A DNA stretch of 64,000 bases from Psammoneis japonica (taxonomy: Eukaryota): the NCBI GenBank assembly GCA_008632985.1, contig QPGO01000005.1, positions 186,001-250,000 of the forward strand, given 5' to 3'. This document shows positions 1-64,000 of this stretch, piece after piece (positions within the stretch are counted from its first letter, which is position 1; every line of letters begins with the position of its first letter). The notes beneath the pieces were generated by a model. The model made no database searches. It was not told the DNA's origin and was given only the letters and a program-made list of their open reading frames with translations. The position numbers and the translations under genes were made by a program.

Positions 1-262
1 TTTTGCAAGGAAAGGACGTCCCAATGCTGGTCCAATGGCAATGTTGCTTCCGTTCAAGAAGGAACAGAACAACATGCTTCGGCACTTCGGGCGCACGTCG
101 GAGGGAGGCCACGTCATACAGAAAGTTCTACACAGCTGTCGTATGTGACGTTTTGCATGACGTGGTATTTTGCCCCAGTCCATCCGTCCTTCCATCCCCC
201 TTTCCCGCTTTTTTTTGTTGGAAGTTTCAAGTTGCATCCAAAAGATACATATGAGATGAAAG

Positions 263-923
263 ATGCGGTTCGTCAACATGTCAGTCACCACTACTGTTAG
301 TACCTTTCTGCTTTTACTTGCATGCCCCCTTTCAACTCTTGCGTTAAATGTGTCATTGCCGGTGGGTCGGGTGAATTTGGTCGATTGCTGGCATCAAAAT
401 TAGACGCAGCACGACACGACGTTACCATTTTGACACGAAATGCCTACTTGGCGTCTGCACCGAACCGTGTCACGGAAGCGTTTGGCTACGTTGGCCTACC
501 CTTTTGGAGAAGCATCCTCGAGTCTCATTGCGTGACTGGGACGGTGGGGATTTGCTCGACATTGTGGGAAAAGATTGGGTCGGTTGGCAAGACGACACAC
601 TCAAGAATGCTGATTGCGTTGTGAATATGGTGGGTGGGTATACTGAGCAACGCACCATGGCTACGGAACGGATTGTAAGAGAATCCTTACGAGTCAATCC
701 GTCGGCACTACAAATCACAGTCAGTCCACGGGAGGAGGACTTGCCAATCATTTCACCTGGAATGCCGACAATGAAGCAACAAAGGCTGAACGAATGCGAA
801 GACATGGTGAAAGCGAACTGCATGAACTCTATCTGTTTGAGATTGGAGTGCAATCTTTTTGAACAGAATTGCGATGAGATTGTAAAAGCTATTGAAAGTC
901 AAGCAAGGGTGAAGGTAGAGTAG
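263..923 (+). CDS. NAD(P)-binding Rossmann-fold protein (epimerase/SDR-like) with N-terminal signal peptide
   Basis: ATG 263 opens a hydrophobic leader (STFLLLLACPLSTLA). CVIAGGSGEFG is a dinucleotide-binding motif, followed by DVTILTR and ADCVVNMVG. ORFs 322..624 and 504..923 join if single bases are restored in short homopolymers (~347, ~503). Confidence 0.7.
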
Positions 924-986
924 AGAGTAGGTGGTCAAAATACCGTCAAGATGTCAGAAATCTCCAATAAGAAAAGCTAACGCCGT

Positions 987-2958
987 TTACCATCTAGTAT
1001 CAATCACCATTGTACTGTTGCTGCTGGTATCAGTTTGTAGAGACGGCACAATGTGGTATCGAGTATGCAGTATTTGTTGCGCGTCGTTCCCGAACGGACC
1101 TCCTGTTGCAACAAGGTTGGGATTGTCGTAGAGTGCGGGCAACCTTTTGTTTTCAAAACTCATGGTCGCAGCACGAGACTGCTGTGTCTTTTTCATTACC
1201 TTTTGAGTCTCTTGAACGCGATGTCGTGTCTCGGTAGGTGTCTCTCGCTGTTGAGTCATGAGGGTTCCGGCACGCACTTGTCCGCCACCATTCGGACAAC
1301 CTGAAGGACACGCCATTGCCTCAATGTAATGATAAGGAGATTCATCGTCGTCAGTACTCTTGAAAGGCTGCAAAACTCGTTGAATGTTTTGCAACCCATA
1401 GGCGGTCGCGAAACGTAAAACAGCAGAGCTATCCGGTTGTTCCTCTTGACACGAATAGCTTCCGTCTGCATGTCGATAGAGGGCAGCTTCAAAAAAGTCA
1501 GCGTTTCGATTTTGGGAGGCGACAACCCGGGCGCTCTGAATTCGTGCCTTGCGTAACTGAGAAATGACGGGTTTCCAAGGGACAGTCGTCACATGATATC
1601 CAAAGAGTTCACGTGCGGCAAACCGAAAGACAAAGTCGGCGTATCCTCCAGAACCAAATGGATAAAACGCCGGCTTGGACGACTGAACACCATTCTCAAT
1701 AATAGATTCTCGGAATCGAAACACTTGAAGGTGTTCATATCTGAAACCAACAAAGGTCCCGTCTGGCCGTCCAGTTTAAAGTCCCAAACATTTTCGACGG
1801 GAGAGAGTGAGAATGTTTCTAGATATGCTCGAATCTCGTGCGGCAGAACGCCACTGCTTTCTTCGGCAACTGGATGAACCATCTTTTGCATTACGTCTTT
1901 TCCTTGAGCAGGTCCAACCACTCCTGTGTTGTAATGACAAGATCAGTATCCGGCACGTCGTCGTGTTGCGCCAAGTCCTTTCGGGAGGCTTCGAGTTTCT
2001 TGTCATGACACGGCATGATTGCAATGTGCAAACAAGACTTTGTTTGTCGCTTACACAGTGTCGCAGCAATCGCCATGGGACTCTTGGTGGAAGCCAAATG
2101 AGAAACAGCGTTCTTTGTATTCTTTTCTACCAAACAAACCAAAGCAGGACAAGAGGAAGTCAAAATAGGAGCTTTTGGTTCGATACATGCCTTCTGCCTG
2201 GATTGTGATCAACAAGACGAGATTCACCATTGGCAAGCATGAACCTTGTTTGCGTGGTTGACAATGCTACGGATGGTGTGTCTAGAGGAATTTCATTGGC
2301 TTCGTTGCTGGGTTCAACATCCATTTCGTCGTTGCTTGTCTGCGATTTTCGGTAACGTGACAAAACTCAAAAGCCGCCTCCAGTAAGGAGTATTCCAGAG
2401 GTATTTGTCCATCCATCACAACCGATACATTACAGGCAATGTGTAAGAAGGTCGTCATTCTTCGTGTCCATGTTTCAAAGTCGTCTGTGATTCCCAAAGC
2501 TCTCCACATGTCTGCAAGAGACGCGGGGGACATTGTAACAAAAATAGGTCGTTTCTGGGACTGAGCTTCTTGACACTTGCTATGAAGCGATGCAAGAGAT
2601 GCTGCTCAATTAAAACGGTTTCGGCGGTCGTGACACACCCAGAACACGCGAGACAATCAGCCAAAGAAAATGACGCATCGTTCTTCTGTTGTCTGTTGTG
2701 CTTTCGGGTGGCTGGGGTTGGGTCGAGACGGGCTCGTTTACCACAGGATTTACGAGGCCTGTGCCGTTGGCTGTTAGTTTCTGACGTCGACGACGAACCA
2801 CTCGTCGAGGCTTCACAACGTTTTTGTTGTTGTTGTTGTTTCGTGGCAGAAGAACTCTCCTCCTCTTTTTTCCTGTCACCTCCGGAGAACAACGGATTGA
2901 TACATGCCTGAGACGGTGCCAAGTAATCATCGACGTTTGTCAGAAACACAGAGGACAT
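987..2958 (-). CDS. NAR1: Cytosolic Fe-S cluster assembly factor Nar1/NARFL (iron-only hydrogenase-like)
   Basis: Motifs DDYLAPSQACINP, SLADCLACSGCVTTAETVL, TSSCPALVCLVEK, IMPCHDKKLEASR, YIEAMACPSGCPNGGGQ, LHTRYH and a terminal W, split across several frameshifted ORFs. Confidence 0.93.
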
Positions 2959-3129
2959 GCTGGGGGATCAACAAGAGCTGTAAGACGCAATCAAGAGAAC
3001 TAAAGAGAGATAAAGAAAACGCAATGCACTGTGTTGCCTTTCGCTTCGCGTCGATCGTCTTCATTGGCATTGTTGGGTCGCGGCTGATGGTCGCGGTTTG
3101 GCGGCAGTCAAAGCCGGTCGAAACCAGAC

Positions 3130-5905
3130 GTTGTCTGATGGGATGTGAATGAATGAGATCACTGTTGGCCAGTTTTGGATCGTTGATTGCAAGTTGCAGA
3201 AGCAGAAGCTCAGATCCACATCACAGTTGCATGCCAGCATCACTTTGCTTTTGCAGCTGCCACAATGCTGGCAAAGAACCTGTTGAACAAGCACCACAAG
3301 GCCAAAGATGCTGCCGCACATTGGTGCCTGGCTTTTCTCGGCATCATGTGGCGTCAAGTTCTCTTTGGCCCCTGGAGTTTGACCCACTCCTCTGCATCTG
3401 TTGGAGTGTCCTGCAGTGGGGAACATCCGCAATCATGCCTGCCATTGCCACCCCTCCTCCTTCTTTTTTAAGATCGACCTGCAACATGCAGGCTGCAGCT
3501 TTTTGCCCTTGAAGTCTTTTGCAAAAGCATGATCCAGTGGTGGCTGGGGCTGAAAGCCATGCACCACACAATGAACAAGTAACCCATGCAGGCTCAGGGG
3601 TTGTTCAGGCTCAGGTCAACCCATGGGTGGGGTCTCTGTTGCCCTGGTTGGTGCACACCTTGAAGCCAATTTCTCTGAACTTGGGCAGGCAGACAGCAGC
3701 AAGCTGGGAGGGCCTCCACCAGATGCCCATTGAAGTGTGGTGGAGTTTTCCCCTGCTCTGTCTGTGGCTTGGCTGTCTGGTGCACATCTTGATTTTTTCT
3801 CTGCTGTGCAAAAGACATGGTCATTGGCTTTGGAGAAGAGCCAAGGAGTGTGCAGCTGGTTTGCCCATTTTCCTGGAGAGCTCATTGAGCTCGCAATTGA
3901 CTGTTCTGAGCAATGGCCAGGTGGCACACAGTGAGAGCTTTTTGCTGCCACAGTTGCCAGCAAGGACAGGATGGATGACATGATGCTGCTGCTTTGGGCT
4001 GGTCACAATCAGAGCAACATTGTGCTGCACCACCATGCCAACACTCTGGAAGGCTGTGCACTCTTTTGAAGTGGGCAAACAAGGTTAGAAAGAGAGCAAG
4101 GCTCAGCGCAAGGCAGAGAGAGCCAATGGGGTGATGTGGCCCATGTTTCAGTGGCTGGCACCCAGTGCCAACTGGGGGGCCATCAAGAGAAAAAGTTTGG
4201 CCACTGCACCCAATTCCAGCACCAGAGCTCTGCTGCAGGAAGGCTGCTGTCTTGGCAATTCCTTGGTTGACAAACAGCTCAGCCAGGCCCTGGCCATCAA
4301 ACCACCTTGGAGCAAACAAGATTTTCCTGGGAAGGATCTTGGGCATCCCATGGCATGTGTCATGATGTCCATTTTTTGAACAATTTAGATCCATTGGATG
4401 GATGGCAAAATTGAGGTGATGTCCAATCTGCTGGCAGGCAAATCCCTGCAAATGTCAGGGCCTCCTGTCTCTGCTCTGAAGAGGCCCTGACATGTCAGTG
4501 AGAGCCAATGAATCAGGAGCACCAGTGTGCATGACACAGTGCTGTGCTGCACTGGTGTGGTGTGGCAGACATGGTGCTGCACCATGTGCTGGCATTGCTC
4601 AGGTTCACCTCACCCAAAATTCCAAAACAATGGGCGCATCACTGTTCTGCATCTGCCACACAGCTAAATTGCCATTGCAATGCATCAACACATTGCCAGC
4701 AAATCTTTCTAACAAGCATTGTTGAACCAAAAATGCTGCCCAGCTCTTCCCAGTGTGTTGTCAAATTTTCTTTAGCCCCCAGAGTTTGACCTTCTCCTTT
4801 GCATCTGCGGGAGCATGTTGAAGTGTGGAGCACAATCATGCCTGCCATCATTGCCATCCCTTCTTGTAAGATCCACCAGCAAAGCAGATTGCAGCTTCAT
4901 CCTTGGCGCCTTTCAATGGAGCCTTCAATGGTGGCGGCACTCAAAGCCATGTGCAGAACAAATGACCAACTCACAGGACTGAGTGGCTGGCACTCAGGCC
5001 CACCCATGTGCAGTGCTTGTGCCACTCTGCTGGTTTGATGCACCTTTGCACCATTTCTCTGAACTCAGGCAGACAGCCAGACAGACAGCTGTCTAGGAGG
5101 GCCTCTGCCAGATGCCCGCTGAAGTTGTGGAATTGCTTCCTGCTCCATGTGTGGCTCTGCAGCCTGGTGCACATCTCAACCCTTCAACTGCAGCACAGCA
5201 GATGTGATTGCCTTTTTTGGAAAAGAGCCGAGGGGTGTGCATCTGATTTGCCCACTTCCGCAATGCTTGCTGAGCTTGCAGTTGATTGTTCTGACCAGTG
5301 ACCAAGTTGCACATGGTGTTGGCTTCTTGCCACAGCCACCAGCAGGGAAGTTTGGAGTGACATGGTCATTGTGTTGCACCCTGCCAGCATTCTGGAAGAG
5401 CACATTTTCCATTGCCTGGCACAGTGTCTGAATTTCTCAGCACCCTCAACCTCGTTCAACAAACACCATTTTTTCAAAAATGTGCCCCAGTGCACCCCAA
5501 AGTTTTGTGGGTGCTTCCACCAAAAAGGAGTCATCATCTCCAAGGAGTGGAAAAACAAGGTTGGCAGGAGAGCAAAAGTCAGCATCGCAGCAGGAGCGAC
5601 AGAGCTGACAGAGCGACTCAGCTCATCATGTTTCAGCGGTTGGCAACACTGGTTGGTGCAGCCAAGAGAACAAAAGGTGTGGCCACTGTGCCCCCCCAAG
5701 CTCCAGCGCCATCATCCTGTTGTGGAAAACAAGGCTGCTGTCTTGGTGGTTCCTTGCTGGACAAAGAGCTTCAGCTGCTGGGCCCCGACCACCAAACTGC
5801 CGTCAAAAAATCTAAATCCCAGGGCCTGCCTGGCTGCCTGGTCGGTAGAGGGCCTCTTTAGGCCTGCCGCGCCTTGACACGTCAGTGAGAGCCAATGAAT
5901 CATCA
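3130..5905 (+). pseudogene. Two tandem decayed copies (~1.39 kb period) of an unidentified gene; TpA- and CpG-depleted
   Basis: TGACA(T/C)GTCAGTGAGAGCCAATGAATCA at 4488-4515 and 5875-5902. Matching relic peptides in both copies: VKFSLAPGV/VKFSLAPRV, IMPAIA/IMPAII, VIGFGEEPRSVQLVCP/VIAFFGKEPRGVHLICP. In-frame TGA codons probably derive from CGA. Confidence 0.65.
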
Positions 5906-6053
5906 GAGAGGTTCACCTAAACGAACACCACCCGAAATCAGCGCATCATCACTTGTTCTTGTTCTGCATCCAACACGTAATCGATAGCTAAACAACCATC
6001 GCATCACAACGCATCGATATTCCGCGCTTCTAAAGCAGGTTCTGGACTATTAT

Positions 6054-6575
6054 ATGCAACCCCTCCTTTCTCGACAATTGTATCAAAACATGGAACCTGC
6101 AGACTACGAAGAAAAAGATAATGACAACTGTCAGTTTTGTCGCTGGGGAGCGACGCTGTTTGGCAAAAAGAAGCTCGTGTTTGATGGGACAACGATGTTG
6201 CCAGATGATGATTCGTTTGAGGAGGTGTTGAAACCTCATGACTCCTCGTCTAGAAGTACCGACGACGATAGCACCGAGGATGGTATCACCACCTTGTCGG
6301 AAGAGAAGCAAGAAGAGCTCCTGTCGACAGGCAAGAAGCTTGTTGTGGATTGCTGCATCAAGTCGGTTCAAATGGACATTCCGGGCCTGTCGAAAAAGAA
6401 GAGTGTCAAAATGATGCAAAAGTGGCGAGGGAAAATGGATAACGAGTTGGAGGAGACTATTGCTGCTGGTAGTCACGTGGACGAGACTGCGATTCAAGAA
6501 CTGGTGGAAAAACGATTTGAAAAAGTACAGGCTCAGATGCACGCCAAAGGGAGCAAGAAAAGCATGAGGTTATAG
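6054..6575 (+). CDS. Hypothetical acidic/helical protein in an unmutated island
   Basis: Intact 173-aa ORF with normal composition (Tyr, TpA and CpG present); no recognisable domain; start uncertain. Confidence 0.55.
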   Translation: MQPLLSRQLYQNMEPADYEEKDNDNCQFCRWGATLFGKKKLVFDGTTMLPDDDSFEEVLKPHDSSSRSTDDDSTEDGITTLSEEKQEELLSTGKKLVVDCCIKSVQMDIPGLSKKKSVKMMQKWRGKMDNELEETIAAGSHVDETAIQELVEKRFEKVQAQMHAKGSKKSMRL

Positions 6576-6779
6576 AAAAGGAGAGAGTTGGACGTACGAT
6601 GAGTGTCTCTAGAACCTTGGAGGTGTGTTACTGAATGTAACTATATAGATTGCACATAGAGTTATCATGAAATGCTTCGAGGACTCATGCGACACTGACA
6701 CTTAGGGATTACGTTCTCGAGCCAATGAAAGCAAAGTCTCGCGAAGCTGCTCAATAGCAGAACTTTGCGAGTGACGGCA

Positions 6780-9700
6780 ATCACGCACCAGTGGGAGTCA
6801 GGCATGCTGAGGGAATGCCTCGATGATCCTAACGGCGTCCGTCTCAGCTGCTGGCATAGACCTAAGGGGCCCAGTGGCTATTGCCAGAGTCATCTTCCAA
6901 AATCGAGTTTTGGCATCCATGGGCAAGAAGATGGGCACCAAGAGGCCTGGTTGCTGTCTCCTTGTTTGCTGCCATCTTGTTGGTTGCAACTGACCATTTG
7001 GGAGAGCTGCCTCTCACAGAGGTTTCTCGATTTGGGTGCAATCCTTTTTTGTGAGAGAGGTGGCTGTGCCAGTGGGCATTCAATCAATTTCATGATCCCC
7101 AGTCAGTGAAAGCCACACTTCTGTTCCATTGGGGTGACCTGATCTAACTTGATCTATCCATTTGATGACTCTTCAGTCTTCATCACTTCTGCTTGTTGGG
7201 CCTCGAAAATGCCCTCCATGGTGGCAGCCAGTGCTTCTAGCATCCCATGTGTTCATGTGATGCCTCCAATTAATTGACTTCAGCTCTGTCACCCTCATGA
7301 TCTAGAAGGGAAGTGTCAACTGGAGTTTCTTCTGTGGAGCTGCAAAGCCGCAGACCATTGTTCCACTTCAATGAAGCCAAGACAAGCGGCTTTGCTCTGG
7401 TGAGATGAGTTCTCAGTTGGTGGCCCCAATGACACTTTCCAAGCAGTTTGACATTTCTTGAATTCTTGCCAGTGGTGCAGCTTCACAGGTGATGTTGGTG
7501 GTGTTTTCCAGGGTGTGGGAGAGATCTGTGTCATCTGCAAACAGGGTGCAGTGCATGCTTTGAAGTCAGCGCAGCTGCCTTGGTGCTGTGAGCACCTTTT
7601 CTTGTGCAGCGTGTTGACAACTGGGATTTGACCACCAACCAGATGGCGCAGGAGCTGCATCACAACTTTGGAACATTCCTTGCATGAGTGTTTGAGGGTG
7701 CTGCACTGCTTCCATAAATTGCTGCAAACTCAGTGACATGTTCATCTGCTTCTTTTGGCAGAACAGAGCAGCAGGTCCCAATCTGGGTGGGGCTTGTTCA
7801 GCTGCTGAGATGTCTGGGTTGCATCCTGATTCACTGAAAAGGAGCCTCTTTGTGAATGGGACAGCAGCATGGCTGATTTTTGTTCTGGTCTGACCACATC
7901 TTGATTGACCTTCTCCTTTGCATGCTTTCTTCCATGCCCTCCTTGGCCAAAAACACTTGGTGGTGTTTGTGCCATTGGGCCCTGGTCATGCTGCAGCCAT
8001 CCAAAGAGTTGGTCTGAACTTGCCTGTGCACTCTTTTCATTCATTGACGTGTGCATTTTTCTTGGCAACTGTGGCAAATGAGTCTTTCTTCATGTTCTTG
8101 AGAAGCAGTGCCATTGGCATCAACTTGTTTGACATGGTGCACTTTGAATGTGTCTTGCCACAGCTTTGCATCTCATGCTTTTTCAACTTGTGGTGTCTTT
8201 TCATTGCCAGCTTGTGCTGCTCTTCTGTGTCTGATGCAGTCAGAAGGCAAGAGCATTCCATCTCCCTGTGAAAACCTCATTCCAATGCCATGTGTTGTCT
8301 TGAGGCATGCTTGTCAGTGATGGCACAGCTTGGAGATGAGTTGCCTCAGATGAGCTTCTTTCCTGGCCTTGTTGATTTTTGTCAGAGAGCTCAACTTTTC
8401 ACATCCATGTGCACTTTCTGGCACTTCTCCTTTGCTGTCTAACAAATCTGATGGTTGAGCACAAAGATTGTTGCACTCTCAAGCCAGACAGCTCTGAACA
8501 GGAGATCATGTTTCCACACTTCTTTCATGACAAGTTTTGCACATCTTCTCACAAAACACCTTGGGATCTTTTGGCTTTCCTGCCAGCCTGTCTGGTTTCA
8601 CATCTCCACACCAGTTTTGGCAGAGCCCACCCCAGGGCACTCAGTTTGGCAGTGTCTGCTGCCCCATGACAACCTGTGGTCTGAAGTGCAATCAAAATTG
8701 CCAAATCTGGTCATGCCTGCCTCAGAAACTTCCAGCAATGGCAGCAAATTTTGATTGGCTTTTGTCACAAAGAAGATCCAGGTGTGCACACTTTGCTGCA
8801 TTTGCCAAATGCAAGGACAAGTGCCACACTGCAAATGTTGCTCCTCTTGCATTTTTGCCAATGTCTTCTTGCCCTGGAACAATGAGGTGGTCTTTTTTCC
8901 AGCCACTTCTCATTTCTTTCCCCAAGTCTTCTTGCAATGCTTTCCTTTGGGTGTGCACCCCATTGTTCATTGATGACAGACATGTTTCCTGTTGACAGAA
9001 GACTGACCCCGGGCTCACTTGACTGTCTTGCACTGGTCTGTGTGCAATGCAGTGATGATTCTTGTGTGAACAATGCCAGCTTTGCTTTGAATTTTGACCA
9101 CACCCCATCTTCCCAATCTTGTTGGGTCAGGTCCTTTTTCAATCAAATGGCACCTGACCAATTTGAGATTGTGCAACAACATTGCCCATGCTCTTCACTG
9201 ACACTCAGTCTCCACATGGCAATGTGAGTTTGTTGCTGCCACAGAGCTGTTTTCTCAAAGGTTGCAACACCTGCCTTTCCATTGTCTGTGTTTTGGAAGT
9301 CTTGCAAAGCTCAGATTGACTTGGATGACACCCATGATGTCAACATGTGAGTTTCAGTGATCCAGCAACCTACACCCTTGTGTTTGTCCTCTGATGTGAC
9401 TGACACAGGGAGGCCACTGACATGATTTTGGAGGGTGATTTGGTCAGTGTTGCAGCTTTTTTTGTTGTGCAGTGCCCTGCTTGCCACCCTTCTGTGGACT
9501 GAAATGTTTTTCATTTGCGCCCTCCTCTTGTGGCAATCAACAAATCCACCAAGGACTGGGGAGGAGGCTCAGTGGTTGTGACCCAATCCCTTGGCCTGGG
9601 AGTCAGAAAGTTCTCACCTGAAAGAGTGTCCTTGAACATCATGGCTTCAAGCCATGCTTTTGCTGTTCTTCAGTCATTGCCTTGTTGGGAATTGTTGCAA

Positions 9701-12700
9701 CAAAGTCATTGTTTTCTTGCTTGCACTCTCCTGCCTTGAGCAAACAACTTGCAAAATGTTGGCTGTCTGCCCCCCCCCCCCCCCTGGGAGACTTTTCCCA
9801 GGTGGTTGACTCTTGTGCTGAATTTGTGCAGAACTTCCATGGTTTGACAACCTTCCAGCTGTTGTCAGCACTGGCATCATCCTCTTCTTGGATCAGCTCT
9901 GTTGCTTTTCACCATGTCCTTTGCCTCTTTTGTCTTCTTGTCTCCTTTTTGCATGGCGGGCTGTTGTTTTTTCTTTGCTGCAGTGGCTTTGGTGTTGTTT
10001 GCACATGAAAGCTCACAATTGTGCAGATGAAAATCACTGTTTGTGACAGTGCTGACTTTTTTCTGTTTTTTTTTCAACACTTGTCACACATCATCAAGGT
10101 GTGCTCACCAAAGCACTGATGTTCTCGGGCAGCAGCCCCACTTGGGAATCCACAGAGACTTCCAACACTGGTGCATTTGCCCCTGAGCAGGCCAAAATCA
10201 TTTTGCCATCTGAATTTTGGGGCTGAATTTTGGGAAACACTGCTGTGTTGCATTTGACATGTGGGGGGATCTCTTGTTGCACTTGGGCACCAGCATGTCA
10301 CAACAGTTGATGGCTTCATTCTGACACTTTGATCTTGAATCAATTCCAGGCAGTCTGGGGCTCAAAGCCAACAATGGACCCATCTTCCATCCTTTGGCAA
10401 TCTTTCAAGAAATTTGGCCACATTGCACTCCAGATTTTGAAGCTTGTTTTGAATGTGATCACACACCAGACAAAAGTGGGGCGCACCAGCATGTTCCATG
10501 CAAAAATCAATTGTCCAGATGGCATGACAGTGAAAACAGGGCTCCATGGCTCAAATGCTGGTTGACACGGGTGCTCCAATGACAGAGGAACAGCATGATG
10601 GCATTCTGAACCCAACAGACAATGGTCTGCCAGCACAATCTAACATGTGCTGGGACAGCAGTGACAACAAGGTTCAGTCAGAAAGAAAGAGAGCAGAGAG
10701 ACAGATCTGCTCAGCTGTCTGGGTCTGGCCATCATCCACAGATCTGGTGTTCTGACAAAAACAGGGGCAGAAAAAGCCAAAGAAAACCAGTGATGCCACA
10801 GGAGTCAACAGCGGCACCAGAGGACATGTTGCTGAGAGGGGCAGCATGCAGTCCAGGCATGCCAATCACTTGCACCAGCAGGCAAAACTTGGAAAGGAGT
10901 GGCAGAATTGTTTCACCACATGGCTGTGCCAAGCTGTTTTGCATCTTGGCAAAAGGGCTTGTCAAAGACCACACAGCTTGCTGCACCCTTCCTCTCTGCC
11001 AAAGTGAACTCCACCCCCTCTGTTGTGTTGGCCATTGCTGTGAAAAACTCAGCAGATGCCTGGACTCTCTCAAGGGAATGTGAGAGACCCTGTGTTTGTC
11101 CTTGATGAGCCAAGAGCACCACTCTGGGGCTGGTCATGACTCATGAGTCCACAACATGCAAAACTGTGCATTGTTGCCAAGCAGAGGTGTGTTGCCAGCC
11201 ATCATTTGTTTTTGGTGTTGGTTGTCCACACAATTTCCCAGTGCATTGCAGTTCCTGTTGAAGAGGAGTCTTGCTCAAAAATGTCACAACAGGCACAACC
11301 ACTTCCTCTTCGCATGTGGAAAACCTCAATGTCATGCAGAAACATGCACAGCATCATGCAATGGGGTGGCTGGTGCCAGCAACATTTTTGTGGGAAATCA
11401 ATTGAAAAGTGTTGTCTGATCACCACAGGCACCTCTCTTTTTTGCATGGCAAAGAACAGCACCTTTCACCAGAGACAACATTTGGGTTGATCCCCCCTCC
11501 CCCCCTCTTTTTTTGTTGATCAAGTCTGCAAGTGCCAGAGGTCATGAGAGCAACAAACTCCACTCCTGAGTGTGGTCCCTTCCAGCACTCAACAACCCCA
11601 CTTTCATGGGTCTGACCACATGGCAGACAGCAGCAGAGAGGCTCCAATCTTTCACTCTGTTGGGATTGTTGAGCAACTCCATGCCAGCAAGCATCAGTTC
11701 TTCTTGGAAGACAGAATTTGAGTTAAAGATTGCTTCTCCCATCTGCCTGTGTTTCCCTGGGTGAGGTCTGGTGCACACAGAAATCATCTTGCATGCTGTG
11801 CCTCACAGTGCACACACCACCATGGTCTCTCTCACACAGAAGTGTGCACACCAGAGATTCCCTGCCACTGCCACCACCTGAGGGACTGGCTTGGCCACAC
11901 AACCTTGATGCCATCACCATGCCACAATGCAGCTGACAAATGGCCACAAAACCAACCAATGCACAATGAACCCACCCACCTGGTGTGCTGACCATGCATG
12001 GACATGCACGCTCATGCACTGCTGCTGAGACAGCAGCCAAAACCTTGGCAGAACAAATCTGTGGATCCAACTCTCTTCATTTTGTTTCCCAGCCCTGTGC
12101 CACCACAGCTGACCCAATCACTGCCAATCATTTGCTGAGAACAATGAGGAGAACTGGGGAGGCCCAGCCACCTCATCATTGTCAATCATCTGTCCATCCA
12201 CCTTCTCATTCACATGCCAAGAACTCAGCATGACAATGATTGGAAGAAATGGCAGACAATGATGCAACAGTGCTCACATCACCATTCTTTTGAGCAAATC
12301 TGATCAAGTGAGATGCTGCAACAGCACACCTCAATGCTGCTGCTTCAGGATGACCATCATGCTGAATTGGTTCCTTGAGTTCCTGTAGATTGTGCTGCCA
12401 CTGACAGTGCTTTTGTGTGGGTCCACCAGTTGGGTGAACTTGACTGTTGGTGTGAAGAGCAGGACAGTCCATCACACAAGCTGTCACAAGTGATTGTTTT
12501 CCAGAACACACTCCTTTGTCACTCAAGAAGGATTCACTTAAAAGAAGGATTCAAAGACAGCTCAAAGTGGTGGCAACCAAGGCCAATGTCAAGCTGTGAC
12601 AGAGCTGCTTCTGTTGGCTCCACCCATTGGTCCAAATCTGGTGACCAGGGAACAACATGTGAGGTTTTTGACACAGTCTTCAGGCAAGCCATGAGACACA

Positions 12701-15700
12701 AGATGTGTGACAAAGAATGCTGTGACCTGGGCACAGCTTGCCATGCCTGACATGAGCAGCACTGGCATGAGAAGGGATGCGGGGCACTTGGGAGCAACAT
12801 GGCACCTTTTGTGTGGTTGGGTGGGTGTGGCCTTGCATGAGTCAAGCAGAGTGGACAAAAGCCAAACCTGTGGCAAGCAGTGATGGTCTTGCAGCCACCA
12901 TGGGGTTTTCATGAGCACAGCTGCAAGACTGCAAAGCTGAGTTGTTTTGGTGACTTTGCAGTGCAGTGCATTGTCCACACAGCAGCAACCACTTTGACTG
13001 CACCCAGACAGTGCAGAAAGTCCATCACTGCTTCCTGGGGTTGGAGTGGCATCTTGGCTTAGAAGCTGTCCCATTGGAACAACAACACACAACCCAATCC
13101 AATGTCACTGCAAAGATTTTAGAGTTGGTTGTGTCCCAAAATGAATTTTGATGAAGGGATTTGCCAACCATGGGACAAGAATTTAACTTCTTTGGGTCAC
13201 GTGGTCAGGATGACACAACACTTGGCTTCGTTTGTGAAAGGAATGGATGTTTTGGTGACCCAGGTGTCAGAAGTGATTTTCATGACTGTGCTTGATTCGC
13301 CCACCACTGCTGGAACATTTTTGCCCACAATCTGACTGGAACACTGGCACTTTGGCACATTTCCATTTCATTTTTTAAGGACTCACTTCAAATGCATGGA
13401 AAAGACTTCAATCACTTGAAGGCACCATTGAACAAAGACAAGCTGGGGGGCAATGCACCAGACTGCCAGACAGCTGTTGAACACTTCAAAGTGATGCCTT
13501 GCTTTTCCACATTTGAGTTCATGGGGCTGCTTTGCTTGACATGCTGCTGCAACTGAGTGGCCCTTGGTTTCACACGCAAGCCAAAACTTGTTGCAAACAT
13601 GTGCTGGACAATGCAGCAGAGGCAGCGGGCAAGTGTCACAGATTGGACTTTCTCCTTTTTGAGCATGCCAATGGGTGCTTTTCATGTCCAGCAGCATGGA
13701 TGTGGGAAGCAATGGCCAAAGGGGTGCAGTGTGACATTTTCTTTTCTGAATGTTGTTTGATCTGCAATGGCTGAATTCTTGTTTGGCAGGTGTTTCTCTT
13801 GACTCTTGGACATCTCCTTTTTTGGGTTTCATCCCATTTGTAAGCTGCAGATGTCTGAACCACACCTTGGACAACTGAGTCAAACATTGTGCCACAAACA
13901 GCACAACTGTGACTTGCATGGTGCTGTGTTCACCCAAACACGTGAATCAACAATGTTGCGCACTTCTCTCTGAAACTGCTGTTTCAAATTGATGTGTGCA
14001 GCAGCAACATGCATGGTCAACAGCTGTTCATTGAGTGCAGTGCAGACTTGCACAAGCTTCTTCTTTGCATCCTTTTCTGATCTACAACCCAGGCCTGAAA
14101 CTGAAAGTGAGTGGCAGCCCCACCAATGAGATGGCTGGGTGTGGCCCAATGATGATGCCAAGATGACACCGTTTGTGCCACCTGGCAGCAATGCACAAGA
14201 CACACAAAATTTGTCTGTCAAGAAGATGCTGCAGACCTGCTGGTTTAACATCTCATAAATTCAGCAATGCAATGATCAACAGAATGAATGGTCAGCACAG
14301 AGAGGACCTCCTTGGCTGGACCAAGAGTTGCCGTGTGAAAGCAGGAGTGCATGGGTTGAAGGATAGATGACACACAAGATGAGCAAAACAAGGCCAGCCC
14401 AAGGGATCCCTTGCTGTCTGATGGGTTGGGAGACACCATGGAACTGTCAAGACATCTCCAAGGAGATGCCAATGATGATGAAAATTGAAAACCTTCCACT
14501 CCCAATCCTGTCTTTGCAAAGTGAAAGGAAGCCAATTGCTTGACACTGACAATCCCAAGCCTGGCCCCACATCCCAACTGCTTCACCTGGCTGCTGGTGA
14601 GACAACTGTTTTCATTGTGGCAACACCGTGAGTCCACATGCCATCATGCTTGTCACACATGTGCCAGACCATCTCCACGCATTGCTTCAACTGTGCCATG
14701 GGATCCATGGGATTCTTTGTTTGTGCTCCCAGCAATGCCCAAGAATGAAACATGCAACTCAACTCACTCAAGTCTTCACGCATGTCACATCTGTCATTCA
14801 CACCAATGATGATTGCACTGTCTGCATTGTGCAAATCCAAAATGCCCCTCCTTTTCCTTTGGCTCTCTGGCCCCACCTGACGGCAATGTTGGCAACCAAA
14901 ACCCTTCAATCACAAAGCAAGATGAGCAATTGCCCAGATGCTGCATGCACAAATGAGTCCATTGAGGAGAAAGGAACTTTCCAGGAAAACATGGGACAAG
15001 GAAATGAGTTGGAGGAGAAGCAGAAACAGCTGGACCTGGAGCTGGATGGCAGCAGTGCAAATGTCAAAAAAAAAAGGGTTTGGAAGCACAGTGCAAACAC
15101 TGACATTGAAAGAAAGGAACAGGAAACTCTGGAAGTGTCAATTGACAATGTCTGCATCACCTGCCACACAAGTGATCACATTCATTCCAGCCATGTCAAC
15201 CTGCATGCCACATGTGCTGCTTGCTTCACAGGACATCTTGGCATGGAAATGGCACCAGAGACCAGAGGGGGAACATTCAAAGGTGTTTGACAAAACATGA
15301 ACAATGATGTTCCCCCCAGCGGAGCCTTGCTGTGTCTGAAGTTTGTCATTGGAGAATGTTCAATTGCAGCCATGCTGCCAAGTTGCACCATTTTGCCCCA
15401 TGCAGCAAGTGCACTTTCACTGTCATCAACTGAAACACCAGCTGAACTTGCAACAAGAGCTGGGTGATGGATGGGGTCATGGCAAAGATGAGGAGGATGT
15501 CAATGTGCAATGCACTGCTGCCATTGTTGAAGGCATTCAAACTTGCGCCACACACTGGAGCATGATGAGGTGGCAAACTGTCCCTGATGTGGTGCACCTG
15601 GCATCAAGAATGATGCATGTGTGCACATGAAGTGCCGTTTGTGTGCCACCAGTTGGCGCCACTGTTGTGGAAGACATCAGACAAATTGAGGAGGGTGCAA

Positions 15701-17370
15701 CTCCATTTCTCCACTCTTGGAGCAACAACCCAAAACTGGGGAATTTTGGTCTTCAAGGAGATTTGCCAGCTCAGGGTGCCCTTCACAATTTCATTCTCAA
15801 TGAAAAGACAACTTTGTTCAAAATTTTAAAGATTCAAGGACCCCGCATCAGTGGCAAGAAATTGCAGCTGCGCCCATGCCAAAATTCTGACCAATGTTCC
15901 AACCCCTGGACAATGAGCCATGCATGGAAGGAATTGGAAAGCCCCATTTGGCCACCCCCCATCCAGTGAAAAAGACCTGCCATGGGCTCATTGTCCCTGT
16001 CCTGATGCACCAAAAGAGCTGGAAGACCTTGACGCTGCAAACGAGGAAGCAGCTCTGACACCTGTTCCCAAAGCCATTGCACCAGCCACATGGTCTGACA
16101 TCTTTTCTTCTGCAGGAGGCAAACGGTGGCTGTTTCTCACTTTCACACTTCTGACCCCACTTGACACCATCACCTGAACAAGCCATGTGCGCTGGCACAA
16201 AAATCGTGCAGATCTGGGGCTTTTCCAGCTGCTGGCTGGGATGTCTGCATTGCGTCCTGAGTTGCTGAGTGAGAAGGGGCTGCTTTGTGAGTGAGGCAGC
16301 AACATGGCTTGTTCTCTGCACTGGTCAAACCACATCTTGAATGATGGGCTCTTCCTTTGCATGCTTTTCCATGCTTTTGTTGATGAAAACACTCGGTCTG
16401 CAAGTTGGGTTCCTTGCACCACTTTTCATTCATCAAAATGTGCATTTCTCTCAGCAACTTTGACCGACAGATCTCTCTTCATGTTTTTGAGCAAGCAACT
16501 CCATTGGCCTCCACTCATTTGGCACTGCAGGCTTTGAATTTGTCCTGCCACTGCTTTGCATCTTGCCTTTTCAAATCGCAACATCTTTTTGCTGCACCAA
16601 CTTGCAGAGCACTGCTTCTGTGTCAGGTGCAGTTAGAAAGCAAGAGCATTCGCTCTCTCTGTGCTCTCCCTGTGCACCTCATCCCCAATGCTGTGTTGTC
16701 TTGAGGCACGCTTGCCAGCAACGCCAGCACAGCTTGAACATGAGTCACCACAGATGAGCTTCTTTTCTGGCCTTTTTTTTTTCACAGGGCTCTCAATTTC
16801 ATCCACATGCAGTTTCTTTTCTCTTGTGCTGTTTGACAAATCAGATGGTTCAGCACAAAAAGATCTGCACTCTCATGTCTCGCAGCTCTGAGCAGGAGAT
16901 CATGTTTCTGACACAACAACTTTGGGGTCTTCAAGTTTCCTTGCCTCTGGTCTCACATCCACCAGCTTTGGCAGAGCATGTTGCAATGTGAGTTTCAGCA
17001 ACCCAGCAACCTGCGCTTTTGTGTGTTTTGCCAATGCAACAGACACAGGGAGGCTGCCAATGTTTTGTTTTGTGGAAGGTGACTCAGATGACATTGTGGC
17101 TTTTTGTTGTTGCCGTCATTGAGTTGCTTGTTGTCACTCTGTGGACCAACACTTTCTTCACTTGTGTCTTCCTCTTGTGGTCACAATCATTTCCACTGAG
17201 GACTGTGAGTCTCAGTTGCTGCAACCCACTCCCTTGGCCTGGGAGCGGAGCTGGGAAGGTCATCTTCTGAAAGAGTGTCCTCGAACATCTCTTTTGCTGG
17301 GGCTCTGAGCTTGACTTTTCAACACGCACGACACAGCACGGGCTGGAAGTTTTTGCAGCTTGAACAAGTG
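6780..17370. other. ~10.6 kb decayed multi-gene/repeat block, extremely TpA- and CpG-depleted, origin unidentified
   Basis: Only about two dozen TpA seen by eye in >10 kb, with excess TG/CA. Six-frame ORFs are nearly Tyr-free and Cys/His/Gln/Trp-rich. Internal paralogy: ~8030-8620 with ~16420-16980 and ~9340-9640 with ~16985-17290. Confidence 0.8.
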
Positions 17371-17371
17371 G

Positions 17372-18222
17372 CACCGAAAAACTCAAAAACTGACATCATG
17401 ACGGGTGGGGTAAAGTAGATTTTGGCCATTTTATGAAAAAAAATGAAGTAGATTTTTTACTGAAGTCTTCTGGATTTCTACAGGTAAACTTAGTACAGTC
17501 TGCACGTCACCCCCAAAGGTGGAAAAAGCACGAAGAACCTGTTCTGCATAGAGTCTTATTCGCACGATATCGCGCATGACCAACCCAGATTTTCTTGCAG
17601 TGGGAGCTCGTTTTTCTGACTATTAAGTAGTTGTCAGGTAAGTAGAAGTAGATTAAGGATGGATCTACGTGCTGCGGTCTAATTTAAAATAGCTCGTATT
17701 TCCCGCACTTCACTGTGTTATTTTGACCTGCCTCGGAACACCCCCGAACACTTATGCGTTCGTCAAACCCTCATAGGGGCTGTTAGACGGCTATAAGAGC
17801 TGCACATTTAGCGCTTCAAAGGCCACTTATCGACCTATGCCCTGTTGTAAGGTCGAAAAAACCGCTAATTTTCGCTAAAATCGGGCTTCTTATGGGAGAT
17901 TAGCGGTAACTTTCTGGGAAATGCCGATAAGTAGTGGCATTTGACTGGCTATAGACATATCTACAGTCGTTAAGGTAAAAGTCGCGCATGGTCATACCTG
18001 TCTTTTAAGCATTCTAGGGTGTCTGGCGAACGGACAAAGTTCGACCGATCGCTGAAATTTTTTTTGCGAACGCGCGCGCATTTACTACGATGCATCCGGG
18101 TTATTTTTATAAAAATTACGAGCTCCCAAAAAACAGACCGCAGCACGTAGATCCATCCTTAAGTAGATTTCGAGCTATTTAGCAAAAAAACGTCATGATG
18201 TCGGAAGTTGAGTTTTTCGGTG
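17372..18222. repeat. 32-bp imperfect inverted repeat pair enclosing the MITE
   Basis: 17372-17403 CACCGAAAAACTCAAAAACTGACATCATGACG versus the reverse complement of 18191-18222 CACCGAAAAACTCAACTTCCGACATCATGACG (28/32 identical); no flanking TSD found. Confidence 0.8.
17655..18160. mobile_element. 506-bp non-autonomous DNA transposon (MITE), Mutator-like by TSD length
   Basis: Perfect 26-bp TIR AAGGATGGATCTACGTGCTGCGGTCT (17655-17680 / 18135-18160), extended imperfectly by AGCTCGTA. Exact 9-bp TSD AAGTAGATT (17646-17654, 18161-18169). No ORF. Confidence 0.92.
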
Positions 18223-18300
18223 ACTTGGCTTGAAGTAAAAGCTCTTCACGCGGACGGAGTTTGTTGTGAACGAACGAATGTCACGATTTGACGATGGACG

Positions 18301-18887
18301 ATGGGCACCCTTTGCACAAAGCCGGAGCAGCCAGAGGCCCTTCCACCCGTCTCCCCCCCATGGAGTAATGAAAAGTTTCTTCCAGCACAGACTTGGATCA
18401 AAATTGAGGGATTTTGTTTCAAGCTTCCCAGCAATCCATTCCAGAGGCAAAAGGGCGGAACGATTGTCGATCTCACGGCTCGCCAAAACATTTTTTGTAC
18501 CATTAAAGGTGATGCACGAGGGAGCAAATTGCATTTTTTGAATAATGGAAAAGGATTCATAACGGTGGAAAGAGCAATGATGATTACAGTATCTACACAT
18601 ATCAATGCAGCCATGACGGACAAAAGCATGTTCAAGCTCCGACGGGTTTACACGGCATGACACTCTTCCGATTTGGAACCATGGACAAAACAAAAGCAGG
18701 CGTGTATGAATACATCAAGTACCGTGATAATGACAGTGTGTCTATTTGTACAGTAATTTTTAAAACGGTAAGGTTGTCTTTACGGACGACAGTCAAAGGG
18801 TGGTGGCCAAGGCGACGCAAAAGAAATCCAACAATGTGCCAGCCATCTTTCTTCAGACAGCCGAAAACATTGACAAGCTTGCCATGA
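18301..18887 (+). CDS. Hypothetical protein (two abutting ORFs, possibly one frameshifted gene)
   Basis: ORFs 18301..18660 and 18657..18887 with normal composition; no recognised domain. Confidence 0.3.
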
Positions 18888-19390
18888 TTATACTCACAAC
18901 TTGTGCGTCAGATGCTTACTTTTCGTGAGTCATCAAAGAATGTTGCAAGAAAATTAGCGAAAACCGCGTGGCTTGTGACGAGACGTACTCAACACATGCT
19001 TCGAGAGATGATACAATAGCAAGTGCGCATGGTGCGGACCATACGTACGGCTTGGTGTCCATTGGTGTGCGTAATACAGTACGACGTCATGCTAACTCTC
19101 GGCAGCGTGGGAGAGAAGTGTCATTCGGGAATTATCATGCCTGCACCATCGTTCAACAAGTAGAAGCATCACTAACATCTTTGGCAAGAACTGTTGACCA
19201 ACTGACGCTGTTGTGCTTACATTCAGTGAAAATCGATTGCATTGTTTCTTGAACAAAATCGGCAGGCGTCTATTTTAAAGTTGTTGAAGTCTCTTCCTCT
19301 GATACCTATTCTACCGCAGCAACGCAAGATGAACTGGCCAGCTTGATAGCTACGTTGAATGAAACTTCCGTTGAGTCGGAGATGAAATAT

Positions 19391-22300
19391 TCAGTTCCCT
19401 TTCACAAGTACTTTGGAGATGCAATAATCTCTTCCTTCGTCGCCCTCGCCGGAACATCCGGGCACTGCTTCGTTGGCGCTGCGCTTAAAACAAATCAAGG
19501 ATTTGCCACAATCCGTGTCCACATCGCAGTCACCTTGACACTTCTCCAGTCGAGCTGGCGGGTCCTCAAAAGTAACTAGCTTTGGCTTGGTGGGGATCAT
19601 TGGTTGAGGAGCGGAGTTGGAGTCGGGTTTGGAGTCTCGAGGGCGCTACCATCATCCAGAATGCAGTAGTCCTTCTTGTCTTTTGCCACGCCCAGACAGC
19701 CAGGCACCGTCTCGTTGGACTTGCGACCCATACAGACTAAGCCGTCCTGGCAATCCCTATCGTAATCGCAGTCACCAACACAGAGGCCTAAAGGAAACTC
19801 TCTCCCAGACTTTACAAGTCTCATGTACGGGAGAGCAGGTCCAGTCGGAGATGCCGTCGTCGGCATCGGTGTTGGAATTACAGTTGGCTCTGGAGTAGGA
19901 TTTGAAGTTCGAGACGCCGTCGGTGTCGGTGTTGGCATTGCAGATGGCTTTGCAGTAGGAATTGAAGTTGGTTTCGACGTAGGATTAGAAGTTGAAGGAC
20001 TTGACGGCGCAGCGTCAATAGAACGTGCCGTACAATAGGATTGGCCCCGAAAGCCGCTGCCTTCACAAAAGGGAACTTCTTCGAATGCTTCGCGCCGGAA
20101 GCAGTACAAGGCACCGAAGCAATCATCGTTGCTTCTGCATAGGCCCTCACACATACCCAACGAGTTTGGGTCATGTGGCGGGATACCAATCAACGTTAAG
20201 TATTTGTCGGGAGGATAATAGTTCACAGGATTCTTTGTCGGACTCGAAGTTTTAGCTGCTGTTGGAACTGGAGTCGGGTTTGGGTTCGATGGTGTTGAAC
20301 GACGAATACAATAGTTCTTGTTGACCTTTCCACGTCCACTACACTGTGGCACTTCATCATAGCCGCTGCGGCGATAACAGAACAGGTGACTGTGGCAGTC
20401 TTCGTCCCTCACGCAGTGACCTTCGCAGAGACCGAGGGAATTTGGCGGCTGGGGTGGGTAACGAGTAATCGTCAGTTCCTTCTTTCCTACTGGTGAATTC
20501 GTTGGTGGAGAAGTTGGTCTCGCGGTAGGACTTGAAGACATTGGCTGAGCAGTTGGTGTGCGATTTGGTGGTATTTCATTCGCTTCGTAGCAGTAGCTCC
20601 GTCCTTTTCTTCCTTTGCCCTTACAGCCAGGTACCTGAAGAAATTCAAAAGAAATGGCGTCAGAGAAACCAAACGCACGTTCAACATTGAGATTTCAAAG
20701 GACATACCTCTTCGAACGCATTCCTTCTCATGCATTTTAGCCCTGGCTTACAGCTTGAGCTATTCATGCACTGGCCTTGACAGGCGTCTAGGAGTGTCAC
20801 CGGCTTGAAATTTACCCACTCGAGTTTCTTTGTGATTGGTTTAGTTGGTCGCGCAGCTTTGGTAGGCGAGGGTGTTGGAGCCATGGTTGGTTCGACCGTT
20901 GGTGAACTAGTTGGTGGACTGGTTAGTGTTTCTCTGAATATTTCAGAATAGCAGTAGCTCCTTCCTTTTCTTCCTACACCCTTGCAGCCAGGTACCTTAA
21001 GTTATACAAAAGAAATAGCGTCAGAGATACCAGATGCACATTTAACATACCATAGAGAGATTTCAAAGGACATACCTCTTCGAACGCATCCCTTCTCATA
21101 CACTTGAGCCCTGGCTTACAGCTTGAGCTATCCATGCACTGGCCTTGACAGGCGTCTAGGAGTGTCATCGGCTTGAAATTTACCCACTCGAGCTTCTTTG
21201 TGACTGGTTTAGTCGGTCGCGCAGCCTTGGTAGGAGAAAATGTGGGAGCCATGGTTGGTTCGACCGTTGGTGAACTAGTTGGTGGACTGGTTGATGGACT
21301 GGTTGGTGTTTCTCCAAAGACTTCAGAATAACAGTAGCTCCTTCCCTTTCTCCCTATACCCTTGCAGCCAGGTACCTTAAGTTGTACAAAAGCAATAGTT
21401 AAGAGAACCACACTCAGCCTCATCATACGGTAAAGACTTCAAATGGACGTACCTCTTCGAATGCATTCCTTCTCATGCATTTGAGCCCTGGCTTACAGCT
21501 TGAGCTATCCATGCACTGGCCTTGACAGGCGTCTAGGCGTATCACTGGCTTGAAGTTTACCCACTCGAGCTTCTTCTTTGTGATTTGCTTAGTTGGTGGA
21601 CCAGCATCAGTGGGAGAAAGTGTTGGAGACTTGGTTGGTTCATCAGTTGGTGTACTTGTCTGCGTTTCTCCCATGACTTCAAAATAGCAGTAGCTCCTTC
21701 CTTTTCTTCCTTTGCCCCTGCATCCAGGTACCTAAGGAATTCAAAACCGCAATAAATGTAAGAGATACCACAAGAAAGCTCAACATTGGTAGCAGACTTC
21801 ACGTCACCTACCTCTTCGAACCCCTTCCTTTTCATGCATTTGAGACCGCGTTTGCAGTTAGTATCATTGCAATGGCCTTGACAGGCTTCTAATACTGTCG
21901 ATGGCCCAACGTCTATCCACTCGAGACGCTTTTTGATTGATTTAGTTGGTGGAGTTTGATTTTTAGGTGGCAATGTTGGTGCCGGTGTTGGCTCAACAGT
22001 TGGTGAGCTCGTCGGTGGACTGGTCGACAGTTCTCCAAAGGCTTCAGAATAGCAGTAGCTCCTTCCCGTTTTCCCTTTGCCTTTGCAGCCAGGCACCTGC
22101 AGGTATTCAACATTGTCAGAGATGCCATACGACCAGCGCAACAACTGTGCAGAATGGGGGACGTACCTCTTCTTGCGCAGTCCTACTCATGCACTTCAAG
22201 CCTGGCATACAGTTCGCGTCATCATCCCCGCAATTTCCTTCGCACACGCCCAGCAAGGTTGTCGGTTTTACGCCCTTCCACACTATCCGATTCTTTGGAA

Positions 22301-23726
22301 GATGTTTAGACTGGATAGGTGGTTGAGTCATGGTCGGCAGAGTCACATTCCATGTTTTCTCTTCGATAAATGGACAATCAGGAACATCGTTTGAAGTGGC
22401 ACCCGGTGTGTAGTCTCCTCCTCGTCTATCTGTTGAGAATATGTATTCATTCGTAGCGGGGTTACGGAGGATACTGACCAGAATGGGATTCGCGAAACCA
22501 CCTTCGTCGACCACTTTGGAAAGAAAGAGAATAGATCATTAGAATGTGATTTCACAATGAAAAGCTGCCAACACAACCAACTTACTCAAGTCCATATAAT
22601 TTAGATCAGGAACTGGATACCTCACACAGTAGTCGTGACCGTCGCCGTGAAGATACATGACTGGAAGATCCTTGTACCTGCTACGCAACAACGCGAAAAA
22701 GTCATCCGCGAAATATTTGAAATGAAAATCTCGCTTCAGCACAGCATGACTCATTACAACGACAGCTTTCATGCCTTTTCTGGAATAGGTGCTCATTTGG
22801 TCCCTGATCCACTCGAAATTCTGAACGAAGTGAAGGCAAGCTCATTATTTAGATCCTCAAACTCAGAAAGATCGAAACACGATAAAAATGGCATGTAAGA
22901 CTATCCCTACCTGAACAAGGCGAGTCGACTCATCACCCCTGACGATGTAAAAGATGCAGTTTGCACCAAAACCTGATTAGACTTGAACTACTACAACACT
23001 CGTATTCTGAATTAAAGCAAAACGTACCTCTCACGACCCCCCACCATGTTTATTCCAACAAACAAAACAGTGTCTCTAAAAAATGCAAAATTTTCCGGCC
23101 TACTTGATTGTCTGAGCACATTGACGTCATCTCGAGACGATGAACCAAACCCGTGAATGCTGTTGGAGCCAAGAAAGCCACAAAGGACGTCAAGAAGTCG
23201 ATGAGTACAAAGTGATTAAGCAATTACCTTGATTGCCATCGAACGAATCTACGTAGTGTCAAAAACACTCACCTATTTGGACCAAAGTACTTCATCCACA
23301 ATGGCCAAGCTTCTTCCGGCTTATGGCAATCAACCCATTCGTTGTCACCGACAACGAAGAACAAATCGCGGGAATCATAGTTTTTCGCATTGTCTGGATG
23401 CGTGAAGATATCCGAGACGTCTGAGTACAATCGTTCATCGCAAGGAATTTTCGGTCCGGAATCTTTAATGTCTCCTACATGTATTGCAAATTGAGCGCCA
23501 TCTGGAGTAGATAGGTCAATGTTTCTTGTTTGATAATTCAAACAATATCTATCATGGAGTTTATATGGAGTGTCACCCAAGCAATAAAACTAATCACATT
23601 TTCAGGGACAACATTGGGATCGTCGAATTGAGGCAGCGGTTGTGTTGTGCGACATACGCTTGTAACATCTTGCACTTGGTACACCGCCACAAGGATTGCA
23701 CAAGTCGACGCTAGCGATAGCCTCAT
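19391..23726 (-). CDS. Secreted calcineurin-like metallophosphoesterase fused to nine frustulin-type Cys-rich repeats with Pro/Thr linkers (multi-exon)
   Basis: Signal MRLSLASTCAILVAV. Phosphoesterase motifs GDTPY, HVGDIK, GDNEW, VMSH, YLHGDGH. Then repeats of L..C(E/Q)G.C....C..GL.C..R...E.VP.C.G.G.....YC, ending CQGDCDVDTDC...VPGCSGEGDEGRDYC. GT-AG introns. Confidence 0.85.
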
Positions 23727-24484
23727 GATGGTTTTACTTTCGGCTTTCGTCGACGTGCGAGAAAAAAGATTGAGGCGTTTTTTTTTGGGGGTGCTCGACA
23801 TGAGGGGAGGGCCAGGCAAAACAATTTGTGAGTTGGATTTGCGTTCGCTTCCTTCTTATGTCGCCTCTCTCACGGCATTGAAAAACGTTAAGTAAAATTC
23901 GGATGGACAAAAGTGTTCCAATATTAATTTTATTCGTGATTTAATACAATATTTGTTGAGTGCTTTAGCTAATACTGCAAACGAGACCTTCCGACGATCA
24001 AATATTATCTAATCTACACAAAGGCTTAGGTAAGCTGTGGTATGACTGTTATCGGGAGCTGAGGTGGTGAACGAAGCGAACGAAGCGAAGACCTCTAGGG
24101 CCCTACAGACAGTACCCGACGGCTGGTTGATGATTCTACCGTACATTAGTCTCTACTCTCTAGAGTAGCTAGAGTAGTAGCTACGACCTCTCTCTAGGTA
24201 GAGTAGAGTAGAGTAGTGGAGGGCGAGAGGGCCCTATTATTTTGTCACCTCAGCTAGCTAGAGAGTAGAGAGTCGTACGGTATATGTACAGTACTCGCTC
24301 CCTTGGCTCTAGAGAATAGATGATACGCCTAGCAGAGAGATCTTAGCGTTCGTTTGTGGGAGAGGGAGTGAGCATATTGCAGTGCGACAATACTTTTTGG
24401 GTATATCTCACTACTGTACTACTGTAGTATAGAGGAAGAGAAAGAAGGGAAGGAGTGTCGCAATTGGCCGTGAGCCCTGCACCC

Positions 24485-24508
24485 CAGGGACATATATTTA
24501 TGTCCCTG
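24485..24508. repeat. 24-bp palindrome with 8-bp near-direct flanks (possible minimal hAT-like remnant)
   Basis: CAGGGACATA-TATT-TATGTCCCTG flanked by CTGCACCC (24477-24484) and CAGCACCC (24509-24516). Confidence 0.55.
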
Positions 24509-24579
24509 CAGCACCCTGCATCGACGACGAATAGTATGGATACTCGTCATAAGCACTCTCCATCTAGCTACTAGTCTCT

Positions 24580-26728
24580 CTAGCCAAACTTCAACTGATT
24601 CGGTACTCCACGTCTTCCATCTCTACGAGCAGAAGGAATCGGGCTCAGATCTTCAGAGAGGAAATCATCTTCTGTTTCCATGTCGTGCCTGGTTGGAGTC
24701 ACTGTTTCTTGCGTTAGAATCACGGGCACATCGTCCTCTCCGTCGTCGCTCATGACAGTATTTGGATTCTCCTCTTCCTGTTGCAATTCAGACTCCCACA
24801 ACTCAAAAACGTGTCGCAGCAAGTCAGCCTTGTCGTCGGGTCCACGGCAATAAAATCGAATCATTCGTTCCTTCCAGGCCATTTTGCAGTGTGATTTGTG
24901 CTTTTCCGGGTCAACACTCTTTGCAACGGGAGCTCCTCCACTGAAGCAGCCGCCAAAGCAGACATATCTCTTTTGGGCAGAAACCGCATAAGCCGGAGGG
25001 GGTTGTCGTCTCCGGCGCCGTGATGCAGATCATCCTTAAGGACGATAATATCATTCCTTTCAAGGCTGACTTCGTTTCCATCCGCACCACGATGAACACC
25101 ACCGATGCGGAGAATCTCATCTTGTAATTGCTGTTCAGTCTTATTCCATATTTCCCTGTCCATTGGATTCGTAATGTCTATCTTCATTGTATCTGTGCAC
25201 TTGTACATGTCGTGGTTTTGGAGTCTCATAATCAGCTTTCGAGCAGGTTTCAATTCAGGCGTCGTTGTTGCCTCGATTTGGTCAATGACGGAATCGCGAA
25301 GCCGCAAGTACGCAACCTTGTCAAGCATGGCGCGACTGATAGGAAGGAATCTTGGCTTCTCGCTCTGTTCAGGCTTGCACAATTATTCTTTTCCTCGTCA
25401 TCATCGTCAAAATACGTTTGAATTTTGAAGTATGGGTCCGCTAGCGTGAAGATGTCGCACACCATCAGAGTTGTTGCCAGACTTTTGTGGTGGGTGTAGA
25501 TCTTGGAGTGAAGCTCGAACCGCTTGTTGAAGAATGCAATGCCATGCTCAATCATCTTCTCGGGATAGCAAATCATGAGATGATTCACCGGAACAGGCTT
25601 ATCTTGACAGCAGAAGCATTTGTCCGGCTTGGAGCACTCGCCCCATGCCACAAAAGCCTCGGTAATCATCCGTAGTTCAATTTCTCCAGCTTCGCGATTG
25701 GAACGGCGCTGATCTCGGGCGTAGTAATCGATCTTGTCGACATCCAGGCCAGTATGTCGATTAGATACAACGTCATAGAGATATTCTTGATGACGATGCG
25801 GTCGGCCAATGAACCCTGATTCATCGTTTCTGTACTTCGACTTTTTGAATAGTGGAGAACCCACAATGCACTCCTTGATAAATACCCAATCTCTGGACGT
25901 CAGGATATCTTCCGAGTTGTCATTACGGTCCGATCCCAGTTCCCGAAAGACGCGCATTGATTTTGCATCGACTCCATCGCCAATCTGCTTCAATGGCTCA
26001 TCCAGATTGTCCATATCGATTGCTAGCCCAAGGTCACAAAGGAGCGCATCAATCATCATGAGACTAGCGTCCTCGTGTTTCCAGCCCTTCTTCACTTTGG
26101 GATAGTCATCATAAAGCGAAAGCAAGTCCCGGTTGTCGTCAAGATAGCGAGCAAGTTGCTTTGGAAACTTGCCATCATAAACGTGAGAGTATGGGCCGTG
26201 GCCTAAATCATGGCAGAGACCAGCCAATTTGATGCAAAGCACATCCTTGTCTGTCATTTGCAAACACTGTTGTTTCTGCAGTTTCTTCCCGAGCATCTCG
26301 GCCAAGTGCGCAACACCTAACGAGTGCTCGAATCGATTATGATTGGCGTTTACATACACGTACTCTGCGGTTCCGAGCTGTTTGAGGCCTCGCAGTCGCT
26401 GGACTTGCTTACTGTCCATCACCTTCTTCATCACGGGGCAGTACTTGATGCTACTGTGGATTTCATCGTTCGTTCTACCAAAGTCGGTTTCCTTTAGAGG
26501 TCTAAGAGAGAAACAAATTGTAAGAGTCAATCGGACGCAACAGCAGTCAGTTCTAGAATTACTCTGGTAAGTTCAGTCACCCCTGAGTTTTCATACCATC
26601 GGGAACAACATCATTTCGCGGTTTGCTACGTACTTCGTTCGAAATCCTCCCTTCTTTGCTCTCTTTGAATTGTCACTATTAATACCGTCAAGGACAAATG
26701 GCCTCTTTCGCTCGTCTGTGAAGCTCAT
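24580..26728 (-). CDS. SAMHD1: SAMHD1-like HD-domain dNTP triphosphohydrolase (no SAM domain seen)
   Basis: QRLRGLKQLG...VY..A.HNRFEHSLGVAHLA, LAGLCHDLGHGPYSHVYD, WKHEDAS, DVDKIDYYARD, RFELHSKIYTHHK. Probable ATG 26728 with an intron near 26500-26596; frameshifts near 25385 and 24900. Confidence 0.88.
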
Positions 26729-27192
26729 GCCGGGGTTCAAACGTTGTTGGGGTTACAAGGACAGCAGCGGCAACAGCATTCGTTTGACCACAATAAACAT
26801 GCCGTTTTCCATCACATTTCATCCCGTCGTCCAACGGCTAGTTTTTTTTGCTCTGATGTCACCGCGCGATGAGATGCGCGCATATCAACTTCAACTTCTT
26901 TCAGCCAATCAAATTTAAGAATTCGATATGTACCATTCGGCGTAGAAATGTACTTGAGTCTTGCGAGGTTCTCGTTCCGTGAATCGAAACTGAATTTTGA
27001 TACGAGAAGCCTACATACGCAAAGATCCTACTACGATTCTACGTACCGCAGAACAAATCAAAAAAAGATCTCGCAAAAAAAGATCGCAACTGCGAGAACT
27101 GATGGCTGCCGACGACCATCACATTACTTCAACAACTCCAAGAGATAACACTTACCACTTCTTTGATCGATCAAGTAATCTACAACCGCACC

Positions 27193-27990
27193 ATGATGTA
27201 CATGAGAGCCTCACGATCTCTTTTTGCCAATGGTATGAAGAACTTTGCTAAGAGGGCCAAGTCCACCACGGCTCCGCAGGCTGAAGAAGCGGCGTCGAAC
27301 CTGGGTGGACTGGCTCTTGCCGTTGGAACGACGTTTGGAACCTACATGCTTGCAGACTTCCTATCAAACTTTATCCAGCATCCCACCCAGAAGGTAAGTG
27401 ACTTGGTAATTTGCTTTCTCAATCTACTGGAACGTGTTATTAAAAGAGTTGCGTTCACATTTCCACTCTCCTCCTAGATGGACTATGGTCTCTTCAACAA
27501 GTATATTGGTCGCGAAGTCGACAAGGAGTTCTGGGGCACTCGTACCCAGCACATTGTTGGGGTCGCTGGATGTTTGGCTGTGACGGACCATGCCTCTCAG
27601 CACATCTTCAAGAGGTTCATGGGTAGGGAGATTTGCTTTGCCAAGACACCCGCAGCCTTTGTGGCGCACACGTTTTTCTTCATCTTTCGGGCGTAGCCAT
27701 GTACTGTGCCGCAGATGCCGCCTACAATCCTGAACACGACGGAAGGCGCATGCAAGAGTTCAAGAGTGGTGCCTATTGCACCTACATTGGGTCCAACACG
27801 GCCTGGTTCGAGCCCTATGTTGCCCCCGACTCTCGCCAAGGTTGCTGGTCCTGCTGTGGCTGGCAGCTGGTTTGGCTCTGCGCTATTGCCAGCCACCTTG
27901 GCTTATACCACTGTCAAGGGAGTTGGATGGTATGACTGGGGTAACAGTGGCCTCAATGACTACGAGATGAAGCTCAACAACCTCAAGTGA
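27193..27990 (+). CDS. Hypothetical membrane protein with mitochondrial-type presequence
   Basis: Basic amphipathic N-terminus (MMYMRASRSLFANGMKNFAKRAKST), hydrophobic segments, GT-AG intron 27394-27477, two frameshifts. Confidence 0.65.
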
Positions 27991-28440
27991 GAGAAATCGA
28001 CAGTGATGACATTGTGAGGCACATAGGCCCGTTGCTATTCGTGGTTGTTCGTTTGGGTCTTCTGCCTATAAGTATATTTTGTTAACCTAATGCATAAGCA
28101 GAGTTTTGTTGTACACAAGTGCTGGTAGTTTCAAATGCTAGTGAACGAACCTATTCATCTTGCGCAACCCATCCAGACTGGTCGCTGCGCGCATTTTTAA
28201 AGCTTCCCCTTGTAAGTACCTTGCGTAATCGAGAAGAGGTCGGGTGTGCTTGAATTTCCCAAGCGACAAATCGCCGTCGTCGAAATCAAATCCAATGTTT
28301 CCGCCTCGCTTGTGAAATTGAATGTCCTGAAGAATTGGTTGCAACTTTGCCTCCCACTGACCAGCGACGCTCAAGCTACTGTAGCGGATGATTCTGATTG
28401 TAGAAACCAATCTGGATGGATCTTTAGCGAGTTGGACAAT

Positions 28441-29798
28441 CTATGACGAACTCGAAGGGTGGTATTTTCGAAAGATGAGACAGGCGTTGGTTCCTCCAAA
28501 GCCAAAGCTGTTTGACATGGCAACTTCCAATGGAGAGATAATGGGCTCTCTTATAACATGTTTGAAATTCACTTTGGCTTCCTCATCGCTGATATCCTCT
28601 AAATTTCCAGTGGGTGGGATACACCCGTGTATCAGCGACATGACGGTGAAGGCCGCCTCAATGGCACCGGCTGCACCAAGCAAATGACCAGTTGCCCCTT
28701 TGGTGCTGCTTACGTACAAGTCATGACTGCGACTGTCAGCAGCATTGTTTGATAGCAAAGTCCTATCAATGACGCGAGCTTCAATCTCATCGCCCTTTGG
28801 TGTGGATGTCGCATGGGCATTGACGTAGTGTATATGTGAGGGATTGAGATTGGCATCATGTAATGCCATTTGCATGGATCGTTCGCACCACTACCGTTGG
28901 GATCTGGTGCGGTGATGTGATGTCCATCCCCAGACATACCGTATCCACATAGCTCTGCCAGTATCGGTACACCACGCCGCTTGGCGTGCTCCAATTCTTC
29001 CAGTACCAAAATTGCCGCCCCCTCACCCATCACAAATCCATCACGTTGCGAATCAAAGGGTCGCGACGAACTGGTGGGTTTGTCGTTGAAGTTGGTTGAG
29101 AGCGCACGTAGTCGACAAAAGCCAGCCATACTGAGAGGATCGATACATGCTTCGGCTCCACCTGCCAACATAATGTTTGCGTTGTTGTACTGAATGCTAC
29201 GCATGGCGTCTCCGATAGCATGCGCACCCGCAGCACATGCGGTAGAAACAGAGAGATTGGGACCGAGCAATCCATAGTCTAAGGAAAGTCTACCGGCGGC
29301 GGAATTGCTCAGCACCTTTGGTACAAAATGAGGACTGAGTTTTCGAATCCCACGAGTTTCAATCGTTCGAGCAGCTTCCACAATCTCTCGCACACTGGAC
29401 ATGCCGCTTCCGACGCTCACACCAGCACGATAGTGTCGCTCGTGGAAATGAGGCATGTCATTTGTCGCTTGTTTTGATAGCCACGTCGTGTTTAGCTTGG
29501 ACTGACTCACAGCTTCAGCTCCTGCAATAGCCGCCAATTGAACAAATCGCCCAGTGCGAGCGTCGTGTGGGACGTTCTCAGTCTCAGAAACGGGTGCAGC
29601 AACTTGAGATGGTAAGCTTTTTGATATTTTCATTTCACGGTCCAATACTTCTGGAGGCAAATTTTGACGCTTCAAGGCTTCTTTGAGTGACGTTATACCA
29701 CTGTTTCCGTTCAAAAGAGATACCCATGACGCCTCGAGCGTACCACCCAGCGGCGTAATTGCTCCCATGCCAGTCACAACAACTCTCCGCTTTGCCAT
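28441..29798 (-). CDS. OXSM: 3-oxoacyl-[ACP] synthase II (FabF/OXSM type)
   Basis: RRVVVTGMGAITPLG, catalytic TACAAG, GFVMGEGAAILVLEELEHA, YVNAHATSTPKGD, STKGATGHLLGAAG, SNSFGFGGTN; one frameshift ~28880. Confidence 0.93.
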
Positions 29799-30238
29799 TA
29801 TTATTGCAGCAGATCTTGGTTTCAAAATTGTCAAACGTCAACTTTAAGCACTAATTGTTGTAGCAAAAACGAGTTGAAACAACTGCTGGGAGAGTTCACC
29901 AAAGTGGTACTGCATGCGATCAACAACAACGACAACAACCGTGTGCCCGCGATGATTTGTGAGCAGTGAGCACTGATATGGGAGATGATTCAAGATGGGA
30001 GACGGACCGACGCGGTCGCTGCGAAATAGTATTTTAGACTATATCGTGCTTTGGTCTCGGAGATGCGAACAATACAAACGCAACGAGTGCTACTATGAAA
30101 GGAGGACACTGGATAGAGAAAAGGAATTAATCATGTATAGGTTCTACGGTTCAGCAGTAATCGTACAGAATCGAGATAAAGAGACGGACTGAGAGGCACG
30201 AGGAGTGAAATGTGAACTTGACGGATGTATCTTGAACT

Positions 30239-31376
30239 TTAGATAGATCTGTTCTTGGTGACGAATCGACTAAGAACCTTTGTAACTTTGAGGCGCAATT
30301 CCTTCTTTGGTTTCTGTGTTGACCCTTTCTGTTTCTTCTTCTTGTCGTCTTGTCCACTCGCCGCAATCGTTTGGCCATTCAATTTTTTCAACGCGTCCTT
30401 TGCCGCATCTTCTGATTCAAAGGTGATGTAGGCTTGTCCCTTACAACGCCCAGTATCTGGAAAGGTAACTAGTTTGGCGTGAACAAGTTTTCCACAATCA
30501 TGTGTGCTCACCAATGCTTCCAAATCTTTTGCCTTGTATTCAAACGGAAGTCCCGACAAAAACAACTTGTTGGCGTTGGGTTCGTGCAAGCCCCGCAGCT
30601 TTTTGGCAACAGCATTTGTTCCTCGAACCGTCACCTTGTCGGGACAATCGTAAATCCAATGACGCGGCTCGTGTTTGTTCTGACAAGCGCTGCAAACATA
30701 ATCGTCCGGTACGGGCTTTTTGCAACGAGCTTTCTTCTTACTGCTGCTACTTCTTTGATCCTCGGGGGCGCGTTCCTCTTTGACATGATCGATCTCTTCA
30801 ACTACTCCAGTACTTGTATTTTTCGTTTCTTTCATAACTTTTTTCTCGTTGTCATGGTCGTCTTGTTCAGCAACATTAGTATCGTCCACGTTTCCGTCTC
30901 CAAAATAGAGTGTCTCCTCGTGTTTTCGTTCCAACGCTTCAAGACGTGACTGTTCTTGAGCTTCCTTTTTTGTAGGTATGGGAGTCAAACCATGCTTGAC
31001 ACGCTTGATCATTCTACGAATCTGTGATTTTGTGTACGCCACTCCGTCCTCGTTGACTTGAGGGAGTTTGGCAAGAATGGCTTCCTTTTCCTCCTTTTTC
31101 TCTTGACGTTTTCGTTTGCGCAACTCCTTTTCGTCTTTTTGTGGCTCTTCTTTTTGATCCTGCTGAGTAATAGGCTGTGCTGTTTCTTCTTCGTCTTTGG
31201 TTTTCTCGGCGTGCTTGCGTTTCTTCTTGCTTTTCTTTTCCTTTTCTCGGGTGACTTGGTGGTTGTCCTCGTCTTCTGCGGCTTTGCTCTTTTCCTTGCG
31301 ACGCTTCTTCTTTTTTCTCCATTTTATCGCGCTTTTCACTCGAATCGTTTCCCATTGTAAGCTCTACAGCTGTCAT
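30239..31376 (-). CDS. Lys-rich RNA-binding protein with CCHC zinc knuckle and RRM (probably nucleolar)
   Basis: CSACQNKHEPRHWIYDCP; RNP2 KLFLSGLP and RNP1 KGQAYITF; K/E-rich N-terminus; frameshift near 31310. Confidence 0.85.
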
Positions 31377-31439
31377 GTTCTGATTTGGAATGTAGGTTCG
31401 TTTGACTCTCTGTCGTTCCTTGCTGAAGATTAGGGAGTT

Positions 31440-34400
31440 AGTTGCCTGCTTCGAGATAATCGCCTCTTGTTTGTGTTGTTATTATTTAAGGTGTCTATGG
31501 GGTTGGTAGTTGTTGTGGTGGGGAAATAGGTGGTGGAGGAGGCGCGCGTAGCGCGCTGGGAGAGGGAGAGAAAAAGGGTTGGCCGAGGGTGCGGACAGAC
31601 GGTCGTGAGGAGGAGTTGGTGATGGTGGGATGGCGGAGGAGGAAAGCTTGACATGTAGAGAGATGGTTGGAGAGAGCAAAGCCAAAATTGAGACTGAGGA
31701 TTTGGGAAGCCCAGAGCAGGGGTGTTGCTGCATGACAGGAGGAGCCGAAGTGATCGGGTGAAAGTTGTTTCCAGGCCGCGTTGGATTGGGCGAGGAGGTT
31801 GGAAGGAGCCAAAAGGGAGTTGGTGCAGGCGGAGAAGGATGCTTGCAAGTTAGACAAAGAGGATGGGTTGGACCAGGGCGGTTTTGGAGGGAGGGGCGGG
31901 ACGGAGGAAGAGGCAGTGGTGGAGGTGCCAAAGAAAAAAGACATGGAAGTGACATCCAATGCCTCCGAGGTGGTCGAAGGCAAAAGGGAGGAGGAAGAGG
32001 CCTGCTTGGTCAATGGCGTCAATGACGTCAGAGCCATGAGCAGAGGATGTAGAACGGCCAAGGAGCTTGTCCCGAGTGCTGCTGAGGTGAGCCTTGTTGA
32101 GCGGGTTTTCAGGGACAGGCAAACCAGGTGCAGGAGGCGGGGGAGCGGGTGGTGCAGTGATGTCAATTGCCAGGAATTGGTGGGTGGATGGGGCGTTTGG
32201 TGGTGTGGAGCCGGGAGCAAGTTGGACGCCGACGTCGGCGGGGCGTTTTAGAGGGTGGTCGGGTGGGAGTCCGGCAGGGTCGAGGCAGACTTGTTGGCGA
32301 GACCGGCAGAGACCGCACATGAGGCCGAGGGTTTCGATGACAGCGCAGACAGTGTCACGGATGTGGTTGGACAGAGGGCCTTTGTGCATTTTGGAGCAAG
32401 CGAAGGCGTGATCGCCGCACGGGTTGGGGCGGGCGTGGCCACATGGGCAGTTGTGTTGGGAGAGGGTGGATGGGACAATGGGCAGGTGAAGCTTGCGTCG
32501 GAGGAGGATTGTGAAGAGGTGTGGCGGAAGGCGGTTGGAAGTGGGGGTGCGGGACAGGGAGTGAAGGCACAGGCTTGTGAGTGGGGACAACAAGGATGGG
32601 AGCGCCGGTTGGATGGAAGGATCAGCGAGGAGTGGGGGAAGGGTGTTGTGCGCATGATGGTGGAGGTGAAGGCGCTGTGAGAGACCGCGCAGGGTGTGGT
32701 GTTTGACAGCGTGTGGGAGGGAGGTGAAAGAGGAAGAGTCAAGTTTGAGAAGGGTGGGAGGGCAGTGGCGGAAGATTTGGCAGAGGGAGAGAGTAGAGCG
32801 AGGGTTGGACCATGAACCAAGAGCAGCAGAGCGGCTTGAGGGAAGGCGGAAGATGGCGCCACCAGTGAGTGGGGTGCCATGTTTGGTGCAGTGGATGGAT
32901 CGGAGGAGGGAGGTGATTGGAGCGGGGACGGCAACTGTGGAGATGTCTCGACATCCAATGCCGCCTGAGGAGATGGGCAGGGTGGCAATGAGTTTGGAGG
33001 CAGATGGGAATGGGTCAGCATGTTGGGTGAGGCAGGTGAGGAATCGGAGGGAGTGGCCGATGATTTGGTCGGTGAAGGGGGATGCCCATTGAAAGGGGGG
33101 TGGGAAGTCGTCGGAGCGCAGAAGATTGCAACATGCATCAGCGGATGGCAGGTGGGTGATGGAAGGGATGGAGCACTTGCGGAAGAGGGTGCTTTGTGTT
33201 TGTTTGTCGGTGAGGCGGACGGTGAGGCGGTGAAGGTCGGTGGCAAAGGAGGTGGCCTTGTTGTGAAGGAAATCGAGGGCGAAAGCGGGTGAGCCGATGG
33301 GTCGACCGTGGAAGCGGGTGCCGGTGGTGATCTCGGATGTGACATGGGGACTGTTGTGGGGATTTAGGAAGGTTAAGGCTTCGGAGAGTGCGGCGGCGTT
33401 GGTGGGTGGGAGGCGGTAAATGGGAGAAGAGCCGGTGATGGATGTGAGAATTTGAGTCTTGGAGGTGTTGAGCTTGATGCCAAATTGGGGGCCGCAGGTG
33501 GAGAGTCATTTGAGGAACCAAGGGAGCTGGGAGAAGGGAAGGAAGATGTGGGTGTCATCAATGTATGAAGAGGCAGCAGATTTGGAATGGGGAGGGAGTC
33601 GATGACATAGTTCATCGTTGATGGGGTGGAATGCGTGAGCCAAAACAAGGCAGGAAAAGGCAGGGCTGAGGGGGCAGCCTTGAGCAAATCCCTCGGGTTG
33701 AGAGAAGGAGGACCATTGCAAGCGGTGGTCACGGTGCCAGCAGGTGTTAGGGTCTTGGCAGAGCAAGTCGAAGAAAGGCACAAGAGGGCGGTGCTTGTCG
33801 GAGTTGTCGAGGGTGTGGCGACAGGCATCACGGGAGCATTCGTTGAAGCAATTGGATGGGTCAAGGAGGAGGAGAGCTTTGGTTGGCGTGGAGTCTGGTT
33901 GAAAGAATCGTTCGATGTTGGCACAGGTGGTGTCGACTGGGCAGTCGAGACCTCCTTTGACGCCGACTGCGAATTGGCCAGAGAGCAGGAGGTTGGCAGC
34001 AAAGGTGGCGGCAAAAAGGAACATGATGAGGGTGCCGACGATTCTGCGAAGGGCTGCTCCGATGCCGATGGGTCGAAGCTTGGAAAGGTTGGATGAGTCT
34101 TTGTGGAGAGCAAGGAAGCAGTTGGAAGAAAAGACAGGTTTGATGGATGTGGGGACATCCGCTGCAAGAATGAGATCGAGCAGATGTTTGAAGGTGAGCA
34201 AGTGGGGGCAGGAAGTGGATGTTGGCGTGGAACGGCGGTGGAGGGCGCAGGTCTTGAACAGGTCGGTGGAATCGGCAAAGGCGCCGGGTGCTTTGCCTGG
34301 TTGACATTTGGCGAGGGCTTTGCGGAGATCATCGGTGGTGCAGTGCAGGGGGGAGGAAGCAGATCGTTGGTGTCGGGCAGAGGGGGGGGAAGGTGGCGGT

Positions 34401-36282
34401 GGGTGTTTCCGGGGTGGATAAAGTTGCTTGACAAGTTCCATGCGTTCGGGGGTGAGAGAGGCAACGGGAAGGGAGGAGGTGGCCCGGGCGCAGGCGGCAT
34501 GAAGGTTGTTGACGTTGGCGGCAATTTGGGCGGAGTGGGCGTGGGATGTGTTGTCAAAGTCGGGAGGTTCGTCAGATGTGTCTGGGACAGGTGTTGAGCG
34601 AGATTGGTCACAGAGGGTGCGGATGGAACCGTTGCGGAAGAGGAAAAGACGTTGTGTGATGGTGGTGGAGAGAGGGATGTTGGAGTTCTTGGGGCATGGG
34701 TAGAGGATGAGAGATTCAAAGAGGAAGAGGAGCTTGAAAAAGGGTCGGAGGCCGTTTGCCAAGAAGGGGGTGGGTCGTCGGCGGGGTCGAAAGGCTCAGA
34801 GGAGTCAACAGTCCATTGGATGAGGTGATGGAGGGTGAGAAGGACCTGGAGGCAAGAGGAAGGGGGGAGTTTGTGCCAGATGGAGGCACGGAAGGGCGGG
34901 GGTGACAGGGGCAGTGAGTGGAGCCACTGAAGGGAGGCTGTCCAATCAGCAAGCTCTTGGCATGGGCAGGAGGATGCAACGAGCTGAATGTTGGCAGTTG
35001 TGCGGGGTTGAAAATGGATGTTAGAATGTGGGTGTGCAGGTGTGTGTCACGGAGGCATGTCTTGGTGGTTCGTTGGCAATGTTGGCATGGGTGCAGGTCA
35101 TGGAGCTCAAAAAAAGAGTGGGGATGGTGCGGAGGCTGCGGTGTTTGTGTGCAGAAGAGAGATGCATGCGCAGGAGCTTGGGCACTTGAGGCGGAGGAGC
35201 ATTGGGCGGGAGGGAGAAGGAGCAGCCCTCAAAGGGGCAGGAGCAGTTGGCAACCCCTGGCGGGGTGCAGGTGCCGATGGGTTCCATTGCTGGAGGGTGG
35301 GGCGAAGTGTGCTGGAGTCTTGATTGGTGTCGGCAGCCTGTTGGGTGAGTGTGGACCACTCGGCAAGGTGTGTGGGAGCAAAGGTGTGGACCCATTGGTC
35401 GAAGACATCGAGAAGCTCGAGGTCGCACTGAGAGCACTCAATGTCCACATCGGGCGGGTCGGGGTGTGATGTGCGTTCGTGGGTGTGGATGGGGCGGTGT
35501 GTGCCAAGGTGGGAGTGTTGGTGGTGAAAGTGTCGGGGTCCATGGCAGCAGTTTCAGAGGAAAACGTGGAGCCGTCGAGGTCGGGAGGGTGTGAGCGTTT
35601 CTTGCGTTGTTGAGAGGGGGGCGTGGGGGTGCTGATGCATGTCGGTGTGGTTGGGGACAGTGGCGTGGGTTGCCAGGAGGCTTCGAGGAAGGAGAGGGCT
35701 GTTTCGGACAGGGTGTCTCAAGAAGGTTGAGAGGTTGCTTGGGCAAAGGACGTGGATGTTCGGGCAGGGGAGGGAGGGGGGCGTCAGGAAGGGAGGTCCT
35801 TGATGAGGTGTTTGGGGATGTTGGGACAGAGGTGGAGGGTGGCATCAGTGATGTCCACGACAAACGGGGTGGCGAAAAAAAGGAGCTTGTGTCAGACCGG
35901 GGTGTCACTGTGAGAAAAAAAAGGGGATGATGCCAAAAAGGTTGGGGGTGGTGAGAAGTTCGTAGCAGTCGGAAGGCGCGGAGATGTTGAGGTGGCTCGT
36001 GATGATGATAAAGCTTGCAGGCGCGTGGCGATGGGAAGGATTTTGGGAAAGGAAGGGAAGGGGACAACCGAAAGGGAAAGGCCGAGGACGTGCATGATCG
36101 GAGGCGGCGTGTTGGAAGGTTGACGATGGATGGAAAGGAGGTCCACATTTCGGGCGTGGAGGTGGTGAGGAAGTAAATGTCAGACTGGGGGATCTTGGCG
36201 GTTTGGGCGGAGAAAGTTGGGAAGCGGGAGGGGCGGACGCCCTTTTTTGTGGCCGTAACCTTACGTCGTCTTGTCGTGTTGG
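31440..36282 (-). mobile_element. CRE-clade non-LTR retrotransposon (C2H2 finger, RT, CCHC, restriction-like endonuclease), frameshifted and TpA-depleted
   Basis: C2H2 finger CPFEGC...LRMHLSSAH. RT motifs LRPIGIGAALRRI, QFAVGVKGG, LLLDPSNCFN, GFAQGCPLSP, SYIDD. C-terminal CPCGH...GDHAFAC, KRPADV, AIDIT, LLPFAFDHLGGIG. Candidate TSD AGGGAGTT at 31432-31439 and 36283-36290; ends are tentative. Confidence 0.9.
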
Positions 36283-36502
36283 AGGGAGTTCTGATGGATG
36301 GCAAGACCATCAAAATGTGACTCGATCGAATCAATCAATCTTAAAATTCGCGCGCCCTCGTTCGCGCGAAGGAGGACGCGATCAGCCATCACCAGCCACG
36401 AAAATCTCACAAAAAAATGATGCCCATGATCGCAGCGGCCGTCATTCTCAATTCCATCCGCTAAAACAGAAACAAACATAACTCTCTAACCACCACTGCA
36501 CC

Positions 36503-39065
36503 ATGACTGGTTCTACGGAAATGTCGTCAGAAGCTGATGCTGCTGCAGGTACTATTATAAAGAAAAAGACTAAGGATACAAAGCGTCAACGACGAAAGGT
36601 TGTCAATCCCTCCAACACATGGCCGCAGCAACCCCGTATCCAATCGTCCGAGGCTCGCGCCAAGGCATATTTGCGTGTCGCTGGATTGGGAGGCGATTCA
36701 TCATCCAAAACAACAAAGCAACAACAAGAACTCCTCGATCCATCGCTCGACATGGACTCGCCTGAAATGAAATTTGGTCGACTGCTCGGGGGTACCAATC
36801 AGCGAAAACGACACGAGACGGTCAAGAAATTGCAACTCTATCTCAAGGCGAGATGCGATATTCAAAACGAACAAGGAGGAATCAGTGAATTAGATCTACT
36901 AAAGTTATGGAAGGTAAGGTGATTTATAGTGACTTACTTGTATGTGTGTGGGGTAATGCTTGCTGTATATCGACTGAAATACGGATTCGTTTTCTTCTCA
37001 CGCTTACTATCCTACTCGTTTTTTACAGGCTCTTTGGTTTACACTCTACATGGCAGATAAAGTTCCAGTGCAGGACGAGTTATCCAAACGTTTAGCAGAA
37101 TTAATCTGGTGTGTAGCTGGAACAGAAGAAGAGGACGAGTATGCAGGACAGGCGTACATGGCCATGTGTGGCGAACCAGAGGAGAGCAGCGGCTTTGGCT
37201 TTAGCGAGGACAATGATGTCATTATGGAAGAAGTTGTAAACACACTTGAAGAGTCTTCTGAAGAGGAGGAGGAGGAAGATGATGATAAAGAGGAGGAGGA
37301 GAAGTTGGACAAAGCAGAGGAAGACCACTTGGATAGCGACGAGGAGGAACAAGACGACGACGCGGACGGTGGCGCGGTCCAAGAAGACGACTGGAACGTG
37401 CGACATTGTCGTGGGGCTCATTTAGCGTCACTATTTGTCAAGACATTCTTTCGAACTATTCAAAGGGAATGGGGGAAAATGGACAAGCATCGAGTAGACA
37501 AGTTCTACACTCTCATCCGTCTCATGATGCAACAGGTAAGGAGTTTCAGGCCACTGTATGCTTATGTTCAATCATGGCCCGTCCCGTTCTGAGAATGAGC
37601 CTGCTGTTGATTCCTTTAGATATACCGATACATGGCTGTTCGGCATTGGAGTATTGGCATCATTCGATTATTCAATGATGCAATCTTTGAAGAAGTCCTC
37701 AGTAAAACACCCAATGGGCTCCGATACCATTTGATTGACATTTGCTTGGAAGAGCTGGTCCGCGCCAATGCAGCAGCACCCATGCCTCTGACGGAGGCCA
37801 CCTTTCTCGATTGCATGGAGCCGTACTTTGCCATGGTACAGTCGGTACAGGATGCTATTGTTCAGGAACGAGTCATGAACAAGGTTCTATTGAAATTCTT
37901 GGAGGATCACTCGGTCGTGAGTCTACCAGACGAAAAGGACCTGGAAGGTAATAATGACATTTTGGATCAGGTTCATGTCGGTAGTGTTGCACAATTTATT
38001 TTTGAATTGGCAAGCAACGAGGAAACGCGAGATCGATATCGCAAGGGGCTCTATGAAATGCACAAGATTTACGCCAAGCGCCTCAAGAAAGTTGGACGCG
38101 ATGTAGTTCTGGATGATGGGAGTGACATCAGCTTGGGTATGATCCACGGGGAGGAAGGAGGCGATGGTGCAGATGAGGTGGCGGAGCCAGAACAGAAGGA
38201 AGACACGCCTCGTGTCGATGTTTCAAAGAAAAAGCACAAGAAGGAAAAGAAGAGAAAAGATAGAAGTAACAAGGAGCAGCGGAAAGGACACGAGACCGAC
38301 CAGGTTGATGCCGATGGCAAAGAAAAGAGCAAAAAGGAAAAGAAGAGAAAAGAAAGAAGTGACAAGGAGCAGGATAAAGAACAGGAGGCCGACCAGGTTT
38401 TTGCCGATGGCAAACAAAAAAGCAAAAAGGAGAAGAAGAGAAAAGACAAGGAGCAGGTTAAAGAACAGGAGGAGACCGACGAGGTTGAAGTCGATAGCAA
38501 AGAAAAGAAGGGAAAAGACAGAAGTAGCAAGGAGCAGGTGAAAGAACGAGGGGAGCCCGGCGCGGTTGAAATTGATGGCAAAGGAAAGAAGAAAAAGAAG
38601 AAGCGCAAGAAGAAATCACTCGACCAAGCGGAAGCAATATCCTCGACTGACAATCTTGGCGACGAAGCTCCTTCTAAAAAGAAAAGGCGCAAGAAGAAGG
38701 AAGAAATGCAGGCAGCGAATCAAGAGGAGGAAGAGGTTGTAATATCATACTCGGAGCAAAAGAAAGCAGCCAAGGCTGCTGCCGAGGCAGAGGAGAAAAA
38801 GCAGAAGTCGGTGGCTCCCGAGACCAAATCAAAAAAGAAGAAAAAGGATAAACACGCGGAGGGTGATGAGAAGAGGCGGGTAAGCTTTGGGGCTTTTAAT
38901 CGTAGCAAGTCTCACAAAGCGTCCATGAAAGCTTTGAAGACAACTGTGCCACCTAGTACGTCTACTCACTCCCCTCAAAGGGGTATCTTATTGAAGAAAG
39001 GCAGTCGTCAGAGCACCGGTGGCATCCAAAAGAAAGCACGAAAACAAGCCGTCGATTACTTCTAG
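36503..39065 (+). CDS. RRP1: Ribosomal RNA processing protein Rrp1/Nop52
   Basis: ELDLLKLWK(A)LWFTLYMADKVPVQDEL and FFRTIQREWGKMDKHRVDKFYTLIR; K/E-rich tail with RRVSFG; introns ~36914-37029 and ~37536-37619. Confidence 0.9.
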
Positions 39066-39095
39066 AGCCAGGTTATAAAGCGTAGCGTTTTATAG

Positions 39096-40538
39096 TTAGA
39101 TCACTTGACTGCAGTCGGCAACCATTTGTTCTGTGATAGCTTTTCCTTCCGCTTGCCATCGTCTTTTGTTTTCCATTGCAAAACACAAAAAGATAGAGCT
39201 CCTGGATCCGAATACTCCGCATGAAGCCATCTTCTCCGCCAATGGGATCACGTAGGCATCAAAGAACCAGGTTTGATTTTCGTACCAATCAATCTTTGGG
39301 TCCCAAAATATCCTCCTGCTTCGGAACGCTACCAGATGTTCTTGATACATTCTCTTATTCCATTTCAAAAACACGTCAAAGTTTTGCATTGTGTGAGCGA
39401 CATCCGCAACATTCATCATTGTATCAAGAACAGTGTCCTTTCTCAACTTCATCTCGCCCTCGCTTGTGGGAGAGTATTCTTCAAGCATCTTCCCTCCAAA
39501 GTCAAGAGATTGACGGATACCCAAGCGCTCGCTCTGAGACCTAACCAATTGCCTTGAGTCCGCATACATGGAGTGTCGCTGTCTCTGTCTGAAGCTGCCC
39601 AACACACCCAACGTATCAGAGAAAGCATCCGCTACAACAGCGTCCTCGGGGCCATTGTCCCAGCTGTCGCCCCCGCCTTCTGGTTCAAACGCCTCTTTCC
39701 ATCTGCTTTGATTGATCTGCATGCGTTCTGGGCTACTAATGTCTGTGCCGAGAACAATGTCAATAACACGTTTGCGGAATCGCTTTCTCTCAATTTTGTC
39801 TGGAGTAATGGCTTTCTTCAACACCTTAAACTCCTCCCTGGCAAGTAGCGAAAACGCAACTTGAAGTGAATTCTGCTCCGCGATGCTAACGTCATTGTAC
39901 ACGATGGCTAGCTTGTGTTCTTCCTCAACGAGCGTTGAGTTTGGAACTCCCAGATGCTCCACATCGTGAACAAGAGCTGAAAACACCAAGGCAAAGCGAA
40001 CCATAGCGTCCGACGATATGCCAAACGTAGCATCGCTTACCCACTTATCTTTGGTCTTATTTGTTTCTTGACGTTCGTTTCCGAACGAGACGTGTGCCAT
40101 GGTTGATCTTCTCGACGTCCTTGGTTCGTGTTCTTCGATTTTATCTCCGTCTAGGTCGTCTCTTGAAAATAGCATGCTCAATAATGCATTCACAGACATT
40201 GTCACGTGAGTAGCGTGTTCAATGGAATGGTAATTCACATCTTTGTACATGCTAGCAATCGTGGTGACATATCGAGTAAGTTGTTTTTGAACCTCTCCTC
40301 TAAGCTCGCCATTCTTTTGAACAAACATTGGTTTCGAGATTGGTCTTGATATGATTAGTTCGCGAAGTCGCATTGACAGTATCGAAGTCAGCTGCTCCAC
40401 CATGAGATTGAAATTGTCGGTTGACTTGACTTGTCCCAAGTTACTACCGATTTCGTTCCATGGTTGCATTGTGAGCGTTCTGGCTGGCTCTTCGCTTTCC
40501 CTTGCCTTTTGCTCCACGAGGACGACTGTTTCTACCAT
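39096..40538 (-). CDS. Class I 3',5'-cyclic nucleotide phosphodiesterase
   Basis: YHSIEHATHV, SALVHDVEHLGVPN, SIAEQNS, LGTDI, NVADVAHTMQ...KWNKRMYQE. Confidence 0.9.
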   Translation of the reverse strand: MVETVVLVEQKARESEEPARTLTMQPWNEIGSNLGQVKSTDNFNLMVEQLTSILSMRLRELIISRPISKPMFVQKNGELRGEVQKQLTRYVTTIASMYKDVNYHSIEHATHVTMSVNALLSMLFSRDDLDGDKIEEHEPRTSRRSTMAHVSFGNERQETNKTKDKWVSDATFGISSDAMVRFALVFSALVHDVEHLGVPNSTLVEEEHKLAIVYNDVSIAEQNSLQVAFSLLAREEFKVLKKAITPDKIERKRFRKRVIDIVLGTDISSPERMQINQSRWKEAFEPEGGGDSWDNGPEDAVVADAFSDTLGVLGSFRQRQRHSMYADSRQLVRSQSERLGIRQSLDFGGKMLEEYSPTSEGEMKLRKDTVLDTMMNVADVAHTMQNFDVFLKWNKRMYQEHLVAFRSRRIFWDPKIDWYENQTWFFDAYVIPLAEKMASCGVFGSRSSIFLCFAMENKRRWQAEGKAITEQMVADCSQVI

Positions 40539-41248
40539 GTTGTGTTTGGTCTTTTGCTGTTGATGGTTCTGAAGCTTTCGACTTCCTTTGATGTCAACAC
40601 AGCTGCGATAAAGGAACCGATCAATAATAGTCTTTGCCTGTTGTGGTTTGGGAACCTTGTTTCCGGGATTTAGTTTGTTGTTCATCAAAACAGTCACAAA
40701 CAACGTGAACGATGAGAATGAATCGCAAAACGGTTGGGCAAATGCAAATGCGTCGCCAACGCGGTACCAGTACTAATCTTACAGAGGATGCACGTAGAAC
40801 AGGTGTCACAATGACTCTTTCACAGTCATTGCTTCGAACAGTCATTTTATCAATGGCGCAATGACTTGTGATTCATAAGATTTATGCCGAATGTTATATT
40901 CAAGCATATATTTAGTAAATATGCTACTCAAATTCTCTTTATTTTTGTCAACATTTATTTATATTTTTAGCTTCAGTCATTTGCGAAAGAACTTTCCTCG
41001 TATAAATCCCAGTAGTTGAACTTGTGGGTTGGACACTTTTCGCTGTGCAGTCTTGGTTTGATTCCTTCCAAATTTTTCGCCGTTGCGCGCGCGCAGGAAC
41101 CGCTTTTCAGCTTTTCGCACGATAGTTTTTACAAGTATGGATCTTGATCTTTTCTGTTGACGAAACACAATGGCCGCGGGGCGAGAGATTGTGTGTAGTG
41201 CTGTTATGCAAATTACTAGTAGGAGCACTGAAAAGGTAAAGCGGAGTA

Positions 41249-44200
41249 ATGGACGATAAGAAAAATGGCAGCAAGTCGAAATCTCGTCGGACTGTTAGAG
41301 CGACGGTTCCTGGTGCTGTTGCAGTGGACGCTCACTCCTCATCGGTTGAAGAACCTTCCGAACCCTCTGGCCCAAGCCGCAACGAAAGTACTTCTTCGGT
41401 AGATAGATCGGCCAAGTCCAAGTCTCGCCGTACAGTACCTGCGTCTTCACCGGGCGCAGTTGTGGTTGAACCATCTGAACCAGTCCGTTATGAAGGTCAA
41501 TTGTCGGAAAAAAAGTCAGAGAAGAAATCAAAATCTCGCCGTACCGCGCCTGCGACTACTCCCGGAGCAGTTGCAGTGGAAGACCCGTCCGTGAACGAAC
41601 CGGAGAATGTGCCAGCTGGTTCCTCGGGGCAGGTGCCCACAACTTCCAAAAGTAGATCTCGCCGAGGTGCAAAAGCAAAGAGCAAGACGCGTCCCTCATC
41701 TCGAGCCACTGCCCCTGGTGCTGTTGCGGTTCAGGAGGAGGTTCCAGAACCAGAGGGTGATGTGACTTCAGCAGAACCTTTCGGAGTGGCCCTGACTTCC
41801 GGGGCAGATCCAGTAGCTCGAGCTCGCCTGTTGGAAAAAAGAGCATGCGCAACAAGGGCGCTGTCACACCTGGCGCCGTTGCTGTCGCTGGAGCGGGGGC
41901 TGCCATGAGCGCTGCATCCACGAGAAAAGCTGGAAAAGGTTCTGATGGAGTCGGCATCCAAGTACCTGCTTCGAGGAGCTCTCGACATTCTAGCCGCAGG
42001 GGGAAATCCTCAAAGAAGACCGATGGTTCACGTAGCACAGTGCCAGGTGCTCAGAATATTGAGGGTGAAGATTCAATCGGCCAAAGCAAGAGTGATTCAG
42101 AGCGCCCTCGAGTTATTTTCGAAGGCGGTGAATCCGACCAGGACGATGAAAAAGCGCCCGGAGCTAAGGAATTACAGGGCGAAGATGGCTTAAGTACGGA
42201 TAAAGCACAACCAATGCTTCTCTATGACGATGACACTGGCGATGACATTGAAGGCGGCCAGGCAGACGAACCCGGGAAACCGATTGTTTCCGTCGGGTTG
42301 AATGATACAAGCGAGGCGCCAACTCAGTCGAACCGTTCGCCGGAAGAGTTGATGGCATTGAACGCTCCAGTCCAACTTGCTGATCAGTACAATGCAGACA
42401 TCGATGAAGATATCGAGAACCGGAAGAAAAGGGAAGCAGGAAGAAAGAAATGTCGGATTTGCATTATTGTCACCGTAATCATTGGCATAATTGTTGGGGT
42501 GTCAGTGGGAGTAACTGCGGGTAAAGGAGGTGACGACTCGCCTTCGGGGAACGAACCATCCTCACCAGCCCCGACACCACCACCAACGGCATTTGTCGAT
42601 TTTAGCGCTTGCTTTGAGGCGGGAGCAGCTGATGCCACTTCGCCACGGTACACTAGCATACGGGAGGTGCTAAGGGCAACGTCAACAGGTAACATTGACC
42701 TTATGGATGAAGTGAATTCACCGCAGAGAAAAGCGTTGTGCTGGCTTGCAGATTTTGACGAACTTGAGCTCGAAGCCGACCAAACCAATTCACCGGCAAT
42801 ACTTCAGAGATACACATTGGCCGTGTTTTATTACACTTTGGTAGACGAAAGTACTTCATTGGGTTTGGTAAGCAGTAACTGGTTAAGCGCGGCTCATGAA
42901 TGCTCGTGGGAAGGTCTTGACTGCACTGCCAGCGACGTTGTGACCGGAATGAGTTTGCGAGATCAAAAACTCGCTGGTGAGGTTCCTAGAGAAATTGCAG
43001 ACTTGAGCAGTCTAGGTAAGCATGAGGACGATTGCTTCGACTCGTAACTTTCCTTCGTCTATTAAGGACGCTACATAATGGCATCCCTGTCCTTGCTTTG
43101 TCTCGTAGAAACCTTTAACCTCGACTCAAATGTCGACTTGTCTGGGCCTTTGCCATCTTCGTTCTGGAGACTGTCATCTCTGAGTAAGTTGAGAGCACGA
43201 GGATGTCCGTGATGACTTTCGATGAAGGTTACCTGACCAATGTACTGTTTATGTACAGGAAATATTGTGCTTTCTCTTACTGATATTACTGGGTCTCTGC
43301 CATCTCCCGGACTCGGGGATCTAGCCAATCTCACGCAAGTCGCCCTTGAATCCTTTTCGGGACCCCTTCCGGATGAGTTGTACTCGTTGACGAAACTGAG
43401 TGAGTTTAGGCTGAATCATTGTGCGTATGCTTTAGTGTTCCTATCGATGGGTAGCTTACTGTTCATTGCCTTTGCTGATGAAAAGTAACCTTCTCGAATG
43501 GCGACGTATTTGAAGGACGCTCTCTACGTCCATAGGGCTGCTCAGGGATTTGGGTGAGTACTCTTGCGTTAACCACCGGCCTTTGATAGAACAAGCTGAA
43601 TTAATCCCCCAACATTCTTCTTGCCAAAGAAATTTTCCAAATCCGAGTGACTGGCCCTGCTTCAATTCCTTCGGAAATAGGATTGCTGACAGCTTTGAGT
43701 AAGTTGTTGGTTCAAAAGTTGAATTATGATACCGTGTTTGTTCCTTTGTGCTGTGTCGGTGTGTCGGTTTCTCATATTGTGCCTGTAATATCCTGGTAGA
43801 AATTCTTGATTTACAACGAAGTGAGCTTTCTGGTTCTACATTGCCACCAGAAATTGGCAGCCTAGCTAATCTCGGTACGTTTCAGCTGATCCGATTCCGG
43901 ATGTTGTACACTTGGTGCGAGGAGTATTTCTCACTAGCTTGATCAAAAACACACTCTGAGTAGAGTCGTTGGCGCTCAATGAATGTGGGCTGGAGGGGCC
44001 CATCCCGATTGAACTCGGTCTGCTCGGCAACCTAAGTAAGTTCCGCTCATCAAAAGCGCGTGATAGATGTGAATTTGTCGCGCTACTCAACACGTTGACT
44101 GCCCGTTCCCGCTACTCAGAACTACTTACATTGCAGACAAACCCTCTAACTGGCACGATACCAATTGAACTGGGCGCTTTGAGTAATGCGGGTAAGTTTT

Positions 44201-44428
44201 TAGCGTACCCTCGTTCCCAGGCCAGAAAAATTGCCCCGTAGCCCTCACCCTTGTGATCGTCATCCCTCACCGAACGTTAAAGAGAGTATCTTCCTTCGTT
44301 TCACTGAGCTAGAAGGCATGGTACCAACTGAACTTTGCGCCCTACGAGAGGGCGTCCTCCGGACTTTGGAAGCCGACTGTAGGAGTGAGGTTGTGTGTGC
44401 TCAGGGATGTTGCACCACATGTTCGTAA
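41249..44428 (+). CDS. Diatom-type single-pass LRR (L-domain) membrane protein, multi-exon
   Basis: N-terminal PGAVAV repeats; TM segment ICIIVTVIIGIIVGVSVGV; SPQRKALCWL, LQRYTLAVFYY, WLSAAHECSWEGLDC; short exons each encoding an LRR (LEGPIPIELGLLGNL); C-terminal LEADC...CCTTCS. Confidence 0.85.
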
Positions 44429-44655
44429 ATGGCGCTTGCATGGGCAACAGGGACGTCAGTTTCTTAGTTTGCGCTTTCGGCGAATTGTTACTAGGCCTGA
44501 GAGGCGATCTGACATTTTCAAATTTTTCCGAGCTTAGACTGGAGATATTACGAAACCAACATTTTTGCAAGTAGGTAGCTTGTTAACCTAACGTTCTATT
44601 TGTTCTACAGCAAGTATTGGCGCGCCAATCAAATGATCATACATGGCAACGAAAA

Positions 44656-46885
44656 CTACGACCTGGAGTTGCCATTCGCCTTTTCCAGCTGGCGCTGATA
44701 TTCAGCCCAGTCGTCGTCATAGGTATCGGGTTTGGTCCAAGTCGTTTCCCTTGATTTACGGTTGTAGTAGTAGTATCTGCCTGATTTCTCATCCAAAGCA
44801 GCTTTCCAAACTGGTTTCTTGACCTTAGTCGGAGTAGGAGGCTTCGCTTCCTGTTTATATTGTTCTTCCAAACTTAACAACCAAGACAATCTGTCTTTGA
44901 TCAAATCTTGGCTTACATCGCCTCCCGAATCCTTCTTGGGAGTTTCTACTAGACGTTTCTTTTCTTCATCGATCCAAGCAAGCCTCTCGGCAATTAACGC
45001 CGAACTTACCTGTGCTCCGTCGCTATCCTTCTGCGGAACTTCAGCGAGACGCTTCTTTTCTTCTTCGATCCACTTCATACCTCTGCAATCAATTCATTGC
45101 TCACACGAACGTCCTCGTTATCCTTTTGAGGAGCTTCCGAAAGCCGCTTCTTCTCCTCTTCGATCCAAGCCAGTCTTTCGGCAATTAAATCCGTGCTCAC
45201 CTGCACTCCATCATTATCCTTCTTCGGAGCTTCTGCGAGACGCCTCTTCTCTTCTTCGATCCATTTCATTCGCTCGGCAACTAAGTCATTGCTCACATGG
45301 ACATCCTCGTATCCTTTTGTGGCGCTTCCGAAAGACGTTTCTTCTCCTCCTCAATCCACGCAAGGCGCTCGCTGATGAGTGCGCTGCTGACGTTAGAATC
45401 ACCATCGCTTTTGATTGGGATTTCTGAAAGGCGCTTTTTCTCTTCCTCTATCCACTTCATTCTCTCGGCAATTAAGTCTTGGCTGACAACAACATTCTCC
45501 TGAGACTTTCCAGTCTCGAGTAGCCGCTTCTTCTCTTCTTCAATCCAAGCAAGTCTTTCGGCAATTAAATCCGAGCTAACCTGCACTCCTTCCTTATCCT
45601 TCTGCGGAGCTTCTGAGAGACGCTTCTTTTCTTCTTCTATCCATTTCATTCGCTCGGCAATTAGCTCATTGCCCACATGAACATCCTCCTGATCCTTTTG
45701 CGGAGCTTCCGAAAGTCGTTTCTTCTCTTCCTCGATCCAGGCAAGGCGCTCGCTGATGAGCGCGCTGCTGACTTGAGCATCACCATCGTTCTTGGTTGGG
45801 ACTTCTGAGAGACGCTTCTTCTCCTCCTCGATCCACTTCATTCGCTCGGCAATTAAGTCTTGGCTGACAACAACATTCTCCTCAGACTTTCCAGTCTCAA
45901 GTAGCCGCTTCTTCTCTTCTTCAATCCAGCAAGCCTTTCGGCAATTAAATCTGAGCTCACCTGCGCTCCATCGTTATCCTTCTGCGGAGCTTCTGAGAGA
46001 CGCTTCTTCTCCTCTTCGATCCACTTCATGCGTTCTGCGATCAACTCATTGCTCACATGAACGTCCTCGTTATCCTTTTGCGGAGCTTCTGAGAGTCGCT
46101 TCTTCTCTTCCTCAATCCAGGCAAGGCGCTCACTAATGAGTGCGCTACTCACTTGAGCATCACCACCGTTTTTGGTTGGGGCTTCTGATAGCCGCTTTTT
46201 CTCTTCTTCGATCCACTTCATTCTCTCGGCAATCAACTCGTTGCTAACATGCACATCTTCGTTCTCCTTTTGAGGAGCCTCTGAAAGACGCTTTTTTCTG
46301 ACTCAATCCAGGAAAGGCGTTCACTGATCAAAGCTGAACTGACAGCTACATCGCCATCCTCTTTTTGAGAAGCCTCAGATTTACGATTCTTTTCTTCTTC
46401 GATCCATGCAAGACGATCTTCGATAAGTGCGGAACTGACATGGACTTCCTCTTTGACGTCTTCCTCCTTCTTGTTTGCTTCATCCAACCATTTCATACGA
46501 TCTTTTACAAGCGTTGAACTCATTTGAACCTCTGAGTCACCTTTCCTGGGAGATTCCTCCTTCTTGTTCGTCTCATCGAGCCACTTCATTCGATCCTTGA
46601 CAAGTTGCGACCCTGTTGGTTTTCCTTGCGGACTTGTCGTCGTTTCTTTCTCCTTTTTGTTGGTCTCGTCAAGCCACTTCATGCGTGAGCTAATAAGCGA
46701 GCCTTCACCTTTCTTTACAGGCTGAGGGGCATGATCTGTAGCATCTTCTTTCTTCTTGCCAAATGCACCAGAGAGCCATTGCATCTTTTTCTTCACGTCA
46801 GAAACTCCAGAATCATCCGCATCGCCTTCTGATCTGCTTGGGTCGGTGCCTCTTCACCTTGCACAACGCGCTCTTCGTCAACCAT
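44656..46885 (-). CDS. Tandem ~31-aa repeat protein with C-terminal WW domain
   Basis: Roughly 20 repeats of VS..LI.ER(MK/LA)WIEEEKKRLSE.P.K; WW domain WKAALDEKSGRYYYYNRKSRETTWTKP; several frameshifts; probable ATG 46885. Confidence 0.8.
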
Positions 46886-48519
46886 TATGAAATCCGCAGT
46901 GTCTTGTAATATGGATGGGACAAACTAGAGGGAACGAATGTAGTTAGCAGCGATACCGTCGCTGCCACTTGCCATGAGAAGGAAGCGAGGAATGACTGCT
47001 TTTCTTGCAATGGCGACGCCACGTTTTTCGTCGGACGTATGCATTCGTACCGTACCGTAGGCCGTAGTACAAATTTGGTATTATTCTCAAATTGTGATAC
47101 TCACTAGCTTATAGTATCTACAAGTTTTAAGATAATTGAATGCTCTGAGTCTTGCGAGTAATCCTAGTAGCTCGCGGTTTCATCCGTTTCGTGCGTAGAA
47201 ACCTACGTACCGGTACGACTCTCGCAGCATACAAACAACGTGAGCTTTTTGGAAATCAATCCGCGGCCGAGGTCGCAGACCGCAGACCACCATCGCCAAG
47301 AGCTTTCCATGTTACTCGCAATTGACCGAAGCAAGCAGCAAATCACAAAGCGCTGTTAATTGACAGGAAGAAATTCTGTGACATGGAGAGGACCAACTCT
47401 GGTGGCAAAGCGTCGAAGTCGTCGACGTGGCTCTTGTGGTGGGCGGGAGCAGGATGGACTGTGCTCATCGTTGTCGTTGTTGAACGATCTGACGTGGGCG
47501 TGTTTTGATCGAGAGGTGTCAGATATGACAAAGACGACATCACTGCAAACACGCTCACCAAGACAGCCAAATCCCACCCAGTTGATTGAAACAATCGCCA
47601 ACAACACCTTGCAGTTGGACCAAGTGCCTCTGCTGTTTCCCAAGCCTGTTCGTTGCCTGGCAAGAACATCCTCGTCTCATCAGGAGAAGAACATCCTTTA
47701 ATTGCATCTCAAGGGGGTTGCTGCCACTGTTGGCGCAGGTGTGAGAGGAAGCGAAACACTCGCCCAGCGTCTCGTTCATTCATGAATTCAGCGGGCATCA
47801 CTCTCATGGTTCCAACGTGAATGTCATTTCACGTGGCCACGGCACGAGGCCTTCCTTCACTAAAAATCGACATTGTAGTGCCATGCTGTGGCCCCAGCCT
47901 GCAAGAGCCGTTTCGAGCTGTAGAAGAGAGAAATCAATTGACAATTTGGCTGAATCGTTTGGCAAACGCCGAGAAAATCAAAGCCTGCCACACTCTTGGT
48001 CTCGCCTGCATCTGGAAGACTCCGTTTCAGTTCATCAACAGCTCGATTGACAATCTGGTCTACGGCTCTTGTGGGAATTAGAGCAGAGCACCCATCGGCG
48101 TGGGACATGTGAATCTTTTCAGCCTGCGTGAAGAGCTGCAGCGTTTTGATTTGCCAGGCAAGCCTTTCTAGCCGACATGCACAACCCGTCAATCCTTGAG
48201 CGCATGGTTCTAGATTTTTGCTGATCGACTTGATCATTGACGAATTGACGACAACAGAGATGTCCAATCAAAAGAAAGGGAATTTAAAGAACAAAACCTC
48301 TTTGCAATGGGAGTCCCCAGACAATCGCTTTCTCCAGAGTCACGTCATTCCGACGGCAAATCATGCCCACCATTCTTGGAGTCATTTGCCTCTGAAGCAG
48401 CAAGGAAGCTGAATTTTTTGGATTGCTGGAACTGCTGAAAGATTCATCCACAGGTGTGGCTTTGTTGGGCAAAGCCAATTTCTTTTGCGAAGATCCAATG
48501 CTCGGCGCCATCGTGGCTT

Positions 48520-48680
48520 GTTGTTGTGGCGGCGAAGCCATCGAAACGCTCAATGTTGCCATTCTCATTCCTGTGCATGCAATGGTGCAAGCTCTGCAAT
48601 TGGGCATGTTCGCAAATGACGGTCAAATTCGGGTGTGTTGGATGACCCCATGCAAGCTGAAGGATGCATGATTTGAGTGA
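48520..48680 (-). pseudogene. Protein kinase fragment (subdomains IV-V, TKL-like)
   Basis: CILQL...PNLTVICEHAQLQSLHHCMH resembles the kinase hinge pattern PNL.I..EY...GSLY.YLH if H/C are restored to Y. Confidence 0.5.
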
Positions 48681-48704
48681 AGGATTGGTCCTGTCTCTGG
48701 ATTG

Positions 48705-49200
48705 TAAACTGGGGCCTTTCTCTTGATGAATGGGGTGCTCAGAAGAAACCGCATGTCTCACAATGTGGACTCCTGTTGTCTCCTTTTTACCAAATCAAGG
48801 GAGAGCCACCAGTTTTTGCTCTTCAAGGTGCTGCAGCCATTGCAGGATGGCTCCGCGATGACTTTGCAGGTCGGTGACAGCGCCAAAGACATTGCAGATT
48901 TGGCGCCTTAAGCCGATGACGCTGGAGGGTTGCGGTTTGTCCCTGTCTTTGCCAACTTGCTGGCTCCACAATGGGAGGAGAGTGTGCGTGGAATGATTGT
49001 TGGACACACGGGCATCTCACCAAGGCGAATGTTGCAAGTGCAGCAACAGAGGCGGCAGTGTTTTAGTGTTCCAAGGTGTTTGACGCCATGGCCGCTGACT
49101 CGGGAGCTCCTCTTTCAGAACTTCGTGTAGATGGGGGCATGGCTGCCAAATCTGACTTTGCTGTTCTTGGCCAACATCTTGGGAATTGCATGTCCCTGCC
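48705..49200 (+). pseudogene. glpK: Glycerol kinase (FGGY C-terminal domain) fragment with stops and frameshifts
   Basis: TGAFLLMN, GLLLSPFYQIKGEPPVFALQGAAAIAG-WLRD, GGLRFVPVFANLLAPQWEESVRGMIVG, TKANVASAATEA, DAMAADSGAPLSELRVDGGM, LANILGI, in the canonical GlpK order. Confidence 0.88.
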
Positions 49201-51807
49201 TTGGGAGGACTGCACGTTGGAAAAGTGACCTCCATCGAGGGCAGCGCAAGGAGCAAGAGACCGTGCTCAAGGGATCGTCTGTGGCCTCAAGATTGTCAAT
49301 GAAGAAAAAACCAACATTCAATGTGGTCATCAATTCTGTTCGTCTCACATCCTCTAGTCACCCTGATGCGTGCACATCGACGTGCTCAACAAGGCCAACT
49401 TCGAAGACAAGCTCGAGGATTCTGATTGGAGACTTGTTGTGCTGCTGAAGGAGGCATTCAACATTGTCTGGCCAGGTGATTCTTCACCTCAAAAAAAGGA
49501 CAAAGGGAGCTTGGTGCCATCAGACAAACAAGCTCACTGATCTAGAATGTTTCGTTCATCTCTGGAGAGCAATCTAGCCAGCTGCTTGAGAATTGCCATT
49601 CTTCTGTTGCTCCGCCAGTTTTGGCAGAACACGAACAATCCACAAAAAACACAAGGCAAACAGCGCCGAAACAGTCCAGCACATGCTGAATGTGTCTTGG
49701 AGCATCCCGCAACGAATGCCCCATCGTGGACCCAATCTGAAAAAAGAGAGCGGTGTGGCACAAAAACATAAACGACGGCATCAAAGGATGCAACAACATC
49801 GCAATGAGCACTGCGACCGTCATCGCAGTCTGTTGACTCACGTGCGGAACAACTTGAGCACAAACAGAGATTGCTGTGCTGCACTTTTAGTCTTTCTACA
49901 TCTGTTGTAAAAGTTCAAAGTGTGTTTCAAATGTTTGAAACACGCCAATGTCAAAAGTTGATGGAAATCGGTCGTGCAGGATGACGTTGCCTCAAGAGCA
50001 CCATCAAAAGATGGAGCTCAAGCTTTTGCGCATCTTCAGAGTGAAACATCACCCCAAAAAAATGCAAAAGGGGGGACGTGCTGTGGAGACAACAAGAAAA
50101 CTTGCGAGTCAACCGCATGCTAAATCAACACTCCCTGCGAGTGAAGACTTGCCGCATCATGTCACTGATGCGACGGAACCCCAAACCCCGCGTTCCGTCA
50201 ACGGTGTGATCTGCTTGGCGAGCTTTTGCTGCTTCGCAGACGAACGCTGCTGTCTGTTTCAACAGCCATGACCTGACGGGTCAAGCGAACAGGCAACTTC
50301 CTGCGGTCAAAGACACAGGAGTGACATGGACTCCAGGCCGGAGACACGCGCTCGATTTGCCCCGACCTCCGGACTTCTTAACTGGCGACACCCACGCCGC
50401 CTGGAGACAACACGTCATCAAGCAAATGAGTTGCATAACTGCCAAACAAGAGCAAGCTCTCAATCCAGAGGAAGGGCGAGCCATCCTTGGAGATTGCGGC
50501 ATTCTGGCTTGGCAAACAACAAACACATGGTGCGAGACGACAGCTGTGAGCGAAAACGAGCACGAAAGAACAAAAAGCGTTTTTGAAGAGATTTTGGTTG
50601 TGTCATGACCGTTGCCAAATTTCTCAATCACTGTCACTTTTGTGTATCCTCGCAGAATTGTCCCGTGGTTTCGTGTGTAGAACAGAGTTTAGATGGAACT
50701 TGTGCTTTCAAAATCAGTGCAGCACCAATTCCCACGCACCCTTCACGGCAGATGGAGAGTGCGTGATCCAAACGCTAAAAACTAAAAACTGCCACCGCCA
50801 ACATTGTGAAACAGGATGTTCAGGATGTGTGGATGACGCAACCTGCACATGGCACAATCAAAGTCGCTTGGAGCAATGATCAAGAGAAAAATGCAAAGTG
50901 CAGCCAATGTGAGGCAAGGCGAGCCTGCAAGTCCGTCAGGCTGCGCGAGTCGTCAAACATTCCAATTCCATTGCGGTTCGCCCGTACAAGAGCCTTTCTT
51001 CCTCTCTGTCACCGATTCGGATGCCCAAAGGCAACCAAGATTTCCGCATGTCTGATGGAAGCCCCTCAAACACACTCCGTGTGGGATTGTTGCTCCCCAG
51101 TTCAACGTCTCCCATGTACAGCAGATGATGTCACAGCACCCAAACGTATCATGACATGCTCATTGCGTACCCGGGGGTTTATTCGTGACACCGTGACACG
51201 AAACCGCAGGGTGCTTCTAGTGTCTTTAAAGGCCTGTGGCACGTGGATCCTTTGCGAGTGAACAGGAACTATGGCGCGTGCATTGTCGCCACGCTATTTG
51301 ACTTTGAGGAAGTTCGAGAAAAATCGACGTGACCCGCATCTTGAATCTGTCCCAGAGCATTTTCATTGAAGCTGCAGAGTCAGTCGTCGGCCGCAAGCAC
51401 GAGAGCTGGTTTGGAGGGAAGCGTTTCGCATCTCGGCTTCAACCAAGTGTTACAAAGCCAGCTTTGGCACACGTTGTGCGGAATAGCTGCCGCGAGGCAG
51501 GAATGCAGCGGAAGTTACGTTTTCCTTAGGAATGTTGTGACCTTCATCACTGTAAGGTTTCATGCTGATACTTTCGGGATCGGATCTTGTTTACAGATGA
51601 CACGTTCTGCATAGCGACGAAAGTGTAGCCGCCTTCACTGGTTCACGTTCAACACGGAAAAGAATGCGTCGAGAATCAAGCTCTGCAGTCCCTAGCTCAG
51701 TGTTTTTACTTAGCAATAAGGGGAGCCACGAGTTGCTCGAATGATGTACAGTCGCTCGCTTTGTTATAAAGGAGTGTTACAAAGAAACTCTATACAGTAG
51801 AGCTTTT

Positions 51808-53017
51808 TTAAAACCTATCTTTTGCTTTGCGTACCTTGGCAAACGCATCTGCGTCTGAATCTGCTTCCGTGACACCCACGTTTCTCCTAATTTCGTCGCT
51901 AATGTCTACACGCAGAAACGGATTGGTCCTTTTCTCGTCCTCCATCAAGCTTGGGACTGTTGGCTCCCCTCTAGCTCGTTGGGCCTTGATATGTTCAACT
52001 CGCGAAACCAGATCAGAATTCCCGGGTTCAACGCTCATTGCAAACTTGGCGTTGCTTTCCGTGTACTCGTGGGCGCTGCAATGAGGTGCGACGGAAAAGC
52101 GGCAAAGTTTCAGATTAAAAGGTTTGAATAGCCAACAGCGCTTGAAAGTGAATCTGGCACCAACCATACACCTTACCAATAGACAGATGTATCATCCGGA
52201 AGGCTACGCAGGCCCTGTAGACTTTTCCAAAACTGACTCGCAGTGCCCTCAAACATACGTCCACATCCCATCGCAAACAAGGAATCACCAACAAATACCG
52301 TCGCCTGCTCAGGAAAGTGGTATGCAATGTGACCAAGTGTATGCCCACCAACATCCATAACCGTGGCTTCCTCACCCCCAAAGGGAACCTTGTCACCATC
52401 CTTAAGAGCAATATCGATCCCTGGAATCTTTTCCTTCTCGTTGTCTGGACCAAAAACTTTCACTCCATCCGTCTTCATTTCAATATTTCCTCCAGTATGA
52501 TCCCAGTGGCTGGCAACAAAACACGCGTGAGAAAAGCCGGAACTGGAGAATGGAGAAACGAATCAAACTGGCAAGCACTTACTGGTGGGTATTGAAAATG
52601 TGAGTGAGCTTCCAGCCTCGCTGAAGCAAAAATTGTGAGATCAGCTACTTGAAATCAAAGTTTGCCTTCGCTATCCGCACTCACCTTTTTCAACTCGTTC
52701 TTGTATGCATCAGCATCAGGAGTGTCAACCGCAGCTGTTTCACCCGTCTTGGTTGAGTGAACGAGGTAACCATAGTTGTCGCTGAGACACGGAATTTGGG
52801 CAACCTCAAACGAGGACACTTCGTTGCTGTGACACGTCGCCATATTACGCACGGCAAAACGAGATGTACCTATTGTTGACAGAGACCACCTACTAAAGGC
52901 GTCCACGAACGTTCTAGTTGAGAATGAAAGCGAAATGATGGTGAGGAAGAGAAAGCACTTGAAGGGAGAAAGGGGTTCAGTGGAGCGATGAAAGAACGCC
53001 ATTGCCTTCATTCTCAT
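51808..53017 (-). CDS. HAGH: Hydroxyacylglutathione hydrolase (glyoxalase II) with N-terminal targeting peptide, multi-exon
   Basis: IPCLSDNYGYL, AAVDTPD, an intron-split THHHWDHTGGN, GGHTLGHIAY, FVGDSLFAMGCGRMFEG, AHEYTESN, EKRTNPFLR. Confidence 0.93.
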
Positions 53018-53943
53018 TGGAAGGCTGACGAGACTGACGACGCGCCGAAGCCGGTAGAATAGAGCTCGAATACCTCGAGCTCGACTTTCGTCGTCGAGTG
53101 AAAAGGAGCAACAACTCTACTCTAGACTCTAGAGAGAGAGAGAGAGGAGAGTATTAGATAGAGCTAGCTACTCTCTAGTAGCTAGAGCTAAGGTACTCTA
53201 GAGTAGAATAGTTCCTACTCTACAGCACTAGAAAAGAGAAACCTAGACCAAAACCAACCACTGCAACAAGCAGCTTGGAAAGCGACACCAGTTCAATTTC
53301 TTGTGAAGAACAAAGGCGCCGATTCTCGTGGGTCATTGGACCTCCCGACGCCAGTGTATCTGGGAAACCGCACCTTTGAAAGAGACGCCATGGTACCCTA
53401 GAGTGGTCATATTTGTTGTGTATACTCTCTCTACTAGATACATTAGCCTGTAGTATCTGTGTTTTCACACTTGCCCCTCACAACATCCATCGAGAGGAAA
53501 CAACGAATGCCAACGATTGCTGGGCCCCCCCTTTATGTTAGACTGGTTAAGGCGAGACCGGGCGTTTCTGGAAAGACCATAAACTCCGCGCATTTTTCCT
53601 TTTCGTGGCAGTTTTTGTTCCTTTGCGACATGACAACAGCCAACCTTCATGATTCCAAACTGACTCTAGAGGTCATGCTGTACGTGGCTTCTTCACACAC
53701 TCTTCAGCGTGTTCTCGCGTTTGCCCGTTTCCGCTGCTTCTTCTTTGCTCTGTCGGACTTGCAGCTAGCGAGGGTGCCAAACAACGGATTGGTAGTAGTA
53801 TGTAGGGAGAGGATATTGACTCTTAAGACGATGGACTACTTCATTTAATACAACCAGTACTATGAGTCATAGTGCAACGTGTCTATAGTGTTGCACTTCT
53901 GATATGAACTTTGGATGATAAAAGGTCTGCCGACAAAGCAAAC

Positions 53944-55695
53944 TCACGGCAGCTCCTCGAATGATCTCTTGGGAGCAACGTCCTCAATAAACGTTTTTGA
54001 GTAGCTCGTACTCGATTGTCCTTCTAAATTTTCGCCGCTCTCCCAGCTAGGCTTGAGTAGTCCCTTTGGGCCGGCACCTCGAACTCGCTCCTTTCCAAGC
54101 TTTTCGAACTTATGCTTTCTCAGTTGAACTTTGGATAAGACAGAAACAGAGCTGCCGTTCTTCTCGCTCCTCTTGACAAGCTTTTGCCGCGCGGCCTGGA
54201 ATCCAAATGATTCTTCCTCCTTATCATCATCACGGTGAGCTCCTTCCTTCAGTAGGGAGCGAACGAGGGTTTGAGTGTGTTCCAAGACGTCATTGGATTT
54301 GTCAACTTGCTCTGTCATCCCCCCACCGGTACCAAACTGTTCACGTTCCTTGCGAGAGAGTGCAAGGTTCACACGGCCGCGGTTTCGACCTACAACGCGA
54401 TTGTCCCTCAAATCTTTCTGAGCGTCTCCCTGCTTCATCTCGTTGGACACCAGAGGAAGAGCCGATCTTTGCACTTTGTCATCAACTGATGGATTGGAAT
54501 TTTCGCTGCTGTTCCTCTCTGCGAAACTTGTCGTGCCCTTTTCGGGGCGGGACTGATCAATGTCTTCACTCGACTGAATTGGATTCGAGGACGAGATTTC
54601 ATCGCGTGTTGCAATACTCTCGTCTCTCGACTGATCTAAGGCACTGTCCTTCTCAGCTTTGGTAGATGCTTGGGAACGAGCGGTCTTCGAAGCCTTGTCA
54701 GTAAGAGAATGTTTGGAGTTTTCGTTGTTGTCCATTTTAGCGAAAGCGCTTTGAAGCCACTTTTTCTTGTCGGAAACGCTCATTACAGAGCTCATTACAG
54801 ATATATCACTCTTCTCCTCAGCAGACCGGGGCTGTTTCTGGAAGGCACTCTGCAGCCATTTCTTCTTATCCTCGACACTTGGTGTTGTTCCATAGTCGCC
54901 ACCCCCTGCCTCGCTTCCGCCGTCATTTTGGCACTGGATGGCCCGCTTCTTCTCGGTGACGCTTCCCTTCTTAATGGCATTCTCTTCAATGATTATGTCC
55001 GTCATAGTATCCTTTTCAAATGCCCGTGACTTTGTAATCACATTGATTCCTTTACGTACATGAGTGACCTTCTTTGCAGATGTGGGATCATCAGCGAGCC
55101 ACGCAGAGAGTTTCTGAACAGACGCGTATCCGTCATTCGTTGCTTCGACATCCGTTTGCTTGAACCGAGGCTTGAAGCGAACTGGAGTCCTGGCCGGACC
55201 CTGCGTTGAGTCATGGGTGCTAGTTAGATTCTTGACAACCACCATCGCTGTCTGCTGAGTAGAGCTAGCTGCCTTGGGCCTGTGCGGTTTGGAAAGAGAT
55301 ATTCCTTGAGGTTGCTTTCCGATGCTATTGGTTTTATCAAAATGGGCTTTGTTCTGCTCGCCAAAATCGTTCAGCCATCCACGCATCTGCGAGACAGACA
55401 CAACCGAGGAAGCAGCGCAGCTATTGACCTCTGAACCGACCTCAGTTTTTGAGACATGCGAACGCTCCTCACGAACTTGTTTCCAACTCTGGTAATCAGT
55501 CGCACCACAGTCACTTCGATTGTCGTTACATGAACTCTTAAGTGGCGTAGCGATCCTACTGCGTTTGCTGAATCTTTCCTTGGCAGAGGCAACCGCATCA
55601 TGTCCGTTATGAGAGTTTTCATTGCTGAAGAGTGCCTTTGTTGGTGTAGAATATATGATCTCGGACCTCGCCGATGACATTGAAGTATGAACCAT
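53944..55695 (-). CDS. Hypothetical low-complexity protein with repeated SV..(K/L)..WL motifs
   Basis: Intact 583-aa ORF; motifs SVSQMRGWL, SVQKLSAWL, SVEDKKKWLQSAF, SVSDKKKWLQSAF. Confidence 0.75.
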   Translation of the reverse strand: MVHTSMSSARSEIIYSTPTKALFSNENSHNGHDAVASAKERFSKRSRIATPLKSSCNDNRSDCGATDYQSWKQVREERSHVSKTEVGSEVNSCAASSVVSVSQMRGWLNDFGEQNKAHFDKTNSIGKQPQGISLSKPHRPKAASSTQQTAMVVVKNLTSTHDSTQGPARTPVRFKPRFKQTDVEATNDGYASVQKLSAWLADDPTSAKKVTHVRKGINVITKSRAFEKDTMTDIIIEENAIKKGSVTEKKRAIQCQNDGGSEAGGGDYGTTPSVEDKKKWLQSAFQKQPRSAEEKSDISVMSSVMSVSDKKKWLQSAFAKMDNNENSKHSLTDKASKTARSQASTKAEKDSALDQSRDESIATRDEISSSNPIQSSEDIDQSRPEKGTTSFAERNSSENSNPSVDDKVQRSALPLVSNEMKQGDAQKDLRDNRVVGRNRGRVNLALSRKEREQFGTGGGMTEQVDKSNDVLEHTQTLVRSLLKEGAHRDDDKEEESFGFQAARQKLVKRSEKNGSSVSVLSKVQLRKHKFEKLGKERVRGAGPKGLLKPSWESGENLEGQSSTSYSKTFIEDVAPKRSFEELP

Positions 55696-56835
55696 CGCTC
55701 GCGACGAAGCTACTCAGCTGTCCAATGAGAGCGATCAATGAAACGCTACGAAATAACGACGAGTTAGAATGAGTCAAGTTTGTGCGAAAAGACAAGAGCT
55801 GCGTTGTTCTTGCCGACCGACGACTCTTCTTGTTTGCAATCACACCGAGGGAATGATTGTGATGATGCCCTTTCTGATACAACGTACCGAATGTAGGTTT
55901 TTGCAAAATCTGAATTGTCTATTGTCTTGATTGGCGGGGTTTTGGCGGCGAGCGTTGTCAGTTGTCAAGGGATGGTCACTCTTGCTGTGGGCGATTTGTG
56001 AGGAGTTGGAGTTGTCGCGTTGTTTCGCACACAAAAAAGTGACCGTTGTTTCTTCGGCCAACTTCGGCATTATCGCTATTTTGTCTTGTGTACGTAGAAG
56101 TGGTACTATTCGTGCGTGGGAATGACATCCTATCTTAATATATGTATGAAATATTCATTATACAACATTATTTCCTAATATATTCATTTCAGGCGGTGTG
56201 TGCTTCGCCGCTTTTTCCCGAATAGGCGGGAGAAACTTCTTTGCCATTTTTTAGACTCGACTCTTTAGCTACTACTCTAGAGCTAGAGTAGGCCCTACTC
56301 TCTACTACTAGCTAGAGTAGCTAGTTCCTATTCCAATTCTATTCGCCAAGGAAAAATAAGGAAAGAATGCCACGGGTTTGCTGCTCGGGTTATGTTCGGA
56401 GTAGCTACCCTACGGTAGGCCAACAGTTTCTTCTCGCCATTCATTGCGGCCTCCTTGTAGTGAAAATCGGGAAAAGTTCAACTAAGCAACTACAAACTTT
56501 TGAGAGACTGGAGATTGAATTTGTTTGTCGTATAAAACTATGATATTCAAATTGATCAGCTCAAGAGAAAGTCAAAGTAACAGAGGTTTCGACACTCCGT
56601 TTGGTAGCCGTCCAGTTCGTTGGAACACTAGTGAGGAAGCGTGTACTCGCAAGTAACGTTTTAGTATACTGTAGTTTTCTACGCTGATACCTTAGGGAGT
56701 ATTTGAATAGTCAATGATAAGGCTATCTCCGAGCCACTCCAAGCGACTTCCGGCGAAATCAAGGCGCTTCTCAACAGACAGGAGCGAGGGAGATACACTA
56801 AAATGCGGAAGCTTCCGAGAACCCGAATAGTAGCT

Positions 56836-57873
56836 CTACGAGATGGCGGGACAATCTGGACTGACAATAGCGGGTTGCGCTTCTTCGTCTTCTCCATTGT
56901 CGTTCATCAGCAGTTGATGAAAAATGTCTTGTTGGGAAATGAGGAGGCTTTGAAAACTCGGGCGCTCGGGAAATGTTTCCTCAAACTCCTCAGACGCTGC
57001 ATCAGCGACCTCCTCTCCGAGAAGAGCATCGTCTGCAGCCTCTTGTATGCGTACGCCGCCGAGTTGAAGACGCAAGGACTGCGCAACCATGCTTCTGGCG
57101 AACTTGTTCTCCACTTGGATGTATGAATTTGAGCCCGGATGGTACCGAAGGAAGCGCCCGCCACACTTCTGAACAATTGTGACAATCTTTTTCAAAATAC
57201 GTGTCTTGTCGGCTCTCACAGTGCACCTTTCGTAGTGTCCACGATAAAGATTAACAACGAAACCAAGTCGCCGATTACCTTCATGATCTTGGATCTTCTT
57301 GCTTCGTCCACAGAGAACGTCGACGCTCGTGGGTTCGAGAATCGTGTCTTCCGCGCCGGGGTGAGATACGATGGGTGCCGTCATGGTGGATTCACTATGA
57401 GAAGCAATGCCTGAGTTGATCGACGGCAAAGTCACACCCGCCGTGTTGTTCTCGACCTCCTCACGTCGTTCGGGCGTTGCGTCGGCGACCTTGGTCTTGG
57501 CAACAGCGTTGACTGTAGGACGACTCGCATCGTCTGATACGTCGTCGGGTTGAAACCGGAGCGAGTGAGAGACCTTGTCTCTGGCCACTGCGTTGTCCAC
57601 TTGAATATATGCTTTTGAGGCTTGATCGTACCGAAGAAAACGTCCGCCAGACGCTTGGATGGTTGTAACTATGAGTTGCGAGAGACGCGTCTTGTGTGTC
57701 CTCGAATCGTAGCTTTTGTAGTGCTCTCGATATTGACCAACGAGGAAACGAAACCGACGATTGCCCTCATGACTCTGAATCTTTCTTCCACGTCCAAAAA
57801 GCACATCCACGCTTGTGGGCTCGTGTATCACGTCTTCTGTTGTCATGCGGTTCGGCTTGCTGGATTTCGGCAT
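56836..57873 (-). CDS. Protein with two DUF6824-type domains
   Basis: Two copies of DVL(F/C)GR....HEGNRR...V..YR.HY...KT.....IV...GGRFL...Y.QV...AR..V...LR, a family expanded in diatoms; start uncertain. Confidence 0.8.
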   Translation of the reverse strand: MPKSSKPNRMTTEDVIHEPTSVDVLFGRGRKIQSHEGNRRFRFLVGQYREHYKSYDSRTHKTRLSQLIVTTIQASGGRFLRYDQASKAYIQVDNAVARDKVSHSLRFQPDDVSDDASRPTVNAVAKTKVADATPERREEVENNTAGVTLPSINSGIASHSESTMTAPIVSHPGAEDTILEPTSVDVLCGRSKKIQDHEGNRRLGFVVNLYRGHYERCTVRADKTRILKKIVTIVQKCGGRFLRYHPGSNSYIQVENKFARSMVAQSLRLQLGGVRIQEAADDALLGEEVADAASEEFEETFPERPSFQSLLISQQDIFHQLLMNDNGEDEEAQPAIVSPDCPAIS

Positions 57874-58160
57874 GGCGTCGTCGTTGCTGGTGTAACAAGT
57901 AAAGAAGGAGTCGGTGATAGCCAAAGCAGTAGTCACAGTGTCGCTGCTGAAACAGACTGAGTCGGGTAATGCCGTTGATTTTATTTGAATCGCCTCGTTT
58001 CATAGAAGGAATAATTTGTCCAACTATGACTCATCGAAAAATTTAGCCGCGATGGAAAATTCAAATTCCAATTCGAGTGGAAGCCTGCACTAAAAAAGAT
58101 GTCAGACAACGTCAAACACTGAATTAAAAAGCACAACAGACAATCCGTCAAATCGTACTA

Positions 58161-59031
58161 TTACACCAAGGATTGTAGGACAGTGCTCTTGGCTGCCTTG
58201 TCTTGCTTGGTTCCGTGTTCGTCGAGTGTCTTTGTTTGGCGCGCCAATGGAAATGCGCTCTTTTCTTTGGCTTCTCCGCGCTTTCGCTTGCGTGCTTCAA
58301 TCTTGTCCAGCTTCTTGCCCGTCTCCACCAATTGTGTGTATGCCGCATTCTCGCGTTTAGCCTGCATCATTTCGACTCGTAGCTTTTGTTCGCGGACTCG
58401 CCGTTCGTATGCAACCTTTTCGGTTAAATGCGACCATTGGAACTTTGATAAATATTTGAGGTTCCACAAATCACCTAGATAAAAAAGAAAAACAGTACAG
58501 TATTAGATCTCGCTTCGATTTGCACCACAAATCACTAAACATTCATGCGCACTTACCGTAATGAACGTTGCGCTTGTGATTTGAAATTGGGGTATTGTTG
58601 AGTGCCTGCGCTACGCGTTTTGCTACTTTCTTGTCTTCAAATTCTACCCATCCTTCCACGTATCGTTTTCCTCCCGATCCACCAAACTCCTTTTTGCGTC
58701 GTTTTCGCACCGTCTTGTCTTCCTCCACCAAGTACACGCGTGTCACTTCTCCAAAGTCTTGCAGCAACGACTTGAGTTTGCTCGGATTCATGCGCGGCGG
58801 TACTCGTGCAACGTAGACAATACCACGTTTCCGGAGTTTGGCATTGAAGTCTTCCGTCACCGCCATGGACAACTTGTGAACCTTTTTCTTCTTTTTTTTT
58901 GGTGCCTCGACAGACTCGTCGTCCGAAACAGCGGCATGATTGAGAGTGTCATCTGCTTGAGAGTTCTCCGATTCTGAAATTTCCTCGTTCTCATCTTTTT
59001 TCGACTGACTGTCGAATTCTCCCTTTGTCAT
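58161..59031 (-). CDS. ESF2: Pre-rRNA-processing protein Esf2/ABT1
   Basis: [60 protein letters not shown]; one intron ~58475-58555. Confidence 0.92.
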
Positions 59032-59379
59032 GGTGAAAATCTCCTTGTCTTGGGGTTTAGGGATTGCAATCAACACATGCGTTGCTTGGTGATGGATGGA
59101 GTTTGAGCGAAATCGACAAAATGTGAGCGCTGAGTGGAGGGGAGAGCATGGAATACGGAATCCTATTAATTGAAAAATGGAATCTACCGCGTACCGCGTG
59201 GCACGGAGTTTTTCTGGGAATCACGTTGCGAGGGCGTCATTTCGCATCGCGTGGTGACTGGGGTCAACGGGTTTCACCGCTGTTCGCCGTGGTTCAGCAG
59301 TGTTTGATAATACTTTCCACGTTGGCAATCGCTTTGATATATTCTGTATCACCAGCTTATTGCGTCTTGAATCACCAAA

Positions 59380-60924
59380 ATGGAGGTAAGTCAATTCAGC
59401 CGGCATACAGTCACTTGTTGCATGCCTCGTGCTCGTGTTCTGTGCTGTTTGCTGCAGCAACATTCCGTTTTGAAGCGGACTGTCTGTACGGCGGCCACGT
59501 TGTGCGAGGAGTTTTCTTTGTAGAGTCGTCTTCCTAACACCATGTGTCATTTGACCGCTGCTCTGCGTTCTCAGGTTAACAAGGGAGAAGCAGAACGATG
59601 CCGAGACATGGGGGCAGAGGCGTTAAGGTCGGGAAATTATCCGCGAGCCGTGAAGCTGTTTGATAAGTCACTGAAATTGTATCCGCTTCCCGGAGTGGAA
59701 GCTCTAAAGGGGCAGGCTGAGAGAAAAATGCGAGAAGCTCCCGCTTCATCCGCGTCACAAAGCAGCAGTACTGGTAGCGGTAGTGGAGCTAGTAGTAGCA
59801 GGCAGCAACCGAGCGCTGCAGTAGTAGCACTCCATCGATGCCCAGAAGTAGTTCGATGGGATCAGATGGGCGGTCTTTTACGGACGAACAAGTCAAGATT
59901 GTCAAGGAGGTTTTAAGGGCAAAGGAGGGAGGTCGTGGAGCACACTATCGCGTCTTGGGAGTGGAGCCGAATGCGACAGAGAACGACTTGAAAAAGTCAT
60001 ACAGGTGAGCGTGCACTTCGTTGGTTGTTGGTGAAGCTATTGTTTTCTTATCTAACTTCATCCGCGTTTGTTTCCGACTGTCACGTGCTCAGAAAACTTG
60101 CGTTAAAGCTTCATCCAGACAAGAACTCTGCACCGCATGCGGACGAAGCCTTCAAGGCTGTCGGGCTAGCATATGCTACATTGTCAGATACACAGAAAAG
60201 GGCCATTTACGATCGCTATGGAGAAGAGGACCCCGACAATCGGGGTGGCAGTGCTCGTGGCGGTGGTGTGCATTTTCGCGGTGGACAGGAAGTTAGTCCA
60301 GAGGAAATATTCAACATGTTTTTTGGTGGTGGTATGGGAGGGATGCGTGCAGGTCCTGGTGGATTTGTCTACACAACGAATGGAGGCTTTACTCGCTTTC
60401 CTCAAGGAGCACAGTTTCGACAGCGAGCCAGAGCGCAGCAACAGGCACGAGAAGAAGAAATCCCTACCGGACTGGGTCAGTTTATACAGTTTTTGCCTTT
60501 GATTTTTATCATGCTATTGAGCTTTTTTAATTTTAGTGGCGACGGGAGCTCAGCGGGTGAAAATAAGTACTTCAGCTTGACACGGACGGCTCCCTTTGTC
60601 AATCCATTGACAACAAGGCTTACACCCGTCAAGGATATTCCCTATTTTGTCACGGACAAGTTTATGCGCTCCTATTACAGAGATCGATACCAGCTGGCTC
60701 AAGTGGAACGCATGGTGGAGAAATCATATGAGAACTATTTGATAAGAGAATGCAAGAACCAGAGGCTGTACAAGAAACAGTTACTCGAGATAGCCAGCAA
60801 GGAGACAAGCGGTATGACGAGTGAAGATCGAGACCGACAGCTGAAGAATGCACAAGAGTTTGAGTTGACGAGATGTACTGAGCTTCGCAATCTGTTTCCG
60901 ACAAAGCCAAGCCATCGGCGGTAG
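59380..60924 (+). CDS. DNAJB12: DNAJB12/14-like ER membrane J-protein (J domain, G/F region, TM, DUF1977)
   Basis: 6-nt first exon ATGGAG/gtaagt, then [72 protein letters not shown]...C. Confidence 0.88.
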
Positions 60925-60975
60925 ACTATGATGATTTAGACTTTTTTTCTAATTGATTCTCATTCATAACCTATC

Positions 60976-62255
60976 TTAGACTCCCAAACTAAGCGTTTCG
61001 CCAAACGATGTGTCTTCAGCCTGCAGTTGAACGACTTGTATTGTGAAGAAGGAACGGCACGTCCAGACAAGAACACGTGGTATCAGCAAGCATGACATGA
61101 TTCCAACCAGAATCCACGAGGCTTCCTCAATTCCATGAACAATGACTTCTCCAAAATCTTGCATGAGAGAATCGCTGACGAAAATTAAGCGGCAGGCAAT
61201 TCCAATCTAAGAATAGCATTTTGAAGAAAGCGGCATTGGTGAGCAACAGGCGCGTAGTCAACTATCAAAAAAGCATGTGTATCATCAGATGCGTACAACG
61301 AATAACTTACAGTTGCCCATATGATGACAATTGGAACCACAAAGTCGGGTGTTCTCGAGTAATTAAAGTTGGTGAGAAAGAAGAGCGCCACGGAAAACAT
61401 GACTGCCAATGAACAGATGTTGGAGGCTAACTGCGTCGCTAAACCTGAATCCCTTGCTCGAAAGAGCAGCGAGAAGTGAACAGCCGTCATGGCAGACATC
61501 CAACCAAAGTGTAAAGCAAAAGGAAATCGGAACAACCAATACTCAATCTTGTCGAAGTGTTGTACTGGCTGCTGCTGTCCTATTGACTGCTGCGCCGACA
61601 TTCCGTTCCGGTGCTGCGATACCAAGAGACACGCCAAGGAGACTGTGGCAAAGAATACCGTCACAAAGGAAACAATCAATAGCCGAAAGGCAAAGAAGAA
61701 GGTCCACGCCGTTTGTATCAGGCACGTGTAGAAAAAGAAGTATCCCGTCCCATTCTGAATCATGGGTCGTGCCCGAAAGTCCGGCAACAGCTGGGCTAAA
61801 GCAAAAATGGCTTCAAAGACCAAAATGGGCAACCATATCCAATAAGACCACTCGGCGGGCGTCACTAATGTTTCATAGTCCTGACTTATCTGCCATCTCG
61901 TTGCCAATTTACCATCTAAGCCCCACACACCGATTCCCCACGACACAAACAAGTGCGCCAGAAACGTAAGGCCGTTGACGTAGTTCAGTTGATTCAACGG
62001 CGGTGCCTGCGACGAATAGAGTAATAAAGGTTCCGTTTTTTCACTATCATCCTGATCGTCATTAAGACCCATGGATGCCGGGGCAATCTTGTCTTCTTCT
62101 AGATATATTGGCGACGTAGACGAAGCTGACGGCAAACGTCTTCTCGAAGAAAATGCCGACGCCGACGACTCTTCTGGGTATCGAATCGGAGTTAACGCGT
62201 CCTGATCCAAAAGCATGTAGCCATGTGACATGTCAACTGGCGTCTCTTCCACCAT
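60976..62255 (-). CDS. Multi-pass membrane protein (TspO-like Trp-rich family, tentative)
   Basis: Several hydrophobic helices, LVTPAEWSYWIW, FRFPFALHFGW. An intron after WAT links ORF 61185..62255 to the 60976..61164 frame. Confidence 0.7.
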
Positions 62256-62419
62256 GACTGCTGATTCTGATGTTGAGTCTTGCGCAATGCAGTTGTTCTA
62301 TTGCATCGTTTGACACAGGTAAGATTTCTTTGTCGTTGCCGTTTGCCGTTCCATCCTCGCTGCTCGCTGCGCTCTGGAATCTCCTCTTGTCAGCTTGTCA
62401 GTGTACCGTATCGTCATTG

Positions 62420-64000
62420 TCTGCTCAAACAAGCCATGGCGGGACAAGAAATCATCATGAGACATGAACGCGGGGTCCACAGAACTCGAAAGAGGTGCTG
62501 CAGGGCTGATCAGTCCACAGCAATGCTGCCATGACTGTTTGATCCTTCTTTGAAAAAAAAAAAGCTCACCTTGCTGCACCCCCACTTCTGAGGTGCAGCA
62601 TGATGGGGCACACGAGCACTCGTCGTCCAAGAAGCAGGGGTCATTGTGGCAACAAGACAAGCTGCAGTCACAGTGGTGGCTTGTTGGTGGTTCCAAAGGT
62701 GCTGCCCAAACTTTGCAAACTGATGCACCTTCTTTTTGCAGTGTTTTTCTGTGCTGCAAAAAAAGGATGTGTTGGTGCCCCCCCCCCCGCCAGCAGCACG
62801 GAGCCACAAGCGCTGAAACTTGCCCAGCTGCCCTCAACTGTGGCAAAAGCTGCAAAAAATTCTTGAGAAGAAAAAGTCAATGAGTTTCATTGACAAGAGA
62901 GCTTCAAGAGTCAGTCAGAGGATGCAGATGACTGAGTTCCCAGTTTTGTGCAACAGCGCATCAGAGCGCGCACATTGCAGTGATCGACCCCTCCCTTCTC
63001 ACAGTGATTTTCACTCCTTTTGCAGGTAAATTTTTTGTGGTTTCAAACCTTGTTAGTTGTGCAGCTGGCAACAATCATTTGACTGTGAAAGGTGATTGTT
63101 TTTGCTGTGAAGTCCTCTTCTTAACTGCAAGAAATCAACATCATCAACTTGTTTGGCAGCCTCCCCCTTTTCCCATCAGCATGCGTGCACTCCATTGCTG
63201 CAGAAGCTGATGATCAACATCATTTGTTTTGTTGTGCTACATTTTGATTTTCATGTTCAATGTGATTTGTGCAATGAATTTGTGCCGCCTTTCTCAATCA
63301 ACAATGAACTGTTGCTTTTGCTGCTTCACATGGACTGCCAAGAATGAACACCAAGTTGACATGCCATGGTGTCTGCCACATTTCATTTTCAACTGGCTCA
63401 TGCTGGAGTTGCTGTTTGGTCATCTTTGTCATTGGCTTTTTCACTCTCTTTGTCTTCCTCCTCATCTTTTCTGTTGCCAGGTGTTTCTGTTTTGTCTTCG
63501 TCCTCCTCGTCGTTGCCAGAAAGCTCTGTCGTTGCTGGTGTTCTCGTCTCCACCTCCGCTGGTTTTTTGTTGGTTCTGCCCTTTTTCCTTTGCCTTTGCT
63601 CTCCCTTTTCTTTCCATTGGTGCACCATGTGTTGAGCTGCACACCTGGCTCACTTGCCCTGTCTTCCTTTGCTGCACCCCCCCAAGCAGGGCTTTGAGCT
63701 GCTCAATTCCTTCATCCTTTCAAGAGTCGCGCTGCCGTGTCTCGGGTCTGCACACTTGGGCACCAGTTTTGTTTCCTTCTCCTCCTCTTCACTCCCTTTC
63801 TCCTTTCCTTTCTGCATGGCCTTGTGCTCCCAAACCTTCCAGCAGCTTTCCAACATCAACAGCACCAGTGCCTTGTTGCTTGCCACAGCTGGCTCTGCAG
63901 CCTTGGTGCTGCCGGACTGACTTCACCATCCTTCTCCACATCGCAGTGCTCTTGATGCATGTTGGAATGTTGTCATGGAGCCACAGCTGTGTGTGCCTCT
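62420..64000. other. Start of another TpA-depleted decayed repeat domain (runs off the window)
   Basis: After ~62412 only a handful of TpA occur in 1.6 kb; CpG is reduced; ORFs are Tyr-free. Confidence 0.75.

Follow-up and report, generated by a model that had tools for sequence, protein, structure and literature searches.

Five blocks of the Psammoneis japonica DNA analysed here, a stretch of 64,000 nucleotides to which we refer as the window, hold almost no TpA and an excess of TpG and CpA. The window is diatom DNA, the best named matches of a housekeeping gene being to pennate diatoms. We consider it probable, at roughly 0.8, that a TpA-specific mutator converting A:T into G:C pairs has hit transposon-derived blocks already integrated in the chromosome, and that this process is of the same kind as the de novo TpA to TpG/CpA hypermutation that strikes integrated viral DNA in the alga Bigelowiella natans, described in the preprint by Mettrop et al. 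(2026 bioRxiv 10.64898/2026.01.13.699255). The direction of the change, its TpA context, its action in place, its strand symmetry, its extended context and its confinement to the blocks can be read from the sequences; the chemistry and the targeting, discussed below, are proposed with less confidence.

The blocks resulted from a two-state segmentation on TA density (Table 1) and add up to 23.4 kb, or 36% of the window; they fall near the five sharply bounded domains, poor in TpA and rich in TG/CA, that a preliminary description of this DNA had delimited. Their observed/expected (o/e) TA ratio is 0.03–0.13, versus 0.44–0.63 in the five inter-block stretches, where CG o/e amounts to 0.87–1.03, and the TG and CA ratios are 1.3–1.9 in the blocks versus 1.05–1.33 outside (TG/CA of 1.77/1.83 in block 1, 1.83/1.87 in block 2 and 1.54/1.42 in block 4). 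The depletion goes beyond base composition: when each block was shuffled 200 times at constant mononucleotide content, the TA counts always stayed far above the observed ones. The block edges are sharp to tens of bases and the adjoining genes have normal TA, in agreement with the view that neighbouring genes are spared. The scarcity of tyrosine and of TAA/TAG stops, to which the same description had drawn attention, is present as well, but is a trivial consequence of the absence of TA.

Table 1. TA-depleted blocks of the window, with TA counts observed and in 200 mononucleotide shuffles per block.
Block	Position	Strand	TA count	Shuffled mean TA	Shuffled minimum TA	TA o/e	CG o/e
1	about 3012–5812 (start also set at 3131)		9	155	131	0.06	0.20
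2	6880 to about 17375–17410		23 in 10.5 kb	701	647	0.03	0.10
3	31550–36255	-	17	200	164	0.08	0.80
4	47358–51116		31	234	203	0.13	0.73
5	62410–64000, continues past window end		4	100	83	0.04	0.31

The alteration is narrow. The o/e ratios of AA, AT, GA and CT are the same in the blocks as in the background, and that of TA goes down from 0.58 to 0.04–0.13. The share of pyrimidine-purine steps among all dinucleotides is 0.238–0.240 in blocks 1, 2 and 4, with a background of 0.234, and within these steps the loss of TA and CG is balanced by the gain of CA and TG: in block 2, TA+CG goes from 0.095 to 0.008 and CA+TG from 0.140 to 0.230, and in block 4 a TA loss of 0.032 plus a CG loss of 0.009 comes close to the CA+TG gain of 0.045. 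Error-prone repair of the Pol eta type, which had been suggested for its WA motif and would turn A into G at AA as well as at TA, is rejected, AA being undepleted (1.16–1.31 in blocks versus 1.17 in the background).

A separate observation, missed in the preliminary description, is that CpG is nearly gone as well from blocks 1, 2 and 5. As blocks 3 and 4 are TpA-depleted yet retain most of their CpG, TpA loss and CpG loss are separable processes. Since CpG has also been lost in the former three blocks, ordinary 5mC decay makes up about half of the CA/TG excess there; deamination of 5mC at CpG in methylated transposons accounts for their CpG o/e of 0.10–0.31 and, unlike the process described here, is unable to remove TpA. 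Blocks 1, 2 and 5 would then be older ones, in which methylated-CpG deamination would also have stripped CpG and, along with the mutator, turned both self-complementary pyrimidine-purine steps into CA/TG.

Only block 3 has recognisable content. It is a minus-strand retroelement copy whose ORF2 contains an RVT_1 reverse transcriptase (35016 down to 31612), aligns to residues 92–1243 of an intact 1264-aa relative (L012 ORF2) and keeps a single frame from 34795 to 31850 with one internal stop. Block 1 consists of two tandem copies of a unit of ~1.39 kb (about 3130–4515 and 4516–5902, direct repeats spaced 1384–1491 bp), for which a Pfam search gave no credible match. Block 2 is a 10.5-kb element with LTR-like direct repeats at 7788–9640 and 16215–17289 (paired repeats lying about 8390 and 7645 bp apart), without a Pfam match or a homologue for the ORFs tried, its coding content being beyond recognition. 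Block 4 gave no credible Pfam match, and a 262-aa open frame of block 5 gave one marginal match (E 1.7e-4) among 1.84 billion representatives. The term transposon-derived thus refers to the retroelement in block 3 and, for blocks 1 and 2, to their repeat structure; its use for blocks 4 and 5 is an assumption; of the contents previously listed, the transposon stands, and duplicated genes or gene fragments were not confirmed.

The internal duplications evidence that the change took place within the chromosome. The tandem copies of block 1, with 69.6% identity over 1045 aligned bases, present 38 aligned doublets of CA versus TG, against 0–10 for each of the seven other double-transition pairs, and the LTR-like repeats of block 2 present 14, against 0–2 for other double transitions. 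In blocks 1, 2 and 5 such doublets are compatible with either a TA or a CG ancestor. The duplicated copies have resolved the same sites independently, after the duplication. Both strands are affected alike, as the dispersion of TG:CA over 500-bp bins (0.66–1.85, versus 1.60–2.45 in the background) reveals no added heterogeneity. A hint of recent, post-insertion activity may come from the differences between a public sequencing run (X1) and the window: among the 29 listed inside blocks, which belong to a biased sample of 40 listed out of 482 differences, 20 sit at TA- or CG-derived steps, including 4 CA/TG doublets and 4 of the 9 TAs remaining in block 1.

The direction of the change is seen in the block 3 retroelement. 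At 12 columns in which five TA-normal homologues conserve tyrosine, it has Tyr in 2, Cys in 5, His in 2 and other residues in 3, and tyrosine amounts to 0.7% of its residues versus 2.9–3.6% in the homologues. Ten of the 89 replacements at conserved columns correspond to a single TA to TG/CA step, compared with 3, 1 and 2 for the same transitions after A, C and G. About 87% of the TAs of this element are gone, yet it retains ~80% of its CpGs and a reading frame that only one stop interrupts; the TpA mutator would be fast relative to other decay. Among related loci, 78 of 80 have a whole-locus TA o/e of 0.41–0.88, and two unrelated metagenome contigs, L015 and L028, bear the same depletion mark. 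In L015, bases 1–3467 have TA o/e of 0.06 and CG o/e of 1.01 and are followed by a normal flank, and the 706-aa RT frame is devoid of tyrosine, having kept none of the 12 conserved Tyr columns (5 are Cys, and 6 of the 12 Cys or His); L028 has TA o/e of 0.21. When the window and L015 are pooled, Tyr to Cys replacements number 10 and Tyr to His 3. The replacement pattern, the balance between TA+CG loss and CA+TG gain and the involvement of both strands support a mutational change in place, from A:T to G:C at TpA, as the preliminary description had proposed.

The same description regarded the process as repeat-directed, which is unsupported because a high-copy element adjoining block 2 keeps normal TA. 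This element of ~0.85 kb (17376–18222) has terminal inverted repeats and normal TA and CG (TA o/e 1.05 at 17501–18000), and its word depth, 1868 and 1319 in two bins versus about 55–70 elsewhere, corresponds to about 25–30 times single-copy. The depleted blocks are themselves at single-copy word depth, tandem repeats within genes at 20.6–22.1 kb hold TA o/e of 0.63–0.81, and the main hypermutated region of B. natans is also single-copy (10.64898/2026.01.13.699255). Targeting by repeat homology, in which duplicated stretches above a length/identity threshold are mutated as in fungal RIP, could nevertheless draw on the internal duplications of blocks 1 and 2 and on diverged paralogues, which must exist somewhere for the first 20 kb, given that 362 of the 663 X1 contigs placed there match at <95% identity; we regard it as unlikely, though first among the alternatives. 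Fungal RIP as such is rejected. It shares with the present process rapid, near-saturating transitions of mobile DNA in place, a dinucleotide context and aberrant blocks with sharp borders, but it changes C to T at CpA, creates TpA, lowers GC and requires duplicated DNA, whereas here TpA is destroyed, CpA and TpG are created and enriched, and the high-copy element is untouched while single-copy blocks are hit. For the mutator that we favour, targeting would rather proceed through silent chromatin or small RNAs.

The TAs that survive within the blocks (n=84) comprise 47 YTAR, 33 mixed and 4 RTAY contexts, versus 312, 859 and 453 among background TAs (n=1624; chi-square 70, p 6e-16). A comparable distribution is found in L015 (8/2/0) and L028 (7/4/0), versus 99/388/255 in TA-normal relatives, and the gain of TG is greater where the next base is a pyrimidine; the surplus of Cys over His among the pooled Tyr replacements agrees with this. 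With genes and distant relatives standing in for the true ancestors, and the relative-based gain by context being too noisy, the predominance of YTAR among survivors points to a mutator that would prefer T-A-Y, which reads R-T-A on the complementary strand, and would leave most Y-T-A-R sites alone. This fits the TA/TAC-type preference of TadA-like enzymes that had been put forward previously. By analogy, the tRNA adenosine deaminases TadA/ADAT2 target an anticodon-loop A preceded by U33, hence one in a U-A context, and bacterial TadA reads U-A-C, which resembles the preference proposed here. As to the chemistry, a deaminase, TadA/ADAT2-like or of another type, may convert adenine to inosine directly in the DNA, a step that, taken alone, we hold as tentative and somewhat below even odds; amphioxus BjADAT2 has been reported as DNA-editing (as cited in 10.64898/2026.01.13.699255).

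The same sites could also be altered through thymine, if a TET/JBP-type enzyme modified T at TpA in silenced DNA into 5-hydroxymethyluracil (5hmU) or a base-J-like product that mispairs with G, resulting in T>C. At the self-complementary TpA, T>C and A>G are indistinguishable by sequence, the R-T-A preference mirrors T-A-Y, and the 5hmU of dinoflagellates favours TpA and TpC. However, 5hmU pairs well with A, and therefore near-complete conversion would take very many generations; moreover, the sole experimental precedent, itself without direct proof in the sections available, favours adenine deamination (10.64898/2026.01.13.699255). We consider this route improbable, and place it second, after repeat homology.

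Editing prior to integration, with retroelement RNA or cDNA being hyper-edited (ADAR-like A-to-I on dsRNA, or cDNA deamination) and then inserted, would suit block 3, a retroelement with which the mutated zone coincides, and ADAR prefers to edit an A preceded by U (10.64898/2026.01.13.699255). Yet the tandem copies and LTR-like repeats show independent resolution of TA/CG after duplication, AA is not depleted, and Cys and His both replace sense-strand Tyr, which together with the strand symmetry indicates that both strands were hit, while RNA or cDNA editing is one-stranded. The differences between X1 and the window at these sites would also suggest post-insertion change, and the B. natans mutations arise in integrated DNA (10.64898/2026.01.13.699255), so that such editing is very unlikely; its ADAR-type version fixed by retrotransposition is rejected on the independent resolution and on the involvement of both strands. 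ADAR hyper-editing of double-stranded RNA and APOBEC3 editing of retroviral cDNA are mutational defences that use deaminases against viral or mobile nucleic acids, as the present process may be, but their substrate is RNA or a single cDNA strand prior to insertion, and not both strands of chromosomal DNA after duplication, and APOBEC alters C rather than A.

A modified base at TpA miscalled as TG/CA, the true DNA still being TA, might be entertained given that the public runs derive from one sample of one study, may be the window's own source and have no recorded library type. The X1 contigs (0.6–1.3 kb, word depth about 45–56) carry the same TA-free sequence, each site being consistently TG or CA, and exclude an assembly or polishing artefact, though not every platform artefact. 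The presence of the mark in L015 and L028, the coherence of the Tyr to Cys/His pattern and of the single-frame ORF, and the fact that the B. natans changes were called from Illumina reads in separate lines (10.64898/2026.01.13.699255) render miscalling highly improbable, even next to editing before integration. Least credible of all is foreign DNA without any mutator, its source avoiding TA and CG by selection as might a virus that evades RNA sensors or nucleases (viruses are known to avoid UpA and CpG), in view of the TA-normal relatives of block 3 (78 of 80 loci), the replacement of conserved tyrosines, the CA-versus-TG doublets between paralogous copies and an o/e of 0.03, far under the 0.41–0.88 of the relatives.

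According to the mutator reading, the five bounded, transposon-derived blocks would have been targeted once already chromosomal, and A:T would have become G:C at TpA, giving TpG or CpA according to the strand on which the adenine was struck; the process would run near saturation and alike on both strands, and at the block edges would come to a halt over tens of bases. In B. natans, mutation-accumulation lines acquired 231 mutations across two regions of integrated viral DNA, and 230 of these were A>G or T>C changes, every one at TpA, with a rate some 1000-fold that of the background; low-TpA coding sequences show enrichment for reverse transcriptase and DDE transposase domains (10.64898/2026.01.13.699255). 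As far as the available sections of that preprint go, the two systems share the restriction to A:T>G:C at TpA, with TpG and CpA arising on the two strands, the sharp contrast of the mutated DNA with the rest of the genome (in B. natans, confined to foreign or mobile DNA) and the long-term loss of TpA with gain of CpA and TpG. On the same basis they differ in the evidence, which is experimental and de novo in B. natans and a sequence signature in the window; in the depth of the depletion, with o/e of 0.03–0.13 over 36% of the window versus a Rho of 0.45 in the B. natans NCLDV region; in the additional loss of CpG from three of the five blocks; and in the extended T-A-Y preference, of which those sections report none. 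The process had been presented as undescribed, and this holds for diatoms, for which our literature searches found no report of TpA hypermutation, but not in general, as the preprint shows the same hypermutation. B. natans is a chlorarachniophyte (Rhizaria), and the blocks described here lie in a diatom (Stramenopila): the phenomenon is real, its kind is already known from B. natans, and a diatom host is newly added to it.

In sliding 500-bp windows, the observed/expected ratio (o/e) of TpA, which is mostly 0.4–0.8 along the window, drops to 0–0.17 in certain domains, within which the o/e of TG and CA rises to 1.5–2.3. A two-state segmentation on TA density delimited five such blocks, with borders resolved to tens of bases and a total of 23,388 bases (36% of the window), near the positions given in the preliminary description; the depletion claimed there was confirmed, as the observed TA counts lie far below every minimum obtained in 200 shuffles for each block.

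TpA-depleted blocks and other features of the window, with dinucleotide o/e, observed TA counts and TA counts in shuffled sequences
Feature	Coordinates	TA o/e	CG o/e	TA count	Mean TA, shuffles	Lowest TA, shuffles
Block 1	3012–5812	0.06	0.20	9	155	131
Block 2	6880–17410	0.03	0.10	23	701	647
Block 3	31550–36255	0.08	0.80	17	200	164
Block 4	47358–51116	0.13	0.73	31	234	203
Block 5	62410–64000	0.04	0.31	4	100	83
Background, five stretches		0.44–0.63	0.87–1.03
LTR-like direct repeats of block 2	7788–9640; 16215–17289
MITE-like element, ~0.85 kb	17376–18222	near 1	normal
Tandem repeat in apparent gene, 368-bp unit x4.1	20591–22098	normal
Tandem repeats in apparent gene, 96-bp/380-bp units	45024–46319	0.27–0.37	normal
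Beta-ketoacyl synthase gene	28710–29837

CpG loss, of which the preliminary description made no mention, accompanies TpA loss in three of the five blocks (1, 2 and 5). Taken together, the pyrimidine-purine steps CA, TG, TA and CG account for 0.240, 0.238 and 0.238 of the dinucleotides of blocks 1, 2 and 4, against 0.234 in the background, and the gain in CA and TG equals the loss in TA and CG: in block 2, TA+CG amounts to 0.008 versus 0.095 in the background, and CA+TG to 0.230 versus 0.140. The remaining dinucleotides stay close to background. GC-biased gene conversion was considered and rejected, as it is not specific to TpA and the GC content is 0.48–0.52 in blocks 1, 2, 4 and 5 versus 0.47–0.49 outside. 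On the left of block 1 adjoins a CpG-dense, TA-free stretch of 120 bp (3012–3130), which sits between the final TA of the background (3011) and the end of CpG (~3183).

The content of the blocks is identifiable in block 3, a minus-strand retroelement with a reverse transcriptase (RVT_1), which aligns to residues 92–1243 of the intact 1264-aa ORF2 of a relative, metagenome locus L012. Between 34795 and 31850 block 3 retains one reading frame, interrupted by one internal stop, and 4 of its 980 codons were counted as Tyr on the translation. This stop (33506–33508, minus strand) falls where homologues have Arg (PWFLTRF vs PWFLK*), and CGA>TGA through CpG decay would fit it. L012 is an apparently intact copy, with the 1264-aa ORF (RT) and a 1172-aa frame open at the 5' end of the locus; throughout the family (window 31550–36255 and its 29 closest loci, L001–L029) the sense strand is extremely C-rich and G-poor (GC skew −0.24 to −0.59) and the proteins are rich in Pro, Ser, Thr, His, Gln and Leu. 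A Pfam search of 120 open frames of at least 80 aa from blocks 1, 2, 4 and 5 returned chance-level matches and no credible one; the duplicated genes or gene fragments earlier assigned to such blocks were not confirmed; in homologue searches no homologue was found for a 229-aa frame of block 2, and an exhaustive search with a 262-aa frame of block 5 gave one marginal match (E 1.7e-4). The best matches of the beta-ketoacyl synthase gene, at 63–69% identity, include Seminavis, Nitzschia, Cylindrotheca, a Bacillariaceae MAG and Ditylum, which places the window in a diatom, probably pennate, without a close relative in the protein collection.

We have surveyed 80 loci from metagenomes that code for relatives of the reverse transcriptase in block 3 and observed the same mark in two of them, in both cases with CpG intact. 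In the first, L015, bases 1–3467 have a TA o/e of 0.06 and a CG o/e of 1.01, with a TA-normal flank from base 3468, and the locus has an open frame of 706 codons without any Tyr; the second, L028, has a TA o/e of 0.21, and in the other 78 the whole-locus value is 0.41–0.88. These two loci are independent support for the mark being genuine. Contigs of 0.6–1.3 kb (word depth ~45–56) from a public sequencing run, X1, also span the TA-free blocks, at a depth similar to that of the flanking genes, which excludes an assembly or polishing artefact, although this support is not fully independent, since the sample may be the window's own source and its library type is unrecorded.

The place of the change is shown by duplicated copies. 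Block 1 is a ~1.39-kb unit duplicated in tandem, and its copies (69.6% identity in a 1045-base alignment; 225 transitions, 93 transversions) evidence 38 aligned doublets with CA in one copy and TG in the other, against 0–10 for each of the seven other double-transition pairs; between the block 2 repeats the figures are 14 and 0–2. Such doublets are explained by one ancestral TA (or CG) resolving independently in each copy and, as the copies neighbour each other in the chromosome, the change took place there, after duplication. The 38 discordant sites imply that the ancestor had ~76 TA+CG sites (7.3% of the 1045 bases); this is near the 9.5% of the background, which suggests that most of the conversion is later than the block 1 duplication.

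Since block 3 retains CpG, it isolates the TpA process, and its effect on Tyr codons was analyzed at 12 Tyr columns conserved across five TA-normal homologues (a version with six homologues was also made). At these columns block 3 has Tyr 2, Cys 5, His 2, Leu 1, Arg 1 and Phe 1, and L015 has Tyr 0, Cys 5, Thr 3, His 1, Ser 1, Phe 1 and Leu 1; overall, Tyr makes up 0.7% of residues in the window and 0.0% in L015 versus 2.9–3.6% in homologues. Of 89 replacements at conserved columns of block 3, ten correspond to a single TA>TG/CA step, with the same transitions following A, C and G accounting for 3, 1 and 2, and CpG decay fitting 4. In one homologous protein, P0127, several positions that are Tyr in the other relatives are occupied by Cys or His, and its source may be a copy in another genome that has undergone partial hypermutation.

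In respect to the strands, block 3 has a G skew of +0.5, and one-stranded editing was considered as its origin; this was rejected, since the negative skew throughout L001–L029 makes it a family trait. Within the blocks TG and CA show equal enrichment, and no strand-coordinated TG-versus-CA patches above background are found in 500-bp bins (dispersion 0.66–1.85 vs 1.60–2.45). Both strands are affected alike.

The TAs that survive are biased in their context: the 84 in the blocks comprise 47 YTAR, 33 mixed and 4 RTAY, compared with 312, 859 and 453 among the 1624 of the background (chi-square 70, p 6e-16). The same classes count 8/2/0 in L015 (n=10) and 7/4/0 in L028 (n=11) versus 99/388/255 in TA-normal relatives (n=742). 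In addition, the gain in TG is greater before a pyrimidine, both in blocks 1, 2 and 5 taken together (12.6 and 14.4 vs 8.4 and 8.5 per 1000 tetranucleotides) and in block 4 (6.8 and 8.4 vs 2.6 and 4.5), and Tyr codons (T-A-Y), pooled from the window and L015, have become Cys 10 times versus His 3 times. With stand-ins for the ancestors, these replicated results point to the adenine in T-A-Y as the preferred target, Y-T-A-R being largely spared; the gain by context in block 3 and L015 versus 18 relatives is too noisy to read at ~40% identity.

Concerning tempo, block 3 has kept TA at ~13% and CpG at ~80% of the family norm, with an almost intact frame, from which we infer that TpA loss outpaces CpG decay several-fold and indel decay by a wide margin. 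Among the 40 listed of 482 differences between the window and run X1, 29 lie in blocks: six are TA versus TG/CA, eight form four CA/TG doublets, six are CG versus TG/CA and nine are other; at four of the nine TAs remaining in block 1, run X1 reads TG or CA. This partial sample suggests that the mutator has been active since the two lineages split.

Taken together, these results argue, with a probability of about 0.8 and from one window, for a domain-restricted mutator that would convert TpA to TpG/CpA in place and on both strands of mobile DNA that is silenced; in the older blocks, CpG decay would be superimposed. The mutational process proposed in the preliminary description is thus upheld by the CA/TG doublets, the Tyr replacements and the balance of TA+CG against CA+TG, which is not the case for its being repeat-directed. 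The MITE-like element that adjoins block 2, with terminal and subterminal inverted repeats, reaches word depths of 1868 and 1319 in run X1 versus ~55–70 elsewhere, i.e. ~25–30 times single-copy, with many contig variants joining across it. As this element and the tandem repeats of 368 bp inside genes keep normal TA, targeting is not simply through repetition, and it is unlikely that repeat homology triggers the mutator. The rather low TA of the other genic repeats probably results from coding constraint. A second run from the same sample, X2, covers within bases 1–20000 only the gene-like parts 1–2700, 6023–6568 (depth ~118) and 18.3–20 kb, and one piece inside block 2 (~13.4–13.8 kb), at whose loose ends TA and CG are present. 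This coverage may mean that X2 derives from transcripts, or that the block 2 piece has a paralogue with normal TA. A third run, X3, yielded no matching contig, and no RNA run is listed among those containing the stretch.

The likeliest chemistry would be deamination of adenine to inosine at TpA, which we put forward tentatively, at somewhat less than even odds. A U-A sequence context is typical of TadA/ADAT enzymes, a suggestive agreement by analogy. Modification of thymine to a base mispairing with G would give the same sequence outcome as a change of the adenine, and is judged improbable. Repair by Pol eta, also advanced at the outset, acts on WA motifs and was ruled out, as AA is unaffected (o/e 1.16–1.31 in blocks vs 1.17). 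Editing of RNA or cDNA before integration is contradicted by both the CA/TG doublets and the strand symmetry, and is very unlikely. A base-calling artefact is scarcely credible, and selection for TA avoidance even less so, each being contradicted by several lines of evidence.

The proposed mutator is not undescribed, as had been supposed, since a 2026 preprint already reports TpA-directed hypermutation in the chlorarachniophyte Bigelowiella natans, so far the single source for such hypermutation of foreign DNA. In its mutation-accumulation lines, an integrated giant-virus region and a virophage region together received 231 of the 302 nuclear point mutations; A>G or T>C changes, confined to TpA, account for 230 of these 231 and arose ~1000 times faster than background, in some lines only; the study also describes 324 low-TpA coding sequences enriched for reverse transcriptase and DDE domains, as well as 124 low-TpA/high-CpA+TpG clusters, and its authors propose an ADAT2-like candidate deaminase (bioRxiv 10.64898/2026.01.13.699255). 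The text of this preprint makes no mention of diatoms (bioRxiv 10.64898/2026.01.13.699255), and a full-text literature search found no report of TpA hypermutation in them. In comparison with B. natans, which belongs to another supergroup, the depletion in the diatom is far more extreme and comes with an inferred motif. What is new is that a diatom, together with two environmental contigs from the block 3 retroelement family, carries the saturated signature, which indicates that the process is not peculiar to one alga and may be widespread in the marine protists that dominate primary production.

In practice, a TpA o/e below ~0.15 with a matching CA/TG gain and YTAR survivors provides a survey marker for genomes, any candidate enzyme must reproduce the preference for T-A-Y and the sparing of Y-T-A-R, and annotators should regard "ORFs" of such blocks that lack Tyr and have few stops as artefacts. 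The process outpaces both CpG decay and frameshift decay, and a natural enzyme editing chromosomal adenine would be of interest for the base-editing field. It is conceivable, if still rather less than an even bet, that a defence by a DNA adenine deaminase, guided by chromatin or RNA, is active in diatoms, where it would rapidly turn T-A-Y into T-G-Y in transposons that have just been silenced, and that chlorarachniophytes share the same system; it would be RIP-like, yet of opposite chemistry to fungal RIP. If true, this could supply a natural editor of adenine in double-stranded DNA whose motif is defined, and would represent an ancient and widespread eukaryotic genome-editing immunity, at least SAR-wide, which also shapes the composition of diatom genomes.

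Follow-up and report, generated by a model that had tools for sequence, protein, structure and literature searches.

What could strip one dinucleotide almost completely from a mobile element that has kept its CpG? This question is raised by a retrotransposon on the minus strand of the 64,000-nt stretch of DNA analyzed here (hereafter, the window). The initial annotation had described the element as containing abundant CpG and only about a dozen TpA in ~4.4 kb. Counts on the sense (minus) strand over the span it delimited (31560–35950; 4391 nt) bear out this description, with 14 TA (observed/expected ratio [o/e], 0.07) and 213 CG (o/e 0.77), alongside 232 TG (o/e 1.65) and 485 CA (o/e 1.30). 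Low TpA is accompanied by high CpA and TpG (o/e 0.07–0.09 for TA, 1.29–1.65 for TG, and 1.30–1.58 for CA). There is one earlier report of invading DNA being hypermutated at TpA, a 2026 preprint that deals with a rhizarian alga (10.64898/2026.01.13.699255). Given the depletion itself, which is restricted to the element and absent from relatives, and given changes in both mutational directions, we consider it likely that the DNA of a multi-copy, 5′-truncated R2/CRE-like family has undergone strand-symmetric A:T→G:C mutation aimed at TpA, the near-absence of TA being its footprint.

Architecture and copy number of the element

Judged by its predicted protein, the element appears to be an R2/CRE-like non-LTR retrotransposon, a classification supported only at the level of a restriction-like endonuclease (RLE)-type, R2-like architecture (Table 1). 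Homologues match the element protein with a best E-value of 6.6e-129, and the reverse transcriptase (RT) domain matches PF00078 with an E-value of 9.2e-06 and a sub-threshold score of 25.9 bits (cut-off, 29.6); PF00078 is present in 9 of 13 homologues. Against solved structures, the family profile gave five hits, each of them to an R2-type protein (best E-value 1.2e-05, with RT cores matched), and identity between R2 and the element is limited to the RT core. The domain order, i.e., zinc fingers, RT, CCHC motif, and C-terminal endonuclease motif, is like that of R2 and CRE/SLACS/CZAR. Unlike in these site-specific elements, the insertion site showed neither a spliced-leader nor an rDNA target. 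A literature search found no report of a CRE element in diatoms.

The first N-terminal motif, which we take to belong to the C2H2-like zinc-finger class, has counterparts of the form C-x2-C…H-x3-H at the N-termini of homologues P0002, P0003, and P0005. In the C-terminal part, the KRPADV and AIDIT motifs presumably belong to an RLE fold; the homologue alignment of this part revealed C783, C785, D791, D795, and C800 as invariant or near-invariant, and a Pfam scan of the element protein returned no match to an endonuclease family. At the column of the lone in-frame TGA, the homologues carry R, H, D, Y, F, K, or T.

Table 1. Coordinates and assignments of features of the element in the window
Feature	Position	Strand	Basis or remarks
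Whole non-LTR retrotransposon copy	31499..36208	minus	Limits defined by depth (run X1)
TA-poor span around the retrotransposon	31528-36255		Delimitation of TA-poor blocks
First N-terminal motif, putatively C2H2-like zinc finger (CPFEGC...LRMHLSSAH)	35147..35239	minus	Same frame as RT
Second zinc-finger-like motif (HPCQHC...HLHTH)	35028..35093	minus	Frame differs from that of the first motif
Conserved N-terminal segment (LQWLHSL...PPPFR)	34738..35034	minus	Third frame; tblastn of P0003 and P0005, motifs
Open frame with RT domain	33506..34795	minus	PF00078; YIDD at 33554-33565
Lone in-frame TGA separating the RT frame from the C-terminal one	33503..33505	minus	ORF list and read-through alignment with homologues
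C-terminal part	31850..33502	minus	CCHC motif 32396-32449; KRPADV 32225-32248; AIDIT 32153-32173
C-terminal tail of the protein	31555..31896	minus	Separate frame; tblastn of P0005 residues 1136-1217 and P0006 residues 991-1098

Contigs of run X1 that cover the unique flanks end at 31498 and restart at 36209, which sets the limits of the element. Inside these limits, the summed X1 depth ranges from 235 to 3900, compared with 61 to 70 in the flanks, i.e., it is 4- to 60-fold higher and increases toward the 3′ end; the family is multi-copy and 5′-truncated. Each of the three frame changes that the window shows in the N-terminal region coincides with a site where X1 contigs have one extra base. 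Specifically, the extra base is found in all of the contig depth at 35119 (the frame changes between 35147 and 35093), in 172 of 347 at 35024, and in 311 of 346 at 34736/34738. Some single-base indels in homopolymers of the window are likely errors.

TpA depletion in the element and its relatives

Over its full length (31499–36208), the element contains 20 TA in 4710 nt, whereas 1000 mononucleotide shuffles averaged 202 and never fell below 164. The edges of the depletion are sharp and lie at the ends of the element: TA density holds at normal values as far as 31549 and returns to them from 36256 onward, and in the flanking genes the TA o/e is about 0.5–0.6. Depletion is equally strong in the untranslated ends, and by codon position the observed/expected TA counts are 4/45 (positions 1–2), 4/40 (2–3), and 3/38 (3–1). 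As a test of selection during mutation, TG and CA o/e values were compared per codon class; all fall inside the range of the relatives, so the lost TA has left no clear surplus of its products. Of the 20 TA that survive, 19 precede a purine on the plus strand, which is not clearly above the prediction from composition.

A comparison with relatives revealed no equivalent depletion. TA o/e ranged from 0.33 to 0.81 in the match regions of 31 relatives (0.33 to 0.62 in those of like composition) and from 0.21 to 0.88 across whole loci of 80 relatives, and a 1-kb window with TA o/e below 0.2 was found in none of these 80 loci. The lowest whole-locus value is that of a related metagenome element (L060; TA o/e 0.21), which is partly depleted; at 17 sites where two relatives have TA, it carries CA at nine, TG at three, TC at three, and TA at two, the starting state being taken from homologues rather than from direct ancestors. 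The sense strand is C-rich and G-poor in all 31 relatives examined, and we therefore rejected the GC skew as hypermutation damage, given that it is a family trait. CpG in the element (o/e 0.77–0.84) lies at a level normal for the family (0.43–1.26 in relatives), so the loss of TA is separable from CpG decay, in agreement with the earlier proposal that it precedes, or is independent of, CpG deamination.

Tyrosine codons as a protein-level trace

TA is obligatory only in tyrosine codons (TAY), so the trace of its loss at the protein level consists of Tyr→Cys and Tyr→His replacements. Ancestral states were taken from homologues that are 35–43% identical to the element, with Tyr codons alone being informative. 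Across the 10 columns with consensus Tyr (Tyr in ≥60% of homologues), the element has Cys at four and His at two, against Phe at two, Leu at one, and Tyr at one. Tyr is thus kept at 1 of 10 columns, compared with 51 of 67 in nine homologues treated by leave-one-out (Fisher p = 1e-4). In comparison, conservation of the element at non-Tyr positions is normal (272 of 381, 71.4%; homologue range, 62.6–82.5%). Tyr accounts for 4 of the 980 codons of the element versus 1.7–3.6% in relatives, and Cys for 38 of 980.

The initial annotation had proposed Tyr as the ancestral residue in five peptides, all of which are present in the translation. Tyr, not Cys or His, occupies most of these positions in homologues: the FFDLLC column has Tyr in 9 of 9, the AAC column in 3 of 5, the CWH column has four Tyr and four Phe among nine, and the RTLC column has two Tyr and two His among four. 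The proposal is weakened for SNC, where three Tyr and four Arg occur among eight homologues; this column is ambiguous because CGC→TGC, starting from Arg, is equally possible. The catalytic Tyr of YIDD, listed among the few survivors, has indeed kept its TAC codon (TA at 33564).

Both mutational directions are present, as Tyr→Cys represents A>G and Tyr→His represents T>C on the sense strand, and the changes are not confined to one strand. Among columns with Tyr in at least three homologues, 12 carry Cys (nine) or His (three) in the element; this 9:3 ratio is asymmetric, yet not significantly different from 1:1, and one of the three Tyr→His columns has Tyr in 8 of 9 homologues. The occurrence of changes on both strands supports the earlier suggestion that a process on double-stranded DNA, rather than ADAR-type editing of RNA, would have been at work.

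In the mechanism that we propose, attack on the sense-strand A would convert TpA to TpG, while attack on the A of the opposite strand would convert it to CpA. The agent would be an adenine deaminase acting on nucleic acid (or an enzyme that modifies thymine). Most of the TA loss may have accumulated in a lineage that was still transposing, leaving a family that would now be nearly free of targets. This process would be separate from methyl-CpG decay, considering that the element retains CpG, whereas both dinucleotides are gone from other blocks in the window.

Other TA-poor blocks and the timing of TA loss

The window contains five TA-poor blocks (the element and four others), which together cover 22752 of 64000 nt; the remainder has a TA o/e of 0.57 and a CG o/e of 0.97. 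Three of the four other blocks are also without CpG, and in blocks poor in both TA and CpG, TG/CA are the sole pyrimidine-purine steps. Within three internal repeat pairs of these blocks, the commonest double mismatch is CA versus TG (13, 21, and 14 occurrences), with the runner-up at 3–7. None of the ORFs or frames scanned in these blocks gave a Pfam match that reveals a recognizable origin: nothing informative was found among 34 ORFs located within 3–17 kb of the window or in all six frames of its 9.6–16.3 kb segment, and 23 ORFs located at 47.7–51.3 kb and 61.2–64 kb yielded one weak match below the cut-off (PF15952 in 50779–51261). No repeats were found in 47–52 kb. These blocks are candidate mobile or foreign DNA. 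A 262-aa open frame at 63214–63999 translates into low-complexity nonsense.

With respect to timing, we considered other copies of the family at 37 of 1038 variant places, where CG is restored at 13 and TA at only 2 major ones. This weakly suggests that much of the TA loss is common to the family copies and not private to the copy in the window, and the read data hint that the loss preceded amplification of the family.

Alternative explanations

The same footprint might be left by a different chemistry, in which modification of the thymine within TpA (5-hydroxymethyluracil or base-J-like hydroxylation) makes it mispair and gives T>C, with no deamination of adenine. 5-Hydroxymethyluracil sits preferentially at TpA in dinoflagellates, and identical TG and CA products result whichever base of TpA is attacked, provided that the attack is strand-symmetric, so that our data fit both chemistries alike. 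We nevertheless regard this route as unlikely, the available text of the preprint favoring an ADAT2-like deaminase (10.64898/2026.01.13.699255). Another possibility dispenses with special mutagenesis altogether and holds that an active lineage was selected against UpA/TpA, e.g., by cleavage or sensing of RNA at UpA. Avoidance of UpA has been argued for RNA viruses and cytoplasmic RNAs, and selection against both CpG and UpA in RNA has reportedly been the subject of a study. Moreover, the family looks alive, being multi-copy and 5′-truncated, with normal non-Tyr conservation and the YIDD Tyr in place. However, a gain in RNA stability would have to pay for the loss of invariant Tyr (at columns with Tyr in 9/9 and 8/9 homologues), and it would also have to account for equally strong depletion in the untranslated ends and in blocks without coding signal. 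The CA-versus-TG double mismatches between old repeats are what independent mutation predicts, and a matching signature arises by mutation alone in the Bigelowiella natans regions described in the preprint (10.64898/2026.01.13.699255), all of which makes selection against UpA improbable in our view.

Editing of the retrotransposon RNA from A to I by an ADAR/ADAT-type enzyme ahead of reverse transcription would fit UA→UG through the preference for U on the 5′ side of the edited A, and the Tyr→Cys class is indeed the larger one (nine columns). Editing of a sense template cannot yield T>C on the sense strand, yet Tyr→His occurs at three columns, including the one with Tyr in 8 of 9 homologues; the related metagenome element shows TA→CA at 9 of 17 sites, and TA-poor blocks without RT signal exist, leaving very little room for this explanation. 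We consider it equally hard to credit that the depletion is an artefact of systematic base-calling errors at modified bases, or a by-product of composition that makes TA rare in C-rich sequence with C-ending codons, even though the window likely contains single-base homopolymer indel errors and the C content of the family is very high. Half of the sampled words recur in contigs of an independent public run, and this run gives 228 pieces at least 99% alike over 31000–37000 (flanks included). Relatives of equal composition have a TA o/e of 0.33–0.62, and the replacements fall exactly on Tyr columns.

Implications

Returning to TpA-directed mutation of DNA, the family may be an escapee rather than a corpse, a scenario that we offer tentatively. 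It would have kept transposing under a TpA-mutating host defence while shedding its targets, replacing even invariant Tyr with Cys or His and keeping TA only where indispensable, as in the catalytic Tyr of YIDD, so that it would now be nearly immune; the TA- and CpG-free blocks would be losers of the same conflict. If this scenario is true, diatoms run a TpA-directed genome defence beside CpG methylation, and mobile elements adapt by purging one dinucleotide. The case lends itself, as a natural test, to asking whether loss of the target dinucleotide lets a mobile element evade such a defence. More generally, the window suggests that a TpA process also works in a stramenopile, nearly to completion, that this process is separable from CpG decay, and that Tyr→Cys/His is a possible protein-level scar that can be easily screened. 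A full-text literature search found no report of TpA-directed hypermutation in diatoms, or of such hypermutation affecting retrotransposons, outside the preprint (10.64898/2026.01.13.699255).

Comparison with known systems

Fungal repeat-induced point mutation (RIP) resembles the present case in being a both-strand, dinucleotide-context mutation restricted to repeated or mobile DNA with sharp limits. RIP is, as described in the sources available, a C>T process acting mainly on CpA→TpA, which enriches TpA, whereas here TpA is destroyed by A:T→G:C changes; we therefore rejected RIP itself as the process, TpA being depleted rather than enriched. ADAR hyper-editing and APOBEC likewise produce clustered, deaminase-type transitions in retroelements, with ADAR preferring a 5′ U, but their substrate is a single strand of an RNA or cDNA intermediate and their signature is limited to one strand, in contrast to the two directions found here.

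The closest parallel in the accessible preprint text is the chlorarachniophyte B. natans, in which integrated NCLDV and virophage DNA undergoes TpA→TpG/CpA hypermutation (Mettrop et al., 10.64898/2026.01.13.699255). There, the DNA-level process was demonstrated by experiment, A>G or T>C made up 230 of the 231 mutations found across a pair of integrated viral regions, all of these being at TpA, and TpA-depleted CDS were enriched in RT and DDE domains; an ADAT2-like adenine deaminase is favored as the agent, with no mention of hydroxymethyluracil in that text (10.64898/2026.01.13.699255). As in the element, TpA→TpG/CpA changes affect both strands without involving CpG, TpA depletion and CpA+TpG gain occur in clustered windows, and the targets include RT-bearing CDS among foreign or mobile DNA there and an RT-bearing retrotransposon here. 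The two cases differ in host, which is probably a diatom (a stramenopile) here, diatoms having no mention in the accessible preprint text, and in target, which is integrated viral DNA in B. natans and a multi-copy non-LTR retrotransposon here. The assignment of the present host is based on a single DUF6824 protein; a protein-atlas look-up of the ketoacyl synthase yielded clusters of bacterial type only, which were uninformative on taxonomy. The process was measured directly in B. natans and is inferred from sequence here, and some blocks of the window have additionally lost all CpG. The depletion is also far deeper in the window, with o/e values of 0.03–0.13 compared with a Rho of 0.45 given for the B. 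natans NCLDV region.

TpA depletion and tyrosine loss in the retrotransposon

Analysis of the minus-strand non-LTR retrotransposon at 31.5–36.2 kb revealed that the sense strand of 31560–35950 contains 14 TA (observed/expected ratio, o/e, 0.07), 213 CG (0.77), 232 TG (1.65) and 485 CA (1.30), which bears out the claim of the initial annotation that TpA is scarce while CpG is kept. The element as defined by read depth holds 20 TA in 4710 nt (mean 202 and minimum 164 in 1000 shuffles), with depletion in every codon-position class (observed/expected: 4/45, 4/40 and 3/38), and the flanks are TA-dense as far as 31549 and then from 36256 onward. Residues 150–900, with the TGA read through, gave 13 protein matches at E ≤ 1e-3 (best 6.6e-129; 8000 candidates scored), showing 30–42% identity and carrying PF00078 in 9 of 13 cases. 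A profile of the element and nine homologues had five distinct matches among solved structures, all R2-type retrotransposon proteins (best E 1.2e-05) and all limited to the RT core. The predicted architecture is of the R2/CRE type.

Coordinates of features in the window
Feature	Position	Strand	Details
RT-holding frame	33506-34795	-	Pfam RVT_1 E 9.2e-06, 25.9 bits (below cut-off of 29.6)
Single in-frame TGA	33503-33505	-	ends RT frame
Frame continuation past TGA	31850-33502	-	ORF
Two N-terminal zinc-finger-like motifs	35147-35239, 35028-35093	-	conserved
YIDD	33554-33565	-	conserved motif
CCHC motif	32396-32449	-	conserved motif
KRPADV	32225-32248	-	conserved motif
AIDIT	32153-32173	-	conserved motif
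X1 extra base	35119		all of 209 depth; just after A7 run
X1 extra base	35024		172/347 depth
X1 extra base	34736/34738		311/346 depth; adjoins homopolymer run
TA-poor block	2925-5917		TA o/e 0.09, CG o/e 0.22
TA-poor block	7156-17448		TA o/e 0.03, CG o/e 0.10
TA-poor block	element	-	TA o/e 0.09, CG o/e 0.81
TA-poor block	48080-51116		TA o/e 0.13, CG o/e 0.71
TA-poor block	62300-64000		TA o/e 0.07, CG o/e 0.37
Internal repeat pair	7788-8514 with 16215-16908		~69% identity
Internal repeat pair	9345-9640 with 16986-17289		~69% identity
Internal repeat pair	3347-3982 with 4754-5364		~69% identity

At the protein level, 980 codons of the element include 4 Tyr, 38 Cys and 56 His, compared with a Tyr content of 1.7–3.6% in relatives. 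Among 10 Tyr-consensus columns (Tyr in at least 60% of homologues), the element keeps Tyr at 1, the proposed replacements Cys and His occupying 4 and 2, against 2 for Phe and 1 for Leu; by the same measure, leave-one-out, the nine homologues keep 51 of 67 (Fisher p = 1e-4). Retention at non-Tyr consensus columns is 272/381 (71.4%; homologue range: 62.6–82.5%), and since this value, unlike Tyr retention, falls inside the homologue range, the protein is ordinary apart from its tyrosines. The Tyr ancestry initially assigned to five RT-region peptides is clear for FFDLLC (Tyr in 9/9 homologues) and AAC (3/5) and plausible for RTLC (2 Tyr and 2 His among 4) and CWH (4 Tyr and 4 Phe among 9), but ambiguous for SNC (3 Tyr and 4 Arg among 8). 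Both strands were affected, as had been proposed: of the 12 Cys/His columns with Tyr in at least three homologues, 9 carry Cys, the product of A>G on the sense strand, while 3 carry His, the product of T>C.

Family traits and a second TA-poor lineage

The element has a GC skew of ~0.5, which is ruled out as damage because it is common to the related match regions and hence a family trait: the sense strands of 31 such regions on metagenome contigs hold 10–17% G and 24–46% C, with the ten closest relatives (36–46% C) matching the element. Its CpG o/e (0.77–0.84) is likewise normal for the family (0.43–1.26). TA, unlike GC skew and CpG, is an outlier, given that relatives' TA o/e ranged from 0.33 to 0.81 over the 31 match regions and from 0.21 to 0.88 (median 0.69) over all 80 whole loci, none of which contains a 1-kb window with TA o/e <0.2. 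The strongly G-poor sense strand (10–17% G) extends throughout the match regions of the 80 loci, in C-rich or A+C-rich subgroups, and gives their proteins a high content of Pro, Thr, His, Leu and Ser.

The lowest TA among relatives (o/e 0.21, with normal CpG of 1.02) was found in L060 (metagenome contig, 64–1042), whose DNA is ~70% identical to the related loci L008 and L007. At 17 sites with TA in both L008 and L014, L060 reads CA at 9, TG at 3, TC at 3 and TA at 2, and its protein changes include PYFD to PCFD and CWY to CWH. These substitutions mark L060 as a second lineage within the family, an independent one, bearing the same scar.

Other copies and timing

Half of the element's sampled words were found in one public sequencing run (X1), from which 1140 contigs were placed on the window at 80% likeness (likeness classes of 228, 253, 326 and 333). 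Summed contig depth was 61–70 in the flanks and 235–400 at the element's 5′ end, climbing to ~3900 at the 3′ end, which is the profile of a 5′-truncated multi-copy family, and variant places comprised 792 transitions versus 244 transversions. We examined 37 variant places within the element (from 40 listed of 1038; 3 lay beyond it). The window has TG or CA and other copies CG at 13, with the reverse at 3, while TA in other copies is well supported at only 2 (32919 and 34611), plus one minor case (31810); at 34588–34589, the window reads CA and one X1 contig TG. If these 37 of 1038 places are representative, the private changes of the window copy are mainly CpG decay, and TA loss predates its split from the nearest copies.

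The three frame changes that lie downstream of the first zinc finger and ahead of the RT each bracket an X1 extra-base site, two of which adjoin homopolymer runs, and they are therefore probably assembly slips or deletions private to the window copy; other copies probably read through. The damage to the window copy may thus be smaller than it seems.

Other TA-poor blocks

The window holds five TA-poor blocks, the element included (22752 of 64000 nt), outside which TA o/e is 0.57 and CG o/e 0.97. The blocks beginning at 2925, 7156 and 62300 are nearly free of both TA and CG, with TG and CA at 1.6–1.9, whereas the block at 48080 keeps most CpG, as in the retrotransposon; all four are without strand skew. 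Pfam searches of any ORF or frame tested in these four blocks gave no informative match; one weak sub-threshold match (PF15952) lies in the block at 48080, within which no repeats were found. Differences between the three internal repeat pairs are mostly transitions, with CA opposite TG the top double mismatch (13, 21 and 14; next class 3–7), a pattern that separate conversion of ancestral TA or CG in each copy, to either TG or CA, would produce. The block at 7.2–17.4 kb is possibly a degraded element bearing terminal repeats.

Elsewhere, diverged tandem arrays (units 65–80% identical) occupy 44903–46685, 20588–22212 and 38189–38612, the array at 45–47 kb having a C-rich plus strand and TA o/e of 0.32–0.35. 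A neighboring gene (56836–57999, minus strand) encodes two stretches of DUF6824 (E 9.5e-47), and the atlas clusters closest to its protein occur most often in Bacillariophyta; by this one line of evidence, the window's only taxonomic pointer, the host is probably a diatom.

Origin of the footprint and comparison with Bigelowiella natans

The footprint observed here is best read as that of a TpA-directed, strand-symmetric A:T→G:C process on DNA, in which TpA of the retrotransposon would have been mutated on either strand; its DNA-level origin, the enzyme's identity and the timing of TA loss are what we infer. A thymine-modification route would yield the same products. RNA editing of the retrotransposon template could not give rise to sense T>C, and selection against UpA does not easily explain either the replaced invariant tyrosines or the TA-poor non-coding blocks. 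An artefact is unlikely in view of the independent X1 run and because the changes fall exactly at Tyr columns.

A full-text literature search for TpA-specific hypermutation returned a sole report, the 2026 preprint of Mettrop et al. (10.64898/2026.01.13.699255), whose available text makes no mention of diatoms. According to that text, the same process was measured directly in B. natans mutation-accumulation lines, where two integrated viral regions mutate ~1000-fold faster than the remaining genome. Of 231 changes, 230 are A>G or T>C, invariably at TpA. Coding sequences depleted of TpA there show an enrichment of domains for reverse transcriptase, endonuclease-RT and DDE, and as the agent the authors suggest a DNA-acting adenine deaminase, ADAT2-like, with a defensive role (10.64898/2026.01.13.699255). 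New here are a different eukaryotic lineage, near-complete TpA depletion and a family of retrotransposons whose multiplication seems to have continued once its TpA was lost.
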